A stretch of 60,621 bases of DNA from Amoebophrya sp. A120 (lineage: Eukaryota > Protista > Dinoflagellata). The notes under the pieces are model-generated. The model was not told the DNA's origin. It searched no databases and saw nothing but the letters and a program-made list of their open reading frames with translations. The stretch covers positions 1 through 60,621 of the forward strand of contig CAJINV010000026.1 in the NCBI GenBank assembly GCA_905178155.1, read 5' to 3'. The translations under genes and the position numbers were made by a program. Shown piece by piece: positions 1 to 60,621 of the stretch; the first letter of the stretch is position 1; the number at the start of each line of letters is the position of its first letter.

Positions 1-253
1 TTTCCGCTTTTGGTCTCCCGGGCGGCTTCTTACCGTTCCGCCAGTTTTGTTTGCAAAAATTTCGCCCCCTTGGCCAAATCAGAAAACCCGCGACGCCCTT
101 TGGCAGTTTCTTTTGCTTTCCAACTGCCGAAGACGGGAAGGGAGGCAACTACAAACCAGGGCCCCCGCCGCAACATTTTTCCGCTTTTGGTCTCCCGGGC
201 GGTTTCTTACCGCTCCGCCAGTTTTGTTTGCAAAAATTCCATCCCCTTGGCCG
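1..253. repeat. ~177-bp-period direct repeat (partial at window edge)
   Basis: TTTCCGCTTTTGGTCTCCCGGGCGG...TTTGCAAAAAT...CCCCTTGGCC occurs at 1 and 178. Confidence 0.8.
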
Positions 254-381
254 AAGCCGCGTCGCCAGCAAATGCTAGGAGTCCCCGCTTGGGGCGGCGG
301 TGCTGTTCCTTGAACCCGGAAGACATTTTCATCCTGATATGCATACTTCGCATCTAATGCAATTTAAAATCAAAATAGAAG

Positions 382-2533
382 TCAGGGAAGGTGGTCATAG
401 TTCGCATATAATCTCGCATGATGCTCGTTATCGTGCTCCAGTGGTTGGGCGGTGGGCGCGGACTCGAATTTCCTCGGGCGCGAGTCGTTGTCACCAACCC
501 GCCCCCTGCTGGTGGTCAGCGGGATTCCGGAGTCCGAAGACGCAGGATCGCCCTCGGCGATAGAAGTAGGCGCAGGAGAGAAGACAGCGCCGGCAGTGGG
601 GGAAGGCGCCTCGGAAGGTGGAGAAGCAGGATCGAGGCGGGGACCCGGCGCTGATGTGTCGTCGTTTTTTTCCCGGAGGATTTTTGCTTGGTGCAACCTG
701 CGAACGGACTCGACTCCGCCCTGATCAACAAACGCTCTGAGCGCGTCCGTGACCGCTCGGCGCGGAACAGACCGGTCCGTGTAGTCACGGCCCGGTCTGA
801 TCTTGTAGACCCGTTTTTTCTCCTTTCCCTTGACTTTTGCAGCTTCGTTGTGCTCCTCCACTACCGGCGATCGCGACGAAGATTGCTCAGCGTCGGTGGA
901 GGTATGTGTGGTCTTCTGCCTATCCGCTGCGAATCTACTGCCTGTTGCGCCCTGGGGTTCTTCGGTCTTGCCAGTCGTAAGGGATGATGTGTTTTTGTTC
1001 CGGAGGATTTTCCTCGCGTCTTCGGTTCGGTCAACCGCCTCCTCGCCCTTGGTGTTGGCGCCTTTGCGGGATGCACATCGTGAGGAAAAATCCCGCCTCC
1101 CCATACTCAAAATGGAATCTTTGTGACACTTGTTTGCGGCCACAGATCATCAGCGTTGGCTTGTGGATAGGGGGAATGGCAGCTGCCACGACGTGGCGCA
1201 TTCCACCGCCAATCTTTCAACATGCGATTTCAACTGCTGTAATCCTGTATACCTATGCCGAATTGCTAGCCTTCTGCATGCCCAACCAGGCTAAGTATGT
1301 GTGTACAGATGTCCTCCAGCAACAGATATGGGGCGGAGGTATTTTGCACTGCGGTAATGTAGACGTCCGCACCTTCTCGGCCACGGCAGCTGCGGCTTCT
1401 TCTTCCGGTAGCTGCGGCTTCTTCTTCGCCCATGGTAGCTGCGGTAATTTTTCGGACGCGAAAACAACCTCCTTCTCTGTGGGGGTTGTGGCCGCGTCCG
1501 CGGCTGCAGAAATCGTGCCTCCTGTCTGTCCCGATGTTGCCACACCTGAAGCGAGATTATGTATAAGGAGAATGAGAGATGCAACACAAAGGAAATATAA
1601 AGAAATCTGCTTTACATGAAATGAGACTTGTACCCGAGAGTAGTAGCAATACGCTCGACCTATTACTTAATAGCCACCCATCCAAATTCAAGAAGGTACG
1701 GCAAGATCAAGATGCGCATGACAAAACCGAAGAGTAGCTACGTACCTTCAGAGCACTCTCCACCTCCGGTGATCGGCGCAGTGCAGCCGGATTCTTCATC
1801 TACGCCGGCGAAAAGCGCTAGACTGCCGTTACCGGCAGAAAAGACCCACCGGTACACAATCCCAAGCGATACCCCGAGGTACAGACCCACGGTGATGACA
1901 AAAAGCGCCGACCAGGTCAAGGAGTTCCACTTCGGTTTTGGGTCTTTGCATTTCACGCCACAGCTTTTGTGCATTGCAAATGTGTCTGGGTCTGGAAGAG
2001 TGCTGCAACTGGTGACGCTGCCTTTGGAATGTGAGAATATACTTGAAATCTGTATTGCATGAATAGCAAAAGCGGTCCAATTTTAGCTCTAATGCGGAAG
2101 AAAGTCATCGCAAAATCTGTACTATTACGGCATACATCAGAGACATTTTTGGCTATGCAAAATGTGCATGACAAAGATGGCACCCTTCCAGACCCAGACA
2201 TATTAGCAGTGGATAGCTTTTCTTGTAGAGCAATTTCGGAATCCGGAAAAACAGGTTGGTGCTCTGCAGTTCCTCCTCGTTCGCCTGTTGCTCCAGTTTT
2301 TCCTTGCGTTTCCGTTCCCTCTCGTACCACTTCTTCCACTTATCTTTCCCGCGCTTCCACTGCGGATTTTTCCTGCCGTTTGGGAAAAACTTCGGCGGAT
2401 TTGGGGGTTCCGGATCATCCACTGCTTCGTTACTTTTGTTCACTGCTCCCGGTACCGCTTTTTTCTCGGAGAAGCGGAAGGGCTCGTCGAGGTAGCAACA
2501 AAACCATCCGAACTCCTTGGCGAAGACGTGCAA
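382..2533 (-). CDS. Hypothetical membrane protein, multi-exon, 5' end unresolved
   Basis: Exons join in frame after removing introners 1968-2215 (LYKKS|CGVK) and 1076-1356 (VRTST|SRKG) and a GT-AG intron 1546-1745. One hydrophobic TM segment (ALFVITVGLYLGVSLGIVY). Confidence 0.7.
1076..1356. mobile_element. TIR introner, family F (degenerate)
   Basis: CATCGTGAGGAAAAATCCCGCCTCCCCATA...TATGGGGCGGAGGTATTTTGCACTGCGGTA; DR ATGCA/ATGTA; frame restored. Confidence 0.75.
1546..1745 (-). other. Canonical GT-AG intron
   Basis: GAAG|GTACGT...TTCAG|GT, phase 1, joins two ORFs in frame. Confidence 0.7.
1968..2215. mobile_element. TIR introner, family A
   Basis: TIR core TGCAAATGTGTCTGGGTCTGGAAG...CTTCCAGACCCAGACA; perfect DR GCTTT. 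Confidence 0.9.
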
Positions 2534-2802
2534 GTAGTGGGCGTAGCCGACCAGGTGCTTACGATTATGGCAGCGGAACGGAGAGTCAACGCGAGTTTTT
2601 TGTGTTGCGCCTCGCGAAGTGAAAGGGAGTTTGTTTCTACTAGAAGACGAGGCGCATTCATGATCATGAAATTTTCATCTCGTATAGATTTTATTGCTCC
2701 GTACATTTGCACCAGACAACTGGCTGGTAAATCAATAGCACTTGAGTAGCAGCCTGAAAGATCTAGCTACAAATGCACGGCACACGATCAAGACGAGCTA
2801 TG

Positions 2803-4986
2803 CTAACTAGAAAGAACTGAGAGACTAACAACACAAAAAAAAGCGGCCCGACTCGAAGATTGTGCAGCATAGCCCTCCTCATCGTCTTCGACCTGGTTTT
2901 CCGCCTCGTTTTGCTGCTCGTGGTTGGCTTGCTATCAAATGCAAATATGTTTGTGTCTGGAAGGATGCAAGGTTTGTCATGCTTGTCTGGCACGACTGAA
3001 GAGTTTGCGACGCGTGCCCAAGAAGAGATCCTTTTACTTGTCATGCAGAATCAGAAACACAGTTTGTCATGCGGAAAGCGCAATACTAGGGGTAGGGACC
3101 GCAGATGCTTCTCATCCTTGGGTGTGCATTACAGAACATACAAATATTCACAACCCAGCAATACAAGTATCCAGACCCAGACATATTTGCAGTTCATACT
3201 TCCTCGTCGTTGTCGATCTCGTCCACGTCCTCGTCTATCCTATGTAAAAACATCCCCGCACCAGAGTCAAGATGGGTAATCTGCTAGACAAATCAACCAG
3301 CTTTGGTTGTTTTGCATGACAAATTTGGACCCCGTAGTGTAATCCTTTTTAGCTAGCTCCAGCAGCATCACAATATCTTCATGCTGATTTTAGCATCACA
3401 AATTCCAAAACGGGATTAGAAAATGGCTCTCAAGGGGCTCCGCATGAAAAACTTTTTTGGCATGCAGATTTGCATGACAAATCTGGGGTGGGGACGTTTT
3501 TTACTCAGGATATCGTCCTCCTCGTCTTCTTCCTCGTCGTCGCTAGCGTTGTCATCCTCGTCCCCGTGTTATGCGTTGCAAATGGGTCCGGGTCTGGAAG
3601 GATGGAACGAAGTTGTCATGCGAATTGTGGAGGGCACAAAAAGAAAAATTTGTGTTGCGTGAGCACCAATAGTTGCCAGTTTCTTGCGAAGCAAAGATCC
3701 AACTTCTCATGCGGTCATAGGCATTGGACATGCGCAAGACCTGTATTGCTTTTGTATTTGTCTGCATTCCAGGTCTTCAAATATGTGGAATGGATGTGGT
3801 GCAGAAGATACATGACAAATAACATAGTCGCATATTTCCAGAAGACAGACATATTTGCAGTTGATACCTCCTCTTCTTCGGCGTTGTCATCCTCCTCCAC
3901 AATGTCGAACTCATCAGCGTATGGAATGCAAATATGTCTGGGTCTGGAAGCTTCGGAGACTTGTCATGCACGTTCTGCATGAGCCGTTGCTGTGATGTTT
4001 GTGATGCATGCGCATGCCCTAGCATCACAGTTTTTTTCAGGGCTTCTTTATGCCTATTCCGCATGACGCATGTTGCCCTTTCCGCGGTGCAAATATTAAG
4101 TACACTCCTTTCACTGCTCACGCAAAAATGCAGATTTCAATCTTTTTGGAATCGAAATGCAGCATCACAAGTTGCCTTCTTCCAGAACCAGACATATTTG
4201 CACCCAATACAGCGTCGCCATTTAGTTGTAGGTTGTCGTTCCCGGCCGCGTGGTGCATCTTGTATTTCATCGCCTTCATCGACGGCTATCATGCGAAAAT
4301 TGCGCGTTTTGCTTTGCTCATAAAGGTAAAAATGCCACCGGTCGTAAGGGGAGAACATGCAAAGCAGTTCTCGCGCAAAATGCAACTATTGCAAACTCGA
4401 TGTATTGCAGATGAAGTCAAGTTATGAACTGGCGTAAGCAAGCCCTTTCTTAATACTATTGCCGTCCCCCCTCTGGTATTTTTTTTTCTTTTTTACCTTT
4501 ATCACCAAGCCTTCCACGTTTCAAGAGCTGCAAGATCAGAATAATAGTAAACCAAAATAGTTGCCGCGGGTCCTGTTGTCATGCTGATTCGAATCACTTG
4601 TAGCTCCTTCATATAGTGGTGGAGTGACAAATTCGGAAAAGCATTTTTTGCGCAGTCTTCATCATGGATAGCATGGCCACCACTTTCTTCCCCTTGCTTT
4701 TGGCGCTGCCACTTACACCAATCGCCTTCATCAGCACCTTGGAGCCCACAACTACTAGTTTTTTCATCGCTACTTTCACTGCTGCAACCGGGCCCGCCGC
4801 CGCGTTCTTCTTATTTGCCGATGCTTTTCCTGTAGACGAGACTGCCGTGGCCTTTTTCATGGCTAGGAGAGAGGACGCTGGGGCAGATGCTGAGGAGGAC
4901 TTTTTCATTGCAGTTGAGGCCGAAATTCTTTTTGCGACAGCCCCGTTGCCACCCCGGCTTTGCGACCCGTTCTTTTTTGGCGCCAT
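2803..4986 (-). CDS. Hypothetical protein with basic K/A/M-rich N-terminus and D/E-rich C-terminus; 5 introners
   Basis: MAPKK...AMKK...MKAMKYKMHH...DADEFDIVEEDD...EDDEEG reads in one frame after removing five elements plus 5 nt each. It may splice on into the 382-2533 gene. Confidence 0.7.
2933..3198. mobile_element. TIR introner, family A
   Basis: TATCAAATGCAAATATG...CATATTTGCAGTTCATA; DR CTTGC/CTTCC. Confidence 0.9.
3236..3512. mobile_element. TIR introner, family B
   Basis: TATCCTATGTAAAAACATCCCC...GGGGACGTTTTTTACTCAGGATA; perfect DR TCGTC. Confidence 0.9.
3570..3866. mobile_element. TIR introner, family A
   Basis: Family A TIRs; DR decayed (CGTGT/CCTCC) but 5-nt removal restores the acidic frame. 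Confidence 0.85.
3920..4209. mobile_element. TIR introner, family A
   Basis: Family A TIRs; perfect DR CAGCG. Confidence 0.9.
4287..4670. mobile_element. Degenerate TIR introner
   Basis: TATC...GATA ends with weak inverted similarity; removal joins VVAM|PMKAMK in frame. Confidence 0.55.
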
Positions 4987-6951
4987 GTTACCGGATTGAT
5001 CTGTCTTACAGGTTCTGCGGGGACGAGAGGGAGAATCCGTGTTGCTACTGCTAGGCACCACAGCACGATGGCCGCTCAGGAACAGTCGCTGACGTTAGCA
5101 CGGTAAGCAGCCGCAAGCAGCCACGCTACGACCTACTTGCAGGCCCTCGGTATTGTAGATCTACTTTATCAACTCGGCACTGGATGCTTCTTCAACGTCT
5201 AGAAATTACTGAGTAGTACGATACTGACTTCAAAGAAACGAAGTGGAAGCTTCCATAAATATTTACCGTACCGCTAACGCTAGGTGGAGGTTGGTCACAA
5301 TGCGGTAGTTACTGAGAGATGAATATGACTCGTTCCCAGTCAAGAATAACTGGAATGCTGCATCAAGCTCAACCTCCTCAACCTCACCGGAGATGCTAAG
5401 TAAGTAATAGCCTTAAACTTAGGGGTACTACTTGTGGGCCATTACCAGCTCCGTCCTCGGGGGAAAGTTAAATTCTTCATTCTATTGTTTTTTCCTTCGG
5501 TGATAAAGACCCCTAGGGGAATGGCTGCTCACAAAGTGCTGTAAAAATGCTATACTTTCTTAAACTCACAGCCTTATGATGAAGAAGAAGTGAATACAAT
5601 TTAGTAGTCCTCCAAAATGTCGCATCTTGACAATCCATACTGAGGGTAGCAACGGACCTCTCTTAGCTTTGCGCAAAAAAACTGACTTGTGCTGTCTCTC
5701 CGTATCTGTACTTTGCAACCGTGCACAAAACAATGCATCTCCCTCAATGAGCCCACTTCAGACACTTCCCCATTACGGCAAAGGAGTTCTTATCTAGAGC
5801 GCACGCAGTCTGTTCAGCGTACAAGTCAGCCGACGTTGCGACAGAGAAAAAACTCAATTAAACCTATGCCTTGACAGAAAAGGTATAACCGACGAAGCTG
5901 ACTGAGAGGCAATGACACCAACAAGAAGAGAACCAGCAATACTTACGCTCCTAAAGATGTTGCGTGCAAGATAAACGAGAAAAAACACAAAGCACCGACA
6001 ACTCGTCATCGTGATTCAGATAGACAGAGAATGATATCACAAATAGTATCCCAAAAAAGCGTTACCGACAAGCTAGCAGGAATGCTTTTCCGACTTCTGT
6101 ATTGCGTGAACATAAACGGGAGGAAAAAACGCGAGCTGGGGCCGGCCACACTAGTACTCAAAGAAGCAACTGCCGGCAACCCCGCGGTCGAATCGATTTT
6201 GCATTAAAGTATAATTCCAGTTGGACGCTTCGGCTTTTTGCGTTTTGCGGAGGTTTAATAGAAGAAGATACAACATTGGTCGTGCGAGGTTTCTTTGCAT
6301 AAAAACAACACAGTAGTCGTGAACGCTTATGATAAAAGAATGATTGATAGTGAATGAAATACGTAGAACTAGAATCGATTGCATGTAAAAAAAAGAACTC
6401 AGCATGTAGGACATTGTCGTTTTGAAAAAGACTATCGGGCCAAAAATGGGACCTTGTATGTCCTGCACCCTGCATGCATGATGCGTGAAGTAGGTTTATT
6501 TTTTTTGCGGAAAACTGTGTACTATTTCGATGTCTGATGCCTAGGCCGAGGCATTGACGGTCAGGGATGAAGTTTTGAAATTGCCCCTCTTGCCGAACCG
6601 ACAGTAGCCGCTAACGACAAAAAACGTCCATCCTCGATCGGATTCCTGTGCACTACGACCGCATCTGCGAGAGGTTGCTGCGTTCTGGCTGTTGGCGTCG
6701 TAGCTAATGGGTTTGGTCTGTCAGCCGCAGCCCATGGAGTCCACCACACTTACCGCCCCATGAGATGTAGAAGAAGAATTGGTCCCTGGGATGTTGTGCA
6801 GGCGTCGAAGAAGAAGACGACGACTGGCGGCAGCGTGCACGACGGTAGGCGGGACAGTGTCTAGGACGATCTATCAGTTGGCAGCTTTCTGCGTACTGAA
6901 GTGAAGTAATCATGGGCGGCAGCAAGCTCGGCCGTCACACGACCAGACTAC

Positions 6952-7827
6952 TTACGCGACGACCTCGTTATCAGTCGACGCACCGACAGATTTCTGGACC
7001 CGCCCCGTCTCCGTTTGCTTCTGCGATTCATCACCCATGCTGAGCTCGGAGTCGCGCTTCTCCTTGTTCTTCTTGAACCGGGCGGGGGCAAGCTGATCTC
7101 GCAGCAGGTTCGCACCATCTTCGGGAAAATCGGACGGCGAGTGCTCCTCGCCTTTGATTTCGTCTTTTTCCACTATACTGCTCGTTTCGTTCGATTTGAT
7201 CAGGTAGTTGCCAATCCATTCGTACATCGCGTGAGCCGTTTCGATGTTCCGCACTCTCGGCGCCAGGGTATTGTTGATTTCGTTCAGGTCCTGGCCCAGT
7301 TTCTCGATTTCCTGCTTGGACTCATATCGCAAATTGCCTTCGGCTTCTTTCAGTGTGCGAAATTCGTCCCAGAGATTATTCAACGCCGCCTTGATTTCGC
7401 ACAAGGGCACGATGCGCGGTAGGGGCGTGAAGAGGACCGAGGGGCGTCGTGCGTGATAGGCGATGTTGTTGCGTGCCATGAAGTTCTGCACGCACTTCTC
7501 CTCCGCGACGTCGTAGGCCAGGGGAGTCGAAGTGGAAATTTTATTGGACGCAGTAGAAGTGGAGATCTTGTTTTCGTCGTTAAATTCGGACTGCGGTTTG
7601 ATCTCCACTGCAGAAGATGTTGACGCAGCTCCCATCCCGACAACGCCGTCGCCCGCCCCCGAGTCTGTCGGGATGAGGTGTGAAAGATGCCACCACGCCT
7701 GGGGCTCTTTCTCACTTTTGATCTTGTTCTTCGCGACGTCGTAAAACCCCGTATCGTTTCCGTTCCAAAACTGCATCCACGTCGCCCGGTCCTGGATGTG
7801 CACCATCGTGCTTGTTCTTTTCCTCAC
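6952..7827 (-). CDS. Hypothetical protein with a coiled-coil-like segment
   Basis: 291-aa uninterrupted ORF with protein-like composition; no family recognised; start uncertain. Confidence 0.6.
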   Translation of the reverse strand: MRKRTSTMVHIQDRATWMQFWNGNDTGFYDVAKNKIKSEKEPQAWWHLSHLIPTDSGAGDGVVGMGAASTSSAVEIKPQSEFNDENKISTSTASNKISTSTPLAYDVAEEKCVQNFMARNNIAYHARRPSVLFTPLPRIVPLCEIKAALNNLWDEFRTLKEAEGNLRYESKQEIEKLGQDLNEINNTLAPRVRNIETAHAMYEWIGNYLIKSNETSSIVEKDEIKGEEHSPSDFPEDGANLLRDQLAPARFKKNKEKRDSELSMGDESQKQTETGRVQKSVGASTDNEVVA

Positions 7828-8603
7828 TTCCAGCGGGGTCCGTTCAAAGACCTTGCGGCCAACAAAACTCAGCGTCTCATTTACCTGAGAATTATGTCGG
7901 TCTCAACATGGTTCAGTTTATTCAAACACAACGCAAAAAGTCTCGTGAGAAGATGAAAGCGCTTTGTACTTGTTGCGGCGTTGCATAAATATTCCTATCC
8001 GCCTCCTGTACTTACTCGTTGACGCAGAAAAGTGAAGCATCGAACCAAGTTGCGAATTTAGATACTTATTTTCTATACCCCGGCGAGAGTGGTGTTCGTC
8101 GCCTTGTGCCAGGTCTCATGCGTTGAAAAGCGTTCCTCCATCACAGTTGCATATGCAATAGAAATTCGCCTGAGCGTCCTGGATTAGCGATGCGCGTGCT
8201 GTACTCAAACTCATCACGCGAACAATAATATAACGCATGAATTCCATTAACCAGTGCCAGAATGTTCTTTTGTAATGCTGGAACCAATGTTCCTTCCTTC
8301 AGCGAATTTGTATGGGACTAATATCATGACGTCCTTACAAATTGAATTTTGAATACGAGCAATGGCTAGCTGTGATGTGCAAGCCGATTTTCTTTTTTTT
8401 GATATTGAATTTGTCAGGACGTCGTTGTAATAGTAAACATCAAGATCAACTGAAGCATGCTTATAAAAATGATCCGAAAAAAGTTTGTCATGTTGACACA
8501 CCGGACGCGAGAAGGGTAAGTTCCCGGCTCGGGCACGCGAGGATCAACATGACAACCATGTGCATCTTGATCTTTCCAGGCTCAGACAACTCTCTAGTTG
8601 ATA

Positions 8604-10132
8604 CCCAGTTCTTTTCCATCACGGAGGAGAGTGCGGGCGTATCAAATGCAAATACTTATGCCTGGGTCGGAAACACTGCATCTTGTCACACTAGGGCGGC
8701 GGCTGGATGATCGTACGGCTACAGAAATCTGCGTTGCGTGACCGCCAAAACTTACCCACATCCTACGCAGAGAGCGAATTCCCGTACGAATTTTTTGGCA
8801 TGAAGGATTTCCCATGCAATCTGTGATGCATCTTTGCGCATTCGATTTCCAGACCACCTGCCTGGGGCTGGACGCTGGTCCAGGAAATGCATGAGAGGTG
8901 GAAGGCGCACTCTTCCAGGCCCAGACATATTTGCACGCGATAGAGCATCTGCGTTGTTAACTCGGAGTGGAGTGTGTGTGCCTCGGTCGTACCGCGATGG
9001 TAACCCGAATTATATGCGAACCATACGACCTATCCACCGTAAGCAGGCCAGCCTGCGATCCGGAAGTGATGCAATGAAATTTGTCCAGCTAAATTTGTAA
9101 TGGTCGGGTGATATCGCAGACAAAAATGTGATACGCAGGCAGTGAATTCGCTGAAACAGACAGGTACTCGAAAACCATCATCAACATCAGCAAACTCATC
9201 TGCGGCGCAACTTCTTGCCCAACAAAATTACGAGCTGAGGACCATGCACATAGAGAGTCTCGCAGCCACTGCAAATAGGCTGCCGAAATTACCTCATTGC
9301 ATTTCCATCCAAGCCCAAACTGACGTGTTTCCAGTGAATACGAGCAGGATCCCAATCTTAAAATCTTCGAGTACTATTGTTATTGGTGCAGCATCGAAAA
9401 TGGGGCACTGACTTTCCGGCTGTATCTGTCATGCTAGATCCACAAGACAATGCATCCATTCACATATAAATATTCCGAGTCTGTGCCTCAGGCTCATCTG
9501 TTCAAATTAACGTCGCACGCATGGTCGTGTCCCGCAGCCGGGGAAACAGGAACAGAAGAAAAGCGAATAGGATTCTCGCAACCAACATGCATCATGGTTG
9601 GTCCTCTGGCCAATTTCCTCGAGATTCTTTTCCAATCATAATTAGTGCTAGTCCAAAGAACACCAACACTCCTGCCAGTGCGAGTATCCAACAGTGCTGC
9701 TGTTATGAGAGTGCAGCACCCCACTCACCCTTAGTCTTATTTGTATATGCAAATACCTAGCCAAATTCACACTGAGTATCTATCCGTTGCTTTGCTCTGC
9801 CACAGTTCGCATGACAAGTCACGAAAAGACCCTGAGCGGTGCTTTTTTAAGTCTACGCAAGAGATTTCCATGCACGGGTCCACGATAAGTAAACCACCCC
9901 CGCGCTTCTATTCCAGCTCAACACGTTTCCGCTCAAATAAAGGGCGGGAAAGTGTTCTTGCGCACTCTCATATCGACCGGGTTTCGCGCCTGAGCTCCTC
10001 CTTGGCCGTCTTATAGGCTGTCTGCGCAGCCAGGCTTACGCGTCTGGTCGCGTTTTCGCGGACCGCATCGACTGCTGCCTCGAGCTCCTTGCGCTTTTCC
10101 GAGCGGCTAGTCGAAGAAGTCGCAAGAGCCAT
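8604..10132 (-). CDS. Small hypothetical membrane protein, 3' end unresolved
   Basis: MALATSS...RETRS|KHCWILALAGVLVFFGLALI|VLEDFKIGILL|VWFAYNSGY...QML|ALSSVMEKNW, assembled by removing four elements plus 5 nt each. Confidence 0.6.
8640..8942. mobile_element. TIR introner, family A
   Basis: TATCAAATGCAAATA...CCCAGACATATTTGCACGCGATA; DR GGGCG/GAGCA. Confidence 0.8.
9031..9340. mobile_element. Degenerate TIR introner (family A-like)
   Basis: TATCCAC...GTGAATA; DR CGACC/CGAGC; frame restored. Confidence 0.6.
9381..9640. mobile_element. Highly degenerate introner
   Basis: TATTGG...CAATCATA; DR ATTGT/ATTAG; frame restored. Confidence 0.45.
9704..9972. mobile_element. TIR introner, family E
   Basis: TATGAGAGTGCA...CGCACTCTCATA; DR not recognisable; 5-nt rule restores the frame. 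Confidence 0.7.
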
Positions 10133-10835
10133 TTTTTTTGGTGGTGGAAACGAAAAGAAGCCTTGATCTGTATGACTTTGGGAACGTAGCTGCGTCGATC
10201 CTTAGCTCAAGAAACTGGACCAAAACCGGAAAAAACTAACCAAAAAAACGTTGGGGTCCTCGTCGAATGTGATTCAGTTTTTCGTCCCACATTTAACGGC
10301 ACTGAACACGAAGAACGAAACGCAGTTGTACTGCTCTTCTACTGGAGGACAGGTGTTGATCACTGTCGTGTCATACTCCTGTAACAAAAACGAGTACAGG
10401 AGCCGCCACGTAGTTATTTCATCGTAGAAAACAAAAGGACTGTTTCTTCGTCGACGTCGTTGTGTCGGAATCTGTACAAAGGTTCAGGTAGATCAGCAAC
10501 AATGTGCCGTTGTGCACATGATCTTCTTATTGACAGCGCTAGCAGTTATTTCTTCGCAACTATAATTCTCGTTTAGAGTTTCATCTTTGTGCTCGATGCC
10601 CTAGATCCATATATTAAGTAATTTCTTCGATGACGCCCCTCGCGGGAACAAACATTGCCCTCATTTGCCCGATGACTTTCTTCGCGGGATGACAACATTC
10701 CCATGTGCGCCGCTGCATTGTAAAACCGTAGTCTGGGGGGCCGCTGCGAGGAAACGGCGGGCCGCCACACTGTTGCTCTACTGTTGATGCAGCTCGGGGT
10801 CGGGAAAGATTTACGGAAGATGAAAAAAAAAAAAA

Positions 10836-12508
10836 TCATCGTGGAAGATCCTGTTCACGACGGATTTGCAGTTGGTGGTCTGCCAGGGGATGCGAGCGAA
10901 CTCTGCTGCGGCTCTACCTCCTGTTCGAGATATGCAATGCAAATGTGTCTGGGTCTGGAAGAGCGCAAACTTGTGATGCGGGTTTACTTATCCTGGGACT
11001 CACAAAAACATGTGCTGCTGTAGTAAGGAACACAAGACGCACGACGTCCCGATGCGGAACTACACTCTTGTTTCCCCACTAGCGCCAGTAGGGATGGGAA
11101 TAAAGTCCCAGCGTGAAGACCCTGCCCCCACGCGCGGCCCTTGTCATTTGTCATGCAGATTATAGCGAAGGAAACAAATGCAAATGCATCCGCAGATTTT
11201 GTCATGCTCCGTGTGCTTTCTAGAGGACTTTTTCGCAGGTAGAAAAATTGCATGACAGGCGTCTGCTGTAGTCTTCCAGACCAAGACATATTTGCACTCG
11301 ATACGGGTTGGTCTTGGATAATTTTCAAGGCTTGCTGCTCCTCGGTCATCGCCTCGTCCGTCAGCGCCAGCTTTCATCCCGTGAAAAAACAATGCCCCCA
11401 CCTCAGAGGCAGAGCAAATTTGGGATGCAATATTTGCTAGACAACAAAGCATAGTCAACAAGTTTTGCTTTTGCGCATGACAAGTTTGGGCTCGCTAATA
11501 TGTAGTAACGTTTAGCTAGCGCAGCGGCTTTACACAAGTACTTTCTCGTGCTGATTCGGGCATGGCAAGTTTCAAAGCGAAAACCGAACTAGGAAATCGT
11601 ACTCATGGTGCTGCGCATGACGAGAAAGTAAGACTTAGACTTCAAGTTCAAGCATGCAGATCAGCATGACAAGTCTCGGGTGGGGGCGTTTTGTTTATTC
11701 AGGATAGCGTTTTCACAAGCAGTATCGCGTGGTCCAGGCCCATATCCTGTGCAAAAGCATCGCGCTCGTAGTAAATTGCAGTCATGCGTTACAATTCTTT
11801 TTCTTACGGTAAATCCGCATTGTACAAATTTTATTTTGCATGCTGAGAAAATTTGTCATGCAACATTATACGAGTGCTATACATTTGCAACTCATAGTCC
11901 TTTCCAAGCGTATCGATCTCGTTCTCCTTCTCGGTTCCCAATGTGGTAAGCTTGCTCTCGAGAGCTGCGATCTCCTTGTCTTTCTCTTTCTTCGTCGCTT
12001 GATGCTGCTGCTCGAGCTTGTTCTTAGCGTCAGTTTGGAGACTAGTTTGCTCTTCTGCAGCGGCCACTCTCTTCGCGAGATCTGCGATCTCCTTGTCTTT
12101 CTCTTTCTTCGTCGCTTGATGCTGCTGCTCGAGCTTGTTCTTAGCGTCAGTTTGGAGACTAGTTTGCTCTTCTGCAGCGGCCACTCTCTTCGCGAGATCT
12201 GCGATCTCCTGGTCTTTCTCTTCGTTCACCGCTTGAAGCTGCTGCTCGAGCTCGACGATCTTCTTTTGTGCCTCTTTCTTTTCGAGCTCGGCGACCTTCG
12301 TGAGTACCTCCTCTTCCTCTGCGGCCTTTCGACGATCTTCAGCGGCGGCGACCTTCTGCACGTGGATTTTCGTGATTAACTCTACATTCTCCGTTTTCGC
12401 CTTGGCCAACCGGTCCTCCAGGTCTTTGGCCGTCTTCTCCATGAGTGCCGTCGTATTTCCGCTATTCCGTGCCCGAAAAGCTAAGCACCAGACTCGCAGG
12501 ACTTGCAA
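10836..12508 (-). CDS. Coiled-coil hypothetical protein (3' part; further exons probable up to ~13820)
   Basis: E/K/Q/A-rich frame continues LGKD|LDHAILLVKT|LALTDEAM...DQP|EQEVE across three introners to TGA at 10836. Confidence 0.7.
10931..11303. mobile_element. TIR introner, family A
   Basis: Family A TIRs; DR CGAGA/CGGGT. Confidence 0.88.
11375..11706. mobile_element. TIR introner, family B
   Basis: CATCCCGTGAAAAAAC...GGGGGCGTTTTGTTTATTCAGGATA; DR GCTTT/GCGTT. Confidence 0.82.
11743..11896. mobile_element. TIR introner, family C
   Basis: TATCCTGTGCAAAAGCATCG...TTTGCAACTCATA; DR GCCCA/GTCCT. Confidence 0.82.
11965..12210. repeat. 117-bp coding tandem duplication (39 aa)
   Basis: EIADLAKRVAAAEEQTSLQTDAKNKLEQQHQATKKEKDK occurs twice, essentially identical. 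Confidence 0.9.
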
Positions 12509-15500
12509 CTATTGTCATCTATGCATAATTGTATAAAGAAGGTTTTGCTCGTCGGTAGTTAGACCAAGGTAAAAACATTTGTCACAATCACAAATGTCCC
12601 TACCTCTAATTCCCTACACAAGTTCATCACCCTGACTCATGTTGAGCGAAATAAAATGCAAGTCTGTACAAGCAATTTTTCCTACAACCAGTGCAATAGT
12701 TTTGCAGTGCATATTGATGGACCGCAGCTATCCGCTGCTCGAATGTTGATTTCTGCTCCTGCAGTTCTTCATTTTGCTTTTCGATTGTAGCTTGGAGCTC
12801 GTCCTGCGAAGCGTTTGCACGCCAATATCAAACAGCGCAAACCCAATGTTTCTCGAGCCTGAAAAGAGAAAGAAACCACTGTCGCTTGAGTACTCAACAT
12901 GCGTAAAAGAAAAAAAGGTCATGAGTGCCTAACCAAAAGTTCCAAAGCATCTTGCTCGCGGTTCTTGATCTTTTCAGAACCCGGCGAAACATAATTTGCA
13001 AAAAGCATATGTCCAGACGCCGCAGGAGATCTTTGATAATGGCGTCTTGCTGCTTCTTTGCGGTTGTGGAATCAAAGCGGGCTGCACCATCCCGTGGAAG
13101 TACGTCGGGGCGTGCAGAAATCCATCTTTCTACTGCAGGACCGCCCCAAGATCAAGTTTTCCCTTTAGTTTTTCTTAGGCGGCAAAGTCCACCAACACGA
13201 GAGCATGCATATCATGCAACTACAGTTTCAGACTATCAAGGTTTTTTTTTCGCTGAAGGTAGAAGAGGATGTCATGGTGCGTAGCGCGCGACTGTACTCT
13301 CGAGGATGTGAAGCTATGCTCGTGTCGGATAGTTTCTGTTTGTCTGTGCACCTCGGCCTTCTGGCTGGCAACCTCCGCAATCAGTTCGTCACGAGTACGG
13401 ACACATTGCTGGGGATCTGGTCGAGGTCGACCGTGGCCAAGAACGGAAGCCGCACGATATGCATCTCTCAGAGTACCGCTATTACACAGTCTCAAACTCG
13501 TCAAACAATTTCACCAGCATTATACCATCACTGTGTGAGTAGACAAGCCCTTCTGCGATTCGAGTGAAGAGCGTGAAAAGAGTCGTGAGCTTCATTGGGG
13601 TTTCATTCATCATCCTGGCAGGCAAAAAAAGAATGTCACCCACCGCTGCGGTCACCTTGCCCGAGACTGTGTCAACTTCTAACTCTGAGGGACCGAAGCA
13701 TAGATTGCCCCTGGCGGTGGTACCATGTTCGTCCTCGTCCTCCGTCGGCGCTGTACTCTTCGACCCCTCTTCTTGCAGGATCATCGTGATCAGCGCTGCC
13801 GCTGCACCACGCGGCGGCACGGAATAAACTAACAGACAACTCGCTTAGTGCCACTGCAACTTCTGTTGCACCCACAACAAAAATCCCATTCTGTTCTGTT
13901 GTCTATCTTAAATCTCTACAGCGGTTGCTAGTGTAGTTCTAGGACAAAAAAGACCAGCACAGCCGGACCGATGCTTCTTTTCTGCGGTCTCTGCGCTAAG
14001 AAAAAAATGACAACCAATAAGCACATCTTCCGACGACTACAACAGGACATCCAAAAGAAAACAAGAACAACGAAAGAAAGGACTACTAAAGGAAAACGAG
14101 ACCGCACAGCCACGAGGAAGTGGCTAGAAAAAGCCAAAAAACCAGAAGAAGAAAAATTACGTGGTGGAGGAAGGGGATCCATCATTGTGTTCTTGATCAA
14201 GTAAGTACACTGCACTGATCGAAGGCCGACACAATAGATGGAACACCACACAGTGAATACTTTTGCGCTTAGCTCGGGCACTTGTTACGGGCCGAGGTTT
14301 CACGAGCCCTCTTCTTCTTTTCAGGAGATATTTTAACAAACACGGGTATTCATCCAGGAGTTTCAAATTTGTCGCTGATATTACTGGTAATGGTTTTTGA
14401 TGTACAGATTCAATCAGAAGCCATGAATGCATCATCTACATCAGGAGGCACCTCAAGTTAGTGTTCCAACACTAATTCATACCAAATGTTGTTTTTCGTT
14501 CGGACACCTGTAGTTTGCCATCAGTACGCTTCATGTCAGACGATAGAAGATTTGAAACTGATAGTAAAAATCGGCATCAATAAGATCCAGCAAGCAGTGG
14601 CACCCTCTTTCTCAAAAAAAGAAGTCGAGTCCCGCCCCTTGCCTGTGCATTTTCCCCAGCAGCCCCGTCGCCACACCATTCACTTGGAATGTCTGGTGCC
14701 AGGTCTGCGAGTTGTGGTCGTCACACGAAAAATGAGTAGTAGAAGAGCATTTGCATTAACATGGGATATAATTCAAAAAACTCTTTTCCGTGTCCATCCT
14801 GTTGCAGTGGCGCTCAAGCCTGAAGAAAATTTGGATTCCGTCGTGCTCGTCAAATTATTTCGGTGTCGCAATAATAAATTGTATCGCTGGGGAGGAAGTT
14901 GGTGATGATATAAACAAATGAATGGTTTTACGTTGTAAGCCACTAGAAATACGTTGTAATTGTTGGTTTGTCTGTAAATTTGCTTTCACATTGCTTGTAG
15001 TTTAGTGCTCACCACGCTATCCTATTCAATATCAATTCTTGTAAAATTTCGTTAAGGTAATCCGCTGAGGCTGACTTCCACGGACGGAACTCTTGTTTCA
15101 CACTTTTCGGGTGAGCACTTTCCCTTCAACTATCTTCGACGTGCAGATAAGTTTGATAAAGATGAAGAAAATCTAACAAATCGTTTGTGTTTCTGTTTCT
15201 GAGAGTGAGATCTAGTAGCTTCTCCCCTATGAATTATCTTCTGCTGTAGGGTTCATCGACACGTTCAGCAGAGTATCGATTTAAGCAGGACTGATGCCCG
15301 TGTAGTGACCGGCCGCCGGTCGCCAGTATTGTCTTTCTTGTGTGTGAGTACTGGTAAATCACAAAAACTTATTTGTTGATACGGTAGTACAAATTGCGTT
15401 GTCTTCGGGTTGCAGATTGTGCTCTTAGCTGCATCGCCCGTTTGTGCAGAATTTGCTGGTCGGTTGGTTCTGCGGCCGCATCGACAGAAATTATTGGTCG

Positions 15501-16475
15501 ATAGTACTGGTATACACTAGAAGTAGGTTCTATAGGTCTTTTTTTTTAAATATGTAGGTTCTGGTTAAGTTAACGTGATCTTCATCAAGTTGTTTCTCCT
15601 TCAATATATTGCTTTTATGCGATACGTGACCTCTGTTTCTCTGGTATCAAGGATGGAGTGTGGCTTAAAAGCAGGAGCGTCCCATTCTGACAAGCACATG
15701 ATGTTGTGAATCGCCTATATACAGGCCCAATCCGGGCGGCAACACTTTCAAGGCTTGAGTCGCGTAGTGTAGACGCAGCTGTCTTTTTAGGTTTCAGGCA
15801 TCGTAGCTGAAGAATAGGAAGTACTTAGCTGCAGCGCGACTATGATCTATAGAGTCTCACTCGTCAGTGTAGGTGAAAGAATCTAGTCGGCGGCGAGAAG
15901 CACCTCCGAGGACCGCAGCTGGGCTACATCATCTTGCTCGTTCAGGAACTGCAATTAGGCACTGAAAAAAGTACTTTAATATCTCGGGGCGGTGTAGAAC
16001 GAAGTAGTGTATTCAATCGAAGTCATCTCGTAATTAACATCTGCGTCGTATGAATGTGTATCAACGTGAGCCGTGCTCCTGCAGCTGCAGTATGTCATTC
16101 AAGAGGAGCAAGGGTATTTTTTCCATGATAATTATTGTTTTCACTTGAAGTTTTTTACTTCATACTTAGCAACGACGTCAAGCGTCAGTGTTGCGCCTCG
16201 TCCGAATCGGGTGCCGCATCACCTCCACCGCCACCACTCTTGCTGCTAAATATGGTGCGCAAAAACATCGTATGCTGCTTGTGCCTCTCGTCCACGGGCA
16301 CAGAATACCGAAATCACACATGGATTTAAGAAATGCACCACCATCTAAAATGGTCCGTCATCACTTTAAAGGTCACGCATGCCCAAATTTCGACTTTCAT
16401 CTAAGCTGTCACAAGTTGTTTCTATACTGCACATCAAATCGTTCCACTTATTAATTTGTTGCAACACAAGTTGCT

Positions 16476-19400
16476 CTAGTCGCATACGATCCTTTTGCAA
16501 TTCATAGTACTCGTGCCCTTCATCGAAGAAAAAATCGTCGTCGTGCTAGCGCAATCGCTCGCTACTGTCGCCCCGGTGTCATTTACTTCGTTTTCCCTTT
16601 TCGTCGGGCCATCCAGATTTTTGACGTTGTGGTCCTGTTTCCCGGTCGTACTACTACTGACGGTATCATCTGGCTCCGCGTCCATGGTCTTCGTCTTCTG
16701 CTTCATCGCCGCCTCCGTCCGCAATGCCGCTTGTCCATTTTCGTCGACCGGCTTTGCTTCCGGCGAAAGCCGCTGCGAATACATCTTCAGGAGCTCGGGG
16801 AAGGCGAGTCGCATGCTCTTCAGCTTGATACCGGCATCGGTGGTTTCCATTTTCAAGCCGTGGTTGCATTCCCGCATCAGATTCCAGAACTCCTTTTGCA
16901 GGTTCTCGTGCACCTCCTGGGTGTACTGCTCTGTCGGACTCATCGCCGCGGCGTACAGCAGGTCGTCGAAGGCGTTCATTTTCTCTGACAGAAGAAACGC
17001 GGACCGTCTGGCGGCTTCGTCCGTTTCCTCCCCCCGGTGGTAGGATCTCTGGCGCGCCATGGTGCGCAGCGGTATGATGATCTGGTTGACGAGCCGAAAT
17101 CCGTCCTTCTGCCACCGGAGTTGGCCGACCACCTGTTCCAGCGAGTTCAGCCGGCTGTCGCACAGCTGCTGGTACTTCGCCAGCGCACTGTCGTTCATCT
17201 CACTGTGTTTTATTGGCGCCTCGTCCAGCTTGTCGAGTCTGACAGACATTTCCTCCACCTTCCCGGAAAGTTGTTGCACCGTACCCGCGAGTGTCGTGTT
17301 CTCGTTCCGTAGTTGTTCGGTGCTTTCCAGCACGCGGGTGTGGTTTGCCGCGATAAGGTTGCTCTGCACTTCCCGCTCCGCCTTGTCCTTCGCCACGTTC
17401 TCGTTGGTGGCGCGGATGCTCTCCTTCACGGCCAAGATTTTGTTTTCGGTTTCCCAATTTGTGGTTGACAATTGTTGCTTCAGCTTCTCTTGGTTCGAGT
17501 TCATTTCTGCCTGCAGCCGCTCGCGCCGCTGGTTATTCACGTACCGCGCGTTCTTCTGCTCTTCGAGGACTTCAGTGCGGTTGTGTTCGATTTGGATGCC
17601 CTGCTCTTGAACGGTTCGCTCAGTTGTGGTCTGTCGGGCGGAGAGCAACGCGTTGATACCCTCCTGCACTCTCCGGTCCTTCTGTCGCTGGTAGTTCACG
17701 TCCCGGAGCCGCTCGTTGGTTTCCTGCTCCGAGACCGTCTGCCGCAAATCAAGCGCGCCAAGCTGCTTGTCTTGTCGGAACAACTCGTGCTTCACCACGG
17801 AGACATTCCTTTCGCTGTCCCGCACTGTCCTGTCGTTTTGCTTCTGCCGGCGCTCGCGATCGGCCTCGTCTGCCTCGAGTTTTGCCAGCCTTCTCTTGAT
17901 GGCTTCGGCGTCGCGCTCGGTCTGCTCGCGCTCCTCCGCACGCTCCTCCGCGACTGTCGCAAGATGCATTTTGTACTCTTCCGCCGACATTGTCTTCCAC
18001 GTTTCTCCTATCTCCTCCCGAAACTGCGCCCACTTCTGCTCCAGGATTTGCCCAATCTGCTCCATGTTGGGCTGCAGCTTCTCCATCTCCTTTCTTACTT
18101 CTTCGTGAATCTCCGGGCGCACGTAGTCTCGGAGGAAGATCGGGATCTGCTTCGCCAGCTCCTCGCGTGTGACTTTTTCCGCCACCGTGGTTGCAACCGT
18201 GGTCGCCGTCTCGGCCGCCACCGTCTGCGACACCGTAGTCGCCGTCTCGGCCGCCACCGTCTGTGCCACCGTAGTTGCCGTCTCGGCCGCCACCGTCTGT
18301 GCCACCGTAGTTGCCGTTCTCGTAACGAGATCGACGATTTTTTTTGTTGTCTGCGGAGAACATCCGCACAACTGATCAGCGCCCGCTGTGTCGCTCTTTT
18401 CGTCGGGACTGCGACCACTTGCCGGCCTGCCGCTCTCCTCGTCTTGCAGTTCCCCCTCGGAGTCACTGTTGCGGCGAGCACCATTGTAGGACGATCGCCG
18501 GCTTGTTGTCGCTGTGGAAGTACCTGGCAGCCGGGTCTGCAATCCGAGCACCGTTGTCTGCGAAATCACGGTCGGGTCTGCAATCCGAACGAAAACCGAC
18601 GCGGGGATTTCCACGCCCAACGCACGCCCAACAGTTATCCTGAGGAAAAACGCCCCCACCCCATAGTTCAAGTTGGAAAGCCTGTCATTGGTTTTGGCGC
18701 TTGCGGATGACAAGTTGTGGTGCCTGCGCGTGACAAGTTTGGAAACATAGCATGATAGTCCTGCCTAGGTACTAGCCTGGACGCATCACAAATGCATTCT
18801 CTCAGTCTTATCTAACTATCATAATTCGCGCATGACAAATTACCAATCACGATCACAAAATGCCCGTCATGCGGACAAGCCGCGTGACAGATGCTCTGAC
18901 CATGCAGATTCGCATGACAGCCCTGGGGTGGAGACGTTTTTACTCAGCATAAGAGTTTCCAAAGTCTTGGACTTCACGTTGTCCGTTAACTTCCACGTGA
19001 TTGCGGTGGCATCGGCATTGGGGTTGCGGAGGTCGCCTACATCTGTCGGTGCTCCGGTGGTCGAATTGGAGGCTTCCTCTGGCGAGATACTGGCCGGCAC
19101 CACTGCGATGTGGACCTCGGTGACGTTGCAGCCGACATTATCGTACGAAAAAAGTGTTGCACTGTAACTAAGGATTTTGCAAATTTTGCATGACAAGTTT
19201 GTACAGACATTTTGCTTGAAGAAAACTTGCCGTGCGTGGCTCCTGCCTACGGGAAAACACGGCCAGGAATAACTTACCTTGCATGTATAGCAAGACAGAC
19301 ACTTCTGCAAAGCAATGCATTTTCTGCATATCCGAATTTGCAGCGAAGCAGTTTTTTTCTTGCGATAGACGTCGCGAAATTTGTAGTCTTCCGCCTTGCC

Positions 19401-20278
19401 GAATCTCCTCACCGAATAATGACACGCCGCCATTTCTGGCGACGCATCTGGTTCGACGTAACGGACGTGGAACACCACATGATTTCCACCAATGCAATGG
19501 CATCAAATGCAAATATGTCCTGATCTGGAATATTGCCAGACTTGTCATGCTCGTCTGGCAAAGCTTTGACTTTGAGCTCCTTCTTGCGGGGCCTCGAAGA
19601 GCTCCAGTCGTATGTCATGCAAAGTCACAGCTTCTCATGCAAAACAGCTACTACACCCCACAGACCGGAGCCACAAAAAAAATGCAAATCTGTCATGTCT
19701 GACTGCGCATTACAGTGGAATATGTTGCTCACCGACATGCACTACAACTTTCCAGACCCAGACATCTTTGCAGTCTATAACAGGTACTTGTCGGTCATGG
19801 CTTCCTCGCTGTCCACCAAATATCGTTGGGAAAAAACGTCCCCACCACAGAGTTTAAGATGGGGATCTCGCAACACAAGTTCAGAAGAATTGTAAGTCAC
19901 AGATGACATCACGCACACGCTCATCTCTTTTTTATCGTGCAGTTTAGAAGGTACAGCCGCATCAAAATCATGCCATCTCTTTGTGCTTGTCCTCGTCCGG
20001 TCCACGTCCTGTTATACAGCATGACAAATCCGATTCCGAACACACGCTTGGAAACGCCTCTCATGGCGATATAAAACATGCGCAGTACCCTAGAAATGCA
20101 AATTTTCCTGCTCCTCTTCATTTCCTCTTCGTGTATGAGTATAGTGCAAATCTGCATGACAATTCTTGCGTCGGGACGTTTTTCCTCAGGATACCAAATT
20201 GAGTTTCTTCTGCCACTCGGCAGGTATCACTTTCAAATGTTGCAAGTAGTTAGTAGCACGAATTCGCGTGAGTTGCAT
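16476..20278 (-). CDS. Large coiled-coil hypothetical protein; 5' end may extend to ~21.1 kb
   Basis: 2.15-kb last exon (E/Q/R-rich) joined in frame to upstream exons across four introners (KLNL|VDSE, KYL|CIGG, FRDV|GCNV, LETL|GRAL). Confidence 0.75.
18180..18316. repeat. 36-bp coding tandem repeat (TVAAETATTVAQ)
   Basis: About 3.5 copies in the large exon. Confidence 0.85.
18636..18951. mobile_element. TIR introner, family B
   Basis: TATCCTGAGGAAAAACGCCCCC...GACGTTTTTACTCAGCATA; DR ACAGT/AGAGT. Confidence 0.9.
19139..19367. mobile_element. TIR introner, family D
   Basis: TATCGTACGAAAAAAGTG...CAGTTTTTTTCTTGCGATA; DR GACAT/GACGT. Confidence 0.88.
19501..19779. mobile_element. TIR introner, family A
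   Basis: Family A TIRs; DR AATGG/ACAGG. Confidence 0.85.
19821..20193. mobile_element. TIR introner, family B
   Basis: Family B TIRs; perfect DR CCAAA. Confidence 0.9.
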
Positions 20279-20466
20279 GGCCAGCTTGTAAAATCAAGTA
20301 TCGAGCGCAAGTGGGAAATTGCAAAACTTAGCTCGTCCCCCGGAGATGATGCCAGCACTGTATACTTCTACATTCAACTGTGTATTTAAGTACAACAGCG
20401 AGCGCGTTTCTTGTCTTCAAGCGCATTTGAGCATGTGATACCAGCGGCGCCGATCCCAGCGACCTC

Positions 20467-20719
20467 TATGGACTGCGAAAGTGTCTGGGTCTGGAAGAGT
20501 GCAAACTTGTGATGCCAATTTCAGAACAGAGAAAAATCTCTCATGCATAGATAGCAAAAGCTGCCCGCTTTCTGCCAGCAACGTGGCGGGTTTGTCATGC
20601 GAATTCGGCAATGCGGAAGCTTCTCAAAACCTGTGACGCTAGATTTTTCCATGCCAGAACTTCTGTGTCATGCAAAAACAGCATGACTCTTCCAGACCCA
20701 GACATGTTTGCAATGCATA
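20467..20719. mobile_element. TIR introner, family A
   Basis: Family A TIRs; DR ACCTC/ACCCG. Confidence 0.85.
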
Positions 20720-20812
20720 ACCCGGACGGGGATTAAATTTTTGAATCTCCCGAGCGAAATCAGACGCTCCAGCATTTCCGAGGAGATCTGTTTACTGTTC
20801 CCGTCGCTGGCC

Positions 20813-21066
20813 TATGCATTGCAAATATGTCCGGGTCTGGAAGCTTGTGATGCTAAGTGGCAAATCATGAGGACGCCAGAAGTGCCGGAGCATGACAAGT
20901 TTCTGAGTTGCTAGGTGTTGTCTATTCTGCATGGCAAGCTGCATTTCATTCTGCAACACAGAAACTTGGGGCTCTTGGGCGACGTGCATGACAGACTTGA
21001 GAGCCATGCTAACCGAGCATGGTATACTATGCGCTTTTCCCGTCCCAGACACATTTGCAGTGCATA
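20813..21066. mobile_element. TIR introner, family A
   Basis: TATGCATTGCAAATATG...CATTTGCAGTGCATA; DR TGGCC/TCGCA; host frame unresolved. Confidence 0.82.
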
Positions 21067-23078
21067 TCGCATCCAAACGGGGTCTGATTGTCGTAGTCGT
21101 CGTTGAAGAAATTATCCCCGTGTGGGCCGTGTCGGTACCACCTCATCGAGATTTTTCGGTTATTTTTCTTCCATTTCCACACAACCACGAGCATGCGTAA
21201 CAAACTAGGACATGCGAACTACAAATGCGAATCTTATCAATATATCGTGTCGCTTGATTGCCACTACCTCGGCACGCATCACAACCTCTGCGTACACAAA
21301 AGTATGCATTTCCTTTTCCTACTGGCGCAACTGAAGCATCACATGATGACGTGCAAGAATATTTACAAACTGTACATACCTGCGACGATCCCATGGTCGC
21401 GGTCGTGTCCGGTCCCAGCGGTCTGCTCCAATTGTTCCGCGGCGCGCGCAGGAACAGAGGGGCTGACCCCTTCACCACCTGATATTTATTTGAAAGCGAT
21501 TGAAAAATTTGAGTGAGCATGGTGGATCAGACGCAAGCTGAATCGCTGTCGAGCCTAAGAATAAGAAAACACGACGCATGTTGACAAATGTGAACACTTC
21601 AACTCACGCACAGAAAGTTGCAAAAAAATAATACTACCTCCTAAACCCGTTGGCCTCTCCGCTGTTCCGACCACGGACGGATGCACTGGGTCCGACTCCA
21701 TGTCTTTACGTGGTTTGCTCAATGAAGTTACGGTGTCACTTGGCAAGAGTTTCTTATTCTTTTAAGTAGTACCTATCTGGTCTTGCTACAACCAGCAAAA
21801 AAACCGTAGATAACCACCTTCCGCTATTATTGGTGTACTCAATTTTGGTCGGCGTGGAACTTCTACGGTAGTTCAAAATTGGAGACGCAGGGGAGGATTA
21901 GTTGGAGAGGCGACAGGATCGCTTTCTTGTTCTGACGTGCGAAAGAGAGATGAAAGTCCTCCTGTTCCTGATATTTACTACCAAAGTTCTACGCCGGATA
22001 AGAGAAAATCAATCCAGGTGAAATGAAGCTTGTAGGGCGAAGAGTATTGGTCATCTAAATCTTTGTGCCAGAACGAACCCAGTACGTAGTAGAAGCAGCT
22101 GTTTACGGACGTTGCAAAGTGATCAAAGACACAAAAACCGTCTCTACAGCTACAAATACGCACAGTCCGGTTGAACGTACAGGATGCAGAAGCACTTCCG
22201 CCAATTTATTACACGACCCGCAGGACAAACGAGCCCCTTTTCTATCGACGTCTGGGTCGTGAATTCAATTTGATAGTACCGTCACAGTTGTGGGTCAAGA
22301 GGTCGTATTGACTGAGGCTACTAGCACTGGCGCCGATCGATAACATACACTGCTCGCAAAACGTCAAAATGTCCCGAGGAGCTTCGATGATCGATTACGA
22401 GTCTTTCTGCGACACAAAAATTATTTTACCATAGTATATGGGTTTTCTTGTGATCTTTTCCCGTCTATCATTTCAATGTAGAAATGGACACGAGCCTTCC
22501 ATGGTATCACTATTACAACAGGCGTGTAATTGAAAGGGGATCGAAACGAATGCAACCTAAGCTAATGCGTAACAAAAAACAGGTTCCCGAGCGAATACTG
22601 ACATAATTCTAGCGTCATGTCTACTCGCTTGCCCTCTCTTTCCCTTGCCAGAAAGTGAAGAAACTCTTACGCGTGCCACGCGTCTAACGAAAAAAACACA
22701 GTACAGAAACAGGAGCACTGTTCGAACAATCTTCAGCCTTGTGGAACACACATCGTGGCTCGTTTACTCAATAGCATAGCACCCCTCTTCAGCTGCACAG
22801 AGCATCTTTCCAAAAATTGAAGATAAGTGTGTACTTCATTCATTCCTCTCGTGATGCGCGAGGCGAAGCACCAGCACAGCTGTTGAATCTACTTCATTCA
22901 TAACTGTGCGTTGCGTTATATGAGCACATAGGAATTCTATTCGACTTGGTCTCACCACGGGCACGCACTTTGTAAAAATGTAGCTCGACGACGGTTCTGT
23001 GACGCGCAACAGCGAACCTCAAAAATCAGGACCATTTTTGGCTCCCTCACCCCACCTGTCGGCTCCTCAATTCTATTG

Positions 23079-23339
23079 TCAGCACTTTGGCGCGGTGGTC
23101 CAGCCTGGCTTGAACCCATTTTTCGCGTAATTCCAATTTTGTCCGCCCTTGTCCAAGTTATCTTGAAAAATCCACTTCGCGTCGTGGGGTTTCCCATCGG
23201 ACCCCAACCGCTTCTCGTGCTGCGCCGGCGCCTGGTCCCACCGAAACTCGGCTTCGTGGTTGCCATAGTGCTTTTTGAAATCTTCTTCGTTGTACCTAGG
23301 CGTTTTTTTGGTTTTTAGATCTGGTTCAACTTCAACATT
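23079..23339 (-). CDS. Probable terminal exon of an unresolved gene
   Basis: Open protein-like frame after TTTACACAG: NVEVEPDLKTKKTPRYNEEDFKKHYGNHEAEFRWDQ...PGWTTAPKC*. Confidence 0.4.
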   Translation of the reverse strand, partial: NVEVEPDLKTKKTPRYNEEDFKKHYGNHEAEFRWDQAPAQHEKRLGSDGKPHDAKWIFQDNLDKGGQNWNYAKNGFKPGWTTAPKC

Positions 23340-23370
23340 CTGTGTAAAGATCTAGATCTTGCCCATCTCA

Positions 23371-23585
23371 CGTGAAAGTGCACAGCACCCCCCCTCACTT
23401 GTCATGCAAAATACCAGTAGATACTTAACCTTTGTTTTCCTCTTGGCACCTTTAGCATGACAGGTTCTAGCAGGAGCTCCACCAGCACTACAAATCCCTG
23501 ATGATGTCATGAAAAGCCTGCACATCTATTGCTATTCATGCCGTACAAATGCGAGGGAGGGGAAATTGTGCAGTGCACTCTCATA
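23371..23585. mobile_element. TIR element, family E
   Basis: CGTGAAAGTGCACAGCACCCCC...GTGCACTCTCATA; host frame not resolved. Confidence 0.7.
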
Positions 23586-24960
23586 TCGTCACGCGTTACA
23601 ACGAAAAGCCTCTGGCGGCAGATGATATTCCGTCCTACCATAACAAATTCTACTTTACCATTCGCCGTCGTCAGCGAGGCGATATTCGGTTTTTCCGCAG
23701 ATTCCACCCATCGTGAAAGTTTGGGTTTGCTGGGCGGGGATTGGAGTTGTATGCGCGCGGACTGTGTTCCCGGTGGTCGTCGAACGGAACCTGGCAAACT
23801 AGCGCTGCTTCTCACTTAGATCAAGACAGCGAGTGAGCTCTAGTTACACTCTGGCAGAAAAAAACAAAAATTTCAAAACTGGATATGATGGATCACAGGA
23901 CAACAAGTCTGACAAGAGCACTAGTAGTACCGCATTAAGCTTTAGTTTACTGCACGGCTACAGATGTATAAGAATCAAGGACAAGACGGCCTGCGTTTGC
24001 TTTGAGAGAACTGGTAGTAAACGTAGTTCGCTTACGCTTTAGAATTCTACACTTCCAGTTAATCACCTCATGCTCATACACTAAGTAGCACTTTTTAGTC
24101 ATAAAGACCGTCCTCGTGGTCGTGAGTACTCTCCTCACATTCAACATTGACAAATTAAGCTCCACAAGATCCTGAAACAAGAACGTCGCAGCATCATGGA
24201 TCTTCTGGTATAATGAAACTGTGCTCGCATGATGATGATCTTCACGCCATGCGTTCTTGGTGTGCTAGCACATCCACCCGTGACCACTGAATGCATAAAC
24301 GTTGTGAAGAGAGAAGTAGCAGCACTCACTCACCATAGTGTAGCTCCTTCGGCAGCTCACAGACTATTAATTTACTCCAATGATCTCGACGCTGATCATC
24401 AGTTGCCCCAGCTAGCACCTCCACCTATGGTGAGACATCAAGGCGAGGCTGTTGCTCTTGTTCAATGATCTAGGGGACACCACAGTTTTCACACGTGGAC
24501 GGATCAAGTCGGAAAGCAGCATGGAAGCAGCAAGACCACGAAAGATCCATCCCCCTCACGGAGGTGGAGCTCGAAGATCACATGATCAAGTCAATCTCAG
24601 GCTCAGCACTGCACCAGCATCGAGTTGGAATTTACAGATATGTTCTTTGCTGGACAGAACGAGAAAAAATCACACTTCGCAGAAGTGACTTGCACTGCCA
24701 TCTTTTCTTCAGGTAGAACATTGTCCTCTTGCGACTGAATCAGCCTATAGTAACTGGTTCTTCCTCCAGATTCCAGCTGGTACACTGCGAAAAATTGAAC
24801 TTATCAAGTTTCATTTGCACGCCAGAAGGGGCTACACGTTCTTGTTGATCAGTTCTACTTCGTCGCCCGGTCGGCCGAATTCGGGCGTCCGGATGACTAG
24901 CTCGGGGACCCCGCTTAGATGGTTTAGTAATACTTTGGTCATGTTAATACACCCCTCGTC

Positions 24961-26469
24961 TTAGAAGTCTGGTTTCCAGCAGCACGGGCACACCTCAGTT
25001 GTGCGTAGTAGCGCGTCTCCCCTCGACCTCGAGAAGTTACGGACACTATCAGCTGTAGGAGGTTGCAGAAAATGGATCGCGTGTGGCGGTCGCCTTGTGT
25101 CGTCCCTTCTCGGAATGCCAACAAAAACCTCGAGGCACTGGTCTCCGTCGGTGTCGTCGTCCCCGGTACTGATCAGTTTGACGACGAGGTCTTCGTTGCT
25201 CCTGCCGCATGTGATGTATTGCGCTGCGCGGATCCATGGAGACTCATCGCGCAATTTGACGCGCCTCCGGTACTGTCGCTCATGCCCTGCCACGATCATC
25301 TGTTGCCACGGCTCCGCGACCGTGTCGTGGTTGGCACTAATTTCCAGCAGTTTCTTGCACCTGGGCCTATCACCTGTAGTATTGAAAAGTGCGAAGCAGT
25401 GGCTGTCCACTTGGAAAGGGAGGTCTGCGAATTTTCTGGGCCAGTCTTTCCCAACATCGCTTTCGCGACTGATCAATCTTCAGGTTGCGGTGTTGATTGA
25501 CCGATCCCAACACTCGAAGAGGCCTGCCAACCACGACAACCGCGTTGCATCGAGCCGGGCCGGTCCTCCGTAAATGCGGATCTCCGACTCAGCTACTTCT
25601 TCTAGCTCCTCTGCGGTGTCCGCCAGCACGCCAGTGAAAGCGTACCGCTCTACACCTTCTGCGTCAACTGGGAATGGGAATCCCATGGCGCCGGAACTGA
25701 TGTTGTTCTTGCTGATGCTGGTGCGGTCTACGTATTGCATCGTCTCTAACAGCCCCGCGGCTCGCCAGTGCTGCTGCCCCTCGTCGACCAGTGCAACGAC
25801 CCAGCAGCCGCTCGAATAAAACCGGATCTGCAGGGTCGTGTCCAGGACAGTTTTTTTCTTCGCGTCGTAGATCCACACTACTCTGTGGTGCCGCGCCACG
25901 ACACGGTAGCGGCGCCCCATGTCTCGGCCGCCGAGGAACAGGGGAATCTTTTCCACGCAGCGCAGAGGACTATCGGCCCCGTCGAGGCGGCGGAAGAGGT
26001 CGGCCTTTGCGTTAGGATCCGACAATGTTCTGTATAGCTGGTGCCTCAACAGCTGGCGCGGCTTCGAGATCGGAAAGAGAAATTTTTGTCGCGGGAAGGC
26101 GGGAAACGCTAGCGTAGTCGGCGGCACGATTAAGCGGCCTCCCGCGTCGACAAACCGCACTGGAAGACGTAGAGGAACCCGTAAAATAAAATTGCCCCAG
26201 ATTGTCACGATTTCACTTTCCCGGCGCGCAGCCCTAGTGCGCTCTTCCCGCATCTTCTTCGTTCGCAACAACGCAGTTAGCCTGCTCCACCTGGCTAAGT
26301 CGCGCTGCTCCATCTGGTAAAGAAGGAGATCATTCGCTGCTGATATCCGTGTGCCAACGAAGCGGTTCCAACCCCAAATATGCATATGAACGGAGAAAAT
26401 GCAAATCCGGACACGAAGAAAGCCAGGACCTATCGTGATTTCGCCGTCTTTTTTTCCCAAGCGGGCCAA
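24961..26469 (-). pseudogene. Shorter paralog of the 977-aa protein, with one in-frame TGA at 25480-25482
   Basis: ORFs 25480-26469 and 24961-25476 share a frame. Motifs PVRFVDAGGRLIVP, DLFRRLD.ADSPLRCV and YRRRVKLRDE match the neighbouring gene. Confidence 0.65.
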
Positions 26470-26476
26470 TTCTTAG

Positions 26477-29410
26477 CTAAAGAAAGCCATTTTTTCGCCA
26501 ACAATTGGTCAGAAGGAAGAAAAAACCCCAGGAAATTGCAATCATTCTTCGGTTTTTCTCGTGTCCGGTTTTGCATTTTGTCCACCCATAACTCAGCATC
26601 ATGAACATTATGTCAAGGTGGCCCCTCGAGAGGTCGTCGCGGCGGCCGGCCCAGCTCTCCCATGTATAATCTTTCTGGAAGATCTCTTTATCCTGGAGTC
26701 CCCACTTAGGAGGCTCCAGGATGTGCACTGGCCCGACGCTGCTGCTGCTTTTCGGAATTCCGACGAAAACCTCGATGCACTTGTCCTCCTCCTCGTCGTC
26801 GTCGTCCCCGGTACCGATCACTTTGACAATGAGGTCCTTGGTGCCCTCGTCGCACGTGATGTATTGCGCTGCGCGGACCCATAAACATTCATCCCGCAAT
26901 TTGACGCGCCTCCGATACTGTTCCCAGGCCGTCCGCCACTTTTCGGCGCGCCATTCTGCACGCTCCTCGAATGTTCCTGCGCGGTTCAGTTGTCTTTTCG
27001 CCAGTTTCACGTCCCACGACGGGAGGTAATCAAGAACTGCGACGAAGAGTGCGATGCAGTGACTGGTCGCCTTGACGCGAAGGGCACCGATTTTTGCGCG
27101 CCACTCCCCAACACCGCTTGGGAAGCTAAGCCAGCGGAGCCAGTGTGCAAAGTTCACGGGCCACTGCCGAGTATATGTCTCGTCACGGCGCCACGCTTCT
27201 GGAAAAGCGGTGCAAGGCCCTGAGCTAAAGCGAATCTCCGACTCGGCCACCTCCATCCCTTCTGCGGAGCCCACCACGCCGGAGAAAACATACTCCTCAT
27301 CAATGAAGTCCTCGGTCCGCCAGTTTTCTTCTAGCACTCTTGCGCTATTGGCGCGGTCCGCGGGTTGTAGCGTCTCCAGCAGACCCGCGCCTCGCAGAGG
27401 CTGGCTCTGATCCTCCTCGTCAACCAACGCAATTACCCAGTCACCACTTGCGTAAAACCGGATCTCCATGGTCGTCTCAACAGAGGGGGGATCTTCGCCA
27501 TTTTCGCTTGTTTCGCCGAGCCAAATCACTCTGCGCCGCGCCACCACGCGGTACCGGCGCCCGATGTGTCGGCCGCCGAGGAGCAGGGGAATCTCGTCCA
27601 CGCAGCGCAGAGGGCTATCGGCGCTGTCGAGGCGGCGGAACAGGTCGGCTTGGGCGTCGGGATCCAGCAATACACTGCACGCGCGTTCTCCGAACAGCTC
27701 GCGCAACCTCGTGATTGGTCGCCCTGGTGTGCAGTGGCAGTCATACGCGCCGCTGTCGTGCGCGCCGCTCCTGTGGTAAGTCAAAGAAGCGCCACCGTCG
27801 TGAGAACAATCACACGTGGCATGTTTGGCTCCCCGGAAAAGAAATGTGGTTTGCGGTACGATTAACCGACCTCCCGCGTCCACAAACCGCACTGGAATGC
27901 GCATGCGCACCCGTGACAGTTTCCTCCACCTTGCCACGATTTCACTTTCCCGGCGCACTGCCCTTGCGTGGTCTTGCCGCAATTTCTTCATTCGCAGGAA
28001 CCGAGTGAGCCTGCTCCAGCCGGCTAGCATGCGCTGCTCCTGCAGCATGATCTTCGTTATCCGCGATTTCTGCAGGGCGTTCTGTACACAGCAACTCCAC
28101 CCGGCCAGCGCGGGCTGCTCCCGCTGCAGGATCTTCGCTATCCTCGATTGCTGCAAGGCTTTTTGCACACACCCACTCCACCTCCTGACCGCTGTGGTCT
28201 GCTGCCGGAGCCTACGAAACACCCAGTACAGTACGACCAGCACGCCCCCAAGAGCAGGAAACAGTATTTTTACAGCCGTCGCGCCAACAGGAACTCCGTG
28301 GCCCGGCACCGTGCAGGCGAGCAACAAGGCCAAGCAAGCTGGCATGAGGCGGAACAAGACGAGCTGTCTTTCCCCAAACTCCCTCCAACTACACTGGTGC
28401 CGCAGCGAAATGACGAACGCAGCGGCTATGCTGCTGTGGAGGTGGTAAAAAGATGATCTACGGCCGGATCTATTTCTTTCGTCAGTGTGCTCAACATCGT
28501 CCCCTCTTTGCACCAACCACTGCGACGTACTGGTGGTTGCAGTATTGCTCAAGAAGCTCGAAGATTTCTTTTTCCCGAAGATGCCGAACTGCAAATCGTC
28601 CTGCAACTGAAGGTCCGGATCGGGTTTTGCGGAGGACGCGGGCGCGCCGCACGACGGTCTCTGTTGTTCTCTCGACATTTCGCGGCGCGCGGAGGAACAA
28701 AAGGTCTTCTGGTGTTCTTGCCGCATCTTCTTCGTTCGTAAGAAAACAGTGAGCCTGCTCCAGCCGGTCAGCGTGCACTGCTCCTGCTGCGTGATCTTCG
28801 CATGCCGCGCCTGCAACAAGGACTTCCGCGCACATGCACTCCAGCCGCTTAGCACGCGCTGCTCCGTCATCTTCCGCGCCCTCCTGCCCCATCCGCAAAC
28901 CGCCGTCACTGCCGTTGGCGTCCGTCGGCGAACAACGAAGCGAGCGAGCGCAGTACACAAGAGTATGAACAACAAGAGCATCGTGGCAAGCAGAAATCCA
29001 TCAAATGCAGCGGCTGGAGCTACGTCAAGATAAACGTCAAAATTTCTCTCGCAGATGAACATGAAAAAGGGTTGGCATTTTTCCTTTCCCGGGAAAACAG
29101 CGGCCAATGTGGTTTGCACGGCATCGTCAAGAGCGATAATGCGAGCGACCGCAGTACACAAAAGGATGACCAGCAGGAGCATCACGCCGAAAACGCGAAA
29201 AGTGGGTAAATGGCGAACAACGTTCATCTCGTAGAAGTGCGTCATGTCATTGTACAAAAACTTCTTGAAGGTGCGCAAAAAATTGAAATTCCCAGATGTA
29301 GGATTGGTCGTCGTGGCTGGCGTAGCAACATCAGCACTCCTGACGGCATTCTGCGACACGCCGTCCACTGTGCTGATCCCAGCTGGAATTTTTCCTTGCT
29401 CCGACTGCAT
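26477..29410 (-). CDS. Intron-free 977-aa hypothetical membrane protein with internal ~27-aa repeats
   Basis: Long uninterrupted ORF, several hydrophobic helices, repeated GWS...K...QEQ units, paralog directly downstream. Confidence 0.75.
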   Translation of the reverse strand: MQSEQGKIPAGISTVDGVSQNAVRSADVATPATTTNPTSGNFNFLRTFKKFLYNDMTHFYEMNVVRHLPTFRVFGVMLLLVILLCTAVARIIALDDAVQTTLAAVFPGKEKCQPFFMFICERNFDVYLDVAPAAAFDGFLLATMLLLFILLCTALARFVVRRRTPTAVTAVCGWGRRARKMTEQRVLSGWSACARKSLLQARHAKITQQEQCTLTGWSRLTVFLRTKKMRQEHQKTFCSSARREMSREQQRPSCGAPASSAKPDPDLQLQDDLQFGIFGKKKSSSFLSNTATTSTSQWLVQRGDDVEHTDERNRSGRRSSFYHLHSSIAAAFVISLRHQCSWREFGERQLVLFRLMPACLALLLACTVPGHGVPVGATAVKILFPALGGVLVVLYWVFRRLRQQTTAVRRWSGCVQKALQQSRIAKILQREQPALAGWSCCVQNALQKSRITKIMLQEQRMLAGWSRLTRFLRMKKLRQDHARAVRRESEIVARWRKLSRVRMRIPVRFVDAGGRLIVPQTTFLFRGAKHATCDCSHDGGASLTYHRSGAHDSGAYDCHCTPGRPITRLRELFGERACSVLLDPDAQADLFRRLDSADSPLRCVDEIPLLLGGRHIGRRYRVVARRRVIWLGETSENGEDPPSVETTMEIRFYASGDWVIALVDEEDQSQPLRGAGLLETLQPADRANSARVLEENWRTEDFIDEEYVFSGVVGSAEGMEVAESEIRFSSGPCTAFPEAWRRDETYTRQWPVNFAHWLRWLSFPSGVGEWRAKIGALRVKATSHCIALFVAVLDYLPSWDVKLAKRQLNRAGTFEERAEWRAEKWRTAWEQYRRRVKLRDECLWVRAAQYITCDEGTKDLIVKVIGTGDDDDEEEDKCIEVFVGIPKSSSSVGPVHILEPPKWGLQDKEIFQKDYTWESWAGRRDDLSRGHLDIMFMMLSYGWTKCKTGHEKNRRMIAISWGFFFLLTNCWRKNGFL

Positions 29411-30436
29411 GATCTTGGTGTTCCAGGGGCGTGGGTTGGTATCAACGCCGTTGATCAGGTTCAGGGCAGAGAACGTTGTCGTCGAGGCACCGTACTAGAC
29501 ATTGCAGTTTACTCACCACAGCGATTGCGATGAAACAGGCGGCGGAATGTTCTTGTCCCGGGAGAAATCACAAGGACGCGCGGTTGTCTTGTTCGCCTAA
29601 AACTGGTAGTACTGTCCCAAAATGAGTTCGCCTCTCCGGCACCGGTTCTGCGATGAGGACCATAAAGGTTGTCTGTTTTCGTCTTGTTGGGTGAGGTAAT
29701 TCATTATAGTAGTTTGAAAAAAACCTGAGCGCTGTTTGAAAGCTAAGATCTGTTCGATTTGCAGAGGGGAATAATCAAGTCGTATATTACTTGTTGCTCT
29801 ACTTACATCGAGTAGTTCTGTTTCTATCGAGTTGGGACAAGAATGGTGAAGCGAGTGCTTTTTCTGTCAATTTACTTGCTTGACACTTGATTGGTACAAC
29901 GGTGGCACTCGCTCTGCACTCGCGATTTTTATGGACACAGGCTCGCGCTCGACGGCAAATTCAAAGAAGAAAAGATAAAGAAAGACAGAGACGAAACACT
30001 ATATCAGTGGGAAAGCGAAAAAACAATGTTGTGAAGACACGAGTAGGACTCATTTTGTCAACTCTCGGACAGCAGCGGCACCATCAACAGAATCTACTTC
30101 CTCTCTTCGATCGTGCTTTGCGTTCACGATACTAGTTATGATGCTAGGAAAGCAGGCGGACGAATCATGACTCTACTTCGGCACCAAAATTTGGGAAACT
30201 GGAAATGCAAATGGCAACCATCGTAGAAGAAGCATGAGAAAACTTGTTTCTTCAATCTTGCGATGTTGCGCCACCCGGCCTCTTGAGAACCGCAAAGCGC
30301 GGAGCCATATGAATGGTTTTCCGTTTGAATGACCATGCAAGATGATAAAAAAGAGGACGCAGCTGGAGATACTAGTACCAAACGCGAGGACGGCGGCTTG
30401 TGTATTGATTTGGCTGCTTCTCGTCCCGCCGTCTGT

Positions 30437-33400
30437 TCAGAAAAAGAGGCCGCACACCTGCTCGAAATCTCGCGCATTTGCGATGCGTTTCCGGATATGA
30501 ATTGTGAAAGTGTCTGGGTCTGGAAGGTTGGATCTTGTAATGCTAGCTTTCCATATCCATACCTAGAAAATCTGCATTGCATAACCAACAGAAGACGCAG
30601 CCTCTTTTGTCGTGCAAAAACGCAGTTTCTCATGCGGATTGCCTATGGGCAAGCGCTTTGGGAAGTTGTCATGCCGGACTGCATTCGGAGGTGTTTTCAT
30701 CATGCACATTTTAGCATCACAAGTTTGCAGACCCAGACATTTTTGCATTTGATACCGGAACGGCTCGAACCAGGTAGCGCGGATCATGCGTTTCTGTATG
30801 CATATGCAAATAGGTGGTCTCGGTCTGGATTTGTCATGCAAGAAAATCTTACAGGCGCTAGGATGATCTGTGGCGCATTAAAACCCGCGACGAGTTTCCT
30901 CTTTTCATTCTGTGAAAAAGTAAACTCATTTTTTTTGTCTTGCGGTTTATTCCGAATGAACCTGCAATCTTCAGCCTCGTAGAGCCTCTGTTGCTATCAT
31001 GCCGTAACAAAAGCGGGGCGGGTTACACTACGTGCAAGAATGCGAGGATAATCACCACCAGCAGCACAAATTTCGAGACAACATCCGAGTCGTGATATTT
31101 GCTGTGCATATTGAGAAAAAAATTGTTGAACAGCAGCTGCTGTCGCTTCCACAGGGTGCATATCTCCCTCCAGCACTTGTCTGCGGCAGGTGAGTCCTGA
31201 ACAACACTGGTAACGTTCGATAAGGCGACACCAGCACTTAATATGCCACTGGTAGTCTTCACGTTGTTGACGCCCGTCTGCTGCTTTTCCTGCTGCTTTA
31301 TTTCCTGCTGGAGATAATTTGCGCACACGTCACCGGCGGTCTCCGTCCTGCGCATAAAGGCGGTGAGCCCGACGTGCAGAGTCAGCGAGGTAGCTTTAGA
31401 GGTTTGCGGGGTAGAAAGATAATTCTCACTGGCAGCAGAAGTAGATGACCTCCTCTGGCTTATCTGCAGCATCCGCTCAACTACGTGGTGCATCAGGGAA
31501 AAATCTATTTCTCCCTTATTTTCTTGCTCGCCCCTCGCAGCGGAACTTCCTGCAGCTCGCTCCTGCTCGGATGTGGTCTTCTCTGGTGAGGTCGGAGTTT
31601 GTAGTGATGCGGAAGAGGCAAGAGCGGGGCTTGCACTCTTTCTTGTTTGGTCACCGGACGAATGGAACCCAAACTCCCATCGCCAATTGAGGAAATACTG
31701 CCATTTATCAACTGCAAAAATGTCTGGGTCTGGAAACTTGTAATGCTAAAAATGAATGATAAACGCACTGCACTACGCAGCTATGCATGACAATTTTTTT
31801 GGCTGCCATGTCTTACGTATTCCGCATGGCAAAGTGCGTTTTTGCATGACAGATAAGACAGCTTTCTCGTGCATATGCAACACAGATGCTCGAGTCATGC
31901 CAAACAAGCATGACAAACTTGCATTCTTCCAGACCCAGACATATTTGCAATGCATGCCATTTATCTCGATCCTCGATTGCTGCGCTCCGGCGTCCACGCT
32001 GTTCGTGTCGTCCCTCGCGTGACCCACTTCTTGTGCTTTTCCGACCTTGTCTTGCTCTATGCTCCTTTTCAAACACCCCCTTCAACTGAAAAGGCAGGAA
32101 CCAGTCGTACCAGAGCGGTCGCAGACCGAAGGAAACTTTGCCTCATGCAGTGCAAATACGTCTGCGTCTGGGTCTCTGAAACAGTTGAGCTTTGTCATTG
32201 TCGTGCCAAAAAATCTGGACTGTGACAGAGTCTGTGTCGCATGATTGCCAAAAGCTGTTCACTTGGGCCTATTTGCAAGGAGGTTTCAGCTCATGCAGGA
32301 TCGGCAGGAGATCTCACGGAATCTGTCTGTCATAGTATGCCAAACATATCAGATTCAGACCTCTGCATCACGGATCATGGAATAAAAGCTGCATGTCAAC
32401 AAGTAGTTAAAGACATGTTTGCATTTGATACGCCTGGAAAAACGTGGATATTCGGCCCGGTGGGCGGAATCTGGAATTTCGACGAAGGAGGCCGGACGGG
32501 ATAGCAGATTGTGGCTATGAAAGTGCACAACCCTCCCTCCCCCTCGTTTGTCTTTGAAAATGTACCAAATCCAAGCGCTGCTGCATGGTACTGTTTGCAT
32601 GACAGATTGTTCTGGAAGCCCAAACAGTACTGCCCTGAGCGCATGAACCTTTGTTATGCACAGGCTCCACAGGCGGGGCTTTCTGTATGGCTGTTCATGC
32701 AAAACAAATGAGGAGGAGAGGGAGTTGTGCACTGTCATAGTGGAGGTGGCATGATCTCCATCGCCGCGTTGGTCCAGTCTTGACGCTGGTGAGGCTTCTG
32801 CCGTTCGCAATCCTCCTTGACGAGCGGGTTCAGGCTGAGAACCACCACCACTTTGAGTTTGATCATACGCATTCGCATACCGTGATTCATTATGTTCTCT
32901 TCGTGTCCTCTTTACACGGCAAATTTCTGGAACGCCCGTGACTGTCATCAAAGAGGTGCTCGGGTTGGAACCAGCAGGACCACCAGGGTGAGTATAGTGA
33001 AGGTTCTTCTTATCGCTAATGCTGTCCGCGGCGGACGCAGTTTTTACGACCTCGAATTTGCCGACTTCTACCAGCTCTGCGGAATTGTAGAAATCCCAGG
33101 CGGCGCTTGAAGCGGCTCGTTCGAGAGATTTTTTATCTTCATTGGCATCTTCACCAGGGTCTACTCGTCCACCTGTTGATGAACCACTTGCAAGCCCGCG
33201 CTGGTCAGAAACAGGACCACTTTCGCCATTTCTCCCAGTATTTTTTCGACCAGCAGTGCTAGTGGTCGTAGATGATAGAGGAATAGCAACCTTCGTTGAC
33301 GAACTGGCCGCACTTCCATTTTTCAGTAGCTCCCGCAAGGCTGTAGTAGTAGAAGAACTTCCACTTGCACCGCCCCCACCTGCAGAAGATAACCTCCTGC

Positions 33401-36206
33401 TTTTCTCCTGCATCGCCACCACCCGTGCCACCGCCGCAATAAAGAGCGTGCTCAGTTGGTACTCTTCGCACAGCAAGTTTCCGGTTTCCGGCTGTAATGC
33501 CGCGTGGTCCTCGTTGTACCGAAGCGATGGCTGTGCGAGAAATCGAAAAAAATCCGCGGGAAAAAACTGGCCCTCGTGGTGGTCGAACCAAGTGACAGGA
33601 GGGTAGTTTTTCTTGGGAGGGGCTGCTTCCTGCGTTCCACTTCCTACGCCGAGAATCCTAGTGACAAGAGAGGCGATATTTTTTTCTGCATCCGATAGAA
33701 AACCGCCATGTCATGCAAATCGATGTGCACGCCGCACGAGAACAAGCACAGTCTGAACTCACGTCGCATGTTGCACATGCAGTTGCAGCAAGGCAGAGAT
33801 TATAAATCTGCCTGTGTCTGAGCGCCATATTACCGACTCATTGACTGGCATGACAAACCGTCCTCAGACAAGCAAGGTAGACTTCTGGAAAATATTTGCG
33901 TACAGGCTGTGTGTCTTCATCTAGTTACTTCGACATGGAATGGCGTTTTTTTCTCTGCGACCCATACTCTTCGCACGGCCGGTTCCAATAGGGGACATTC
34001 TTCGTTTTGTCAAACCGTTCCAAATCGATCCCTTCGCGTTCGGCCATCGGCCGCTGGTAGCACTTGAATTGGTCATACTGCTTCCAATACCGCCCGCCTT
34101 CCCGCTCTGACTGCGGCCCGTCTCGTATTCGTGCCGTGACAAGCCCGAGCCCCACGTGGTTGGTGAACACGTAGTCTTCCAAATGCTCCCGAACGAGAAA
34201 CATGTTTGACGCCGCCAGGACGATGTGCGTGATCTTGTCCTCCCCCGTATCAACTGTAAAAATGTCTGGGTCTGGAAGATTCCGGGATTTGTGATGCATA
34301 TTTTGTATGATCCATGCTTCATGTGATGCATAATCTAGCATCACAGACTTTTAGAGGGCTTCCTGATGCCTAGCCCGCATGAGAAATGCCCTCTCCGCGT
34401 AACACAAACTGGACCCCTTTTGCTGGTCACGCAATAGTACACATTTTTTTAGAGTCCAGAGTTAGCATCACAAGTTCCAAACTTCCAGACCCAGACATTT
34501 TTGCATTTGATACCCCGTCTGGTTCAGCAAAATGCCAATATTGCTCACGTGCGCTCGGAGGATCGCGCACTGCCCGTAGCCGACGGAATACCGCTTGCGG
34601 TTGACGATCAGTCGTTTTTGCGTATGGGCGTGCTTTATGCATTGCAAAAGTATCGTACTGCTATAAATGCATTTCAAATTTCGTCAGTGTGAGAGATCAA
34701 ATTTGTAATGCGGACTTACCTTCAGATAAAGATTTGTAATGCATGCCTACAATACGAGAACGATACTTTTGCACAGGATATGCTTGTTGGCGAAGGTCTC
34801 AAGGTTCGTGAACACTTCCTCAGCGCTGTCGGTGTGCATTTTCTGCTTCATCGGTGGATACTTAGAACGGCTGTTTACGTTATGAACTGCAAAAGTATCG
34901 TGAGCACTAGCAGAAGTTGTAGTAATTGCAATACAAATTGACTCAGCATGACAAATGGAATTTGTCATGCGGATTTGCCTTAAGAAAAGGATGTGTAATG
35001 CATAAACGCAATTAGTACGAGTGCGATACTTTTGCAGTGCATATACGTGCAATACCAGCAACGTCGATTTCTCCGTTTTCCGGAGAAAAGAGCGCACGTA
35101 GTCGGTGAGATATTCCGCGTCCTCGTAGACGGCACCGGAAATGCCAAGGCGGAAGTGGTGTAACGGCTCCAGCTGCTCGGGGAAAGGTTTTCCTCTACTA
35201 GGCGAGGGTGATGGGATATCGCAAGAAAAAACTGCTTCACTGTAAACTTGTAATGCAGAAACTGTATCTGAGAAGCGTTTGTCTTGCGACACACGCAAGA
35301 CACTAGATTTTATCTGTGTTTTCCCTTACGAATCTCGCATGGCAAATTTTCTCGGTAATGTAGAACAAACTTGTGATGCAAAACTTGCAAAATCCTTACA
35401 GCGAAACACTTTTTTCGTGCGATATGGGAGACTGGATGATGGGAGACTTGTCCCTCCTGTTCTCGCCGATGCACCAGAAGCTGCTGGTCCGCCGTCAGCT
35501 CCGGAACGACCCTCTCGCGAACCAGTACTACCCGCAGCCACCGTCGCAGCTGCACCTGCTCCAGGTCGTGACACCAGCGGAGGCGAACTGGTGATCTTCC
35601 CTGCACCGTAGAGCAAAAACTTTTCCAGTTCTGTCCGATCAAACTGCATCTTCGCCCTATCAAATGTAAAAGTGTCTGGGTCTGGAAGAGTGCCAGGTTT
35701 GTCATGCACATTTTGCATGACTCCTGATGTCTGTGATGCATGCCCTAGCGTCACAGATTTTGTGAGGGCTTCCTGATGCCTATACCGCATGACAAATGCT
35801 CTTTTCGTGTAGCAAAACTTAGACTCTCTTTGCTGCTCATGCAATTACAGACTTTTTTGTAATCCAAAATGAAAATCAGCATGACAAGTTGGATTCTTCC
35901 AGACCCAGACATTTTTAAGTACATTTGATACGCCCGCTGCAGGTACGACGCCGGCGTTTGAAGGAGGCTTGTCCCATCCGGCGCTGAGGGTGTCAGGGAA
36001 GAAAAGGTCAGGACGACGTCCTTGTTGAGGTAGAAGGAAAGGAGGACGAAAAGAAACACCGTGAAATAATACCGGGTTCTGTGGTGTTTCCTGTCTGACA
36101 AAGCTTCGGCGGCTTTGGTGAAAAGGAAGCGGCAACAGCAGAAGACCCTGCAAACCGCCTTGCAGCACCGGGAACAAGAGCCTGGGCCTGCTGATAGAAG
36201 CGACAT
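30437..36206 (-). CDS. Putative type II membrane glycosyltransferase-like protein; 11 introners
   Basis: One frame from MSLLSAG to VCGLFF* after removing 11 elements plus 5 nt each. It has an N-terminal TM and motifs LVLHVN, IVNRKRY, LRAHVSN, IVLAASNMFLVR, HEGQFFP, CEEY, FLKRMIR. The GT assignment is by resemblance only. Confidence 0.7.
30496..30754. mobile_element. TIR introner, family A
   Basis: Family A TIRs; perfect DR CCGGA. Confidence 0.92.
30797..31110. mobile_element. TIR introner, family A (degenerate)
   Basis: TATGCATATGCAAATA...TATTTGCTGTGCATA; DR TTCTG/TTGAG; frame restored. Confidence 0.75.
31706..31956. mobile_element. TIR introner, family A
   Basis: Family A TIRs; perfect DR CCATT. 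Confidence 0.92.
32144..32430. mobile_element. TIR introner, family A
   Basis: Family A-like TIRs; DR TGCCT/CGCCT. Confidence 0.8.
32516..32739. mobile_element. TIR introner, family E
   Basis: TATGAAAGTGCACAACCCTCCC...GGGAGTTGTGCACTGTCATA; DR GTGGC/GTGGA. Confidence 0.88.
33689..33927. mobile_element. Highly degenerate introner/intron
   Basis: Internal TGTCATGC/GCATGACAA motifs; removal plus 5 nt gives SMSK|KNIAS in frame; TIRs hardly visible. Confidence 0.45.
34248..34512. mobile_element. TIR introner, family A
   Basis: Family A TIRs; perfect DR CCCCG. Confidence 0.93.
34636..34780. mobile_element. TIR introner, family C
   Basis: TGCAAAAGTATCG...CGATACTTTTGCA; perfect DR TGCTT. Confidence 0.92.
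34881..35043. mobile_element. TIR introner, family C
   Basis: Family C TIRs; perfect DR TACGT. Confidence 0.92.
35217..35424. mobile_element. TIR introner, family D
   Basis: TATCGCAAGAAAAAACTG...CACTTTTTTCGTGCGATA; perfect DR TGGGA. Confidence 0.92.
35658..35930. mobile_element. TIR introner, family A (young subfamily)
   Basis: Perfect DR CGCCC; near-identical reverse complement of 56086-56347. Confidence 0.94.
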
Positions 36207-36800
36207 GGTTAAAAAATGACGGTGGCGCAAATGCAAAACGGCTCCGGAGGTGCTAGTGTGGAACTAAGCTATGCATATTTAAGCGGGGCGGCGAGCGTCT
36301 CTTTGGCGTCGGGCATCAGCCAACACCAACAGCAATAGCAAAACATCAACTTTATAAAGTAATTAGATCGATTTCCAACACAAAGATTTTAGCATCTACC
36401 GCTGAAAGTGAAAGTGAAAGCTTCCCCGATGGGTTGCATTGCTTGCGCGGCGCCACCTACGAGAAAAAAAATTCAAGTTTCTCCGAACAAACATTTTGCT
36501 GCGACAAAATCGCCCAGGGAGCAGGCCTCGTCGGCTCGGTCGCTTGTTTATCTTCATTCGTGTGATCGCGCGTAAGTACACTTCACGTTCCTCATCTCTA
36601 CTTATGGCGTTGACGCGTAGAGTTCGTTAGTAGCTCTTGTTCTTCCCGGCTGAAACCGCATTGAGTCAATTCCTCCTCCAAACATTCTAGCATATTCTGC
36701 AGTAGCGCACTGCGAAACTCGACGCATAGCATGCGATGCTCGCAACTGGAATCTCACGGTGTACCAGCACTAGTCGTGGCAGGAGCTGGCACTTTACCGC

Positions 36801-39800
36801 TTAGTTCTCCCACTTGATGCCCCGCTGCATCCTCAAGCGTTTTTCTCCGCAAGACTAGGTCTAAGCAGTCTATCGGCACCGGGTCCATGTTGTAATCGAA
36901 CTTGTTCCCGGTCCAATGCGGCATCTGTGCGATCTATCGCAAGAAAAAACTGTTTCACTGTAAACTTGTAATGCAGAAACTGCATCTCAGAAGTGTTTGT
37001 CTTGCTACACATGCAAGACAGGCGATTTTTAGCTGTGTTTTCCCTTAGGAACCTCGCATGCCAAGTTTTCCCTGTCATGTGTAACGAACTTGTCATGCCA
37101 AACTTGCAAAATCCTTACAGTGAAACACTCTTTTCGTACGATACGATCCAGGGAAGATCTAAAGCGCCGTAGGTACAGGATTTTCGAATGTACTTCCCGT
37201 GGGGCTTATGCAATAAAAATTTGTTCCCGTACTTCTACACGACGCACAAACAAAGTGCATGACAAACTCGCTCCGCCAAACTTTGTCATGCAGAAGCTGC
37301 ATATGCATTTGCACCTGTGCGGGAACGGGATAAAATTTCCTCTGGATAACATTTGGGATTCGCGATGACATTGACCCTTTCCATCAAGTATCAAATGCAA
37401 AAGCATCGCACTCGTACTAATCGCAGTCATGCATTACAAATCTTTTTCTTGAGGCAAATCCGCATTACAAACTTTATTTCTCACGCTGAGGAAATTTGTG
37501 ATGCATTTATACGAGTACGATACTTTTGCACAGGATATCAAGTACGGATCGCTGTTGACGTTGAAGGTGCCGATGAAAGTGGTAAAAAAGCCCTTGTTCT
37601 GGACTACCGCCATCTCGTCGTCGTTCCAGTTGAACAAAAACCGCAAGACGTAGTTGTAGAGAAATTTCACTGGCAGGTATTTCGCCTGCGTTTGCACTTG
37701 GTCGTACGTCTTCGCGTACACAGCCTTCGTCATCGCCCGGTCCTCCCAGTTATACAGATGCGACCTGGATTTCAGCTCCGACAGGTCGTAATCTCTGTGC
37801 GGGTATGCGTTGCAAAAGTGTCTGGGTCATGTGGAAACTTGTGATGCTGGGTGGCGTATCATGAGGAGCCCACAACTGCTGGCTCACCATGACAATTTTC
37901 TGAGCTTCTAGGTGTTGCCTATTTTTCTGCACGACAAACTGCGTTTCTGCGTGACAGAAAACTGGGGCTCTTGTGTAACGTGCATGACACATTTATATTA
38001 CGAGTCATGAAAGACAAAGACAAGCATGACAAAAATGCATCCTTTCAGACCCAGACATATTTGCACTTGATAGCGGGGGGAAGGATCCGGGGACGGTCGG
38101 ATAGTGCCGGATTAAAGTGCCCCAGAAGCTTTCGTCGGATTCGTAGTGGAGTTTGGTCCAGTTCAGAAATTTTTGTACCTGGAAATCCTCTTGCATAAAG
38201 GTAACCGTCACCTTGCTGAGTGCGTAATAGGCCGAACCGGCAAAATATCCACAAAAAAACAACCATCCCCATCCAATTTGTCGTGCAAAGCATGAGCGAC
38301 GTCCTGTGTTTGTGATGCATAAAATGGATGGAGATGGTTGTTTTTTCCTGGATACAAAAACGCCGGTGTCTTTTCCAAACGGACTGCCCCACCAGTCGCG
38401 TCGGCCGTTGCCTCGCTCGGGAGCGGCAGTGTCGTGAAAAATGAAGCTCGTGTCCGTGTAGCTGGTTTCAGTGAAGATTGGCAGATGAAAATTTGAATTC
38501 TAGTATCCCTGGAGAAATTTCTTCCCGTGGACGCAAGAACTGGAGGAATTCTTAATTGGTCATCTCCCTGTAAGTCTAAAACTATACGAAAAGCTACACT
38601 GTAGTATGCCTCTTCGCTATATGCAGACGACCGGGTAAGTAAATCTTTGAGGCCAAGAAGCACCCAACGCAAACTCGCTCTTTTCGCATGCCGCTTTGAG
38701 AGTTCGCAAAAGAACGCGCTCGGAACAGGCAACACAAGTATAATTAGATACCTGTTCTGCGCCCCCGCTTTCGCGATTTCCCTTTCCGCTGCAGATTTTG
38801 ATGCAGCCCCCGACGACGTCTTCAGGAATTTCAGGTGCGAAAAAAACGCTCTCCAGTCCTGGTCCAGCAAATGCGCCTGTTTTTTCTTCTCCGCGCAGAT
38901 TTTCTCCTGCATGCAATTTATCCTAATGAAAAACGTCCCCACCCCAGAGTCAAGATGGGGATTTTGCAACACAAACCTTCAAGTTTTGGGAGCCACGCAT
39001 GACAAATTGCTAGCTGTACTAGTGTAGTGCAGTTTGGAACAGGGAAGTCGCATTACAAATCCATCTGCTTATCCTGTTTACAGCATTACAAGTTCCAAAG
39101 CACGATCGGGAATGCCTATCATGGGGATGCGCATTACAAACGCTCTTGCGCTTGCAGATCTCCATTACAACTCTGGGGTGGGGATGCTTTTACACAGGAT
39201 ACAATTCCGCTCTGCATCGATGGCCCTCTGCACGAAGTCCTTCACCCGCCAGGTTTCCCGGACGCGCCACAGCTTGTTTTCCTCCACGTTCATATCCACA
39301 CTGTAGGTCTAATGAGAGTGCACACGTCCCCCTCCTCCTCATTTGTCAGTATTGCATGAACAGCAATACAAACACCAGCACACGTGGTGCCTGTGCATGA
39401 CAAATTCATTCGCCTAGTGTGGTACTGTTTGGGCTTTCGGCAACATCTGTCATGCAAAGAGTGCCATAGGGAAGCACTTGGATTAGGTATTTTGCATGAC
39501 AAATGAGGGGGAGGGGGAGCAGCTGTGCACTCTCATATGTCTCCGCCCGCCCGTTTAACGCTTTCAGGTCCCGAACTTTCTGCAAGTTCGTTTTCAGGGG
39601 TATTACAATGAAAAATGCCTCCTCCTCATATCAAAACGGAAATCTGTGATGCAGATTTGTGGTCACAAATCAGCTTTGTGATGCTAGAAGGCAAAAGATG
39701 CGGACCGTAGTGCTGCCTAGCGTGGGAAAGCCTTGCAGCTCCAGGATGACAGGAGGCAACGAACTGGAAGTGGAAAGCAGCATGACAGATTACCTGCAAT

Positions 39801-42535
39801 TTAGGCCGCAGCTTCGTTTCTTGGCCTTCTAGCAATACAAGTCCATTTGTGTACTCAAATACAGCATCACAAATTCGCGCATCTTCCGTTTCCGATATGG
39901 GGTGGGGGCTTTTTTCAGTTTGATAAGGGGGTAGTCCTGTCCACAGAGGTTCAGCACATACTTGTAGTCGAACTTCCGCAAATCCTGCAGACACCGCATG
40001 TCCGCCTCCACGCGCGTCCAACTCACGTAGTAAACGCCAACCGGGTCTGATGCGAGAAACGTGTTGCGCTTTTGATGTTCCATCTGGTGAAGCTCCTGCA
40101 GGTCGTTCTTGGCGTCAAAATTGGTGGTGCTTCTACCCGGGTCGTAGTAGTTCGCCGCTATCCTGTGCAAAAGTATCGTATTCGTACTAATTGCATTTAT
40201 GCATTACAAATCTTTTTGTTAAGGCAAATCCGCATTACAAATTCAATTTGTAATGCTAATCCAATTTGTAATGCAATTTATACTAGTACGATGCTTTTGC
40301 AATTCATAGCCGCTAAATTCAAGCAGTGGACCAGTGCTCTCACCTGATTCCGTATCCTGAGCAAAAACGTCCCCACCCCATAGTTGTCATGTGGATTTGC
40401 ATCCACAGAAACATTTGTAATGCGGGTCCCCATGAGAGGCATATGCATATCTAGTCGCGTTTTGGGATTTCTAATGCTGTAAGCAGGATGAGCAGACGGA
40501 TTTGCGATGCGGCTGTCCTTACGAACCCGCCCTACCCTACGCACTGCAACTTGTCATGCGCGGCCCCCAAAACTTCTAGATTTGTGTTGGTAAGTTTCCA
40601 ACTTGACCATGGGATGAGGACGGTTTTACGCAGGATATTCCGGAACTCTTCGTCGGCCTTGATGTCCACGTGTACGCAGTATATCAGATGTAAAAATGTC
40701 TGGGTCTGGAAGAATGCAACCTGTCATGCTAAATCTGAAGCATGCAAAAATCTGTGTTGCATGATTACCAAACGTCGTCCAGTTTTGACCAAGTCGGGAG
40801 GGAGTTTCTCATGCAGGATAGGCATGACAGAGATCGCGCAGAATCTGTCATGCTAGGTCCCGCACTCCAGACCTCATGGGTCATACAAAAGCTGCATGAC
40901 AAGTCGCGCACTCTTCCAGACCCAGACACTTTTACATTTGATACAGTAGTAGTTCTGACGGTGCCAGATGGCGCGCAACAGCCTCTCGACCTGGCCAATG
41001 TGCTTGTGAACGAGCAGAATGTAAGCTAAGGTATGGCTTGCTCAAGCGTTACAATCTCAAACGTTACGATAGAATCTGGATTTTGTCTTGCATGAAGACA
41101 ATGAGGAACGCACACAGGATTGAGCTTTTCGCAATACAAATCTCGCCGGGTTGTAGGTGGGTTTGGGGCTCCAAAACTTGTCATGCGCAATCCTTTGGAA
41201 GGAGGCTAGCTTATGCGCTCTTGGATCACAGATTTCCATATTCTATTGTAATGGTTGAGATTGCAACAGCTGAGCGGGTCATATAAGGGGAACTGCTTTT
41301 CTTCCTCGGAGAACGGGGAATCGAGATAGTAGTATCCTGAGAAAAAAGTGTTACAGTTACACACTCTGATGGCAGACAAGCAAGACAGACAAACTCTGTC
41401 ATGCAGGAAACGCTTGCCAACCTCATTTCATTCGTGTTTTCCCCTATAGTCTGCGCATCACAGGTTTGATTTGCCATGTCGAGCAACTTTGTGATGCAGA
41501 AAATCCAACAAATGTGTAACGGTAACACTTTTTTCTCGCGATAAGTAGCCGCGGTTCTTGACCCAGTCGAAGCACTGCTGTTTGACAGTGTGGGTGGAGA
41601 GAGCACTCCCAGGATTGGAATTTGTGATGCTCGTGATGACATCGGTGAGAAAACTCAGGTCGAGAGGAGAGCTGTCAACATGTTCAGCAGGGGGTCGCAT
41701 GGCAGAGGACATTGGTCTTGCGCCGGACGAAGATAACGACGAAACAGCTTTTTCCCTAGCTTGCCTCCGATAGCTTTCCAATTTGCTCGTGAAAGCCGTA
41801 TTTTTCTCCAGCTGAGTGTGGGAGTCTCAGGAGTGAAATCGTCAGAGTTGAAATAACTTGCAATGCATAAAATCGATACCAGTTGGAAGCCCAATTTCCA
41901 AGCGGCACATGACAAATTTCGGCACCGTCTAAACCCAGTTTGTCATGCTGTTTAGGGATAGAAGGCGTCTTTTGTCATGCTACTTTAGCAGCTCTATCGC
42001 AGACCCCAAATAACAGGCGGACTGTCGGCCTCACTTGCCATCCCTGCAAGAGAGGCGCGTCATGTCTTGCAATTTATGCATGAGAAATCATTTCAACTTT
42101 GACGATTTCAATCCTGACACTTCCATACTGAGCAGTATGGGATAAAAAATTCGCCTCCGTGACTGGCACTTCCGTGAGCGGCCTGCAGATCTCCGTGTAG
42201 AAAGGATTTTTGTCGAATAGCGACGCTGTTGTACTAGCGGCAGCCGAAGATGATGGTTTCTTACCCGCTGGCTTCGACGCACCGATGAAATCTTCCTTCG
42301 CCTTTATCACCGCTTCGTTGTCGTGCGCCCCCGCGCGGAAAAGCTTGTGGAAGCGACTTCCGGAGGGGAGTGGCGCTTCGCGGTTGTCAGCATCTTCGGT
42401 GCTGAGCCGAGAAGTGAGAATGTGGAAACAAGAGATAATGGTGAAAATCAGGCAGAACCGCTTCCGGACAGGTCGGTGCTCGGCGGAGAAGAAGAGCGCT
42501 GTGACTGCGGAGGCGGATGCGGCACAGCGCGGCAT
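36801..42535 (-). CDS. Core-2/I-branching beta-1,6-N-acetylglucosaminyltransferase (GT14, GCNT-like); at least 14 introners
   Basis: Spliced motifs FPLAYILLVHK, RLLRAIWHRQNYYCVHVD, YVSWTRVEADMRC, KYVLNLCGQDYPLKTN, FAGSAYYALS, ESDESFWGT, CHGKYIRKSCTYGALDL and NKFD follow the GCNT order. One junction (~38500-38750) is unresolved. Confidence 0.92.
36935..37143. mobile_element. TIR introner, family D
   Basis: Family D TIRs; perfect DR CGATC. Confidence 0.93.
37207..37348. mobile_element. TIR introner, family J
   Basis: TATGCAATAAAAATTT...AAATTTCCTCTGGATA; DR lost; 5-nt rule gives NPKC|HGKY. Confidence 0.8.
37389..37537. mobile_element. TIR introner, family C
   Basis: Family C TIRs; perfect DR TCAAG. 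Confidence 0.92.
37804..38072. mobile_element. TIR introner, family A
   Basis: Family A TIRs; perfect DR GCGGG. Confidence 0.92.
38246..38354. mobile_element. Short TIR introner, family G (109 bp)
   Basis: TATCCACAAAAAAACAACCATCCCCATCCA...TGGATGGAGATGGTTGTTTTTTCCTGGATA; perfect DR CAAAA. Confidence 0.92.
38919..39201. mobile_element. TIR introner, family B
   Basis: Family B TIRs; perfect DR CAATT. Confidence 0.92.
39311..39537. mobile_element. TIR introner, family E
   Basis: Family E TIRs; DR GGTCT/TGTCT. Confidence 0.9.
39601..39925. mobile_element. TIR introner, family F
   Basis: TATTACAATGAAAAATGCCTCCTCCTCATATC...GATATGGGGTGGGGGCTTTTTTCAGTTTGATA; perfect DR AGGGG; splits DYPL|KTN. Confidence 0.92.
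40159..40308. mobile_element. TIR introner, family C
   Basis: Family C TIRs; perfect DR GCCGC. Confidence 0.92.
40353..40637. mobile_element. TIR introner, family B
   Basis: Family B TIRs; perfect DR TTCCG. Confidence 0.92.
40682..40943. mobile_element. TIR introner, family A
   Basis: Family A TIRs; perfect DR CAGTA; splits YYC|VHVD. Confidence 0.94.
41032..41283. mobile_element. TIR introner, family H
   Basis: TATGGCTTGCTCAAGCGTTACAATCTCAA...TTGAGATTGCAACAGCTGAGCGGGTCATA; perfect DR TAAGG; splits FPL|AY. Confidence 0.9.
41333..41543. mobile_element. TIR introner, family D-like
   Basis: TATCCTGAGAAAAAAGTGTTAC...GTAACACTTTTTTCTCGCGATA; perfect DR AGTAG. Confidence 0.92.
41817..42127. mobile_element. 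TIR introner, family I
   Basis: Long TIR (GAAATCGTCAGAGTTGAAAT...ATTTCAACTTTGACGATTTC); perfect DR CTGAG; related to 53485-53791. Confidence 0.9.
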
Positions 42536-42645
42536 GATCGTTCTTGCTGACGCGGCGCACTAGCTCGCGGTCGTGACCACCTCCAGGCTATACTTGCGAC
42601 GAACGTGTCACCTTAGATATTTATAAGTGCCGTCGTGTCTGCCCC

Positions 42646-44157
42646 CTATCGAAGCAACCGCGTCGCCCGTACCACGCGCTTTCCGAACAGCCTCTCCCAC
42701 CAGATAGTTGCACGTCTGGCTAGCCGCACGGATGATATGTCAGCTCCACTGGTGACGTCGCTTCTGCCGCCTTCACTGGCAAATAGCACCGTAGGGGTCG
42801 TGAGCCACTTGGTGTCAATCACCCAGCTCCCGTCGATGTGCGAGGGCTCTGATTTTTCGTTGTAGGTCAGAATCTTTCTCTTATTCTCCCGCTCCCACTT
42901 GCCAATCTGCTTTGCATTGAAAAAAAAGTCCTCAGGGTCTTTCACGCCGCCGCCACCACCACTGTACGCTCCAAATTCATCCATCAGGTGGAGTGCGAGC
43001 AAGGTTTCGCTGGCGTCAATCACTTTTACCGGTGGGAGATTTTTCGCGACGGACTTCTCTGTTCCAGCCGTCAAACCTGAGAAAGGCAGGTAGTTATCGT
43101 AGATCACCCGGCCGATGACAAGCTCACCGATGATCGGATCTTTTAGCAGCCAGTTTTGCACCGCAGATCTAGAAACGACGAAATAATCGCAGGCATCAGG
43201 GCGGAAAAGCTCGCCTTTCGTCTGAATCAGGTGGTGGAGTTCGTGACTTTTCTTGGACGAGGAACCTGATGCTGCAGCTGCGTCTGTAGTAGCTGACTGA
43301 CCTTCCGCTATCACCGTGTAGTCCGCAAGTGGCAAATTGGTTCTCCTTCCTACAATCAGGAAGTTCTTGTTCCGCCCCTGGTCGACAGTGTTCGACGAAC
43401 GCAGCTGCGCTTCCTCCAAATCCGCAACCGTCGCTACGGTTTGTAAAAACGAAGTGTCAGATATCCACAGTAAATTTCTCGCACACGTACAAAAACAAAT
43501 GTGGTTTCTGCAAAAACAAACTCTTCTTCCAATCCTATTAAGCATGACAAGTTGCATGCTCCAACTTGGTAAAAATTGTCATGCATTTTGTACATGTACA
43601 GGAAATTTGTATTGCATATCAAAAAGAATGTCCGAGTTCGCGAAGGTGTAGGTGTCTGCGTTCGGCGCGATTTCCAGCGCTTTTTCGAAGATGGATTTTA
43701 CGTAAATTGCGCCAAACTGGTTCTTCTTCGGGATGTAATCTTTCAGCTTGATATTATCTGCATCATCAGGAGCTGGTGGAGCATTCCCATATGTTTGGCC
43801 ACGAACATCGTCCTCTAGAGTGACAACCTTGATTCGGTGGCGACCGCTGGTTCGCGCCGTAGCGTCCTCTAGAGCCTTTCTTCCGTCAGTGCAGATTTGC
43901 CGTATCTTCTTGTGCGCGTCACTCCGATTTGGCCTCGAATCCTTGACAACGATGAGGACGTGCAGTAGCTCGCTTTTCAACCGGGCTAGAAATGGTGGAG
44001 TAGTCGCGCTGCTTCCTCCACCCGGGAAACCGTAGTACCCGTAGCCGTGCTCAAGAACTACAGACTGCGATTTTTTACGCAAAACCAAACGCAAACAGTC
44101 AAAAAGAATGATGAAGGACGCGAAAAAACCGGTGCAGACTTTGGAGAGTCTGCGCAT
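42646..44157 (-). CDS. Putative GT-A-fold glycosyltransferase-like protein; 1 introner
   Basis: N-terminal hydrophobic anchor; motifs FANSDILF, FLIVGRRTN, DYFVV, VIGRVIYDNYL, VIDASETLLALH; ILFD|TSFL joined in frame. Confidence 0.7.
43462..43618. mobile_element. TIR introner, family J
   Basis: TATCCACAGTAAATTTC...GAAATTTGTATTGCATA; DR TCAGA/TCAAA; opposite orientation to 37207-37348. Confidence 0.88.
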
Positions 44158-44629
44158 TTGATACAACGAGGACTTCTCCTAGCGGCCCATGCTTTTCTTT
44201 TCCAGACACTCGGACTCCTTCAACATGGTACTACATTCCGTCTCTCATGCAGATGCAGATTTCCGTGCCTGCTTTGAATTTGATGCGCACTGATCTGTCA
44301 TCCACCGAATCCAACCCAGATCGGAAAATTAGCAAAGCAACTAGAGCCAAGATGATGGAACGCGGTGGGGGTAGTTGTCACGGAAGTCGGGACAGAAGGT
44401 TTGTATCAGTTGGGTGTGAAAGCTTGCCATGCGTATGGAACTTCCATGGGGTTGTCGTCTTTCAGGAGTTTCCGTGATTTTTTTCCGCGCTGCTGCATTT
44501 AGCGACACAATTCTGGCGGCCCCCCAGGCGTCGCGATGAGCCTACTTGGGGGGGGGGCTGGGGGGGTATGTAAAATTAGGCGCATGGCGCCGCATCAAGC
44601 AGGTGCGGAAACCTACCACAGAACTCCGA

Positions 44630-44742
44630 CAAGGAGTTGCTTGTCAAGGAGTTGCTTGTCAAGGAGTTGCTTGCCAAGGAGTTGCTTGTCAAGGAGTTGC
44701 TTGTCAAGGAGTTGCTTGTCAAGGAGTTGCTTGTCAAGGAGT
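44630..44742. repeat. 15-bp tandem repeat (CAAGGAGTTGCTTGT), about 7.5 copies
   Basis: Read directly from the sequence. Confidence 0.97.
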
Positions 44743-45452
44743 GCGACCCGAGTGCGACCCGAGTGCGACCCGAGTGCGACCCGAGTGCGACCCGAGTGCG
44801 ACCCGAGTGCGACCCGAGTGCGACCCGAGTGCGACCCGAGTGCGACCCGAGTGCGACCCGAGTGCGACCCGAGTGCGACCCGAGTGCGACCCGAGTGCGA
44901 CCCGAGTGCGACCCGAGTGCGACCCGAGTGCGACCCGAGTGCGACCCGAGTGCGACCCGAGTGCGACCCGAGTGCGACCCGAGTGCGACCCGAGTGCGAC
45001 CCGAGTGCGACCCGAGTGCGACCCGAGTGCGACCCGAGTGCGACCCGAGTGCGACCCGAGTGCGACCCGAGTGCGACCCGAGTGCGACCCGAGTGCGACC
45101 CGAGTGCGACCCGAGTGCGACCCGAGTGCGACCCGAGTGCGACCCGAGTGCGACCCGAGTGCGACCCGAGTGCGACCCGAGTGCGACCCGAGTGCGACCC
45201 GAGTGCGACCCGAGTGCGACCCGAGTGCGACCCGAGTGCGACCCGAGTGCGACCCGAGTGCGACCCGAGTGCGACCCGAGTGCGACCCGAGTGCGACCCG
45301 AGTGCGACCCGAGTGCGACCCGAGTGCGACCCGAGTGCGACCCGAGTGCGACCCGAGTGCGACCCGAGTGCGACCCGAGTGCCACCCGAGTGCCACCCGA
45401 GTGCCACCCGAGTGCCACCCGAGTGCCACCCGAGTGCCACCCGAGTGCCACC
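44739..45452. repeat. 11-bp minisatellite: (GAGTGCGACCC) x~58, then (GAGTGCCACCC) x~7
   Basis: Read directly; variant switch at 45377. Confidence 0.98.
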
Positions 45453-45553
45453 AATGCAAAACTTGAAGAGTCTGCGCATTTGATACAGCGAGGACCTCTT
45501 CTAGCAGCTCATACTTTTCTTTTCCAGACACTCCGCGTTCAGCATGGTACTAC
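45453..45553 (-). repeat. Diverged duplicate of the 5' region of the 42646-44157 gene
   Basis: Matches ~44131-44234 (GAGTCTGCGCATTTGATACA...TTTCCAGACACTC...CATGGTACTAC). Confidence 0.8.
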
Positions 45554-46629
45554 CTGGGAAACAAGATGACAACCAAAGAAGACCCAGATCAGAACCTGGA
45601 AAGGAAAAACATTTATATGTCTCTGTAGCCTGGAGAGAAATAGCCGTCTCCCCGCCCACGGTAGTGGTTTCGTGGTTGCACCACACACCAAGGCAACGTA
45701 CTGTAGTACGTATAAAAAGTTTGATGTGACAGGGCGCAGGGGCCTTGATAAAGTTCTCATTCTCAAAGAAATCGTATATAATTGCGGAAAAGTATTCTTG
45801 ATGTCCGTCGCGATGCGAGTCTGTGGCCGGGTTCTGGCCCTGTATTCGTGTTATTTCCCGTCTTTAACCTCTCGTGGGGGTTGGTTTTGCGTGCTGAAAA
45901 TAAAACCAGCTTCGTGTAGATCTTGCACAGTCCGTAGTTGTCTCTTTCTGACAACTGTATGGTTTCGATAAGATAATTCTGGTGGGTTCTGATTCTGAAA
46001 AGCTGTCTCGCTGTCGTTACAAGAACTTCAGCATACAGTTTTTGTTTTGCTTAATCTGATAAACCTGATATAAACACTTTCATTGCGCTGGTCGTGTAAA
46101 TAAAGTTTCAGCCGGCAGTTGTCAGAGGTGGTGAGAAACAAGCCTCTCCTCCTGCTTACAACTTCAATACTGGTCTGGGTTGCGGCATGAGGTTAAGGGT
46201 AGACAAGGGTGATAGGTAGTGTACAACTGGATAGTCATTGGTATTTGATGCCGCCGATAATTATCCTCCTCTACGTTATCTACTTGATAGCTGCTGCGTT
46301 TCATGATGATGCTGATGAAGCAACATGCTATTATTCCTCAATGAAACAAAAACTTCTCTCCGCGCAGTGTGAGGAGCAACCACTACACGAGAAAGAAGCT
46401 TGTAGCGGATGCAAAAGCAACACGTTCATGATGCTCGTCGCGCAAAATCTGAGCGGCACAACTTCAATATAGCCGGATGTGGTAAGTACAAGCTGCAGTC
46501 GTCTCGCTCTTGTTCACCTCGTGTCGCTGTTATAGTTTCGGTCGTGAAGATCGTTTTGGTATGAGTTGAGAACGAAGGTGCTGCACCCGATCCTGAAGGA
46601 CGATATCCTCTTGTTTCGGAAAACATGAC

Positions 46630-47185
46630 TTAAGCAGCCGCCGCCAACTTTTCGATGAATTCCTTCAATTTCGGCTCCGACGCGCCCTCAAACTTGTCAA
46701 ACTTCTGTCCGTCCTTGAAAAAGATGAAGGTTGGCATGCAGTTGATGTCGCACGCTTCCGCGGTGTCGCCGTTCTCATCGACGTCGACCTGGATATTTTT
46801 TGTTCAGGGATTTTTAGGCTTGCGTATAATGTGTTGTACGCATGACAAAATGAAAATCGTGGCATAGATATAGGCGGTTTTCGCATGACAAACTCACTAC
46901 AGCGTCTTCATCTGCATCATGCACATAGAACAGTTATGCCTACCGTGCATGACAGAATCGACTACACGCGCTCGTGCGTTTTGTTTCCAGCAACACAAAC
47001 TCAATTCCAGGTTGTATCAATACCTTGCAGAACGCCACGTTGGTGTATTGTTCCGCCATTTTGACGAAGACCGGGCCGATCATCTGGCACGGCCCGCACC
47101 AAGTTGCCGTGAAGTCCACAGCGACGAGTTTGTTGCCGGCGAGGAAGGAGTCGAACTCCTCTTTAGTCGCGAGCTGCTTCACCAT
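46630..47185 (-). CDS. TRX: Thioredoxin (106 aa, two exons)
   Basis: VDFTATWCGPC active site; FCK|VDVDE joined across GT-AG intron 46789-47023; MPTFIFFKDG motif. Confidence 0.96.
46789..47023 (-). other. GT-AG intron with introner relics
   Basis: CAAG|GTATTG...ATATCCAG|G; near-DR CCTGG/CCTTG; several GCATGACA motifs inside. Confidence 0.85.
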
Positions 47186-47837
47186 TTTGAACAAAAACTG
47201 TTCTTCCGTTGCTGACACTACGCTAGTTTTGTCTTGCTGCTTGATGCAGAACGTTGATTTTTCCCACAGCTAATATCTTCAAGTTCGAAATTGTTTTTAA
47301 TCACTTTTGATTTTGTCGAAAACGGAAACAGAGCTATGATCTGAACTTTGCTTTCACGAGGCCTGATGCTGGTTGCAGTGGATGTTGGGTTGGTACGTGG
47401 CGGGGGTTCTTGACACAAATGGTAGCTCAAACAAGCGGTGTGCACATTGAAAAAACAAAATGTAGTGACCACTTGGTCACGACGTCCCATATCTACACGA
47501 AATTCCTGAGGATCTTGTCTTGCATCGTTGTTGCCGATTGGCAATGGAGGCACCACCCAGTTGTAATTGTATTAGTGCTTTACAGCAACTCCATTGTCTT
47601 CTGCACATCAATTTGAGATTAAGTAGGGATCCTCTGCGCAGCTTGCTTTAACGGCCTATAATTACTGGTTTCATCTTGCAATTCGCACAACTCGAACACC
47701 ATCTTATGCACCTTTTTCTAGGTCTCCAGCTAACTGACCATCCTTTTCATCCCTAGGTAGGGGCACTGTAGGAATCTAGGTGAGCGGCCGCTGGGTTTGT
47801 TCTCCATACCATGCAGAATTCCCCAGGTAGGCGCATT

Positions 47838-49926
47838 CTGCATGGTAGGGAGAACAAACCCAGCCAACCTATAGGCTCTCAGTGGCCTATCTATAGGCAA
47901 AACTTATTCAGCGTAGCACGCGGCGAAGAAAAATTGTTTTCCAACCAAGATTTTTCCTGGGGCCCTCGCAACTTTTTTAAATTCATCTTTGCCCGACCTG
48001 CATGCCGATGCCTTCGATACGAAGTTACCCTATCTATAGGCCCTCGGAGGCCTATAGGTGAACGGCTTTACCATCGTGATTGCGTTTTGTGTGAATTTGT
48101 TTCAGTTTTTTCTTTTTAAATCAAGCTTTGCGAAAAATTTCGAATCCTGCATGGCAAGGAGAACAAACCCAGCCAGCCTATAGGCTCTCAGAGGCCTATC
48201 TATAGGCAAAATTTATTCAGCGTAGCACGCGGCGAAGAAAAATTGTCTTGCGCGCAAGTTTTTTGCTGAGGCCCTCGCAACTTTTTCAATTTCATCTTTG
48301 CCCGACCTGCATGCTGATGCCCTCGATACGAAGTTGCCCTATCTATAGGCCTTCGGAGGCCTATAGGTGAACGGCGGTGAACGGCTATAACACCGTGATT
48401 GCGTTTTGCATGAACTCATTACAGTTTTTTCTTTTCAAGTCAAGCTTTGACAAAAATATCGAATCCTGCATGGCATGGAGAACAAACCCAGTCAACCTAT
48501 AGGGTCTCAGAGGCCTATCTATAGGCAAAATTTATTCAGCGTAGCACGCGGCGAAGAAAAATTGCCTTCCATGCAAGTTTTTTGCGGAGGCCGTCGCAGC
48601 TTTTTCAATTTTATCTTTGCACGACCTGCATGCTGATGCCTTCGATACGAGGTTGCCCTATCTATAGGCCCTCGGAGGCCTATAGGTGAACGGCTATACC
48701 ACCGTGGTTGCGTTTTGCGTGAACTCATTGCAGTTTTATTTTCCTTTCCAACTCAAGCTTTGAGAAACATAACGAATCCTGCATGGCATGGAGAAGAAAC
48801 CCAGCCAACCTATAGGCTCTCAGAGGCCTATCTATAGGCAAAATCCATTCAGCGTAGCACGCGGCGAAGAAAAATCGCACTCCTTGCAACTTTTTTGCTG
48901 AGGCCCTCGCGACTTTTTCAATTTCTTCTTTGCCCGACCTGCATGCTGATGCCTTCGATACGAAGTTGCCCTATCTATAGACCCTCGGAGGCCTATAGGT
49001 GAACGGCTATACCGCCGTGATTGCGTTTTGCATGAACTCACATCAGTTTTTTCTTTCCAACTCAAGCTTTGAGAAAAATATCGAATCCTGCATGGAATGG
49101 AGAAGAAACCCAGCCAACCTATAGGCTCTCAGAGGCCTGTCTATAGGCAAAATTTATTCAGCATAGCACGCGGTGAAGAAAAATTGCCTTCCGCGCAAGT
49201 TTTTTGCTGAGGCCCTCGCAACTTTTTCAATTTCTTCTTTGCCCGACCTGCATGCTGATGCCTTCGATACGAAGTTGCCCTATCTATAGGCCCTCGGAGG
49301 CCTATAGGTGAACGGCTATACCGCCGCGATTGCGTTTTGCATGAACTCACTTCAGTTTTTTCTTTCCAAATCAAGCTTTGACCGAATCCTGCATGGCATG
49401 GAGAAGAAACCCAGCCAACCTATAATAGGCTTTCAGAGGCCTATCTGTAGGCAAAATTTATTCAGCGTAGCACGCGGCGAAGACAAATTGCCTTCCGCGC
49501 AAGTTTTTTGCTGAGGCCCTCGCAACTTTTTCAATTTCTGCTTTGCCCGACCTGCATGCTGATGCCTTCGATACGAAGTTGCCCTATCTATAGGCCCTCG
49601 GAGGCCTATAGGTGAACGGCAATACTATCGCGATCGCGTTTTGCGTGAATTCATTTAAGTTTTTGCTTTCAAAGTCAAGCTTTGATAAAACATATCGGAT
49701 TCCGCATGGTATGGAGAACAAACCCACCCAACCTGTAGACTCTCAGAGGCCTATCTATAGGCAAAATTTATTCAGCATAACATGCGGCGACGAAAAATTC
49801 TCTTGCGCGCGAGTTTTTTTCTGAGGCCCTCACATTTTTTTTAACTTTATCTGCGCACGACCCGCATGCTGATGCCTTCGATATTAAGTTGCCCTATCTA
49901 CAGGCTCTCGAACGCCTATAGGTGAA
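47838..49926. repeat. ~310-bp tandem satellite, 7 copies
   Basis: Unit starts near 47838, 48147, 48466, 48779, 49088, 49389 and 49703; rich in CCTATAGG/CCTATCTATAGG. Confidence 0.95.
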
Positions 49927-50233
49927 AGGCTGCACCCCCGTGGGAGCGCTAGCGTTTGCTTTAATTGCATTGCAGAATTCCAGTGGCGAGCTGAACGCAG
50001 TAAACAAGTTCAGTGCCGACAAGTGAATATGCATTCAAAATAAATACGCTCTGGCAATACAAAAAGTAATCATAGATAGCACCTTAGTGTGTGCGTTGTT
50101 AAGCATTCGCAAGCAGTGCCAGTGCCAATGCTGTCATACATTTTTAAGCTACCTGAAGTGATGTGAGTCCGAGTATTCGTGTGAAATTGTTGTGCAGAGA
50201 TGTGTACATTTTTATCTTACGGCGTGCTCCGTA

Positions 50234-50330
50234 CTGATTGATTGAGATTGTTCATCGTGCACGGACGATTCCTCGAAATTTTTCTGATTGATTGAGATTG
50301 TTCATCGTGCATGGACGATTCCTCGAAATT
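50234..50330. repeat. 50-bp-period duplication
   Basis: CTGATTGATTGAGATTGTTCATCGTGCA.GGACGATTCCTCGAAATT occurs twice. Confidence 0.85.
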
Positions 50331-50369
50331 ACTATTACTATCTATTATATTCATGCGAAAATATTGCTC

Positions 50370-50850
50370 TAGAGAGGGTAAACGAGAGGTGGCAGGGAGG
50401 TCAAAAAGAGGTCAAAAGAGGCACAAAAGAGGTCGACAGAGGTGGAGAGGTGGCGCGGGAGGTAATTCGAGAGGGTGGCCGAGAGGGGGCGCGAGTATAG
50501 CCCGCCGAACCGGTCGCCCTTTAGGGCCGCTAAGCGGCACGGAGGTGGCCGAGAGGTAAAAAAGAGGGCAAGCGAGAGGTGGACAGAGGTGCCGAGAGGT
50601 TGCGCGAATAAGGGGAGACCTCTCGCGCACCCTCTGGGCCACCTCTCGGCCACCTTTGTAGACCTCTACCGGCGAGTATAGCCGGATAATTAGCAAAACC
50701 TCTCAGAGGAGGTGAGAAAGAGGGTCTGCGAGAGGGGTAAAAAAACCCGAATCCACCCGGCACAGGCCTGATTTTTTTGCGGCCCTTTCATGCAAAAGCC
50801 CGAACCCTCTCGCGCCACCCTCTCGCGCACCCTCTCGCGCCACCCCTTCG
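50370..50850. repeat. AGAGG/CCTCT-rich low-complexity inverted repeat region
   Basis: Blocks of GAGAGG followed by blocks of CCTCTC. Confidence 0.7.
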
Positions 50851-51159
50851 CGCCAACACTTTTATTTCCCCGGGAAATCAGGTGGGCGGGCGCGGGGCGG
50901 TGATAAACAAAGAGCAGCGCCGGCCTCTGTCTGATTCTTTCGGCACGCACCTACGCCGGGGCGGCATCTCTTCGCCCCCAAAGTTTACTGCAGCTGCCCC
51001 CTGCGCATAGCGCCTAAAGGCGCGGAAAGCGCGCAGGAGGCCTTGCGGGTTGACCTCGCGCAAAATGGCGCCTGAAGTTTCCTCGGTCCGTCACGCTGTG
51101 CCCGATCCGCAAATAGTCAAACCCCAGCACAACAGCCTTGCGCTCCGGCGGTAGCCGGA

Positions 51160-53110
51160 GCATGGCTGGTTAATATATTTATATATGGAAGAAAACGGGG
51201 CTGGAGAGGTTCCGGTAGAGGTTGGGGAGAGGTTTCGTAGAGGTAAAATAGAGGTTGGGAGAGGTAAAGTAGAGGGTCGGCCAAAGTGAGAGGGTCGGGG
51301 AGAGGTAAAACGAGAGGTAACGGAGAGGGTCGGGAGAGGGTGAGCCGTATAGACGCCCTTAAAGCGCGGCTATACGCGCGCAGAGGTAGGGTAGAGGTTG
51401 GGGAGAGGTCAAGTAGAGGGTAGGGGAAGAGGGTGTAGAGGGTCGGAGAGGGTGCGTAGTATAGGGCGACCCTCTAGGCGACCCTCTACCGCGACCCTCT
51501 CCGGGAACCTCTATTTTACCTCTCGGCGGACCCTCTCGGCACCTCTCCGACCCTCTCCCGGACCCTCTCCGGGAACCTCTCCGACCCTCTCCTGGACCCT
51601 CTCTGAACCTCTCCCGAACCCTCTCCCCGACCCTCTCCCGGACCCTCTCGTGGACCACCTCCAGGAGCACAGCCTGCCCGCTGACTTGTCTGCGCGCGGC
51701 GCCCCCTCAAGAAGCTCGCTAGGGCGCAACGACCGGCGGGCATTGTTTTCAATTTCAGATCAGAGCGGCCGTTCAAAGTGCGTGCGCCGCTCTGCGTCCC
51801 CCAGAGGGGGCGCGGCGCCCCGCCTTAACCTGGTCGGCCACCTAGGGTGGCCGCAACTTCTTTCCCACAACGCCCGCGCGCGCTGGCAGCAGGTGCGTCG
51901 CCCTTGTGGCGTCTTGAACGTTGGCGCCCGGAAATAGTTTCCTGCGCGCATTTTCCCACGGCGCGCAGCTACTAAGGCCGGGCATGGTGCCCGCCCATGC
52001 CGAAACATGGGTCGGGCTCGGGCTTTTTTTTTTTGGTTGTGTAGCGGCGCGCAGCGATTCAATGCTGGCGCCACCTTTCCCACCGGAACACCTCCACCGA
52101 ACAGCCCCCTCCCCGGCGGCCTCCGCCGGGGGGTGGCTGGTATTTATATATGGAAGAAAACGCGGCTGGAGAGGGTACAATAGAGGTTTGGTAGAGGTTC
52201 GGGAGAGGTAAAATAGAGGGTCGGAGAGGTAAAATAGAGGGTCGGACAAAATGAGAGGGTCGGGGAGAGGTAAAACGAGAGGTAAAGGAGAGGGTCGGGA
52301 GAGGGTGAGCCGTATATACGCCCTTAAAGCGGGGCTATACGCGCGCAGAGGTAGGGTAGAGGTTGGGGAGAGGTCAAATAGAGGGTAGGGGAAGAGGGTG
52401 TAGAGGGTCGGAGAGGGTGCATAGTATAGGGCGACCCTCTAGGCGACCCTCTACCGCGAACCTCTCAGGAAGCCTCTATTTTACCTCTCGCCGGACCCTC
52501 TCGGGACCTCTCCGACCCTCTCCCGGACCCTCTCCGGGACCCTCTCCGGGACCCTCTCCGACCCTCTCCCGGACCCTCTCTGAACCTCTCCCGGACCCTC
52601 TCCGGGACCCTCTCCCGGACCCTCTCGCGGACCACCTCCAGGAGCACAACCCGCCCACTTGTCTGCGCGCGGCGCCTCCCAAAGAAGCTCGCTAGGGCGG
52701 AGCGATCGGCTGGCAGTGTTTTCGCTTTCAGATCAGAGCGGCCGTTCAAAGTGCGTGCGCCGCTCTGCGTCCCCCAGAGGGGGCGCGGCGCCCCGCCTTA
52801 ACCTGGTCGGCCACCTAGGGTGGCCGCAACTTCTTTCCCACAGCGCCCGCGCGCACTGGCAGCAGGTGCGTCGCCCTTGTGGCGTCTTGACCGTTGGCGC
52901 ACGGAAATAGTTTCCGGCGCGCATCTTCCCACGGCGCGCAGCTACTAAGGCCGGGCAGGGTGCCCGCCCAAGCCGGAACATGGGCCGGGCTCTTTTTCTT
53001 TGGTTGTGAAGCGGCGCGCAGCGACTCAATGCTGGCGCCACCTTCCCCACCGGAACACCTCCACCGAGCAGCCCCCTCCCCGGCGGCCTTCGCCGGGGGG
53101 TGGCTGGTTA
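51160..53110. repeat. ~970-bp direct repeat x2, each with an AGAGG block then a CCTCT block
   Basis: Units begin GGCTGG..TATTTATATATGGAAGAAAAC near 51164 and 52135; the GC-rich tails align. Confidence 0.92.
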
Positions 53111-53430
53111 TCATTATGTACAAAAATCTGCTGTCGTTTCATTAAATCTGGCACGTTTTCAATGGAGACTACGGGAAGATCTCGCGAAAGCAAAAGGCTA
53201 ATAGTTTCTTACATCGTTAATTGTGCGCACGATTTCACTTCACTTTTTAGTATCGAGCAGCGATTTGCTGAAATTCGTCACCGTTATGCATTTGTAGGTC
53301 GCTTTTCATTTTCAAGCGTGGTAAAAGTGGCGTAGTAGTACGGCTTCCAAATCTCCCCGGGACGACAGCGTACCCGTAGTCGTGATCGAGCACTACGTAT
53401 CAAAGTGCTGTAGTCTGCCCCGTCTACTCA

Positions 53431-56400
53431 TCACAACCACGACGCCCAACCCACGTACATCTGCTGCAGGTTTCTCAGATCGCGTATGGATGTGTCAGAG
53501 TTGAAATCGACAAAGTTGAAATAATTTGCGATGCATAAAATGCAACCCGCAAAGCGCCTGTCTTGCAGAGTAGGCAAGGGAGGCATATTGCAAGCCTGTT
53601 GAGGGGTAGAAATAGAGCTGCTAAAGTAGCACGACAAAAGGCGTCTTCCTTACACAAACAGCATTACAAACTGGATTTAGGCACCGCCAAAACTTGTCAT
53701 GCGCCACTTGAAAACTGTGCTCCAACTGGCATCCATTTTATGCATGGCAAACTATTTCAACTCTGACGATTTCAAACCTGACGCTTCCATATCGCGGGCC
53801 GCTTGGATAATCGCGTCAACCTGTCGGGGAATTTCCAACGGCACCCCCTTGTCCCGGCCGGCCTCACCCGGACTGTTCTTGCTCTTGTCGTCCGGCTCGG
53901 GCTCGCGGGGCGGGAAAACCTAGGTGAGCGACGTAGGGAGCATGAGCAAGTTGCTGCAAATTCAGATCATTATCATACCGGCATACTTATCTATTGGGCT
54001 GACGTGCCGCGTCGTGGCTTTGAAAAGTTCACTGCTTGCGGCCGCAGTCAGAAACAGACGAAGCGGCCGGGAAGTTAGAAATCTTCGGGGAGGGGCTGAC
54101 CGTCCCCGGCGAGAAGCTGCAAGCCCATGGCGCAAAGCTGACCGCCCTCGGCGAGAGGATTCCAAACCGAAGGCGAGAAGTCGGAAACCAAGCGGGCGAG
54201 AAGTTGAAAGCACTTGGCGAGAAGTCGAAAGCACTTGGCGAGAAGTTGACCAACTCCGGCGAGAGGTCGAAAGCCCTCGGCGAAAAGCTGACCACCCCCG
54301 GCGAGAAGTCGAAGGCAATTGGCGAGAAGTCGGCAACCAAGCGGGCGAGAACGAAGTTGAAAGCACACGGCGAGAAGTCGCAAGCCCTTGGCGAGAAGTC
54401 GAAACCCCTTGGCGAGAAGTTGACCACCTCCGGCGAGAAGTCCAAAGCGCTCGGCGAGAAGTTGACCACCCTCGGCGAGGGGTCGAAAGCAATTGGCGAG
54501 AAGTCGGCAAGCAAGCGAGCGAGAAGGCGAAAGCACTTGGCGAGAAGTCGAAAGCCCTTGGCGAGAAGTCGAAACCCCTCGGCGAGAAGTTGACCACCTC
54601 CGGCGAGAAATCGAAAGCCCTCGGCGAGAAGTTGACCACCCCCGCCCGGCGAGAAGTCGAAAGCCGTTGGCGAGAAGTCGGCAACCAAGCGGGCGAGAAT
54701 TTGAAAGGACTTGGCGAGAAGTCGAAAGCCCTTGGCGAGAAGTCGAAAGCCCTTGGCGAGAATGAAGTCGAAGGCCGTTGGCGAGAAGTCGGAAACCAAG
54801 CAAGCGAGAAGTTGCAAGCACTTGGCGAGAAGTCGGAAGCCCTTGGCGAGAAGTCGAAAGCCCTTGGCGAGATGAAGTGGACCACCTCCGGCGAGAAGTC
54901 GAAAGCCCTCGGCGAGAAGGCAGAAATCGAGCGGGCAAGAAGTTGACAAACCCTACTATAGAAACCATACGGCCCCAACAATCTCAGCCCATACAGTCTA
55001 GCTGTGCAGTTTCTTCCGCGAGCGCGCCGGCTCTTCTAAGTTGCGCGCAACTACTTCTTCTCTGGAGCAAAGCACGCGACGAGCAACTATGCCTCACACC
55101 AAGGGAGGTGGTGCCCGAGCTGGTTGGGAATTGCCCTCCGCTGGTTGCGGTTGCCCTGGCTGGGCAATTGCCCTCCGCGGACGCAGCTTGTCTTCATGGA
55201 AAGCTTTTGTAGATAGCCCCGGAGCCCAATTCCCGCAGCCACTTGCGGACATTCTCTGTGGCAGAAGCGATAACGAAGACGGACAATTACTCTCAGGCCA
55301 CGAATCGCGAGTATCCCTCTGAGACGTTTTTTGGCGCGCCGAGGCGCTTTTCGGCGCGCCGCTGCCCAAAAGGCGCCAAGTCTGGCGCTTTTTGGCGCGC
55401 GGCGCGCCGAAAAGCGCCGCAGAGGGAATCTTGCGACCCGCGGCCCTGAGAAAAGGTCGGAGAGAATTGCGGCTTCACTGCAGTTTCTGTCGCAGAGAAT
55501 TCCGAAGGCGGCCCCAGAGAATGGGGCCCGGGGCTTCTCCGAAAGCCATCGCGCAGAAACAAGGGTGGGCAATTCAGAGAGCGAGGGCAAGCGCGACTGC
55601 GCACCGCTGCGCGCGGTTCGGAAAGTCTTAGAACGCTTTCCCGGCCCTTTGCTCTTCTGTTTTTTCGCTAATTGCTTCTGGGAGTGCCCGAACTATACTG
55701 CCACAGGCTGGGCATTTTCCAGAGTGGAAAGGGTTGAGATTGCCACTCGCGGCACGGTCTTTTTCCAATCCAGGAAGGTTTTTTTTGGCTCGAGAAATTT
55801 CCACAGAGGACCGTGAGCGACGTGCGAAACAAAAATGAGCGACTTTGGAGCTCTGCACCCCCCGACAATACGTGCCTTCTTACGCGACGAGCAACTATGC
55901 CTCACACCAAGGGACGAGGTGTTGCCCAAGCGCCCCACTAAAGTACCTCCTTCAAAAAATCGAAAAACAATGCAAGAACCCTGTACAACTTATAGATACC
56001 TTCGCCATGACAGAATCCTTTGCGCTGTTGTCTCTTTTCGTCTCCTTGTCCGTCCGCCAGGTATCGTACGTGACGTGGCCGTTCATATCAACTGTAAAAG
56101 TGTCTGGGTCTGGAAGAATCCAACTTGTCATGCTGATTTTGGATTCTAAAAAAATCTGTATTGCATGAGCAGCAAAGAGAGTCCAAGTCTTGCTACACGG
56201 AAAGAGCATTTTTGATGCGGTATAGGCATCAGGAAGCCCTCACGAAATTTGTGATGCTAGGGCATGCATCACAGACATCAGGAGTGATGCAAAATGTGCA
56301 TGACAAACCCGGCAATCTTCCAGACCCAGACGTTTTTACATTTGATAGTTCATCTTGTTGATCAACTCCTGCACGGTCCGCTCGGGCGCGAAGCCCTTGT

Positions 56401-59400
56401 ATAACAGTGCACAGCTCCCCCGTGGTCACCGCCTCGTTTGTCATGCAAAATCCCAAATCCATCTTTTCTATTAGTTACTCTTTGGCACTTCTTGCATGAC
56501 AGGTTCCGGAAGCCGAAACAGCACTAGAATTATCGGTCGCGAAGTTGTCATGCAAAAGCTGCACCCATGCCAGCACTTGTGCTGCTGCTCATGCGTTTTA
56601 AATAAAAAATGCGGGCCGAGGGGGGGGGGGTGTGCACCCATCTCATACCTTGTTTTTCCAATCCACAAAAGGGTCCGCGACGAAAGAGCCCAAAACCGCG
56701 GACAGCGTATCACGATTATTCTGGATCACCTTCATGAAGACCTCGCAGCTGTGCCGGTAAAGTCCCTCCACGCCCGTTACGCCGAGCGGCGTGACGCAGT
56801 TCGCGGTCAACCGGAAGGGCACAACCTCCGGCTTCGCGAGGTGCAATCCCCGCCCGAATAAGCAGTCGAAGTCGACATGCACGATAGAGCCGGAGACTTT
56901 GTCGATCAGAATGTTTTCCCCGTGCCGATCTCCCAGTCCAAGGATGTACCCGAGCATAGACCACACCGCCAGAGATTTCGCATAGGTATTCCTCCGCGCC
57001 AGCCAGTCGCTGGGGTCCGCGCTTGTCCGCTGGTACCAGAGGTGCAACACCGGCGGGTGTCGCGGGACCAGTTTTGTCAGGTAATCCATGTTATGGATTG
57101 CAAAAGTGTCTGGGTCTAGAAGATTCTGAGATCATTTGTCATGCAGTTTCTTCAAGCTCCCCCACGTCTGGAATGCAGGGCCTAGCATCACAGGTTCTGG
57201 AGCTCCTTGGTGATGCGTACTCTGCATGAGAAATGCCCTCTCAGCATGACCAGAAGTGGGCACCTTTTGCACGTTCTGCACCACAGATCTTTTTAGGATC
57301 CGAACCACGCATCACAAGTTCGGATCCTTCCAGACAACCAGGGATATTTGCATTTGATACATGTAGGTCTCCGCCAGTTTGTGCTCCGCGGTCCACTCCA
57401 TCGCGGCGGGGTATCTCTTGTGCAGGCGTTCAAGATTCTGTTTTATGCAATGCAAGTACTTATGTCTGGTTCTGGAAACTTGTAATGCTGGGTTGGGAAT
57501 AGTGAAAGCTCTGTAATGCTGCACAGGCAAACATGAGAAATATCTGCGCTAATTGGTGTTGCACTTTCCGCATGACAAACTGCATTATTGCATGACAAGT
57601 AAAAGGATCTCTTCCTGGACAAGCATCACAAACTCTTCAGTCATGGCAGACAAGCATGACAAACCTTCTATTCATCCAGACCCAGACCACATGTTTGCAG
57701 TGCATATGTTCTTGCTCGATGCAATTTCGCATGGGGACGGTGTTCTGCACCCACTCTAGCAAGCCGTGGTTCTCGGTTAGGGTGTATACATTGCAAATGT
57801 GTCTGGGTTTGGAAAACTGCTAGTTTGTCATGCGCGTCCCGCATGACTCTTAACTCTGTGATGCATGCGCCGGAAAAGAGCCTTTTTCCTGTCATGCAGA
57901 AGCGCAGTTTGCCATGCGGAACTCGCAACACATAGCAGCTCCAAAACTTGTAGTGCTTGGCTGCGCATTGCAGTGTGCCCATCACTGGCAGATTTGCATA
58001 CACAAATTTCCAGGCCCAGATGACATGTTTGCAAGTGATAGGGTGGTGACCGTGTAGTGGCGGATCTCGAGTATCCTGAGTGAAAACGTCCCCATACCAG
58101 AGTTGTCATGCAATTCTGCATGCTAAAAAAGTCTCTCATGCGGAGCCCTACGAGAAGCCTTTTCTGTTAGTGTTTTGGAATTTGTTACGCTAGAATCAGC
58201 ATGCTAGGCTAGGTCTGTGTTGCTGCTGAACTAGCGAATAACCGGATTACACTACGAGGACAAACTTATCATGCAAAACGACCAAAGCTGGTTGACTTGT
58301 CTAGCAGATTTCCCATCTTAACTCTGGTGTGGGGACGTTTTTAATCAGGATATCGAGTTTCCTTTGCATAGACTCGCCGTTGCGCCGTAAAAGCTTGTTG
58401 AGCAAGTTGCACAATTCCATGACCCTTTTGTCTTTCTTCAAGTCGCCCCGCTGCTCCATTTTCCCCAGAAAGGGGTACAGATTCCCATCCGACCCCTTGA
58501 TAGTGACCTTCTTTGGCTTTACCTTGCTGTTCATGACATTCACTCGGTCGATGCACCGGTCAATAAACACTTCCGAGCAGGAGCTCGTGCCGGAATTGCT
58601 CGGGTTCTGCGTGTTCATCTGACCCATTTGCTCGTTGATCTGCAGCATCACCTGCGATTGATCGTACCCCGCCTGAATGCTGGACTCCGCAGCGGAGCTT
58701 TGCCCCCCGACCGTTTGTCCCGACACGACATGGGAATCGGGAAGCACGTATGTATTGCAAATATCCCTGGATGTCTGGAAGTAGAGCGCAAACTTCTGAG
58801 GCGCACTTCAAATGACGCAAATTTCTGTCATGCATGGACAGCAACAGTCTCCCACTTCTTATCACCGACGGCAGAAATTTATCATGCGGATTAGGCATTA
58901 AGAAGCCTCCGCGAAACCTCTGATGCTAGGGCTGGCATGCCATACCTGCTTAGTTAGGAAAAAACAGCATGACAAACATCAGCACTCATCCAGACCCAGA
59001 CATGTAATTCGCATTTGATAGCACCGCGAAGCACTTCGTTGCGGGCACTAACACCGCGCACCGGTACAAGGGAACCTGTCGCTGCTCATTGCCTTCCAAG
59101 ATCTTCACGACACTCGGGTTACCGAGAAATTTCAGGTACGTAGTGTGGTGCTGGTGCAGAGACAGGCATCAAAAGGAAAAAACTCCCTCCCCATATCGAA
59201 ACGAAATTTCTGATGCTGGAATTGCGTACACAAATCAGCCTTGTCTTGCCGTGGATGACTGCAGGCCCATATCAAGCCTGTGCGAAGAGGTTTTGGCCTA
59301 GGCGCTCAGCATGAAAAAGGTCTATGCTTTAGGCCCATCAGCATCACAAACCGCCGGAATAATGCGGAGGGCCTAATTGGGTTTGCTTTTTTGCAAGGCA

Positions 59401-60388
59401 GACGCGGTTTGTGACCACAAATCACCATCGCAAATTTCCAAAAATATACCTTTTCAATATGGGGAGGGAGGATTTTCGCTTGTGATAAAAGTATGGTTCG
59501 GTTTTCGGGTACGTCCGTGATAAGTTTCAAAAAGGCTTGCTGCCAGTAGCAATGCGTCGCACGGTATGCATTGCAAATATGTCTGGGTCTGGAGCGCTGC
59601 AACTTGTCATGCTAATTCTGGATAGTGCAAAAATCTGTGTTGCGTGATTACCAAAAGCTGTCCACGTTTGACCAAGTTGAAAGGCTGTTTGTCATGCAGG
59701 CGAGGCATGATAGAGGTCGCGCAGAATCTGTCATGCCAGAGCACGTATGACAGACTTCATGCGTCATGGAAAAACTGCATTGCATAGCGTTGCATCCTTC
59801 CAGACCCGACATATTTGCAGTTGATACACGGTAGAAATGCCGGGCTTCTCTCGTCTGGAGGTAGTACGCGAGCACGCTGTTGGACCGCACTTGATTATAC
59901 TGTCCGGCGGGAATCGCGCCCGAGGGTGGATATGGGGTGCTCAGACGTTACATTCTCAACTGTTGCATGAATTTGTCATGCAAAAGCACCATCATCATCC
60001 TCACGATCAAGCTGCTCCGCATGACAAATTTTCGAAGGGCTAAGCCGCGCCTAAATCTGCGCCAAACTTATAATATATATAATGCAAAAGGCGCAATCTT
60101 CCTCCTTTCACTTTTGCGTTACTAATTCATGTAACAGTTGAGAATGTAACATTTGAGAACTCCATAGTGGAAAGCCTCTATTTTTGCTTTCCTTATTGTT
60201 CCCCGCAGCTCCTCCACTTGTGTTACCTCCGTGATGGTGATGCTGATTATTTTGATTGTTTTCACCAACTCCCGGTGGGGAGCTCCCGACCAAGCCCGTG
60301 CCCTGCAGGCTGCTGTAGGTGATTTTCCCGAGGCAAAGCTGCTCCATGCTTTTCAGCTCCTCGGCACTGATGCCTTGGTAATCCCTTA
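53431..60388 (-). CDS. ATR: ATR-like PIKK serine/threonine kinase, 3' part (kinase and FATC); continues beyond the window
   Basis: SKVKPKKVTIKGSDG, DLKKDKRVME, GLLEWV, YILGLGDRHGENIL, HVDFDCLF, PEVVPFRLT, GVEG and FATC QQMYVGWASWL* all in frame after removing 11 complete introners and one 2.08-kb GT-AG intron. Confidence 0.92.
53485..53791. mobile_element. TIR introner, family I
   Basis: Perfect DR TCGCG; splits the FATC domain (QAAR|DLRN). Confidence 0.93.
54100..54945. repeat. Degenerate ~21-bp-based tandem array (GGCGAGAAGTCGAAAGCCCTT)
   Basis: GGCGAGAAG recurs every ~21-24 bp with higher-order variants. Confidence 0.9.
55343..55418. other. GC-rich hairpin (~36-bp arms, 4-nt loop)
   Basis: GGCGCTTTTCGGCGCGCCGC...GCGGCGCGCCGAAAAGCGCC. 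Confidence 0.8.
56086..56347. mobile_element. TIR introner, family A (young subfamily)
   Basis: Perfect DR GTTCA; near-identical to 60394-end. Confidence 0.95.
56400..56647. mobile_element. TIR introner, family E
   Basis: Family E TIRs; perfect DR CCTTG. Confidence 0.9.
57092..57359. mobile_element. TIR introner, family A
   Basis: Family A TIRs; perfect DR CATGT. Confidence 0.92.
57444..57706. mobile_element. TIR introner, family A
   Basis: Family A TIRs; DR TGTTT/TGTTC. Confidence 0.9.
57785..58040. mobile_element. TIR introner, family A
   Basis: Family A TIRs; perfect DR GGGTG. Confidence 0.92.
58072..58352. mobile_element. TIR introner, family B
   Basis: Perfect DR TCGAG; reverse-orientation relative of 3236-3512. 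Confidence 0.93.
58749..59020. mobile_element. TIR introner, family A
   Basis: Family A TIRs; DR GCACG/GCACC. Confidence 0.9.
59167..59487. mobile_element. TIR introner, family F
   Basis: CATCAAAAGGAAAAAACTCCCTCCCCATAT...ATATGGGGAGGGAGGATTTTCGCTTGTGATA; DR ACAGG/AAAGT. Confidence 0.88.
59565..59826. mobile_element. TIR introner, family A
   Basis: Family A TIRs; perfect DR CACGG. Confidence 0.93.
59931..60166. mobile_element. TIR introner, family H
   Basis: TATGGGGTGCTCAGACGTTACATTCTCAACTGTT...AACAGTTGAGAATGTAACATTTGAGAACTCCATA; perfect DR GTGGA. Confidence 0.93.
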
Positions 60389-60393
60389 GGAAC

Positions 60394-60621
60394 TATCAAA
60401 TGCAAAAATGTCTGGGTCTGGAAGAATCCAACTTGTCATGCTGTTTTGGATTCTAAAAAAATCTGTATTGCATGAGCAGCAAAGAGAGTCCAAGTTTTGC
60501 TATACGGAAAGAGCATTTGTCATGGGGTATAGGCATCAGGAAGCCCTCACAAAATCTGTGATGCTAGGGCATGCATCACAGACATCAGGAGTCATGCAAA
60601 ATGTGCATGACAAACCTGGCA
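60394..60621. mobile_element. TIR introner, family A (young subfamily), truncated by window end
   Basis: Left TIR and body near-identical to 56086-56347. Confidence 0.9.

Follow-up and report, generated by a model that had tools for sequence, protein, structure and literature searches.

In a 60,621-nt stretch of DNA from Amoebophrya sp. A120 (the window, which sets the scale of all tests reported here), MITE-like elements that interrupt coding sequence are missing from transcript contigs, each together with five further nucleotides, and are likely cut at one fixed place. This account seems to us on balance probable, its least certain part being that the cut is made by a relaxed spliceosome which lacks U1 and is guided by the element hairpin. 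The elements are the introners that Farhat et al. described in 2021 (PMC7789003). The original prediction had recognised that the class is already published; its TAT ends are also in print, as are two or more of the present gene models. What calls for explanation beyond the published class is the removal of about 60% of A120 introns in the absence of GT-AG ends and of U1.

Results

A search of the window for TAT…ATA bordered by perfect 5-bp direct repeats (DRs) gave 39 matches, compared with 0-6 (mean 3.3) in the 10 first-order Markov simulations that served as the null. The catalogue, built from 43 of 55 search rows (12 were discarded as chance or misbounded) and 14 elements added by hand, contains 57 complete TAT…ATA elements and one truncated by the window end at 60394, where about 60 had been predicted. 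The complete elements are 109-373 bp long (median 262; 14,465 bp together, n = 57). Their repeat copies agree at five of five positions in 31 elements, at four in 11, at three in 10, at two in 3 and at one in 2 (at least 4/5 in 42/57). The TIRs start with TAT, followed by about seven variable bases and then at least three A, which fits the published A120 inverted-repeat pattern of 8-20 nt. By their TIR ends the elements form seven groups with at least two members plus 13 singletons, close to the roughly ten families anticipated, and the elements also fall into 10 clusters of 72-89% identity. Folding z was below -2 for 45/57 elements, and pairing of the terminal TAT exceeded 0.5 for only 36/57.

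These elements are MITE-like inverted-repeat insertions with 5-bp target duplications in coding sequence; they display the short length, TIRs, target duplication and symmetric target preference of MITEs. Perfect DRs have C at position 1 in 14/31 cases and G at position 5 in 14/31. Because the C at position 1 mirrors the G preceding TAT, the latter looks like a transposase target preference, and selection for a GT donor was rejected as its main cause, the mirror C being equally common. None of the 10 window proteins scanned with Pfam matched a transposase family, and no transposase is reported for A120 in the accessible text of PMC7789003. Unpaired ends near 4.3, 8.6, 9.1-9.3 and 12.7 kb were searched for partners, which yielded no convincing element. 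In 28/57 elements the candidate branch-point motif GCATNAC stands 26-51 nt before the 3' end, but in 19/57 its mirror lies close to the 5' end. DR mismatches reveal no synonymous bias (8/77, 12/75 and 13/78 at codon positions 1, 2 and 3), for which reason coding constraint on both repeat copies was rejected.

The elements, host genes and canonical introns located here are all read on the minus strand. The GT14 (core-2/I-branching, PF02485) gene, with a coding sequence at about 36757-42535, bears 14 elements within 36935-42127 (36935-37143, 37207-37348, 37389-37537, 37804-38072, 38246-38354, 38919-39201, 39311-39537, 39601-39925, 40159-40308, 40353-40637, 40682-40943, 41032-41283, 41333-41543 and 41817-42127), where at least 14 had been predicted, besides one canonical GT-AG intron of 290 nt (38462-38751, donor GTATCT). 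Eleven elements reside in the gene of a 1015-aa protein at 30496-35930 (30496-30754, 30797-31110, 31706-31956, 32144-32430, 32516-32739, 33689-33966, 34248-34512, 34636-34780, 34881-35043, 35217-35424 and 35658-35930); Pfam returned no match for this protein (P0122) or for the long intronless frames of the window. The part of the ATR-like kinase gene encoding the C-terminus (53485-60621) has the predicted 12 copies. Ten lie in 56086-60166 (56086-56347, 56400-56647, 57092-57359, 57444-57706, 57785-58040, 58072-58352, 58749-59020, 59167-59487, 59565-59826 and 59931-60166), one in the FATC exon (53485-53791), and one is truncated (60394 to the end); a canonical intron of 2080 nt occupies 53920-55999.

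Removal of each element with one DR copy (element + 5 nt) rebuilds intact proteins, as predicted, and the frames of three genes stay open only with this removal. The rebuilt GT14 protein is identical to P0121 (CAD7973952.1) at 745/745 residues and the 1015-aa protein to P0122 at 1015/1015, while the ATR C-terminus opens for 616 aa with element + 5 nt and for 212-337 aa with +0, +3, +4 or +6, its FATC being 83% identical to P0003. Three window proteins are 100% identical to NCBI A120 proteins. Published A120 gene models are transcript-based yet fallible: that of ATR (P0001) is truncated and mis-spliced. The fixed register inferred below repairs it and, if it holds, provides a simple rule for re-annotation of the A120 genome.

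Judged from open frames, further hosts are likely. Removal of eight elements within 16251-21066 (16251-16506, with uncertain bounds, 18636-18951, 19139-19367, 19501-19779, 19821-20193, 20225-20440, 20467-20719 and 20813-21066) would open a frame of 913 aa, and removal of three (10931-11303, 11375-11706 and 11743-11896) a putative coiled-coil-like frame of 259 aa. A gene with two elements (1076-1356 and 1968-2215) and a canonical intron (1546-1745) gives 378 aa, compared with 209 unspliced, and the element at 43462-43618 links two frames into 456 aa. Four elements (2933-3198, 3236-3512, 3570-3866 and 3920-4209) interrupt a continuous acidic frame of 110 aa, a length that by itself lends weak support. 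Those at 8640-8942, 9704-9972 and 23371-23585, lacking a firm host frame, were recognised by TIR similarity only. Outside the count of 57, the thioredoxin gene has a canonical GT-AG intron (46789-47023), on whose two flanking exons Pfam Thioredoxin positions 5-55 and 56-103 fall. It can be interpreted as an old element (46793-47022) with repeats CAAGG/CCAGG, cut in register 4 as defined below.

Evidence from transcript contigs covers 29.4-42.7 kb of the window. It comes from contig set X4, presumed to be RNA (as are all of X3-X6), with junctions derived from the coordinates of contig pieces; of 1091 joints 15 are listed, none of them a splice joint. All 17 checkable elements are absent from X4 contigs, each as element + 5 nt by contig arithmetic, the gaps of 515, 2713, 316 and 777 nt being equal to element sums plus 5 nt per element and one GT-AG intron. 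In record 12 (GT14), element + 5 nt is missing in sum for 3, 10 and 1 elements, as is the canonical intron, equal to the 290 nt left in the arithmetic. Record 10 (the 1015-aa gene) lacks three elements plus 15 nt, the element at 31706-31956 being among those removed. Both orientations are present in 9 of the 10 element families, and two such pairs are removed in X4 contigs. The raw RNA run X9 placed 2 reads on the window.

Contig set X1, in contrast, carries the elements at 30797, 32144, 32516 and 33689 of the 1015-aa gene, and its records 2 and 3 cross these four with zero differences. Because X4 contigs lack the elements while X1 contigs retain those that they span, removal is RNA splicing and not DNA excision; ciliate-type IESs, by comparison, are absent from somatic DNA. 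It is very improbable that the elements are excised from DNA in an IES-like manner, or that intact copies at other sites supply the transcripts while the present loci are dead. The presumed RNA status of X4 and the small share of joints listed leave some room for this, in the latter case for rare empty sites, but X4 record 12 is also devoid of a canonical GT-AG intron and agrees letter for letter with the window in the exon pieces listed, X1 holds the elements at an even depth of 23-35, and P0121 forms a single-member cluster.

For the junctions inspected at first, sliding the boundary inside the DR had been said not to give GT-AG. Among 46 elements examined in this way, 39 indeed allow no canonical pair, whichever of the six registers is taken; a small correction applies at 20467 and 56400, where GT-AG can be obtained, and GC-AG is available in two elements and AT-AC in three. 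Register 4, N|TAT…ATA-NNNN|, has its 5' cut one base upstream of TAT and its 3' cut four bases downstream of ATA. In this register the 46 donors comprise GT 16 times, GC once and other NT 29 times (G at +1 in 17/46), an AG end is found in 2/46, and 35 different end pairs occur, so that these elements as a set do not show the GT/GC donor and AG acceptor of U2-type introns. Nor do they agree with U12-type introns, with their RTATCCTT donor, AT-AC or GT-AG ends and minor snRNAs, AT-AC being possible in only 3/46. Some element ends read NTATCCT, which we take to resemble a U12 donor.

Six junctions with diverged repeats are informative about the register. Its lower bound is 1 for 32516, 33689 and 57444, 2 for 30797 and 4 for 37207; its upper bound is 4 for 32144 and 33689. 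At 32144-32430 register 5 would give Glu, while the published model has Lys. For the element at 33689-33966, the X4 piece end at 33684 is compatible with registers 1-4 only, on the assumption that ambiguous letters go to the right-hand piece, a behaviour observed at 5 further junctions; this reading covers the record apart from its upstream 78 nt. At 37207-37348 (upstream repeat AATGT, downstream AGCCC), the conserved Cys668 is preserved in registers 4-5 only; Cys occupies this column in 112/112 homologues aligned there (118/149 aligned at all) and also in 2GAK. This is probably the GT14 junction that had originally been left unresolved; it resolves as element + 5 nt, and a GT…AG reading with element + 4 nt was ruled out by the 92-nt count.

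All six junctions are compatible with register 4, none requires another, and N|TAT…ATA-NNNN is the only register that they share, from which we infer a single register; no one junction pins it from both sides, and the lower bound of 4 comes from one intron (37207). Spliceosomal splicing whose register floats within the 5-bp repeat and shifts between introns, each register working so long as the repeat is intact, appears unlikely. Such floating would agree with the 31/57 perfect repeats, for which six registers lead to identical mRNA, with the legend to Fig. 3 of PMC7789003, where the sites are called variable, and with the origin of the register bounds in different introns, but the informative junctions make no demand for a second register, and positional conservation of one T suits a fixed frame.

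This T, at +2 in the inferred register 4, is present in 56/57 elements. The exception (31706-31956) has the sole 5' TIR beginning with C, which after the preceding G makes a GC donor in register 4. The first TIR base is not T at 1/57 5' ends and 8/57 3' ends (Fisher p = 0.03; paired version, 1 versus 9, p = 0.02), and TIR positions 4, 9, 11, 12 and 13 display no comparable excess. The first base was thus one of several positions compared, and within the subset of 46 elements the difference between the ends does not reach significance (p = 0.06-0.11). A sense-strand A-to-G mutation bias could also turn the 3' ATA into ATG without selection. Canonical donors in the window are GTAT in 4/5 cases, which the element donor N-TAT mirrors, and register 4 also makes plain GT-AG introns of the element at 56400 and the thioredoxin intron. 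Precise excision, as originally proposed, is borne out (17/17 elements in X4; two proteins equal to published ones), while independence from spliceosomal dinucleotides finds no support in the form stated.

In PMC7789003 Table S4, all nine "predominant" A120 non-canonical pairs begin with N-T, a pattern that may reflect an aligner preference for GT/AG-like placements. Neither the fixed register, nor the +2 T asymmetry, nor an element-orientation test was found in the accessible text of PMC7789003 or in the literature searched; its figures (Fig. 3, S19-S25) and subscription papers lie beyond that scope and may show the register.

Discussion

The sequence of events that we propose starts with insertion of a MITE-like element into coding sequence with a 5-bp target duplication, and splicing would then use the single register N|UAU(C/G)…AUA-NNNN|. 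A relaxed U2/U5/U6 spliceosome lacking U1 might read UAU at +2 to +4 like GUAU of a normal donor, and the TIR hairpin might juxtapose the intron ends and set the 3' cut without AG; these two steps are the least certain. Since the same TIR stands at each end, an element would offer an equal donor and stem in either orientation, and therefore any insertion would become a removable intron. According to PMC7789003, A120 retains most spliceosomal parts; U2, U4, U5 and U6 snRNAs were found, and U1, snRNP27 and U12 snRNAs were not. Loss of SNRNP27K has been linked to +4U donors (PMC10581693). Against a fixed register, Farhat et al. depict splice sites whose position with respect to the hairpin varies (PMC7789003).

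The evidence tends to favour such a putative relaxed, U1-less, hairpin-guided major spliceosome over the likewise hypothetical alternative of wholly separate machinery. A non-spliceosomal, structure-guided cut-and-join reaction, in which RNA would be spliced precisely through staggered cleavage at the TIR stem base, a mechanism proposed for euglenid nonconventional introns, seems rather unlikely. It would accommodate the orientation independence of the elements, the 35 end pairs in 46 introns, the strong hairpins, the failure to find U1 in A120 (PMC7789003), and the precedent of euglenid introns with TIR-paired ends, uneven overhang and release as circles (PMC11282704, in part). On the other hand, it accounts poorly for retention of T at +2 with GC as the sole exception, the match of element donors to canonical GTAT, the GT-AG introns that register 4 gives for 56400 and for thioredoxin, and the preservation of most spliceosomal parts noted above.

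More tentatively, splicing in A120 may take its measure from the RNA stem rather than from the intron ends, the staggered cut falling at set distances of 1 nt upstream and 4 nt downstream of the hairpin, with only U at +2 needed, either orientation accepted and possibly machinery other than the ordinary spliceosome. If so, any symmetric TAT-ended MITE would, together with its 5-bp duplication, arrive as an intron ready for use, which would account for tens of thousands of gains. A fixed register, if it holds, would narrow down the mode of removal, the place to seek lariats, the base to mutate and the snRNA contact of interest.

Comparison with known systems, drawn from the accessible parts of the sources cited, places the window elements closest to home. 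They share with the A120 introner elements of PMC7789003 the organism, TAT-starting inverted repeats that have an A-run roughly 10 nt from their start, border direct repeats of 3-5 nt there, a length of about 240 nt, the hairpin and RNA support, and two gene models equal published ones; the difference is that borders are "unknown/variable" there and no splice signature is reported in that text. Nonconventional introns of euglenids (PMC11282704) and hemistasiid diplonemids (PMC12621601) likewise have TIR-paired ends, TSD-like repeats, no GT-AG and a probable MITE origin. The lineages are unrelated, however; euglenid motifs are CAG/CTG at +4 to +6 and -8 to -6, whereas A120 has TAT/ATA at +2 and -5, and circles were demonstrated in euglenids. 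Introns of Fritillaria borealis (PMC13326754, PMC11282704) are similar in being TIR/TSD transposon-derived, having diverse ends and being removed by a modified major spliceosome; there, however, U1 is kept, AG-AC/AG-AT favoured and U2AF duplicated, whereas in A120 U1 is reported missing and T at +2 alone is retained. MITE-derived introners with co-opted GT/AG (PMC9860276, PMC12130899) share the hallmarks of DNA transposons, unchanged mRNA length and tens of introns per gene; they mostly carry or recruit canonical sites, in contrast to A120, where 39/46 elements have none in any register.

Results

The window contains 39 TAT…ATA segments flanked by perfect 5-bp direct repeats, versus 0–6 in ten simulations. 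Relaxed end searches followed by curation gave 57 complete elements: 43 came from the 55 automatic rows, of which the other 12 were discarded, and 14 were added by hand. A 58th is truncated by the window end. They are 109–373 bp long, occupy 24% of the window and have perfect direct repeats in 31 of the 57 cases. The motif GCATNAC or its complement recurs inside them (152 matches over 14.5 kb of element sequence, versus 27 over the 46 kb outside), and they fold much better than shuffled sequence (z < -2 in 45 of 57, 12 shuffles each).

Every rebuilt host frame is located on the minus strand. Removal of each element with 5 nt, i.e. one repeat copy, opened frames of 616 aa in the ATR-like kinase (53485-60621; 11 elements), 753 aa in the GT14 gene (36935-42127; 14 elements) and 1034 aa in a third gene, published as a 1015-aa model (30496-35930; 11 elements), while offsets of 0, 3, 4 or 6 nt gave at most 337, 289 and 604 aa, respectively. 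One ATR exon, one GT14 exon and one exon at 34 kb are 100% identical to NCBI Amoebophrya sp. A120 proteins (CAD7973957.1 and CAD7973952.1 are among the accessions matched). Moreover, every residue of the rebuilt GT14 and 1015-aa proteins matches the published models, and the A120 annotation is described in PMC7789003 as built on transcripts. The elements therefore act like introns. The FATC domain of the 616-aa ATR product is 83% identical to that of the homologue P0003. The published ATR model (P0001, 296 aa; 53434-60392, minus strand) is truncated and runs into element sequence at two places.

Two contigs of X4, a sequencing run taken as RNA by guess, omit 515, 2713, 316 and 777 nt, corresponding to 3, 10, 1 and 3 elements, each with 5 nt, plus one 290-nt GT-AG intron; three of these four figures are sums, matched to combined element lengths and not to single junctions. 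In another run, X1, contigs read through four elements and show no difference from the window sequence. As the elements are absent from the former and present in the latter, their removal occurs at the RNA level, and excision from DNA or dead loci are very improbable.

Position of the cut

The register k (the number of upstream repeat bases left in the exon) is hidden by perfect repeats and exposed by diverged ones. At the element starting at 37207, Cys668 is retained only with k=4 or 5; this residue occurs in the published GT14 model (P0121), in 2GAK and in every one of the 112 homologues whose alignment covers the position. The published 1015-aa model excludes k=5 at 32144, by its Lys, and requires k of at least 2 at 30797 and at least 1 at 32516. 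An X4 piece stopping at 33684 gives k=1-4 at 33689, presuming that ambiguous letters are assigned as at five other junctions. At 57444, Glu (k of at least 1) matches three ATR homologues (P0003, P0004, P0036), in a column variable in distant ones. If one register is shared, k=4 is the sole value fitting all six informative junctions, proof coming from no single one, and the intron would therefore be N-TAT…ATA-NNNN.

Intron position +2, the first TIR base, is other than T at 1 of 57 5' ends (G-CAT, i.e. a GC donor) and at 8 of 57 3' ends (p=0.03), and this 3' excess is absent from five inner TIR positions. The asymmetry is not significant in a 46-element subset (p=0.06-0.11), and mutation bias could imitate it; the lack of constraint on the +1 base and the 3' dinucleotide also speaks against this frame. 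The GTAT donor is present in four of the five canonical introns of the window, two of the five being based on frame continuity alone, and register 4 with an AGG-ending target produces a plain GT-AG intron, as at 56400 and in the thioredoxin intron. In Table S4 of PMC7789003, each of the nine non-canonical pairs that predominate in A120 starts with N-T, which may stem from aligner preference. A register floating between elements appears unlikely to us.

Related copies form ten clusters, nine of which include both orientations relative to the transcript, and all four copies of the opposite-orientation pairs 32516/39311 and 38919/40353 are removed in X4. The splicing signal must therefore have symmetry, a property that directs attention to the TIRs and their stem.

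Other features of the window

The canonical ATR intron at 53920-55999 (2080 nt, minus strand) is far longer than its neighbours and is filled by a tandem array of 21-bp units (54172-54919) and other repeats. Two long minus-strand frames (1005 and 330 aa; 25483-29494), without introns, elements or Pfam matches, apparently share duplicated segments, as judged by eye, and may represent a gene that is mobile or of recent acquisition. At 44163 and 45485, within 44146-45552, lie two nearly identical TIR right ends whose flanks are also similar. They enclose tandem arrays of 15-bp and 11-bp units, the latter with 65 copies, and the arrangement looks like a local duplication. Each of the 6.8 copies of a 309-bp satellite (47838-49942) includes a TAT-started TIR-like stretch; the satellite might derive from an element. 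An element-free GC-rich region (50400-53110) has a duplicated unit of about 1 kb and inverted GA/CT-rich arms. Degenerate, element-like stretches at 4280-4670, 8300-8603, 9110-9430, 12500-12713 and 21142-21379 have either a single TIR end or the GCATNAC-type motif, and some of them may be old elements converted to ordinary introns. One X4 record (record 12; 42128-44178, minus strand) runs unbroken from beyond the GT14 start into the stop region of the upstream gene; therefore either the two genes overlap or the contig joins them.

Discussion

The original prediction that excision does not depend on U2/U12 splice dinucleotides holds in part: in register 4 the +1 base and the 3' dinucleotide are unconstrained (35 different pairs among 46 elements), whereas T would occupy +2 at all 5' ends except the GC donor. 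A staggered cut by non-spliceosomal machinery is a doubtful though conceivable explanation. We consider it somewhat probable, and likelier than the alternatives, that a major spliceosome devoid of U1 is responsible. Its U6 and U5 would recognise N|UAU through putative snRNA contacts, the hairpin stem would supply the position of the 3' cut, and the branch point might lie in a candidate motif that is nearly symmetric within the elements. The +4 U of the elements fits PMC10581693, which connects loss of SNRNP27K with +4U donors, and the tunicates of PMC13326754 provide an example of a major spliceosome able to relax this far.

The element introns are real, and their class is already known, as had been anticipated. 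According to PMC7789003, over 60% of A120 introns are non-canonical, introner ends are inverted repeats beginning with TAT with 3-5-nt direct repeats, 29,850 family members were counted, and U1, snRNP27 and minor snRNAs are reported missing; PMC12130899 describes A120 genes with tens of introners each. Our finding therefore rediscovers, in the same genome, what was already in print. The sections of PMC7789003 considered leave the intron borders as unknown, and neither they nor the other literature searched contained the fixed register or the orientation result, part of which published figures may show. Register and orientation together constitute a testable lead beyond the published class.

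What the first reader, a model, noticed from the sequence alone, without database searches (positions are those of the whole stretch)
35658..56347. The same element families occur in both orientations within same-strand genes
Seen: 35658-35930 is the near-identical reverse complement of 56086-56347, and both host genes are on the minus strand. The same holds for family B (3236 vs 58072), C (11743/40159 vs 34636/37389), D (19139 vs 35217/36935) and J (37207 vs 43462). Inference: removal cannot depend on a strand-specific branch point or pyrimidine tract. The signal must lie in the symmetric TIRs and motifs, i.e. an RNA hairpin or DNA-bound protein.
Basis: partly seen in the sequence, partly recalled or inferred. 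Interest (0 to 1): 0.8.

Follow-up and report, generated by a model that had tools for sequence, protein, structure and literature searches.

The report
Introns that work in either direction
In the marine parasite Amoebophrya, already-described transposon-derived introns sit in genes equally often in either direction and mostly lack the usual GT-AG ends; their mirror-image ends likely fold together and let a relaxed splicing machine cut at a fixed distance.

Summary
The window is Amoebophrya sp. A120 DNA. The repeats are its published TAT introners (PMC7789003). The headline holds: 35658 vs 56086 are 89% reverse complements, and orientation relative to the host strand is 134:134 over window and related contigs. 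Copy 37389 was mis-oriented and family J is unsupported.

Both orientations are removed: 31 of 31 elements in three public proteins, and 11 RNA-guessed contig joints. Only 21 of 289 could be GY-AG; no strand-specific pyrimidine tract or branch motif was found.

Removal still reads direction. The only cut register fitting all informative junctions is 1 nt before TAT and 4 nt after ATA. The 5' TA changed in 2 of 289 copies, the 3' TA in 18. Inverted ends give both orientations the same signals, so a branch point is not excluded.

Best model (0.55): a relaxed spliceosome reads N-UA and cuts 3' by distance from the terminal stem. RNA pairing is unproven (G-U 334, A-C 320). The scan noted a similar position-set 3' cut in another genome (unchecked).

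The parts
35658..35930 (-). Family A introner, orientation -1, TSD CGCCC; inferred intron 35654-35931
   Evidence: junction peptide in public protein P0001; no RNA joint shown
56086..56347 (-). Family A introner, orientation +1, TSD GTTCA; 89% reverse complement of 35658
   Evidence: removal restores a 573-codon frame and retention gives a stop
30440..36206 (-). Host gene of P0001 (1015 aa, no Pfam family) with 11 elements, family A in both orientations (30496, 32144 vs 31706, 34248, 35658)
36757..42535 (-). Core-2/I-branching glycosyltransferase gene (P0002, 745 aa) with 14 elements and 1 GT-AG intron
   Evidence: Pfam PF02485; 745/745 identity; 12 joints in run X2
55955..60392 (-). PIKK (ATR-like) kinase C-terminal region with 10 elements; family A in both orientations (56086, 57785, 58749, 59565 vs 57092, 57444)
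   Evidence: frame restoration; orientation; the kinase name is recalled from motifs, not from a call
37804..38072 (-). Family A introner, orientation -1, skipped in an RNA-guessed contig
   Evidence: joint 37798>38073
40682..40943 (-). Family A introner, orientation +1, skipped in an RNA-guessed contig of the same gene
   Evidence: joint 40676>40944; fold z -12.1
37207..37348 (-). Element with decayed TSD that fixes the register: intron 37203-37349 = 1 nt + element + 4 nt
   Evidence: joint 37202>37350 with 0 ambiguous letters; P0002 allows k 0 or 1
39311..39537 (-). Family 3 introner (opposite to 32516 and 56400); its joint requires k of 1 or more
   Evidence: joint 39306>39539
3236..3512 (-). 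Family B introner, orientation +1, in an acidic minus-strand frame
58072..58352 (-). Family B introner, orientation -1
38919..39201 (-). Family B introner, orientation +1 (opposite to 40353 in the same gene)
   Evidence: no joint shown
40353..40637 (-). Family B introner, orientation -1
   Evidence: joint 40346>40637
34636..34780 (-). Family C introner, orientation -1 (as is 34881-35043)
37389..37537 (-). Family C introner, orientation +1 (with 11743-11896 and 40159-40308)
19139..19367 (-). Family D introner, orientation +1, in the gene of P0003
35217..35424 (-). Family D introner, orientation -1 (as is 36935-37143, joint)
18636..18951 (-). Element with a one-mismatch TSD; the public protein allows only k 0 or 1
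32144..32430 (-). Family A element with a one-mismatch TSD; the public protein excludes k 0
33689..33966 (-). Relic element: begins GTATGG and has a CAG one base before the cut, yet GT-AG removal is out of frame and element+5 matches P0001
38462..38751 (-). Canonical GT-AG intron beginning GTATCT, the same +2 to +5 letters as the commonest element ends

Best explanation
These are Amoebophrya A120 TAT introners, short inverted-repeat elements with 5-bp target duplications that lie in exons equally often in both orientations and are removed with one duplication copy, most likely by a relaxed U2-type spliceosome that reads N-U-A at the 5' end and likely sets the 3' cut by distance from a predicted terminal stem rather than by AG. 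SHOWN: the anatomy, the 50:50 orientation, removal of element+5 nt in both orientations, and no sense-strand GT/AG/pyrimidine/branch enrichment. SHOWN WITH SMALL NUMBERS: the intron is N + TAT...ATA + NNNN in transcript direction; the 5' TA is more constrained than the 3' TA; TIR positions 8-13 stay conserved at both ends. INFERRED: the two ends pair or are bridged from about position 8 inward, which collapses a ~260-nt intron to about 8 free nt at the donor and 11 at the acceptor. N-UAU(C/G) would act as +1 to +5 of a donor like the canonical GUAUC. The branch adenosine would be one that both orientations present: the first A of the terminal AUA (-7), or the A of GCAUNACA about 40-51 nt upstream. 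Insertion by an unidentified cut-and-paste transposase preferring C-N-N-N-G is also inferred.
For: Removal: 31 of 31 elements in the genes of P0001-P0003 give peptides found in the public proteins (20 of the 51 elements checked lie in genes with no fetched protein). 11 of 14 elements of one gene are skipped in X2 contigs together with a GT-AG intron. Orientation: family A 74:74, C 18:21, B 8:10, D 4:3; pooled 134:134, and same-family pairs within 3 kb 49:49. Register: 9 informative junctions share only k=1; RNA joints give k=1 (37207) and k of 1 or more (39311). All nine predominant A120 sites in Farhat Table S4 begin N-T. Donor-like constraint: 5' TA changed in 2 of 289 vs 3' TA in 18 of 289; loci alone 1 vs 11, p=0.006. 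This is stable across five strand thresholds and independent of element orientation; the interior mutation spectrum is strand-symmetric. k=1 is the GT-AG register when the TSD is NNAGG, and the canonical intron starts GTATCT. Farhat found U2, U4, U5, U6 and most spliceosomal proteins, but no U1, in A120. Ruler: relic 33689 ignores an AG one base away. TIR 8-13 changed at 0.038 vs 0.061 expected in decayed-TSD copies, p=0.003. The ends are poorly complementary at positions 4-7 (0.36-0.71) and well at 9-13 (0.81-0.97). A branch A at position 10 of 15 is reported for Stentor (PMC9505925).
Against: Nothing here shows spliceosome involvement or a lariat. No selection marks either branch candidate: motif A 7/175 vs mirror 9/163; terminal A-7 1 vs mirror 5 of 289, not significant; yUnAy at -7 116 sense vs 124 antisense. 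No G-U over A-C excess in the stem (334 vs 320; private changes 180 vs 163). No enrichment of G at +1 or AG at the 3' end (101 vs 98; 23 vs 16), which a spliceosome might be expected to favour. TAT and ATA are 96-98% complementary and would have to be unpaired. The codon-likelihood test of register was inconclusive. Position 1 alone gives p=0.002 among 45 positions tested. The RNA joints come from single contigs of one run that is RNA only by guess.
Confidence: 0.55

Rival explanations
1. A separate, non-spliceosomal RNA pathway, as proposed for euglenid nonconventional introns: a protein nuclease/ligase recognises the terminal stem and cuts it with a 1-nt/4-nt stagger, releasing a circle or linear RNA, with no branch point.
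For: No branch, GT or AG signal. The ends pair by 10 bp or more in 287 of 289 sense and 289 of 289 antisense folds, with z -7.5 and -12.1. The 3' cut is at a fixed position. U1 was not found in A120. Euglenid introns with inverted ends are reported to leave as circles (PMC11282704 section 6; PMC12501133 passages).
Against: The register coincides with GU at +1/+2, and the conserved 5' letters are the donor's +2U/+3A. The canonical intron here has the same +2 to +5 letters. No G-U signal in the stem.
Confidence: 0.3
2. A protein that binds the symmetric TG(C/T)AAA and GCATGACA motifs on DNA or nascent RNA (a domesticated transposase or similar) bridges the ends and directs co-transcriptional removal; base pairing is incidental.
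For: The motifs are shared by all families and stay conserved symmetrically in older copies (TIR 8-13 p=0.003; motif p=0.048). There is no wobble bias, as expected if letters and not pairs are read.
Against: No transposase family was found in 82 long frames, and longer elements carry no transposase-sized frame. It does not by itself explain the 5' polarity. It can coexist with the best explanation.
Confidence: 0.1
3. The elements are excised from DNA (IES-like) or are absent in the expressed strain, so the joints are not splicing.
For: X2 is RNA only by guess, and no DNA control run was laid.
Against: The same contigs skip a GT-AG intron. Five of five junctions able to separate k=1 from its mirror k=4 exclude k=4, and the terminal constraint follows the transcript strand. 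Farhat report RNA-seq support for such introns.
Confidence: 0.04

Closest known systems
Amoebophrya A120 introner elements (Farhat et al. 2021, PMC7789003; sections 10-12 and 16 read, supplement searched, figures not seen)
   Same: Same organism (three proteins 100% identical). TAT + 7 nt + AAA inverted repeats, 3-5 nt direct repeats, about 240 nt, non-canonical ends, proposed hairpin.
   Different: The parts read leave the splice position variable or unknown and do not discuss element orientation ('strand' 0 hits; the 'orientation' passages shown concern genes). Added here: the 50:50 orientation, one register (k=1) and the 5' TA constraint.
Either-orientation introners of Polarella glacialis and Aureococcus (bioRxiv 10.1101/2020.10.14.339549, passages; Huff 2016 not held, not seen)
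   Same: TSD-making elements that create introns in either orientation.
   Different: Those recruit GT/GC/GA donors and AG-type acceptors and show an orientation bias. Here 268 of 289 have no GY-AG register, and there is no bias.
Fritillaria borealis non-canonical introns (seen only through review PMC11282704)
   Same: MITE-derived, with TIR and TSD, non-GT-AG, removed by a modified U2 spliceosome.
   Different: Favoured ends (AG-AC, AG-AT) and a TAC target. Here the TSD letters at the cuts are free.
Euglenid nonconventional introns (PMC12501133 passages; PMC11282704)
   Same: Inverted ends bring the splice sites together with an asymmetric overhang; direct repeats; probable MITE origin.
   Different: Different motifs (CAG/CTG), reported circular products and rare hybrids with GT-AG. 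Here GT-NN and NT-AG hybrids occur at chance frequency; the product is unknown.

Membership tests
Amoebophrya A120 introner elements | Occurs in the A120 genome | tested here: met
   P0001-P0003 are named Amoebophrya sp. A120 and are 100% identical
Amoebophrya A120 introner elements | Terminal inverted repeat TAT + 7 variable nt + AAA | tested here: met
Amoebophrya A120 introner elements | Direct repeat of 3-5 nt at the boundaries | tested here: met
   31 of 50 have a perfect 5-bp repeat
Amoebophrya A120 introner elements | Repeated families removed from transcripts at mostly non-GT-AG ends | tested here: met
Non-autonomous TIR DNA transposon (MITE) | TIRs, constant-length TSD, no coding frame, dispersed copies | tested here: met
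Non-autonomous TIR DNA transposon (MITE) | Cognate autonomous element or transposase | tested here: inconclusive
   None in 606 kb of loci or in 82 frames; no whole genome is held
Canonical U2 (GT/GC-AG) intron | GY...AG ends | tested here: not met
   21 of 289 in any register
Canonical U2 (GT/GC-AG) intron | Sense-specific branch point and pyrimidine tract | tested here: not met
   symmetric candidates are not excluded
Spliceosomal intron (any ends) | Lariat intermediate and U2/U5/U6 dependence | not testable with these tools
   needs lariat sequencing or inhibition
Euglenid-type nonconventional intron | Terminal RNA stem required for removal | tested here: inconclusive
   stem predicted; no wobble signal
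Euglenid-type nonconventional intron | Excised as a full-length circle | not testable with these tools
   no raw RNA reads covering these exons

The most novel reading that the evidence does not exclude
A120 runs a U1-less spliceosome with a two-letter code and a ruler. Any inserted TAT...ATA element, in either orientation and at any target, is a complete intron, because its paired ends collapse it to a ~19-nt mini-intron read as N-UA, branched at the first A of the terminal AUA and cut 4 nt beyond it with no G(+1) or AG. Splicing would then fully neutralise a DNA transposon, which would explain the roughly 30,000 copies reported.
Probability: 0.3. Interest if true: 0.85.

Novelty: already known. 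Interest (0 to 1): 0.5.

Why it matters
The elements are published, but how they are spliced is an open question (PMC7789003 section 16). Three rules found here narrow it: unbiased orientation, a single 1-nt/4-nt register, and a conserved 5' UA with free +1, -2 and -1 letters. They predict exact intron ends for about 30,000 introns whose borders were called variable, which would help annotation. They also name two candidate branch adenosines for lariat sequencing. If the spliceosome does it, this is a natural spliceosome that has dropped both G(+1) and AG; if not, it is a second splicing pathway outside euglenids. I did not find these rules in print. Figures of PMC7789003, Huff 2016, Henriet 2019 and the journal version of Roy 2023 were not seen.

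Tried and rejected
No whole genome is held, so no genome-wide count was possible.

Raw RNA runs X9-X11 hit only short parts of elements, mostly at 90-95% identity, and no exons. Splicing efficiency per orientation could therefore not be measured. No listed holder is on record as RNA. There is no read or contig evidence for the ten junctions of the kinase gene, including 56086, and no DNA control was laid.

The viral-contig scan found 0 matches. No transposase was found among 82 frames. The one long TAT element read in full looks like a nested insertion; the others have frames of at most 137 codons, apart from an 8-kb chance pairing.

Tests that came out null or inconclusive:
- GCATNACA as a strand-specific branch site: not supported.
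- G-U wobble tests: null, with one sub-range (positions 21-30, loci) at 97 vs 70, p=0.04 uncorrected.
- k-mer strand scan: nothing beyond multiple testing (best p=3e-4 of 605).
- Codon-likelihood register test: inconclusive.
- Frame restoration alone fixes only the frame: removal of element+2, +5 or +8 all keep four of five frames, and +5 or +8 the fifth.

Alternative explanations for the terminal asymmetry were rejected. Transcription-linked mutation bias: A>G 0.0541 vs T>C 0.0534. G-U tolerance: positions 2 and 3 run against it.

Full report
WHAT THE WINDOW IS. A eukaryotic, 50% GC stretch whose element-bearing genes run on the minus strand (one host, at 53485, is uncertain). Three exon queries each returned one protein, 100% identical and labelled Amoebophrya sp. 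A120. I curated 50 elements of 109-373 nt covering 20.9% of the window; 31 of 50 are flanked by a perfect 5-bp direct repeat. They begin TAT and end ATA, with TG(C/T)AAA-like cores and internal TGTNATGC/GCATNACA motifs. This is the A120 introner of Farhat et al. (PMC7789003 sections 10-12 and 16).

THE OBSERVATION. Orientation was judged on interiors with 35 nt trimmed from each end. 35658 vs 56086 are opposite (0.89), as are 3236 vs 58072 (0.83) and 19139 vs 35217/36935. Family J has no interior signal.

WIDER COUNT. One metagenome scan with a family A end gave 155 loci, 606 kb with overlaps. The best matches to window elements are 82-93% identical, so these come from a close relative, and family A is over-sampled. 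A strand-blind detector recovered 47 of 50 window elements, 359 non-redundant elements in the loci, and 0 in 40 reversed loci. Four elements at locus edges were dropped. Host strand was called for 240 of 355 locus elements and 49 of 50 window elements with a codon model trained on the window, so the window calls are not independent of it; adjacent locus calls agreed 128 of 128. Orientation: A 74:74, C 18:21, B 8:10, family 3 7:7, D 4:3, pooled 134:134.

BOTH ORIENTATIONS ARE REMOVED. Removing element+5 nt gives minus-strand frames of 753, 573, 419, 637 and 866 codons over 15, 10, 5, 5 and 4 cuts. Keeping any single one gives a stop in 36 of 39 cases. All 31 elements in the genes of P0001-P0003 yield junction peptides present in those public proteins; these are annotations, not reads. 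In run X2 (contigs, RNA by guess), 11 of the 14 elements of the glycosyltransferase gene and its GT-AG intron are skipped, each in one contig of depth about 8. Three further rows are cross-element artefacts and 15 rows were not shown. The skipped set includes family A in both orientations (37804, 40682). No joint was shown for 35658, 38919, 41333 or 41817. The kinase gene holding 56086 rests on frame restoration alone.

NO CONVENTIONAL STRAND-SPECIFIC SIGNALS. Only 21 of 289 have GY-AG in any register. GT and AG are equally frequent on both strands, and the target preference C-N-N-N-G is symmetric. Pyrimidine fraction (0.527 vs 0.521), YTRAY (29 vs 33), folding energy (-91.8 vs -91.7) and k-mers show no strand difference. 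GCATNACA lies within 70 nt of the 3' end in 161 of 289, and its mirror lies near the 5' end in 157; no motif column is more conserved on one strand.

BUT REMOVAL HAS POLARITY. Where the two TSD copies have diverged, the cut can be placed. With k the number of TSD letters taken before TAT, nine junctions allow: 18636 k 0-1; 37207 0-1; 19501 0-2; 20467 and 30797 0-3; 20813, 32516 and 33689 0-4; 32144 1-5. Only k=1 fits all. The RNA joints give exactly k=1 at 37207 and k of 1 or more at 39311. Five of five junctions that can separate k=1 from its mirror k=4 exclude k=4. Farhat's nine predominant A120 sites all begin N-T. The intron is therefore N-TAT...ATA-NNNN. The first two TIR letters changed in 2 of 289 copies at the 5' end and in 18 of 289 at the 3' end. 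I first saw this in the window (1 vs 7, p=0.07), and it repeated in the loci (1 vs 11, p=0.006). It holds across strand thresholds and for both element orientations. It is not explained by mutation bias or by wobble. The third letter runs the other way (5 vs 1, not significant). These two letters are +2U and +3A of a spliceosomal donor (established knowledge), and the window's canonical intron starts GTATCT. Relic 33689 is cut one base past a CAG; GT-AG removal would break the frame of P0001 (this depends on a seven-A run being correct).

SYMMETRIC SIGNALS. In 83 copies with decayed TSDs, background change rose from 0.066 to 0.096, but TIR positions 8-13 rose only from 0.031 to 0.038 (0.061 expected, p=0.003) and the motif from 0.026 to 0.041 (0.056 expected, p=0.048). 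This suggests selection after insertion. The additive model and the detector's preference for intact ends are caveats. The ends fold together in nearly all copies on both strands, but any inverted repeat does. The RNA-specific test, G-U over A-C, was null (334 vs 320), so hairpin versus protein bridge is undecided.

MECHANISM. Orientation does not matter because an inverted-repeat element presents the same 5' end and the same 3'-proximal letters either way. I favour a relaxed spliceosome (0.55) over a separate hairpin nuclease/ligase (0.30), a protein bridge as the main signal (0.10) and DNA-level loss (0.04). Positions 4-7 are poorly complementary, which would leave about 8 nt free at the donor and 11 at the acceptor. 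A branch A at -7 is geometrically comparable to Stentor's (position 10 of 15), but no selection on it was shown.

NOVELTY. The elements are known, and either-orientation introners are known from Polarella and Aureococcus, with conventional-type sites and an orientation bias. The unbiased orientation, single register and 5' UA constraint were not found in the texts I could see. An unchecked scan note on another genome (e1-7135795) describes a position-set 3' cut after a hairpin.

PAPERS SEEN. PMC7789003: abstract, passages, sections 10-12 and 16, supplement passages and Table S4 rows; no figures. PMC11282704: passages and section 6. PMC9860276: passages and section 7. PMC12130899, bioRxiv 2020.10.14.339549, PMC13326754, PMC12501133, PMC12005148, PMC9505925: passages only. 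Huff 2016 and Henriet 2019: not seen. Supplements of the bioRxiv preprint were not seen and may bear on orientation counts in other species.

Noticed in passing
window 33689-33966: Decayed element with a GT start and a CAG one base before the cut; only element+5 removal matches the public protein.
   Followed up: yes
window 37389-37537 vs 40159-40308: Interiors run the same way but the outer seven letters are swapped, which suggests ends exchange between copies.
   Followed up: partly
window about 46790-47020: An apparent GT-AG intron in a thioredoxin-like gene (name recalled from the motif) holds three GCATGACA motifs; possibly an old element turned canonical.
   Followed up: no
window 56400-56647: An element whose TSD (CAAGG on the sense strand) makes it a GT-AG intron at k=1; 9 of 289 are like this.
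   Followed up: partly
window 60394-60621: Family A copy cut by the window end, 94% identical to 56086.
   Followed up: no
window 8640-8942: Family A-like element with a decayed TSD found by the detector; host not worked out.
   Followed up: no
window 44580-45452, 47832-49943, 51176-53108, 54097-54919: Tandem arrays and a ~965-bp duplication unrelated to the TAT elements; 50334-52890 has matches in L019, L020 and L068.
   Followed up: no
window 25483-29494: Two element-free minus-strand frames (330 and 1005 codons) with shared repeats and no Pfam hit.
   Followed up: partly
L019:505-1608, L027:632-1465, L057:3862-4492: Long TAT elements with perfect TSDs; L019 looks like a nested insertion and none has a transposase-sized frame.
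   Followed up: partly
all strand-called elements: Codon phase of the TSD is skewed 142:89:58, probably through the C-N-N-N-G target preference.
   Followed up: no
window 34920-34970, 38929-38961, 40681-40769: Raw RNA reads of runs X9 and X11 match only these short parts of elements, with other flanks, so related elements occur in transcripts of another strain.
   Followed up: no

What the first reader, a model, noticed from the sequence alone, without database searches (positions are those of the whole stretch)
36935..42127. Unrelated TIR families share TAT..ATA termini and an internal TTGTNATGC / GCATNACAA motif
Seen: families with dissimilar TIRs and bodies carry repeated TTGTCATGC/TTGTGATGC/TTGTAATGC motifs and their complements, often just inside each TIR and facing inward. 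The motif persists in decayed copies (33689-33927, 46789-47023) and appears scarce in exons and satellites. Inference: one trans-acting factor (transposase or splicing factor) serves all families. A 5-bp duplication with TAT/TGT termini suggests an integrase-like DDE enzyme, but none is encoded here.
Basis: partly seen in the sequence, partly recalled or inferred. Interest (0 to 1): 0.72.

Follow-up and report, generated by a model that had tools for sequence, protein, structure and literature searches.

The report
Shared spacing code in jumping introns
These are the known transposon-derived introns of the marine parasite Amoebophrya A120, and their different families share a short internal motif set at fixed spacings (mostly 31-32 bp), which is likely a DNA docking site for the still unidentified enzyme that spreads them rather than a splicing signal.

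Summary
The interval is a glycosyltransferase (GT14) gene of Amoebophrya sp. A120. Fourteen of its 15 introns are TAT..ATA elements with 5-bp duplications, the introners of Farhat 2021. The motif (YTGTVATGC) is real: 90 hits in 12.6 kb of elements against 6 in 45.7 kb outside, repeated in 421 elements from another assembly.

I did not find three things in print. (1) A spacing code: same-direction motif pairs lie 31-32 bp apart in 8 of 9 family groups. (2) The motif behaves as a DNA site: no transcript-strand bias, no G-U bias, and constraint is strong on internal branches (0.24) but relaxes on terminal ones (0.52), like the inner TIR. (3) One splice register fits all 22 mapped introns: N-TAT...ATA-NNNN.

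Corrections: 'facing inward' is family-specific, some families are related, and persistence in old copies does not show a role after insertion. Best reading: subterminal binding sites for one shared transposition machine, by its termini closest to IS3EU/GingerRoot (but 5-bp, not 6-bp, TSD). No transposase was found and no RNA reads were available.

The parts
36757..42535 (-). Host gene: core-2/I-branching beta-1,6-GlcNAc transferase (GT14, Pfam Branch), 745 aa, 16 exons
   Evidence: Database protein P0001 (Amoebophrya sp. A120) maps exactly; PF02485 E 1.4e-25; A25 orthologue 47% identical with no indel against it at 15 of 15 junctions
36935..37143 (.). Introner, 209 nt (209-nt group); perfect TSD; strict motifs at 36966+, 37090+
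37207..37348 (.). Introner, 142 nt; TSD decayed (1 of 5), informative for the splice register; motifs 37257-, 37283+
37389..37537 (.). Introner, 149 nt (150-nt family, outward-facing sites); motifs 37431-, 37462- (31 apart), 37496+
37804..38072 (.). Introner, 269 nt (largest family); motifs 37839+, 38024-
38246..38354 (.). Introner, 109 nt; motif 38310+ with a weaker partner 32 bp away
38462..38751 (-). The gene's one GT-AG intron (begins GTAT), no motif
38919..39201 (.). Introner, 283 nt; motifs 38997-, 39050-, 39083-, 39131-
39311..39537 (.). Introner, 227 nt; AAT at one end; TSD 4 of 5; motifs 39395-, 39494-
39601..39925 (.). Introner, 325 nt; motifs 39676+, 39864-
40159..40308 (.). Introner, 150 nt; motifs 40201-, 40232- (31 apart), 40248+, 40266+
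40353..40637 (.). Introner, 285 nt; motifs 40415+, 40551+
40682..40943 (.). Introner, 262 nt (largest family); motif 40894- and three CTGT-type sites
41032..41283 (.). Introner, 252 nt; motif 41178+; alternating sites 45-48 apart, no 31-33 pair
41333..41543 (.). Introner, 211 nt (209-nt group); motif 41489+
41817..42127 (.). Introner, 311 nt; TGT at one end; motifs 41940+, 41972+ (32 apart)
33689..33952 (.).
46789..47023 (-). Thioredoxin intron that reads GTAT...CAG; likely a decayed element; 2 strict sites
16188..21701 (-). Second mapped host gene (P0064, 967 aa): 8 element introns, 6 informative for the splice register

Best explanation
The elements are non-autonomous TIR transposons that sit as introns in Amoebophrya A120 genes, and the shared YTGTVATGC motif is likely a subterminal binding site in double-stranded DNA for one transposition machine, likely an integrase-type DDE transposase, that would serve all families. 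Shown: each end is TAT, seven free bases, an A-tract, then a family-specific repeat; insertion makes a 5-bp duplication with no clear target preference, in either orientation; motif copies sit at recurring spacings (31-32 bp same direction; 33-35 bp for a reverse site followed by a forward site; first inward site centred 36-37, 45-48 or 57-59 bp from the end). Inferred: protein subunits bind these sites in a fixed geometry to build the transposition complex, and the constraint relaxes once a copy has landed. Inferred from gene models: removal from the RNA does not need the motif; it starts one base before TAT and ends four bases after ATA, which restores the original coding sequence exactly.
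For: No strand bias on the transcript: 327 forward, 306 reverse in 246 elements with an inferred strand. Elements lie both ways (52:41, 12:10, 7:11, 8:5 in the four largest families). TIR mismatches are G-U 165, A-C 168, and the variable base agrees between the two end motifs in 50 of 150 elements (0.44 expected), so no RNA pairing is kept. The 31-32 bp pair occurs in 11 of 13 family consensuses (null mean 1.5) and 8 of 9 groups after merging relatives (null mean 0.97; best window in 4,000 shuffles 6). With a matrix trained outside the window, 11 of 14 elements of the finding have a 31-33 pair (null 1.8, maximum 7). Substitution relative to the interior: motif 0.24 (0.16-0.32) on internal and 0.52 (0.45-0.60) on terminal branches; inner TIR 0.24 and 0.62; variable base 1.4 and 0.88. 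Element 20225-20440 has no motif site yet is an intron in P0064. Precedent: Lemi1 proteins bind subterminal repeats of the Emigrant MITE cooperatively (PMC1636448, passages). TA..TA termini with occasional TG..CA define IS3EU/GingerRoot (PMC10045372 section 10; PMC6839031 passages).
Against: No transposase or integrase domain in 131 long ORFs. No autonomous element among 4 long copies. Farhat 2021 found no transposase in A120 and argued against general transposase mobilisation. The TSD is 5 bp, not the usual 6 bp of IS3EU/GingerRoot. The terminal-branch ratio is still 0.52, and the direct test on decayed duplications is inconclusive (0.64, interval 0.13-1.24), so a role after insertion is not excluded. 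A 16-bp lattice fits the spacings as well as or better than 10.5 bp (same direction R 0.65 against 0.55; reverse-then-forward 0.94 against 0.45), so 'helical phasing' is not proven. Linkers are slightly alike between groups (0.37 against 0.27 shuffled), so part of the spacing may be inherited. 16 of 37 sites pair with an opposite motif in predicted RNA folds. The motif is not a piece of the TIR, unlike Emigrant. No binding data and no RNA reads.
Confidence: 0.58

Rival explanations
1. The motif is bound in DNA by a host protein (an architectural or chromatin factor), which helps transposition and may also mark the element during transcription so that it is removed without U1 snRNA.
For: All the DNA-level evidence fits this equally. 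The family-specific inner TIRs differ, which would suit several transposases plus one common cofactor. Residual constraint on terminal branches is 0.52. No U1 snRNA and no transposase were detected in A120 (PMC7789003).
Against: The motif is rare outside elements (6 in 45,722 bp) and absent from 2 of the 3 mapped GT-AG introns. An element with no site is still an intron in a gene model. Its constraint tracks the inner TIR.
Confidence: 0.24
2. The motif is an RNA signal read by a splicing factor, or part of the RNA hairpin that joins the exons.
For: It is confined to introns. The TIR stem closes in 14 of 14 predicted folds and 16 of 37 sites pair with an opposite copy. Farhat 2021 proposed hairpin-based splicing.
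Against: No strand bias, both orientations used, no G-U excess, and no agreement of the variable base between ends. Constraint relaxes on terminal branches. A motif-less element is still an intron in its gene model.
Confidence: 0.1
3. The motif and its spacing are relics of one ancestral element's internal repeat array, inherited by all families and now without function.
For: Some families are related. Linkers keep slight likeness, and modules of 16, 18, 31 and 34 bp recur.
Against: Motif positions change at 0.24 of the interior rate on internal branches while the variable base is free. In the largest family the partner site stays at 31-32 bp in 239 of 266 scored ends while element length spreads mostly over 245-297 nt.
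Confidence: 0.08

Closest known systems
Amoebophrya sp. A120 introner elements (Farhat et al. 2021, PMC7789003; Gozashti et al. 2025, PMC12130899)
   Same: Same organism by two 100% protein matches. Inverted repeats start TAT, seven loose bases, three or more A; direct repeats (5 bp in the Fig. S19 legend); non-canonical introns near 240 nt; many families; no internal transposase.
   Different: In the text I read, neither paper describes a shared internal motif, its spacing or a single splice register. Farhat calls the splice sites variable relative to the hairpin; Gozashti assigns the families to diverse origins.
MITEs with subterminal transposase-binding repeats (Emigrant/Lemi1, PMC1636448)
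   Same: Short non-coding TIR elements with repeated subterminal motifs in both orientations, whose arrangement affects binding.
   Different: [quoted passage not shown] Here the motif is separate from the family-specific TIR, shared across families and spread through the whole element, and the elements are removed as introns.
IS3EU/GingerRoot DNA transposons (PMC10045372, PMC6839031)
   Same: TA..TA termini with occasional TG..CA; TIR structure.
   Different: TSD usually 6 bp (5 here); GingerRoot TIRs 100-150 bp (about 30 here); no transposase found to place these elements.
A120 family 38 (PMC12130899, supplementary file 8)
   Same: [quoted passage not shown]
   Different: 808 bp with ORFs resembling Copia/Gypsy sequences. 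I could not see its sequence, so whether it carries the motif is untested.
Euglena non-conventional introns (PMC12501133, abstract only)
   Same: Non-GT-AG introns whose ends are set at a fixed distance from a paired terminal signal.
   Different: Signal there is CDG/CHG with N3 and N5-6 spacers; here TAT/ATA with inferred N1 and N4 spacers and a 5-bp TSD.

Membership tests
Amoebophrya A120 introner elements | Host is A120 | tested here: met
   P0001 and P0064, named A120 by their sources, match at 100%
Amoebophrya A120 introner elements | Inverted repeat starts TAT, seven loose bases, three or more A | tested here: met
   End matrix: T .95 A .95 T .98; A .74 .84 .90 at positions 11-13; definition
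Amoebophrya A120 introner elements | Direct repeat of 3-5 nt at the boundaries | tested here: met
   Exact 5-bp repeat in 311 of 421 elements; 4-bp in 2, 6-bp in 1
Amoebophrya A120 introner elements | Are introns of host genes with non-canonical ends | tested here: met
   22 of 22 element introns in two database gene models equal element plus 5 nt; orthologue collinear
Amoebophrya A120 introner elements | Splicing shown by RNA reads at these loci | not testable with these tools
MITE with subterminal transposase-binding repeats | TIR, TSD, short, no coding capacity | tested here: met
MITE with subterminal transposase-binding repeats | Repeated, conserved subterminal motif | tested here: met
MITE with subterminal transposase-binding repeats | Motif bound by the cognate transposase | not testable with these tools
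   Needs the protein and a binding assay
IS3EU/GingerRoot | TA..TA termini, occasionally TG..CA | tested here: met
   TAT 913, TGT 8 of 954 ends; definition
IS3EU/GingerRoot | TSD usually 6 bp | tested here: not met
   5 bp in 311 of 421, 6 bp in 1
IS3EU/GingerRoot | Integrase-related DDE transposase in an autonomous partner | tested here: inconclusive
   None in 131 ORFs from about 0.54 Mb; the whole genome was not available
Ginger1/Ginger2 | TGTNR termini | tested here: not met
   TGT at 8 of 954 ends; definition
Ginger1/Ginger2 | 4-bp TSD (5 bp in TDD-4/5) with CCGG or RTATAY target preference | tested here: not met
   5-bp TSD; no base above 0.34 at any position around 338 sites

The most novel reading that the evidence does not exclude
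Most of the roughly 30,000 A120 introners, now split into about 1,950 families of supposedly diverse origin, are one system. A single undiscovered integrase-type transposase with a 5-bp TSD reads a spaced YTGTVATGC code. The host removes any such insertion, in either orientation and at any target, by a sequence-blind rule (N-TAT...ATA-NNNN) in which the element supplies the +2 U of the donor, possibly guided by the DNA-bound protein in place of the missing U1 snRNA.
Probability: 0.2. Interest if true: 0.9.

Novelty: new variant of a known kind. Interest (0 to 1): 0.62.

Why it matters
How A120 introners move (no transposase was found in A120) and how they are spliced (no U1, no consensus ends) were left open in 2021. 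A shared motif with fixed spacing gives a bait to pull down the mobilising protein and a signature to find the autonomous parent. The inferred single register gives a prediction that existing RNA-seq can test at once. If both hold, this is a transposon that can land anywhere in a coding sequence, in either direction, and be removed without a scar. That would explain how it reached 14 introns in one gene.

Tried and rejected
No whole genome is held and no RNA reads could be laid, so splicing rests on two database gene models, orthologue collinearity and the published work. The family TIR has 0 matches in viral contigs. Whole-contig searches for an integrase behind the metagenome loci were not possible because the records are not held. 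Pfam scan: 131 of the 141 unspliced ORFs of at least 230 aa (6 satellite frames and 4 overlapping frames dropped) gave no transposase; a spliced or short transposase gene would be missed. Four long elements (457-834 nt) have longest ORFs of 85-137 aa; these ORFs were not scanned against Pfam. My first frame metric did not discriminate; the longest-ORF version shows only length modulo 3 (k = 2, 5, 8 alike), and the exact 5 comes from protein mapping. A test of TAT conservation free of finder bias failed because of register shifts and was dropped. The direction of TSD changes did not show which copy is exonic. Element lengths show no 10.5-bp period. The likeness of the motif to the animal SoxOct element (PMC10516664, one passage) is treated as coincidence: the AAAT tail is missing; the absence of such factors in alveolates is recalled, not tested. 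DNA-level excision as in ciliates was considered and set aside on recalled biology (no separate somatic nucleus); it was not tested. Two look-ups of earlier scan findings returned nothing.

Full report
WHAT IT IS. The window is eukaryotic, with its long spliced reading frames on the minus strand. One exon from the finding matched a single database protein at 100%, P0001, named Amoebophrya sp. A120. It is a core-2/I-branching glycosyltransferase (PF02485, E 1.4e-25) and maps exactly to 42535-36757 in 16 exons. A second gene, P0064, adds 8 element introns. All 22 have the length of the element plus exactly 5 nt. The A25 orthologue (47% identical) shows no indel against P0001 at any of 15 junctions, so removal restores the pre-insertion protein. 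These are the introner elements of Farhat et al. [quoted passage not shown] That much is already known.

THE OBSERVATION. TTGTNATGC occurs 112 times against 2.52 expected. A finder blind to the motif gave 50 elements and no pairs in 3 shuffles; I added 6 by hand. The 50 hold 90 sites in 12,649 bp; exons, satellites and other DNA hold 6 in 45,722 bp. The variable base is almost never T (1 of 112). They hold 421 distinct elements, 311 with an exact 5-bp duplication. They are not the window itself (best match over 200 nt 95.6%), and whether they are the same species was not determined. Motif density there is 11.6 per kb inside and 0.76 outside; the outside figure likely includes elements cut at locus edges. 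In all, 454 of 477 elements hold the motif. 13 families have four or more copies and 90 elements stay unclustered or in pairs.

Inward-facing sites are the rule in the largest family (336 against 0) and several others, but the 150-nt family faces outward (0 against 57) and the 209-nt families are mixed. Four 209-nt families are clearly related, two others weakly so, and a few weaker links exist. I merged the first two sets and counted 9 groups.

A SPACING CODE. Same-direction pairs 31-32 bp apart occur in 11 of 13 family consensuses (null mean 1.5, p 2e-4; consensus sites allowed one mismatch) and in 8 of 9 groups (null mean 0.97; the best 2-bp window reached 6 in 4,000 shuffles). The window alone shows it with a matrix trained elsewhere: a 31-33 pair in 11 of 14 elements of the finding and 31 of 56 overall (null 1.8 and 6.5). 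The unclustered elements peak at 31 too (17 pairs). Reverse-then-forward pairs at 33-35 bp occur in 7 of 13 families. The first inward site is centred 36-37 (7 ends), 45-48 (9) or 57-59 bp (3) from the terminus. Thirty-one to 32 bp is three turns of B-DNA (textbook value), and the end distances step by 10-11 bp (R 0.87). Against a simple helical reading, a 16-bp lattice fits same-direction and reverse-then-forward spacings as well or better, and weaker sites often sit 16 or 18 bp from strong ones. Linkers between groups are 0.37 identical against 0.27 shuffled, so shared ancestry may contribute.

DNA OR RNA. For 246 elements a transcript strand was inferred (56 from the window, 190 from spliced reading frames; 231 left unassigned). 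The motif reads forward 327 and reverse 306 times (p 0.43). Elements lie both ways in their genes. TIR mismatches are G-U 165 and A-C 168 in the inner arm and 87 and 96 in the spacer, so RNA wobble pairing is not favoured. The variable base agrees between the two end motifs in 50 of 150 elements, below the 0.44 expected. Predicted folds do close the TIR stem in 14 of 14 and pair 16 of 37 sites with an opposite copy, as any inverted repeat would. Element 20225-20440 has no site and is still an intron in P0064.

WHEN THE MOTIF IS NEEDED. Against close relatives, motif bases differ at 0.47 of the context-matched interior rate and the variable base at 1.06 (373 copies). On family trees the ratio is 0.24 on internal and 0.52 on terminal branches, with non-overlapping intervals; the inner TIR gives 0.24 and 0.62. 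Terminal motif change (0.037 per site) is near the TSD mismatch rate (0.047-0.076, two copies), as expected if the motif decays freely after landing. The direct test on decayed duplications is inconclusive (0.64, 0.13-1.24). TAT stays lowest on terminal branches (0.20), but the finder and the scan pattern favour it.

THE SPLICE REGISTER. Where the two TSD copies differ, the protein limits where the cut can lie. Seven of 22 junctions are informative, and only one register fits all 22: the intron begins one base before TAT and ends four bases after ATA. Two junctions exclude register 0 and two exclude register 2, so this rests on few cases and on gene models I could not check with reads. It predicts donors GT 57, AT 52, CT 33, TT 29, GC 1 and AG acceptors in only 15 of 172 young elements. 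The first T departs from consensus at 2 five-prime against 10 three-prime ends of 246 (p 0.039); over the first three bases the difference is weaker (8 against 18, p 0.076; 6 against 10 in the loci alone). This would fit the element supplying the +2 U of a donor (inference). [quoted passage not shown]

THE ENZYME. None was found: 0 of 131 long ORFs match a transposase or integrase, four long elements have no ORF over 137 aa, and viral contigs have no match. By termini the nearest superfamily is IS3EU/GingerRoot, 'mostly TA..TA and occasionally TG..CA', but its TSD is usually 6 bp, so I do not file the elements there. Ginger1/2 fail on termini and target preference. Gozashti 2025 reports an 808-bp A120 family with a 5-bp TSD, TA/TA termini and Copia/Gypsy-like ORFs, the best candidate relative.

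WHAT I READ, AND NOVELTY. PMC7789003: abstract, passages (including section 11), sections 12 and 16, supplement text passages; its figures (Fig. 3, S19, S25 logos) are pictures I could not see and might show the motif; 'TTGT' has 0 word-start hits in the supplement text. PMC12130899: passages, section 6, 40 of 58 A120 rows of file 8; three motif strings have 0 hits in the files searched, files 13 and 14 not searched. Passages only: PMC11453091, PMC12005148, PMC2836005, PMC1636448, PMC6839031, PMC9860276, PMC10516664, bioRxiv 2020.10.14.339549. PMC10045372: passages and section 10. PMC12501133: abstract. Searches listed no paper describing this motif, its spacing or the register; one search listed 20 of 236 papers holding the 9-mer, none on Amoebophrya. 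Subscription papers and theses are not covered.

VERDICT. The elements are known. The shared motif is real, constrained and geometrically ordered, and it likely acts in DNA during transposition (0.58), or through a host DNA-binding protein (0.24). New variant of a known kind; interest 0.62.

Noticed in passing
window 21142-21379, 38462-38751, 46789-47023, 21479-21637: Three of four GT-AG introns examined begin GTAT, and two of these hold core motif sites. They look like old introners that became canonical, which fits the register in which TAT supplies donor positions +2 to +4.
   Followed up: partly
window and loci L001-L168: Exons between neighbouring elements are rarely under 30 nt (minimum 21, apart from one overlap artefact) and peak at 30-80 nt among 218 gaps under 400 nt. 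Element lengths cluster near 150, 210, 260 and 320 nt.
   Followed up: no
element ends, positions 4-7: The spacer between TAT and the A-tract is poorly complementary between the two ends (0.33-0.69), and positions 4-10 evolve freely: a two-part end.
   Followed up: partly
L032:632-1465: An 834-nt element with largest-family ends and a perfect TSD carries about 530 nt of interior found nowhere else in the fetched DNA; longest ORF 137 aa, not scanned against Pfam.
   Followed up: partly
window 44630-45452, 47838-49942, 51176-52949, 54172-54919: A cluster of tandem arrays: a 15-mer joined to an 11-mer (65 copies), a 309-bp unit (6.8 copies), a roughly 970-bp duplication and a 21-mer array. The masked satellite stretches hold no motif.
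   Followed up: no
window 26385-26590: A 206-nt element with a long TIR but no motif site at all (best score 2.5), inside a 1,267-aa spliced frame: an exception to the shared code.
   Followed up: no
L020:591-2090 and 2868-6167: A C-5 cytosine methylase ORF (E 1.7e-37) next to an 1,100-aa ORF with no Pfam match.
   Followed up: no
motif: The commonest form matches the core of the animal canonical SoxOct element (PMC10516664) but lacks its AAAT tail; likely coincidence.
   Followed up: partly
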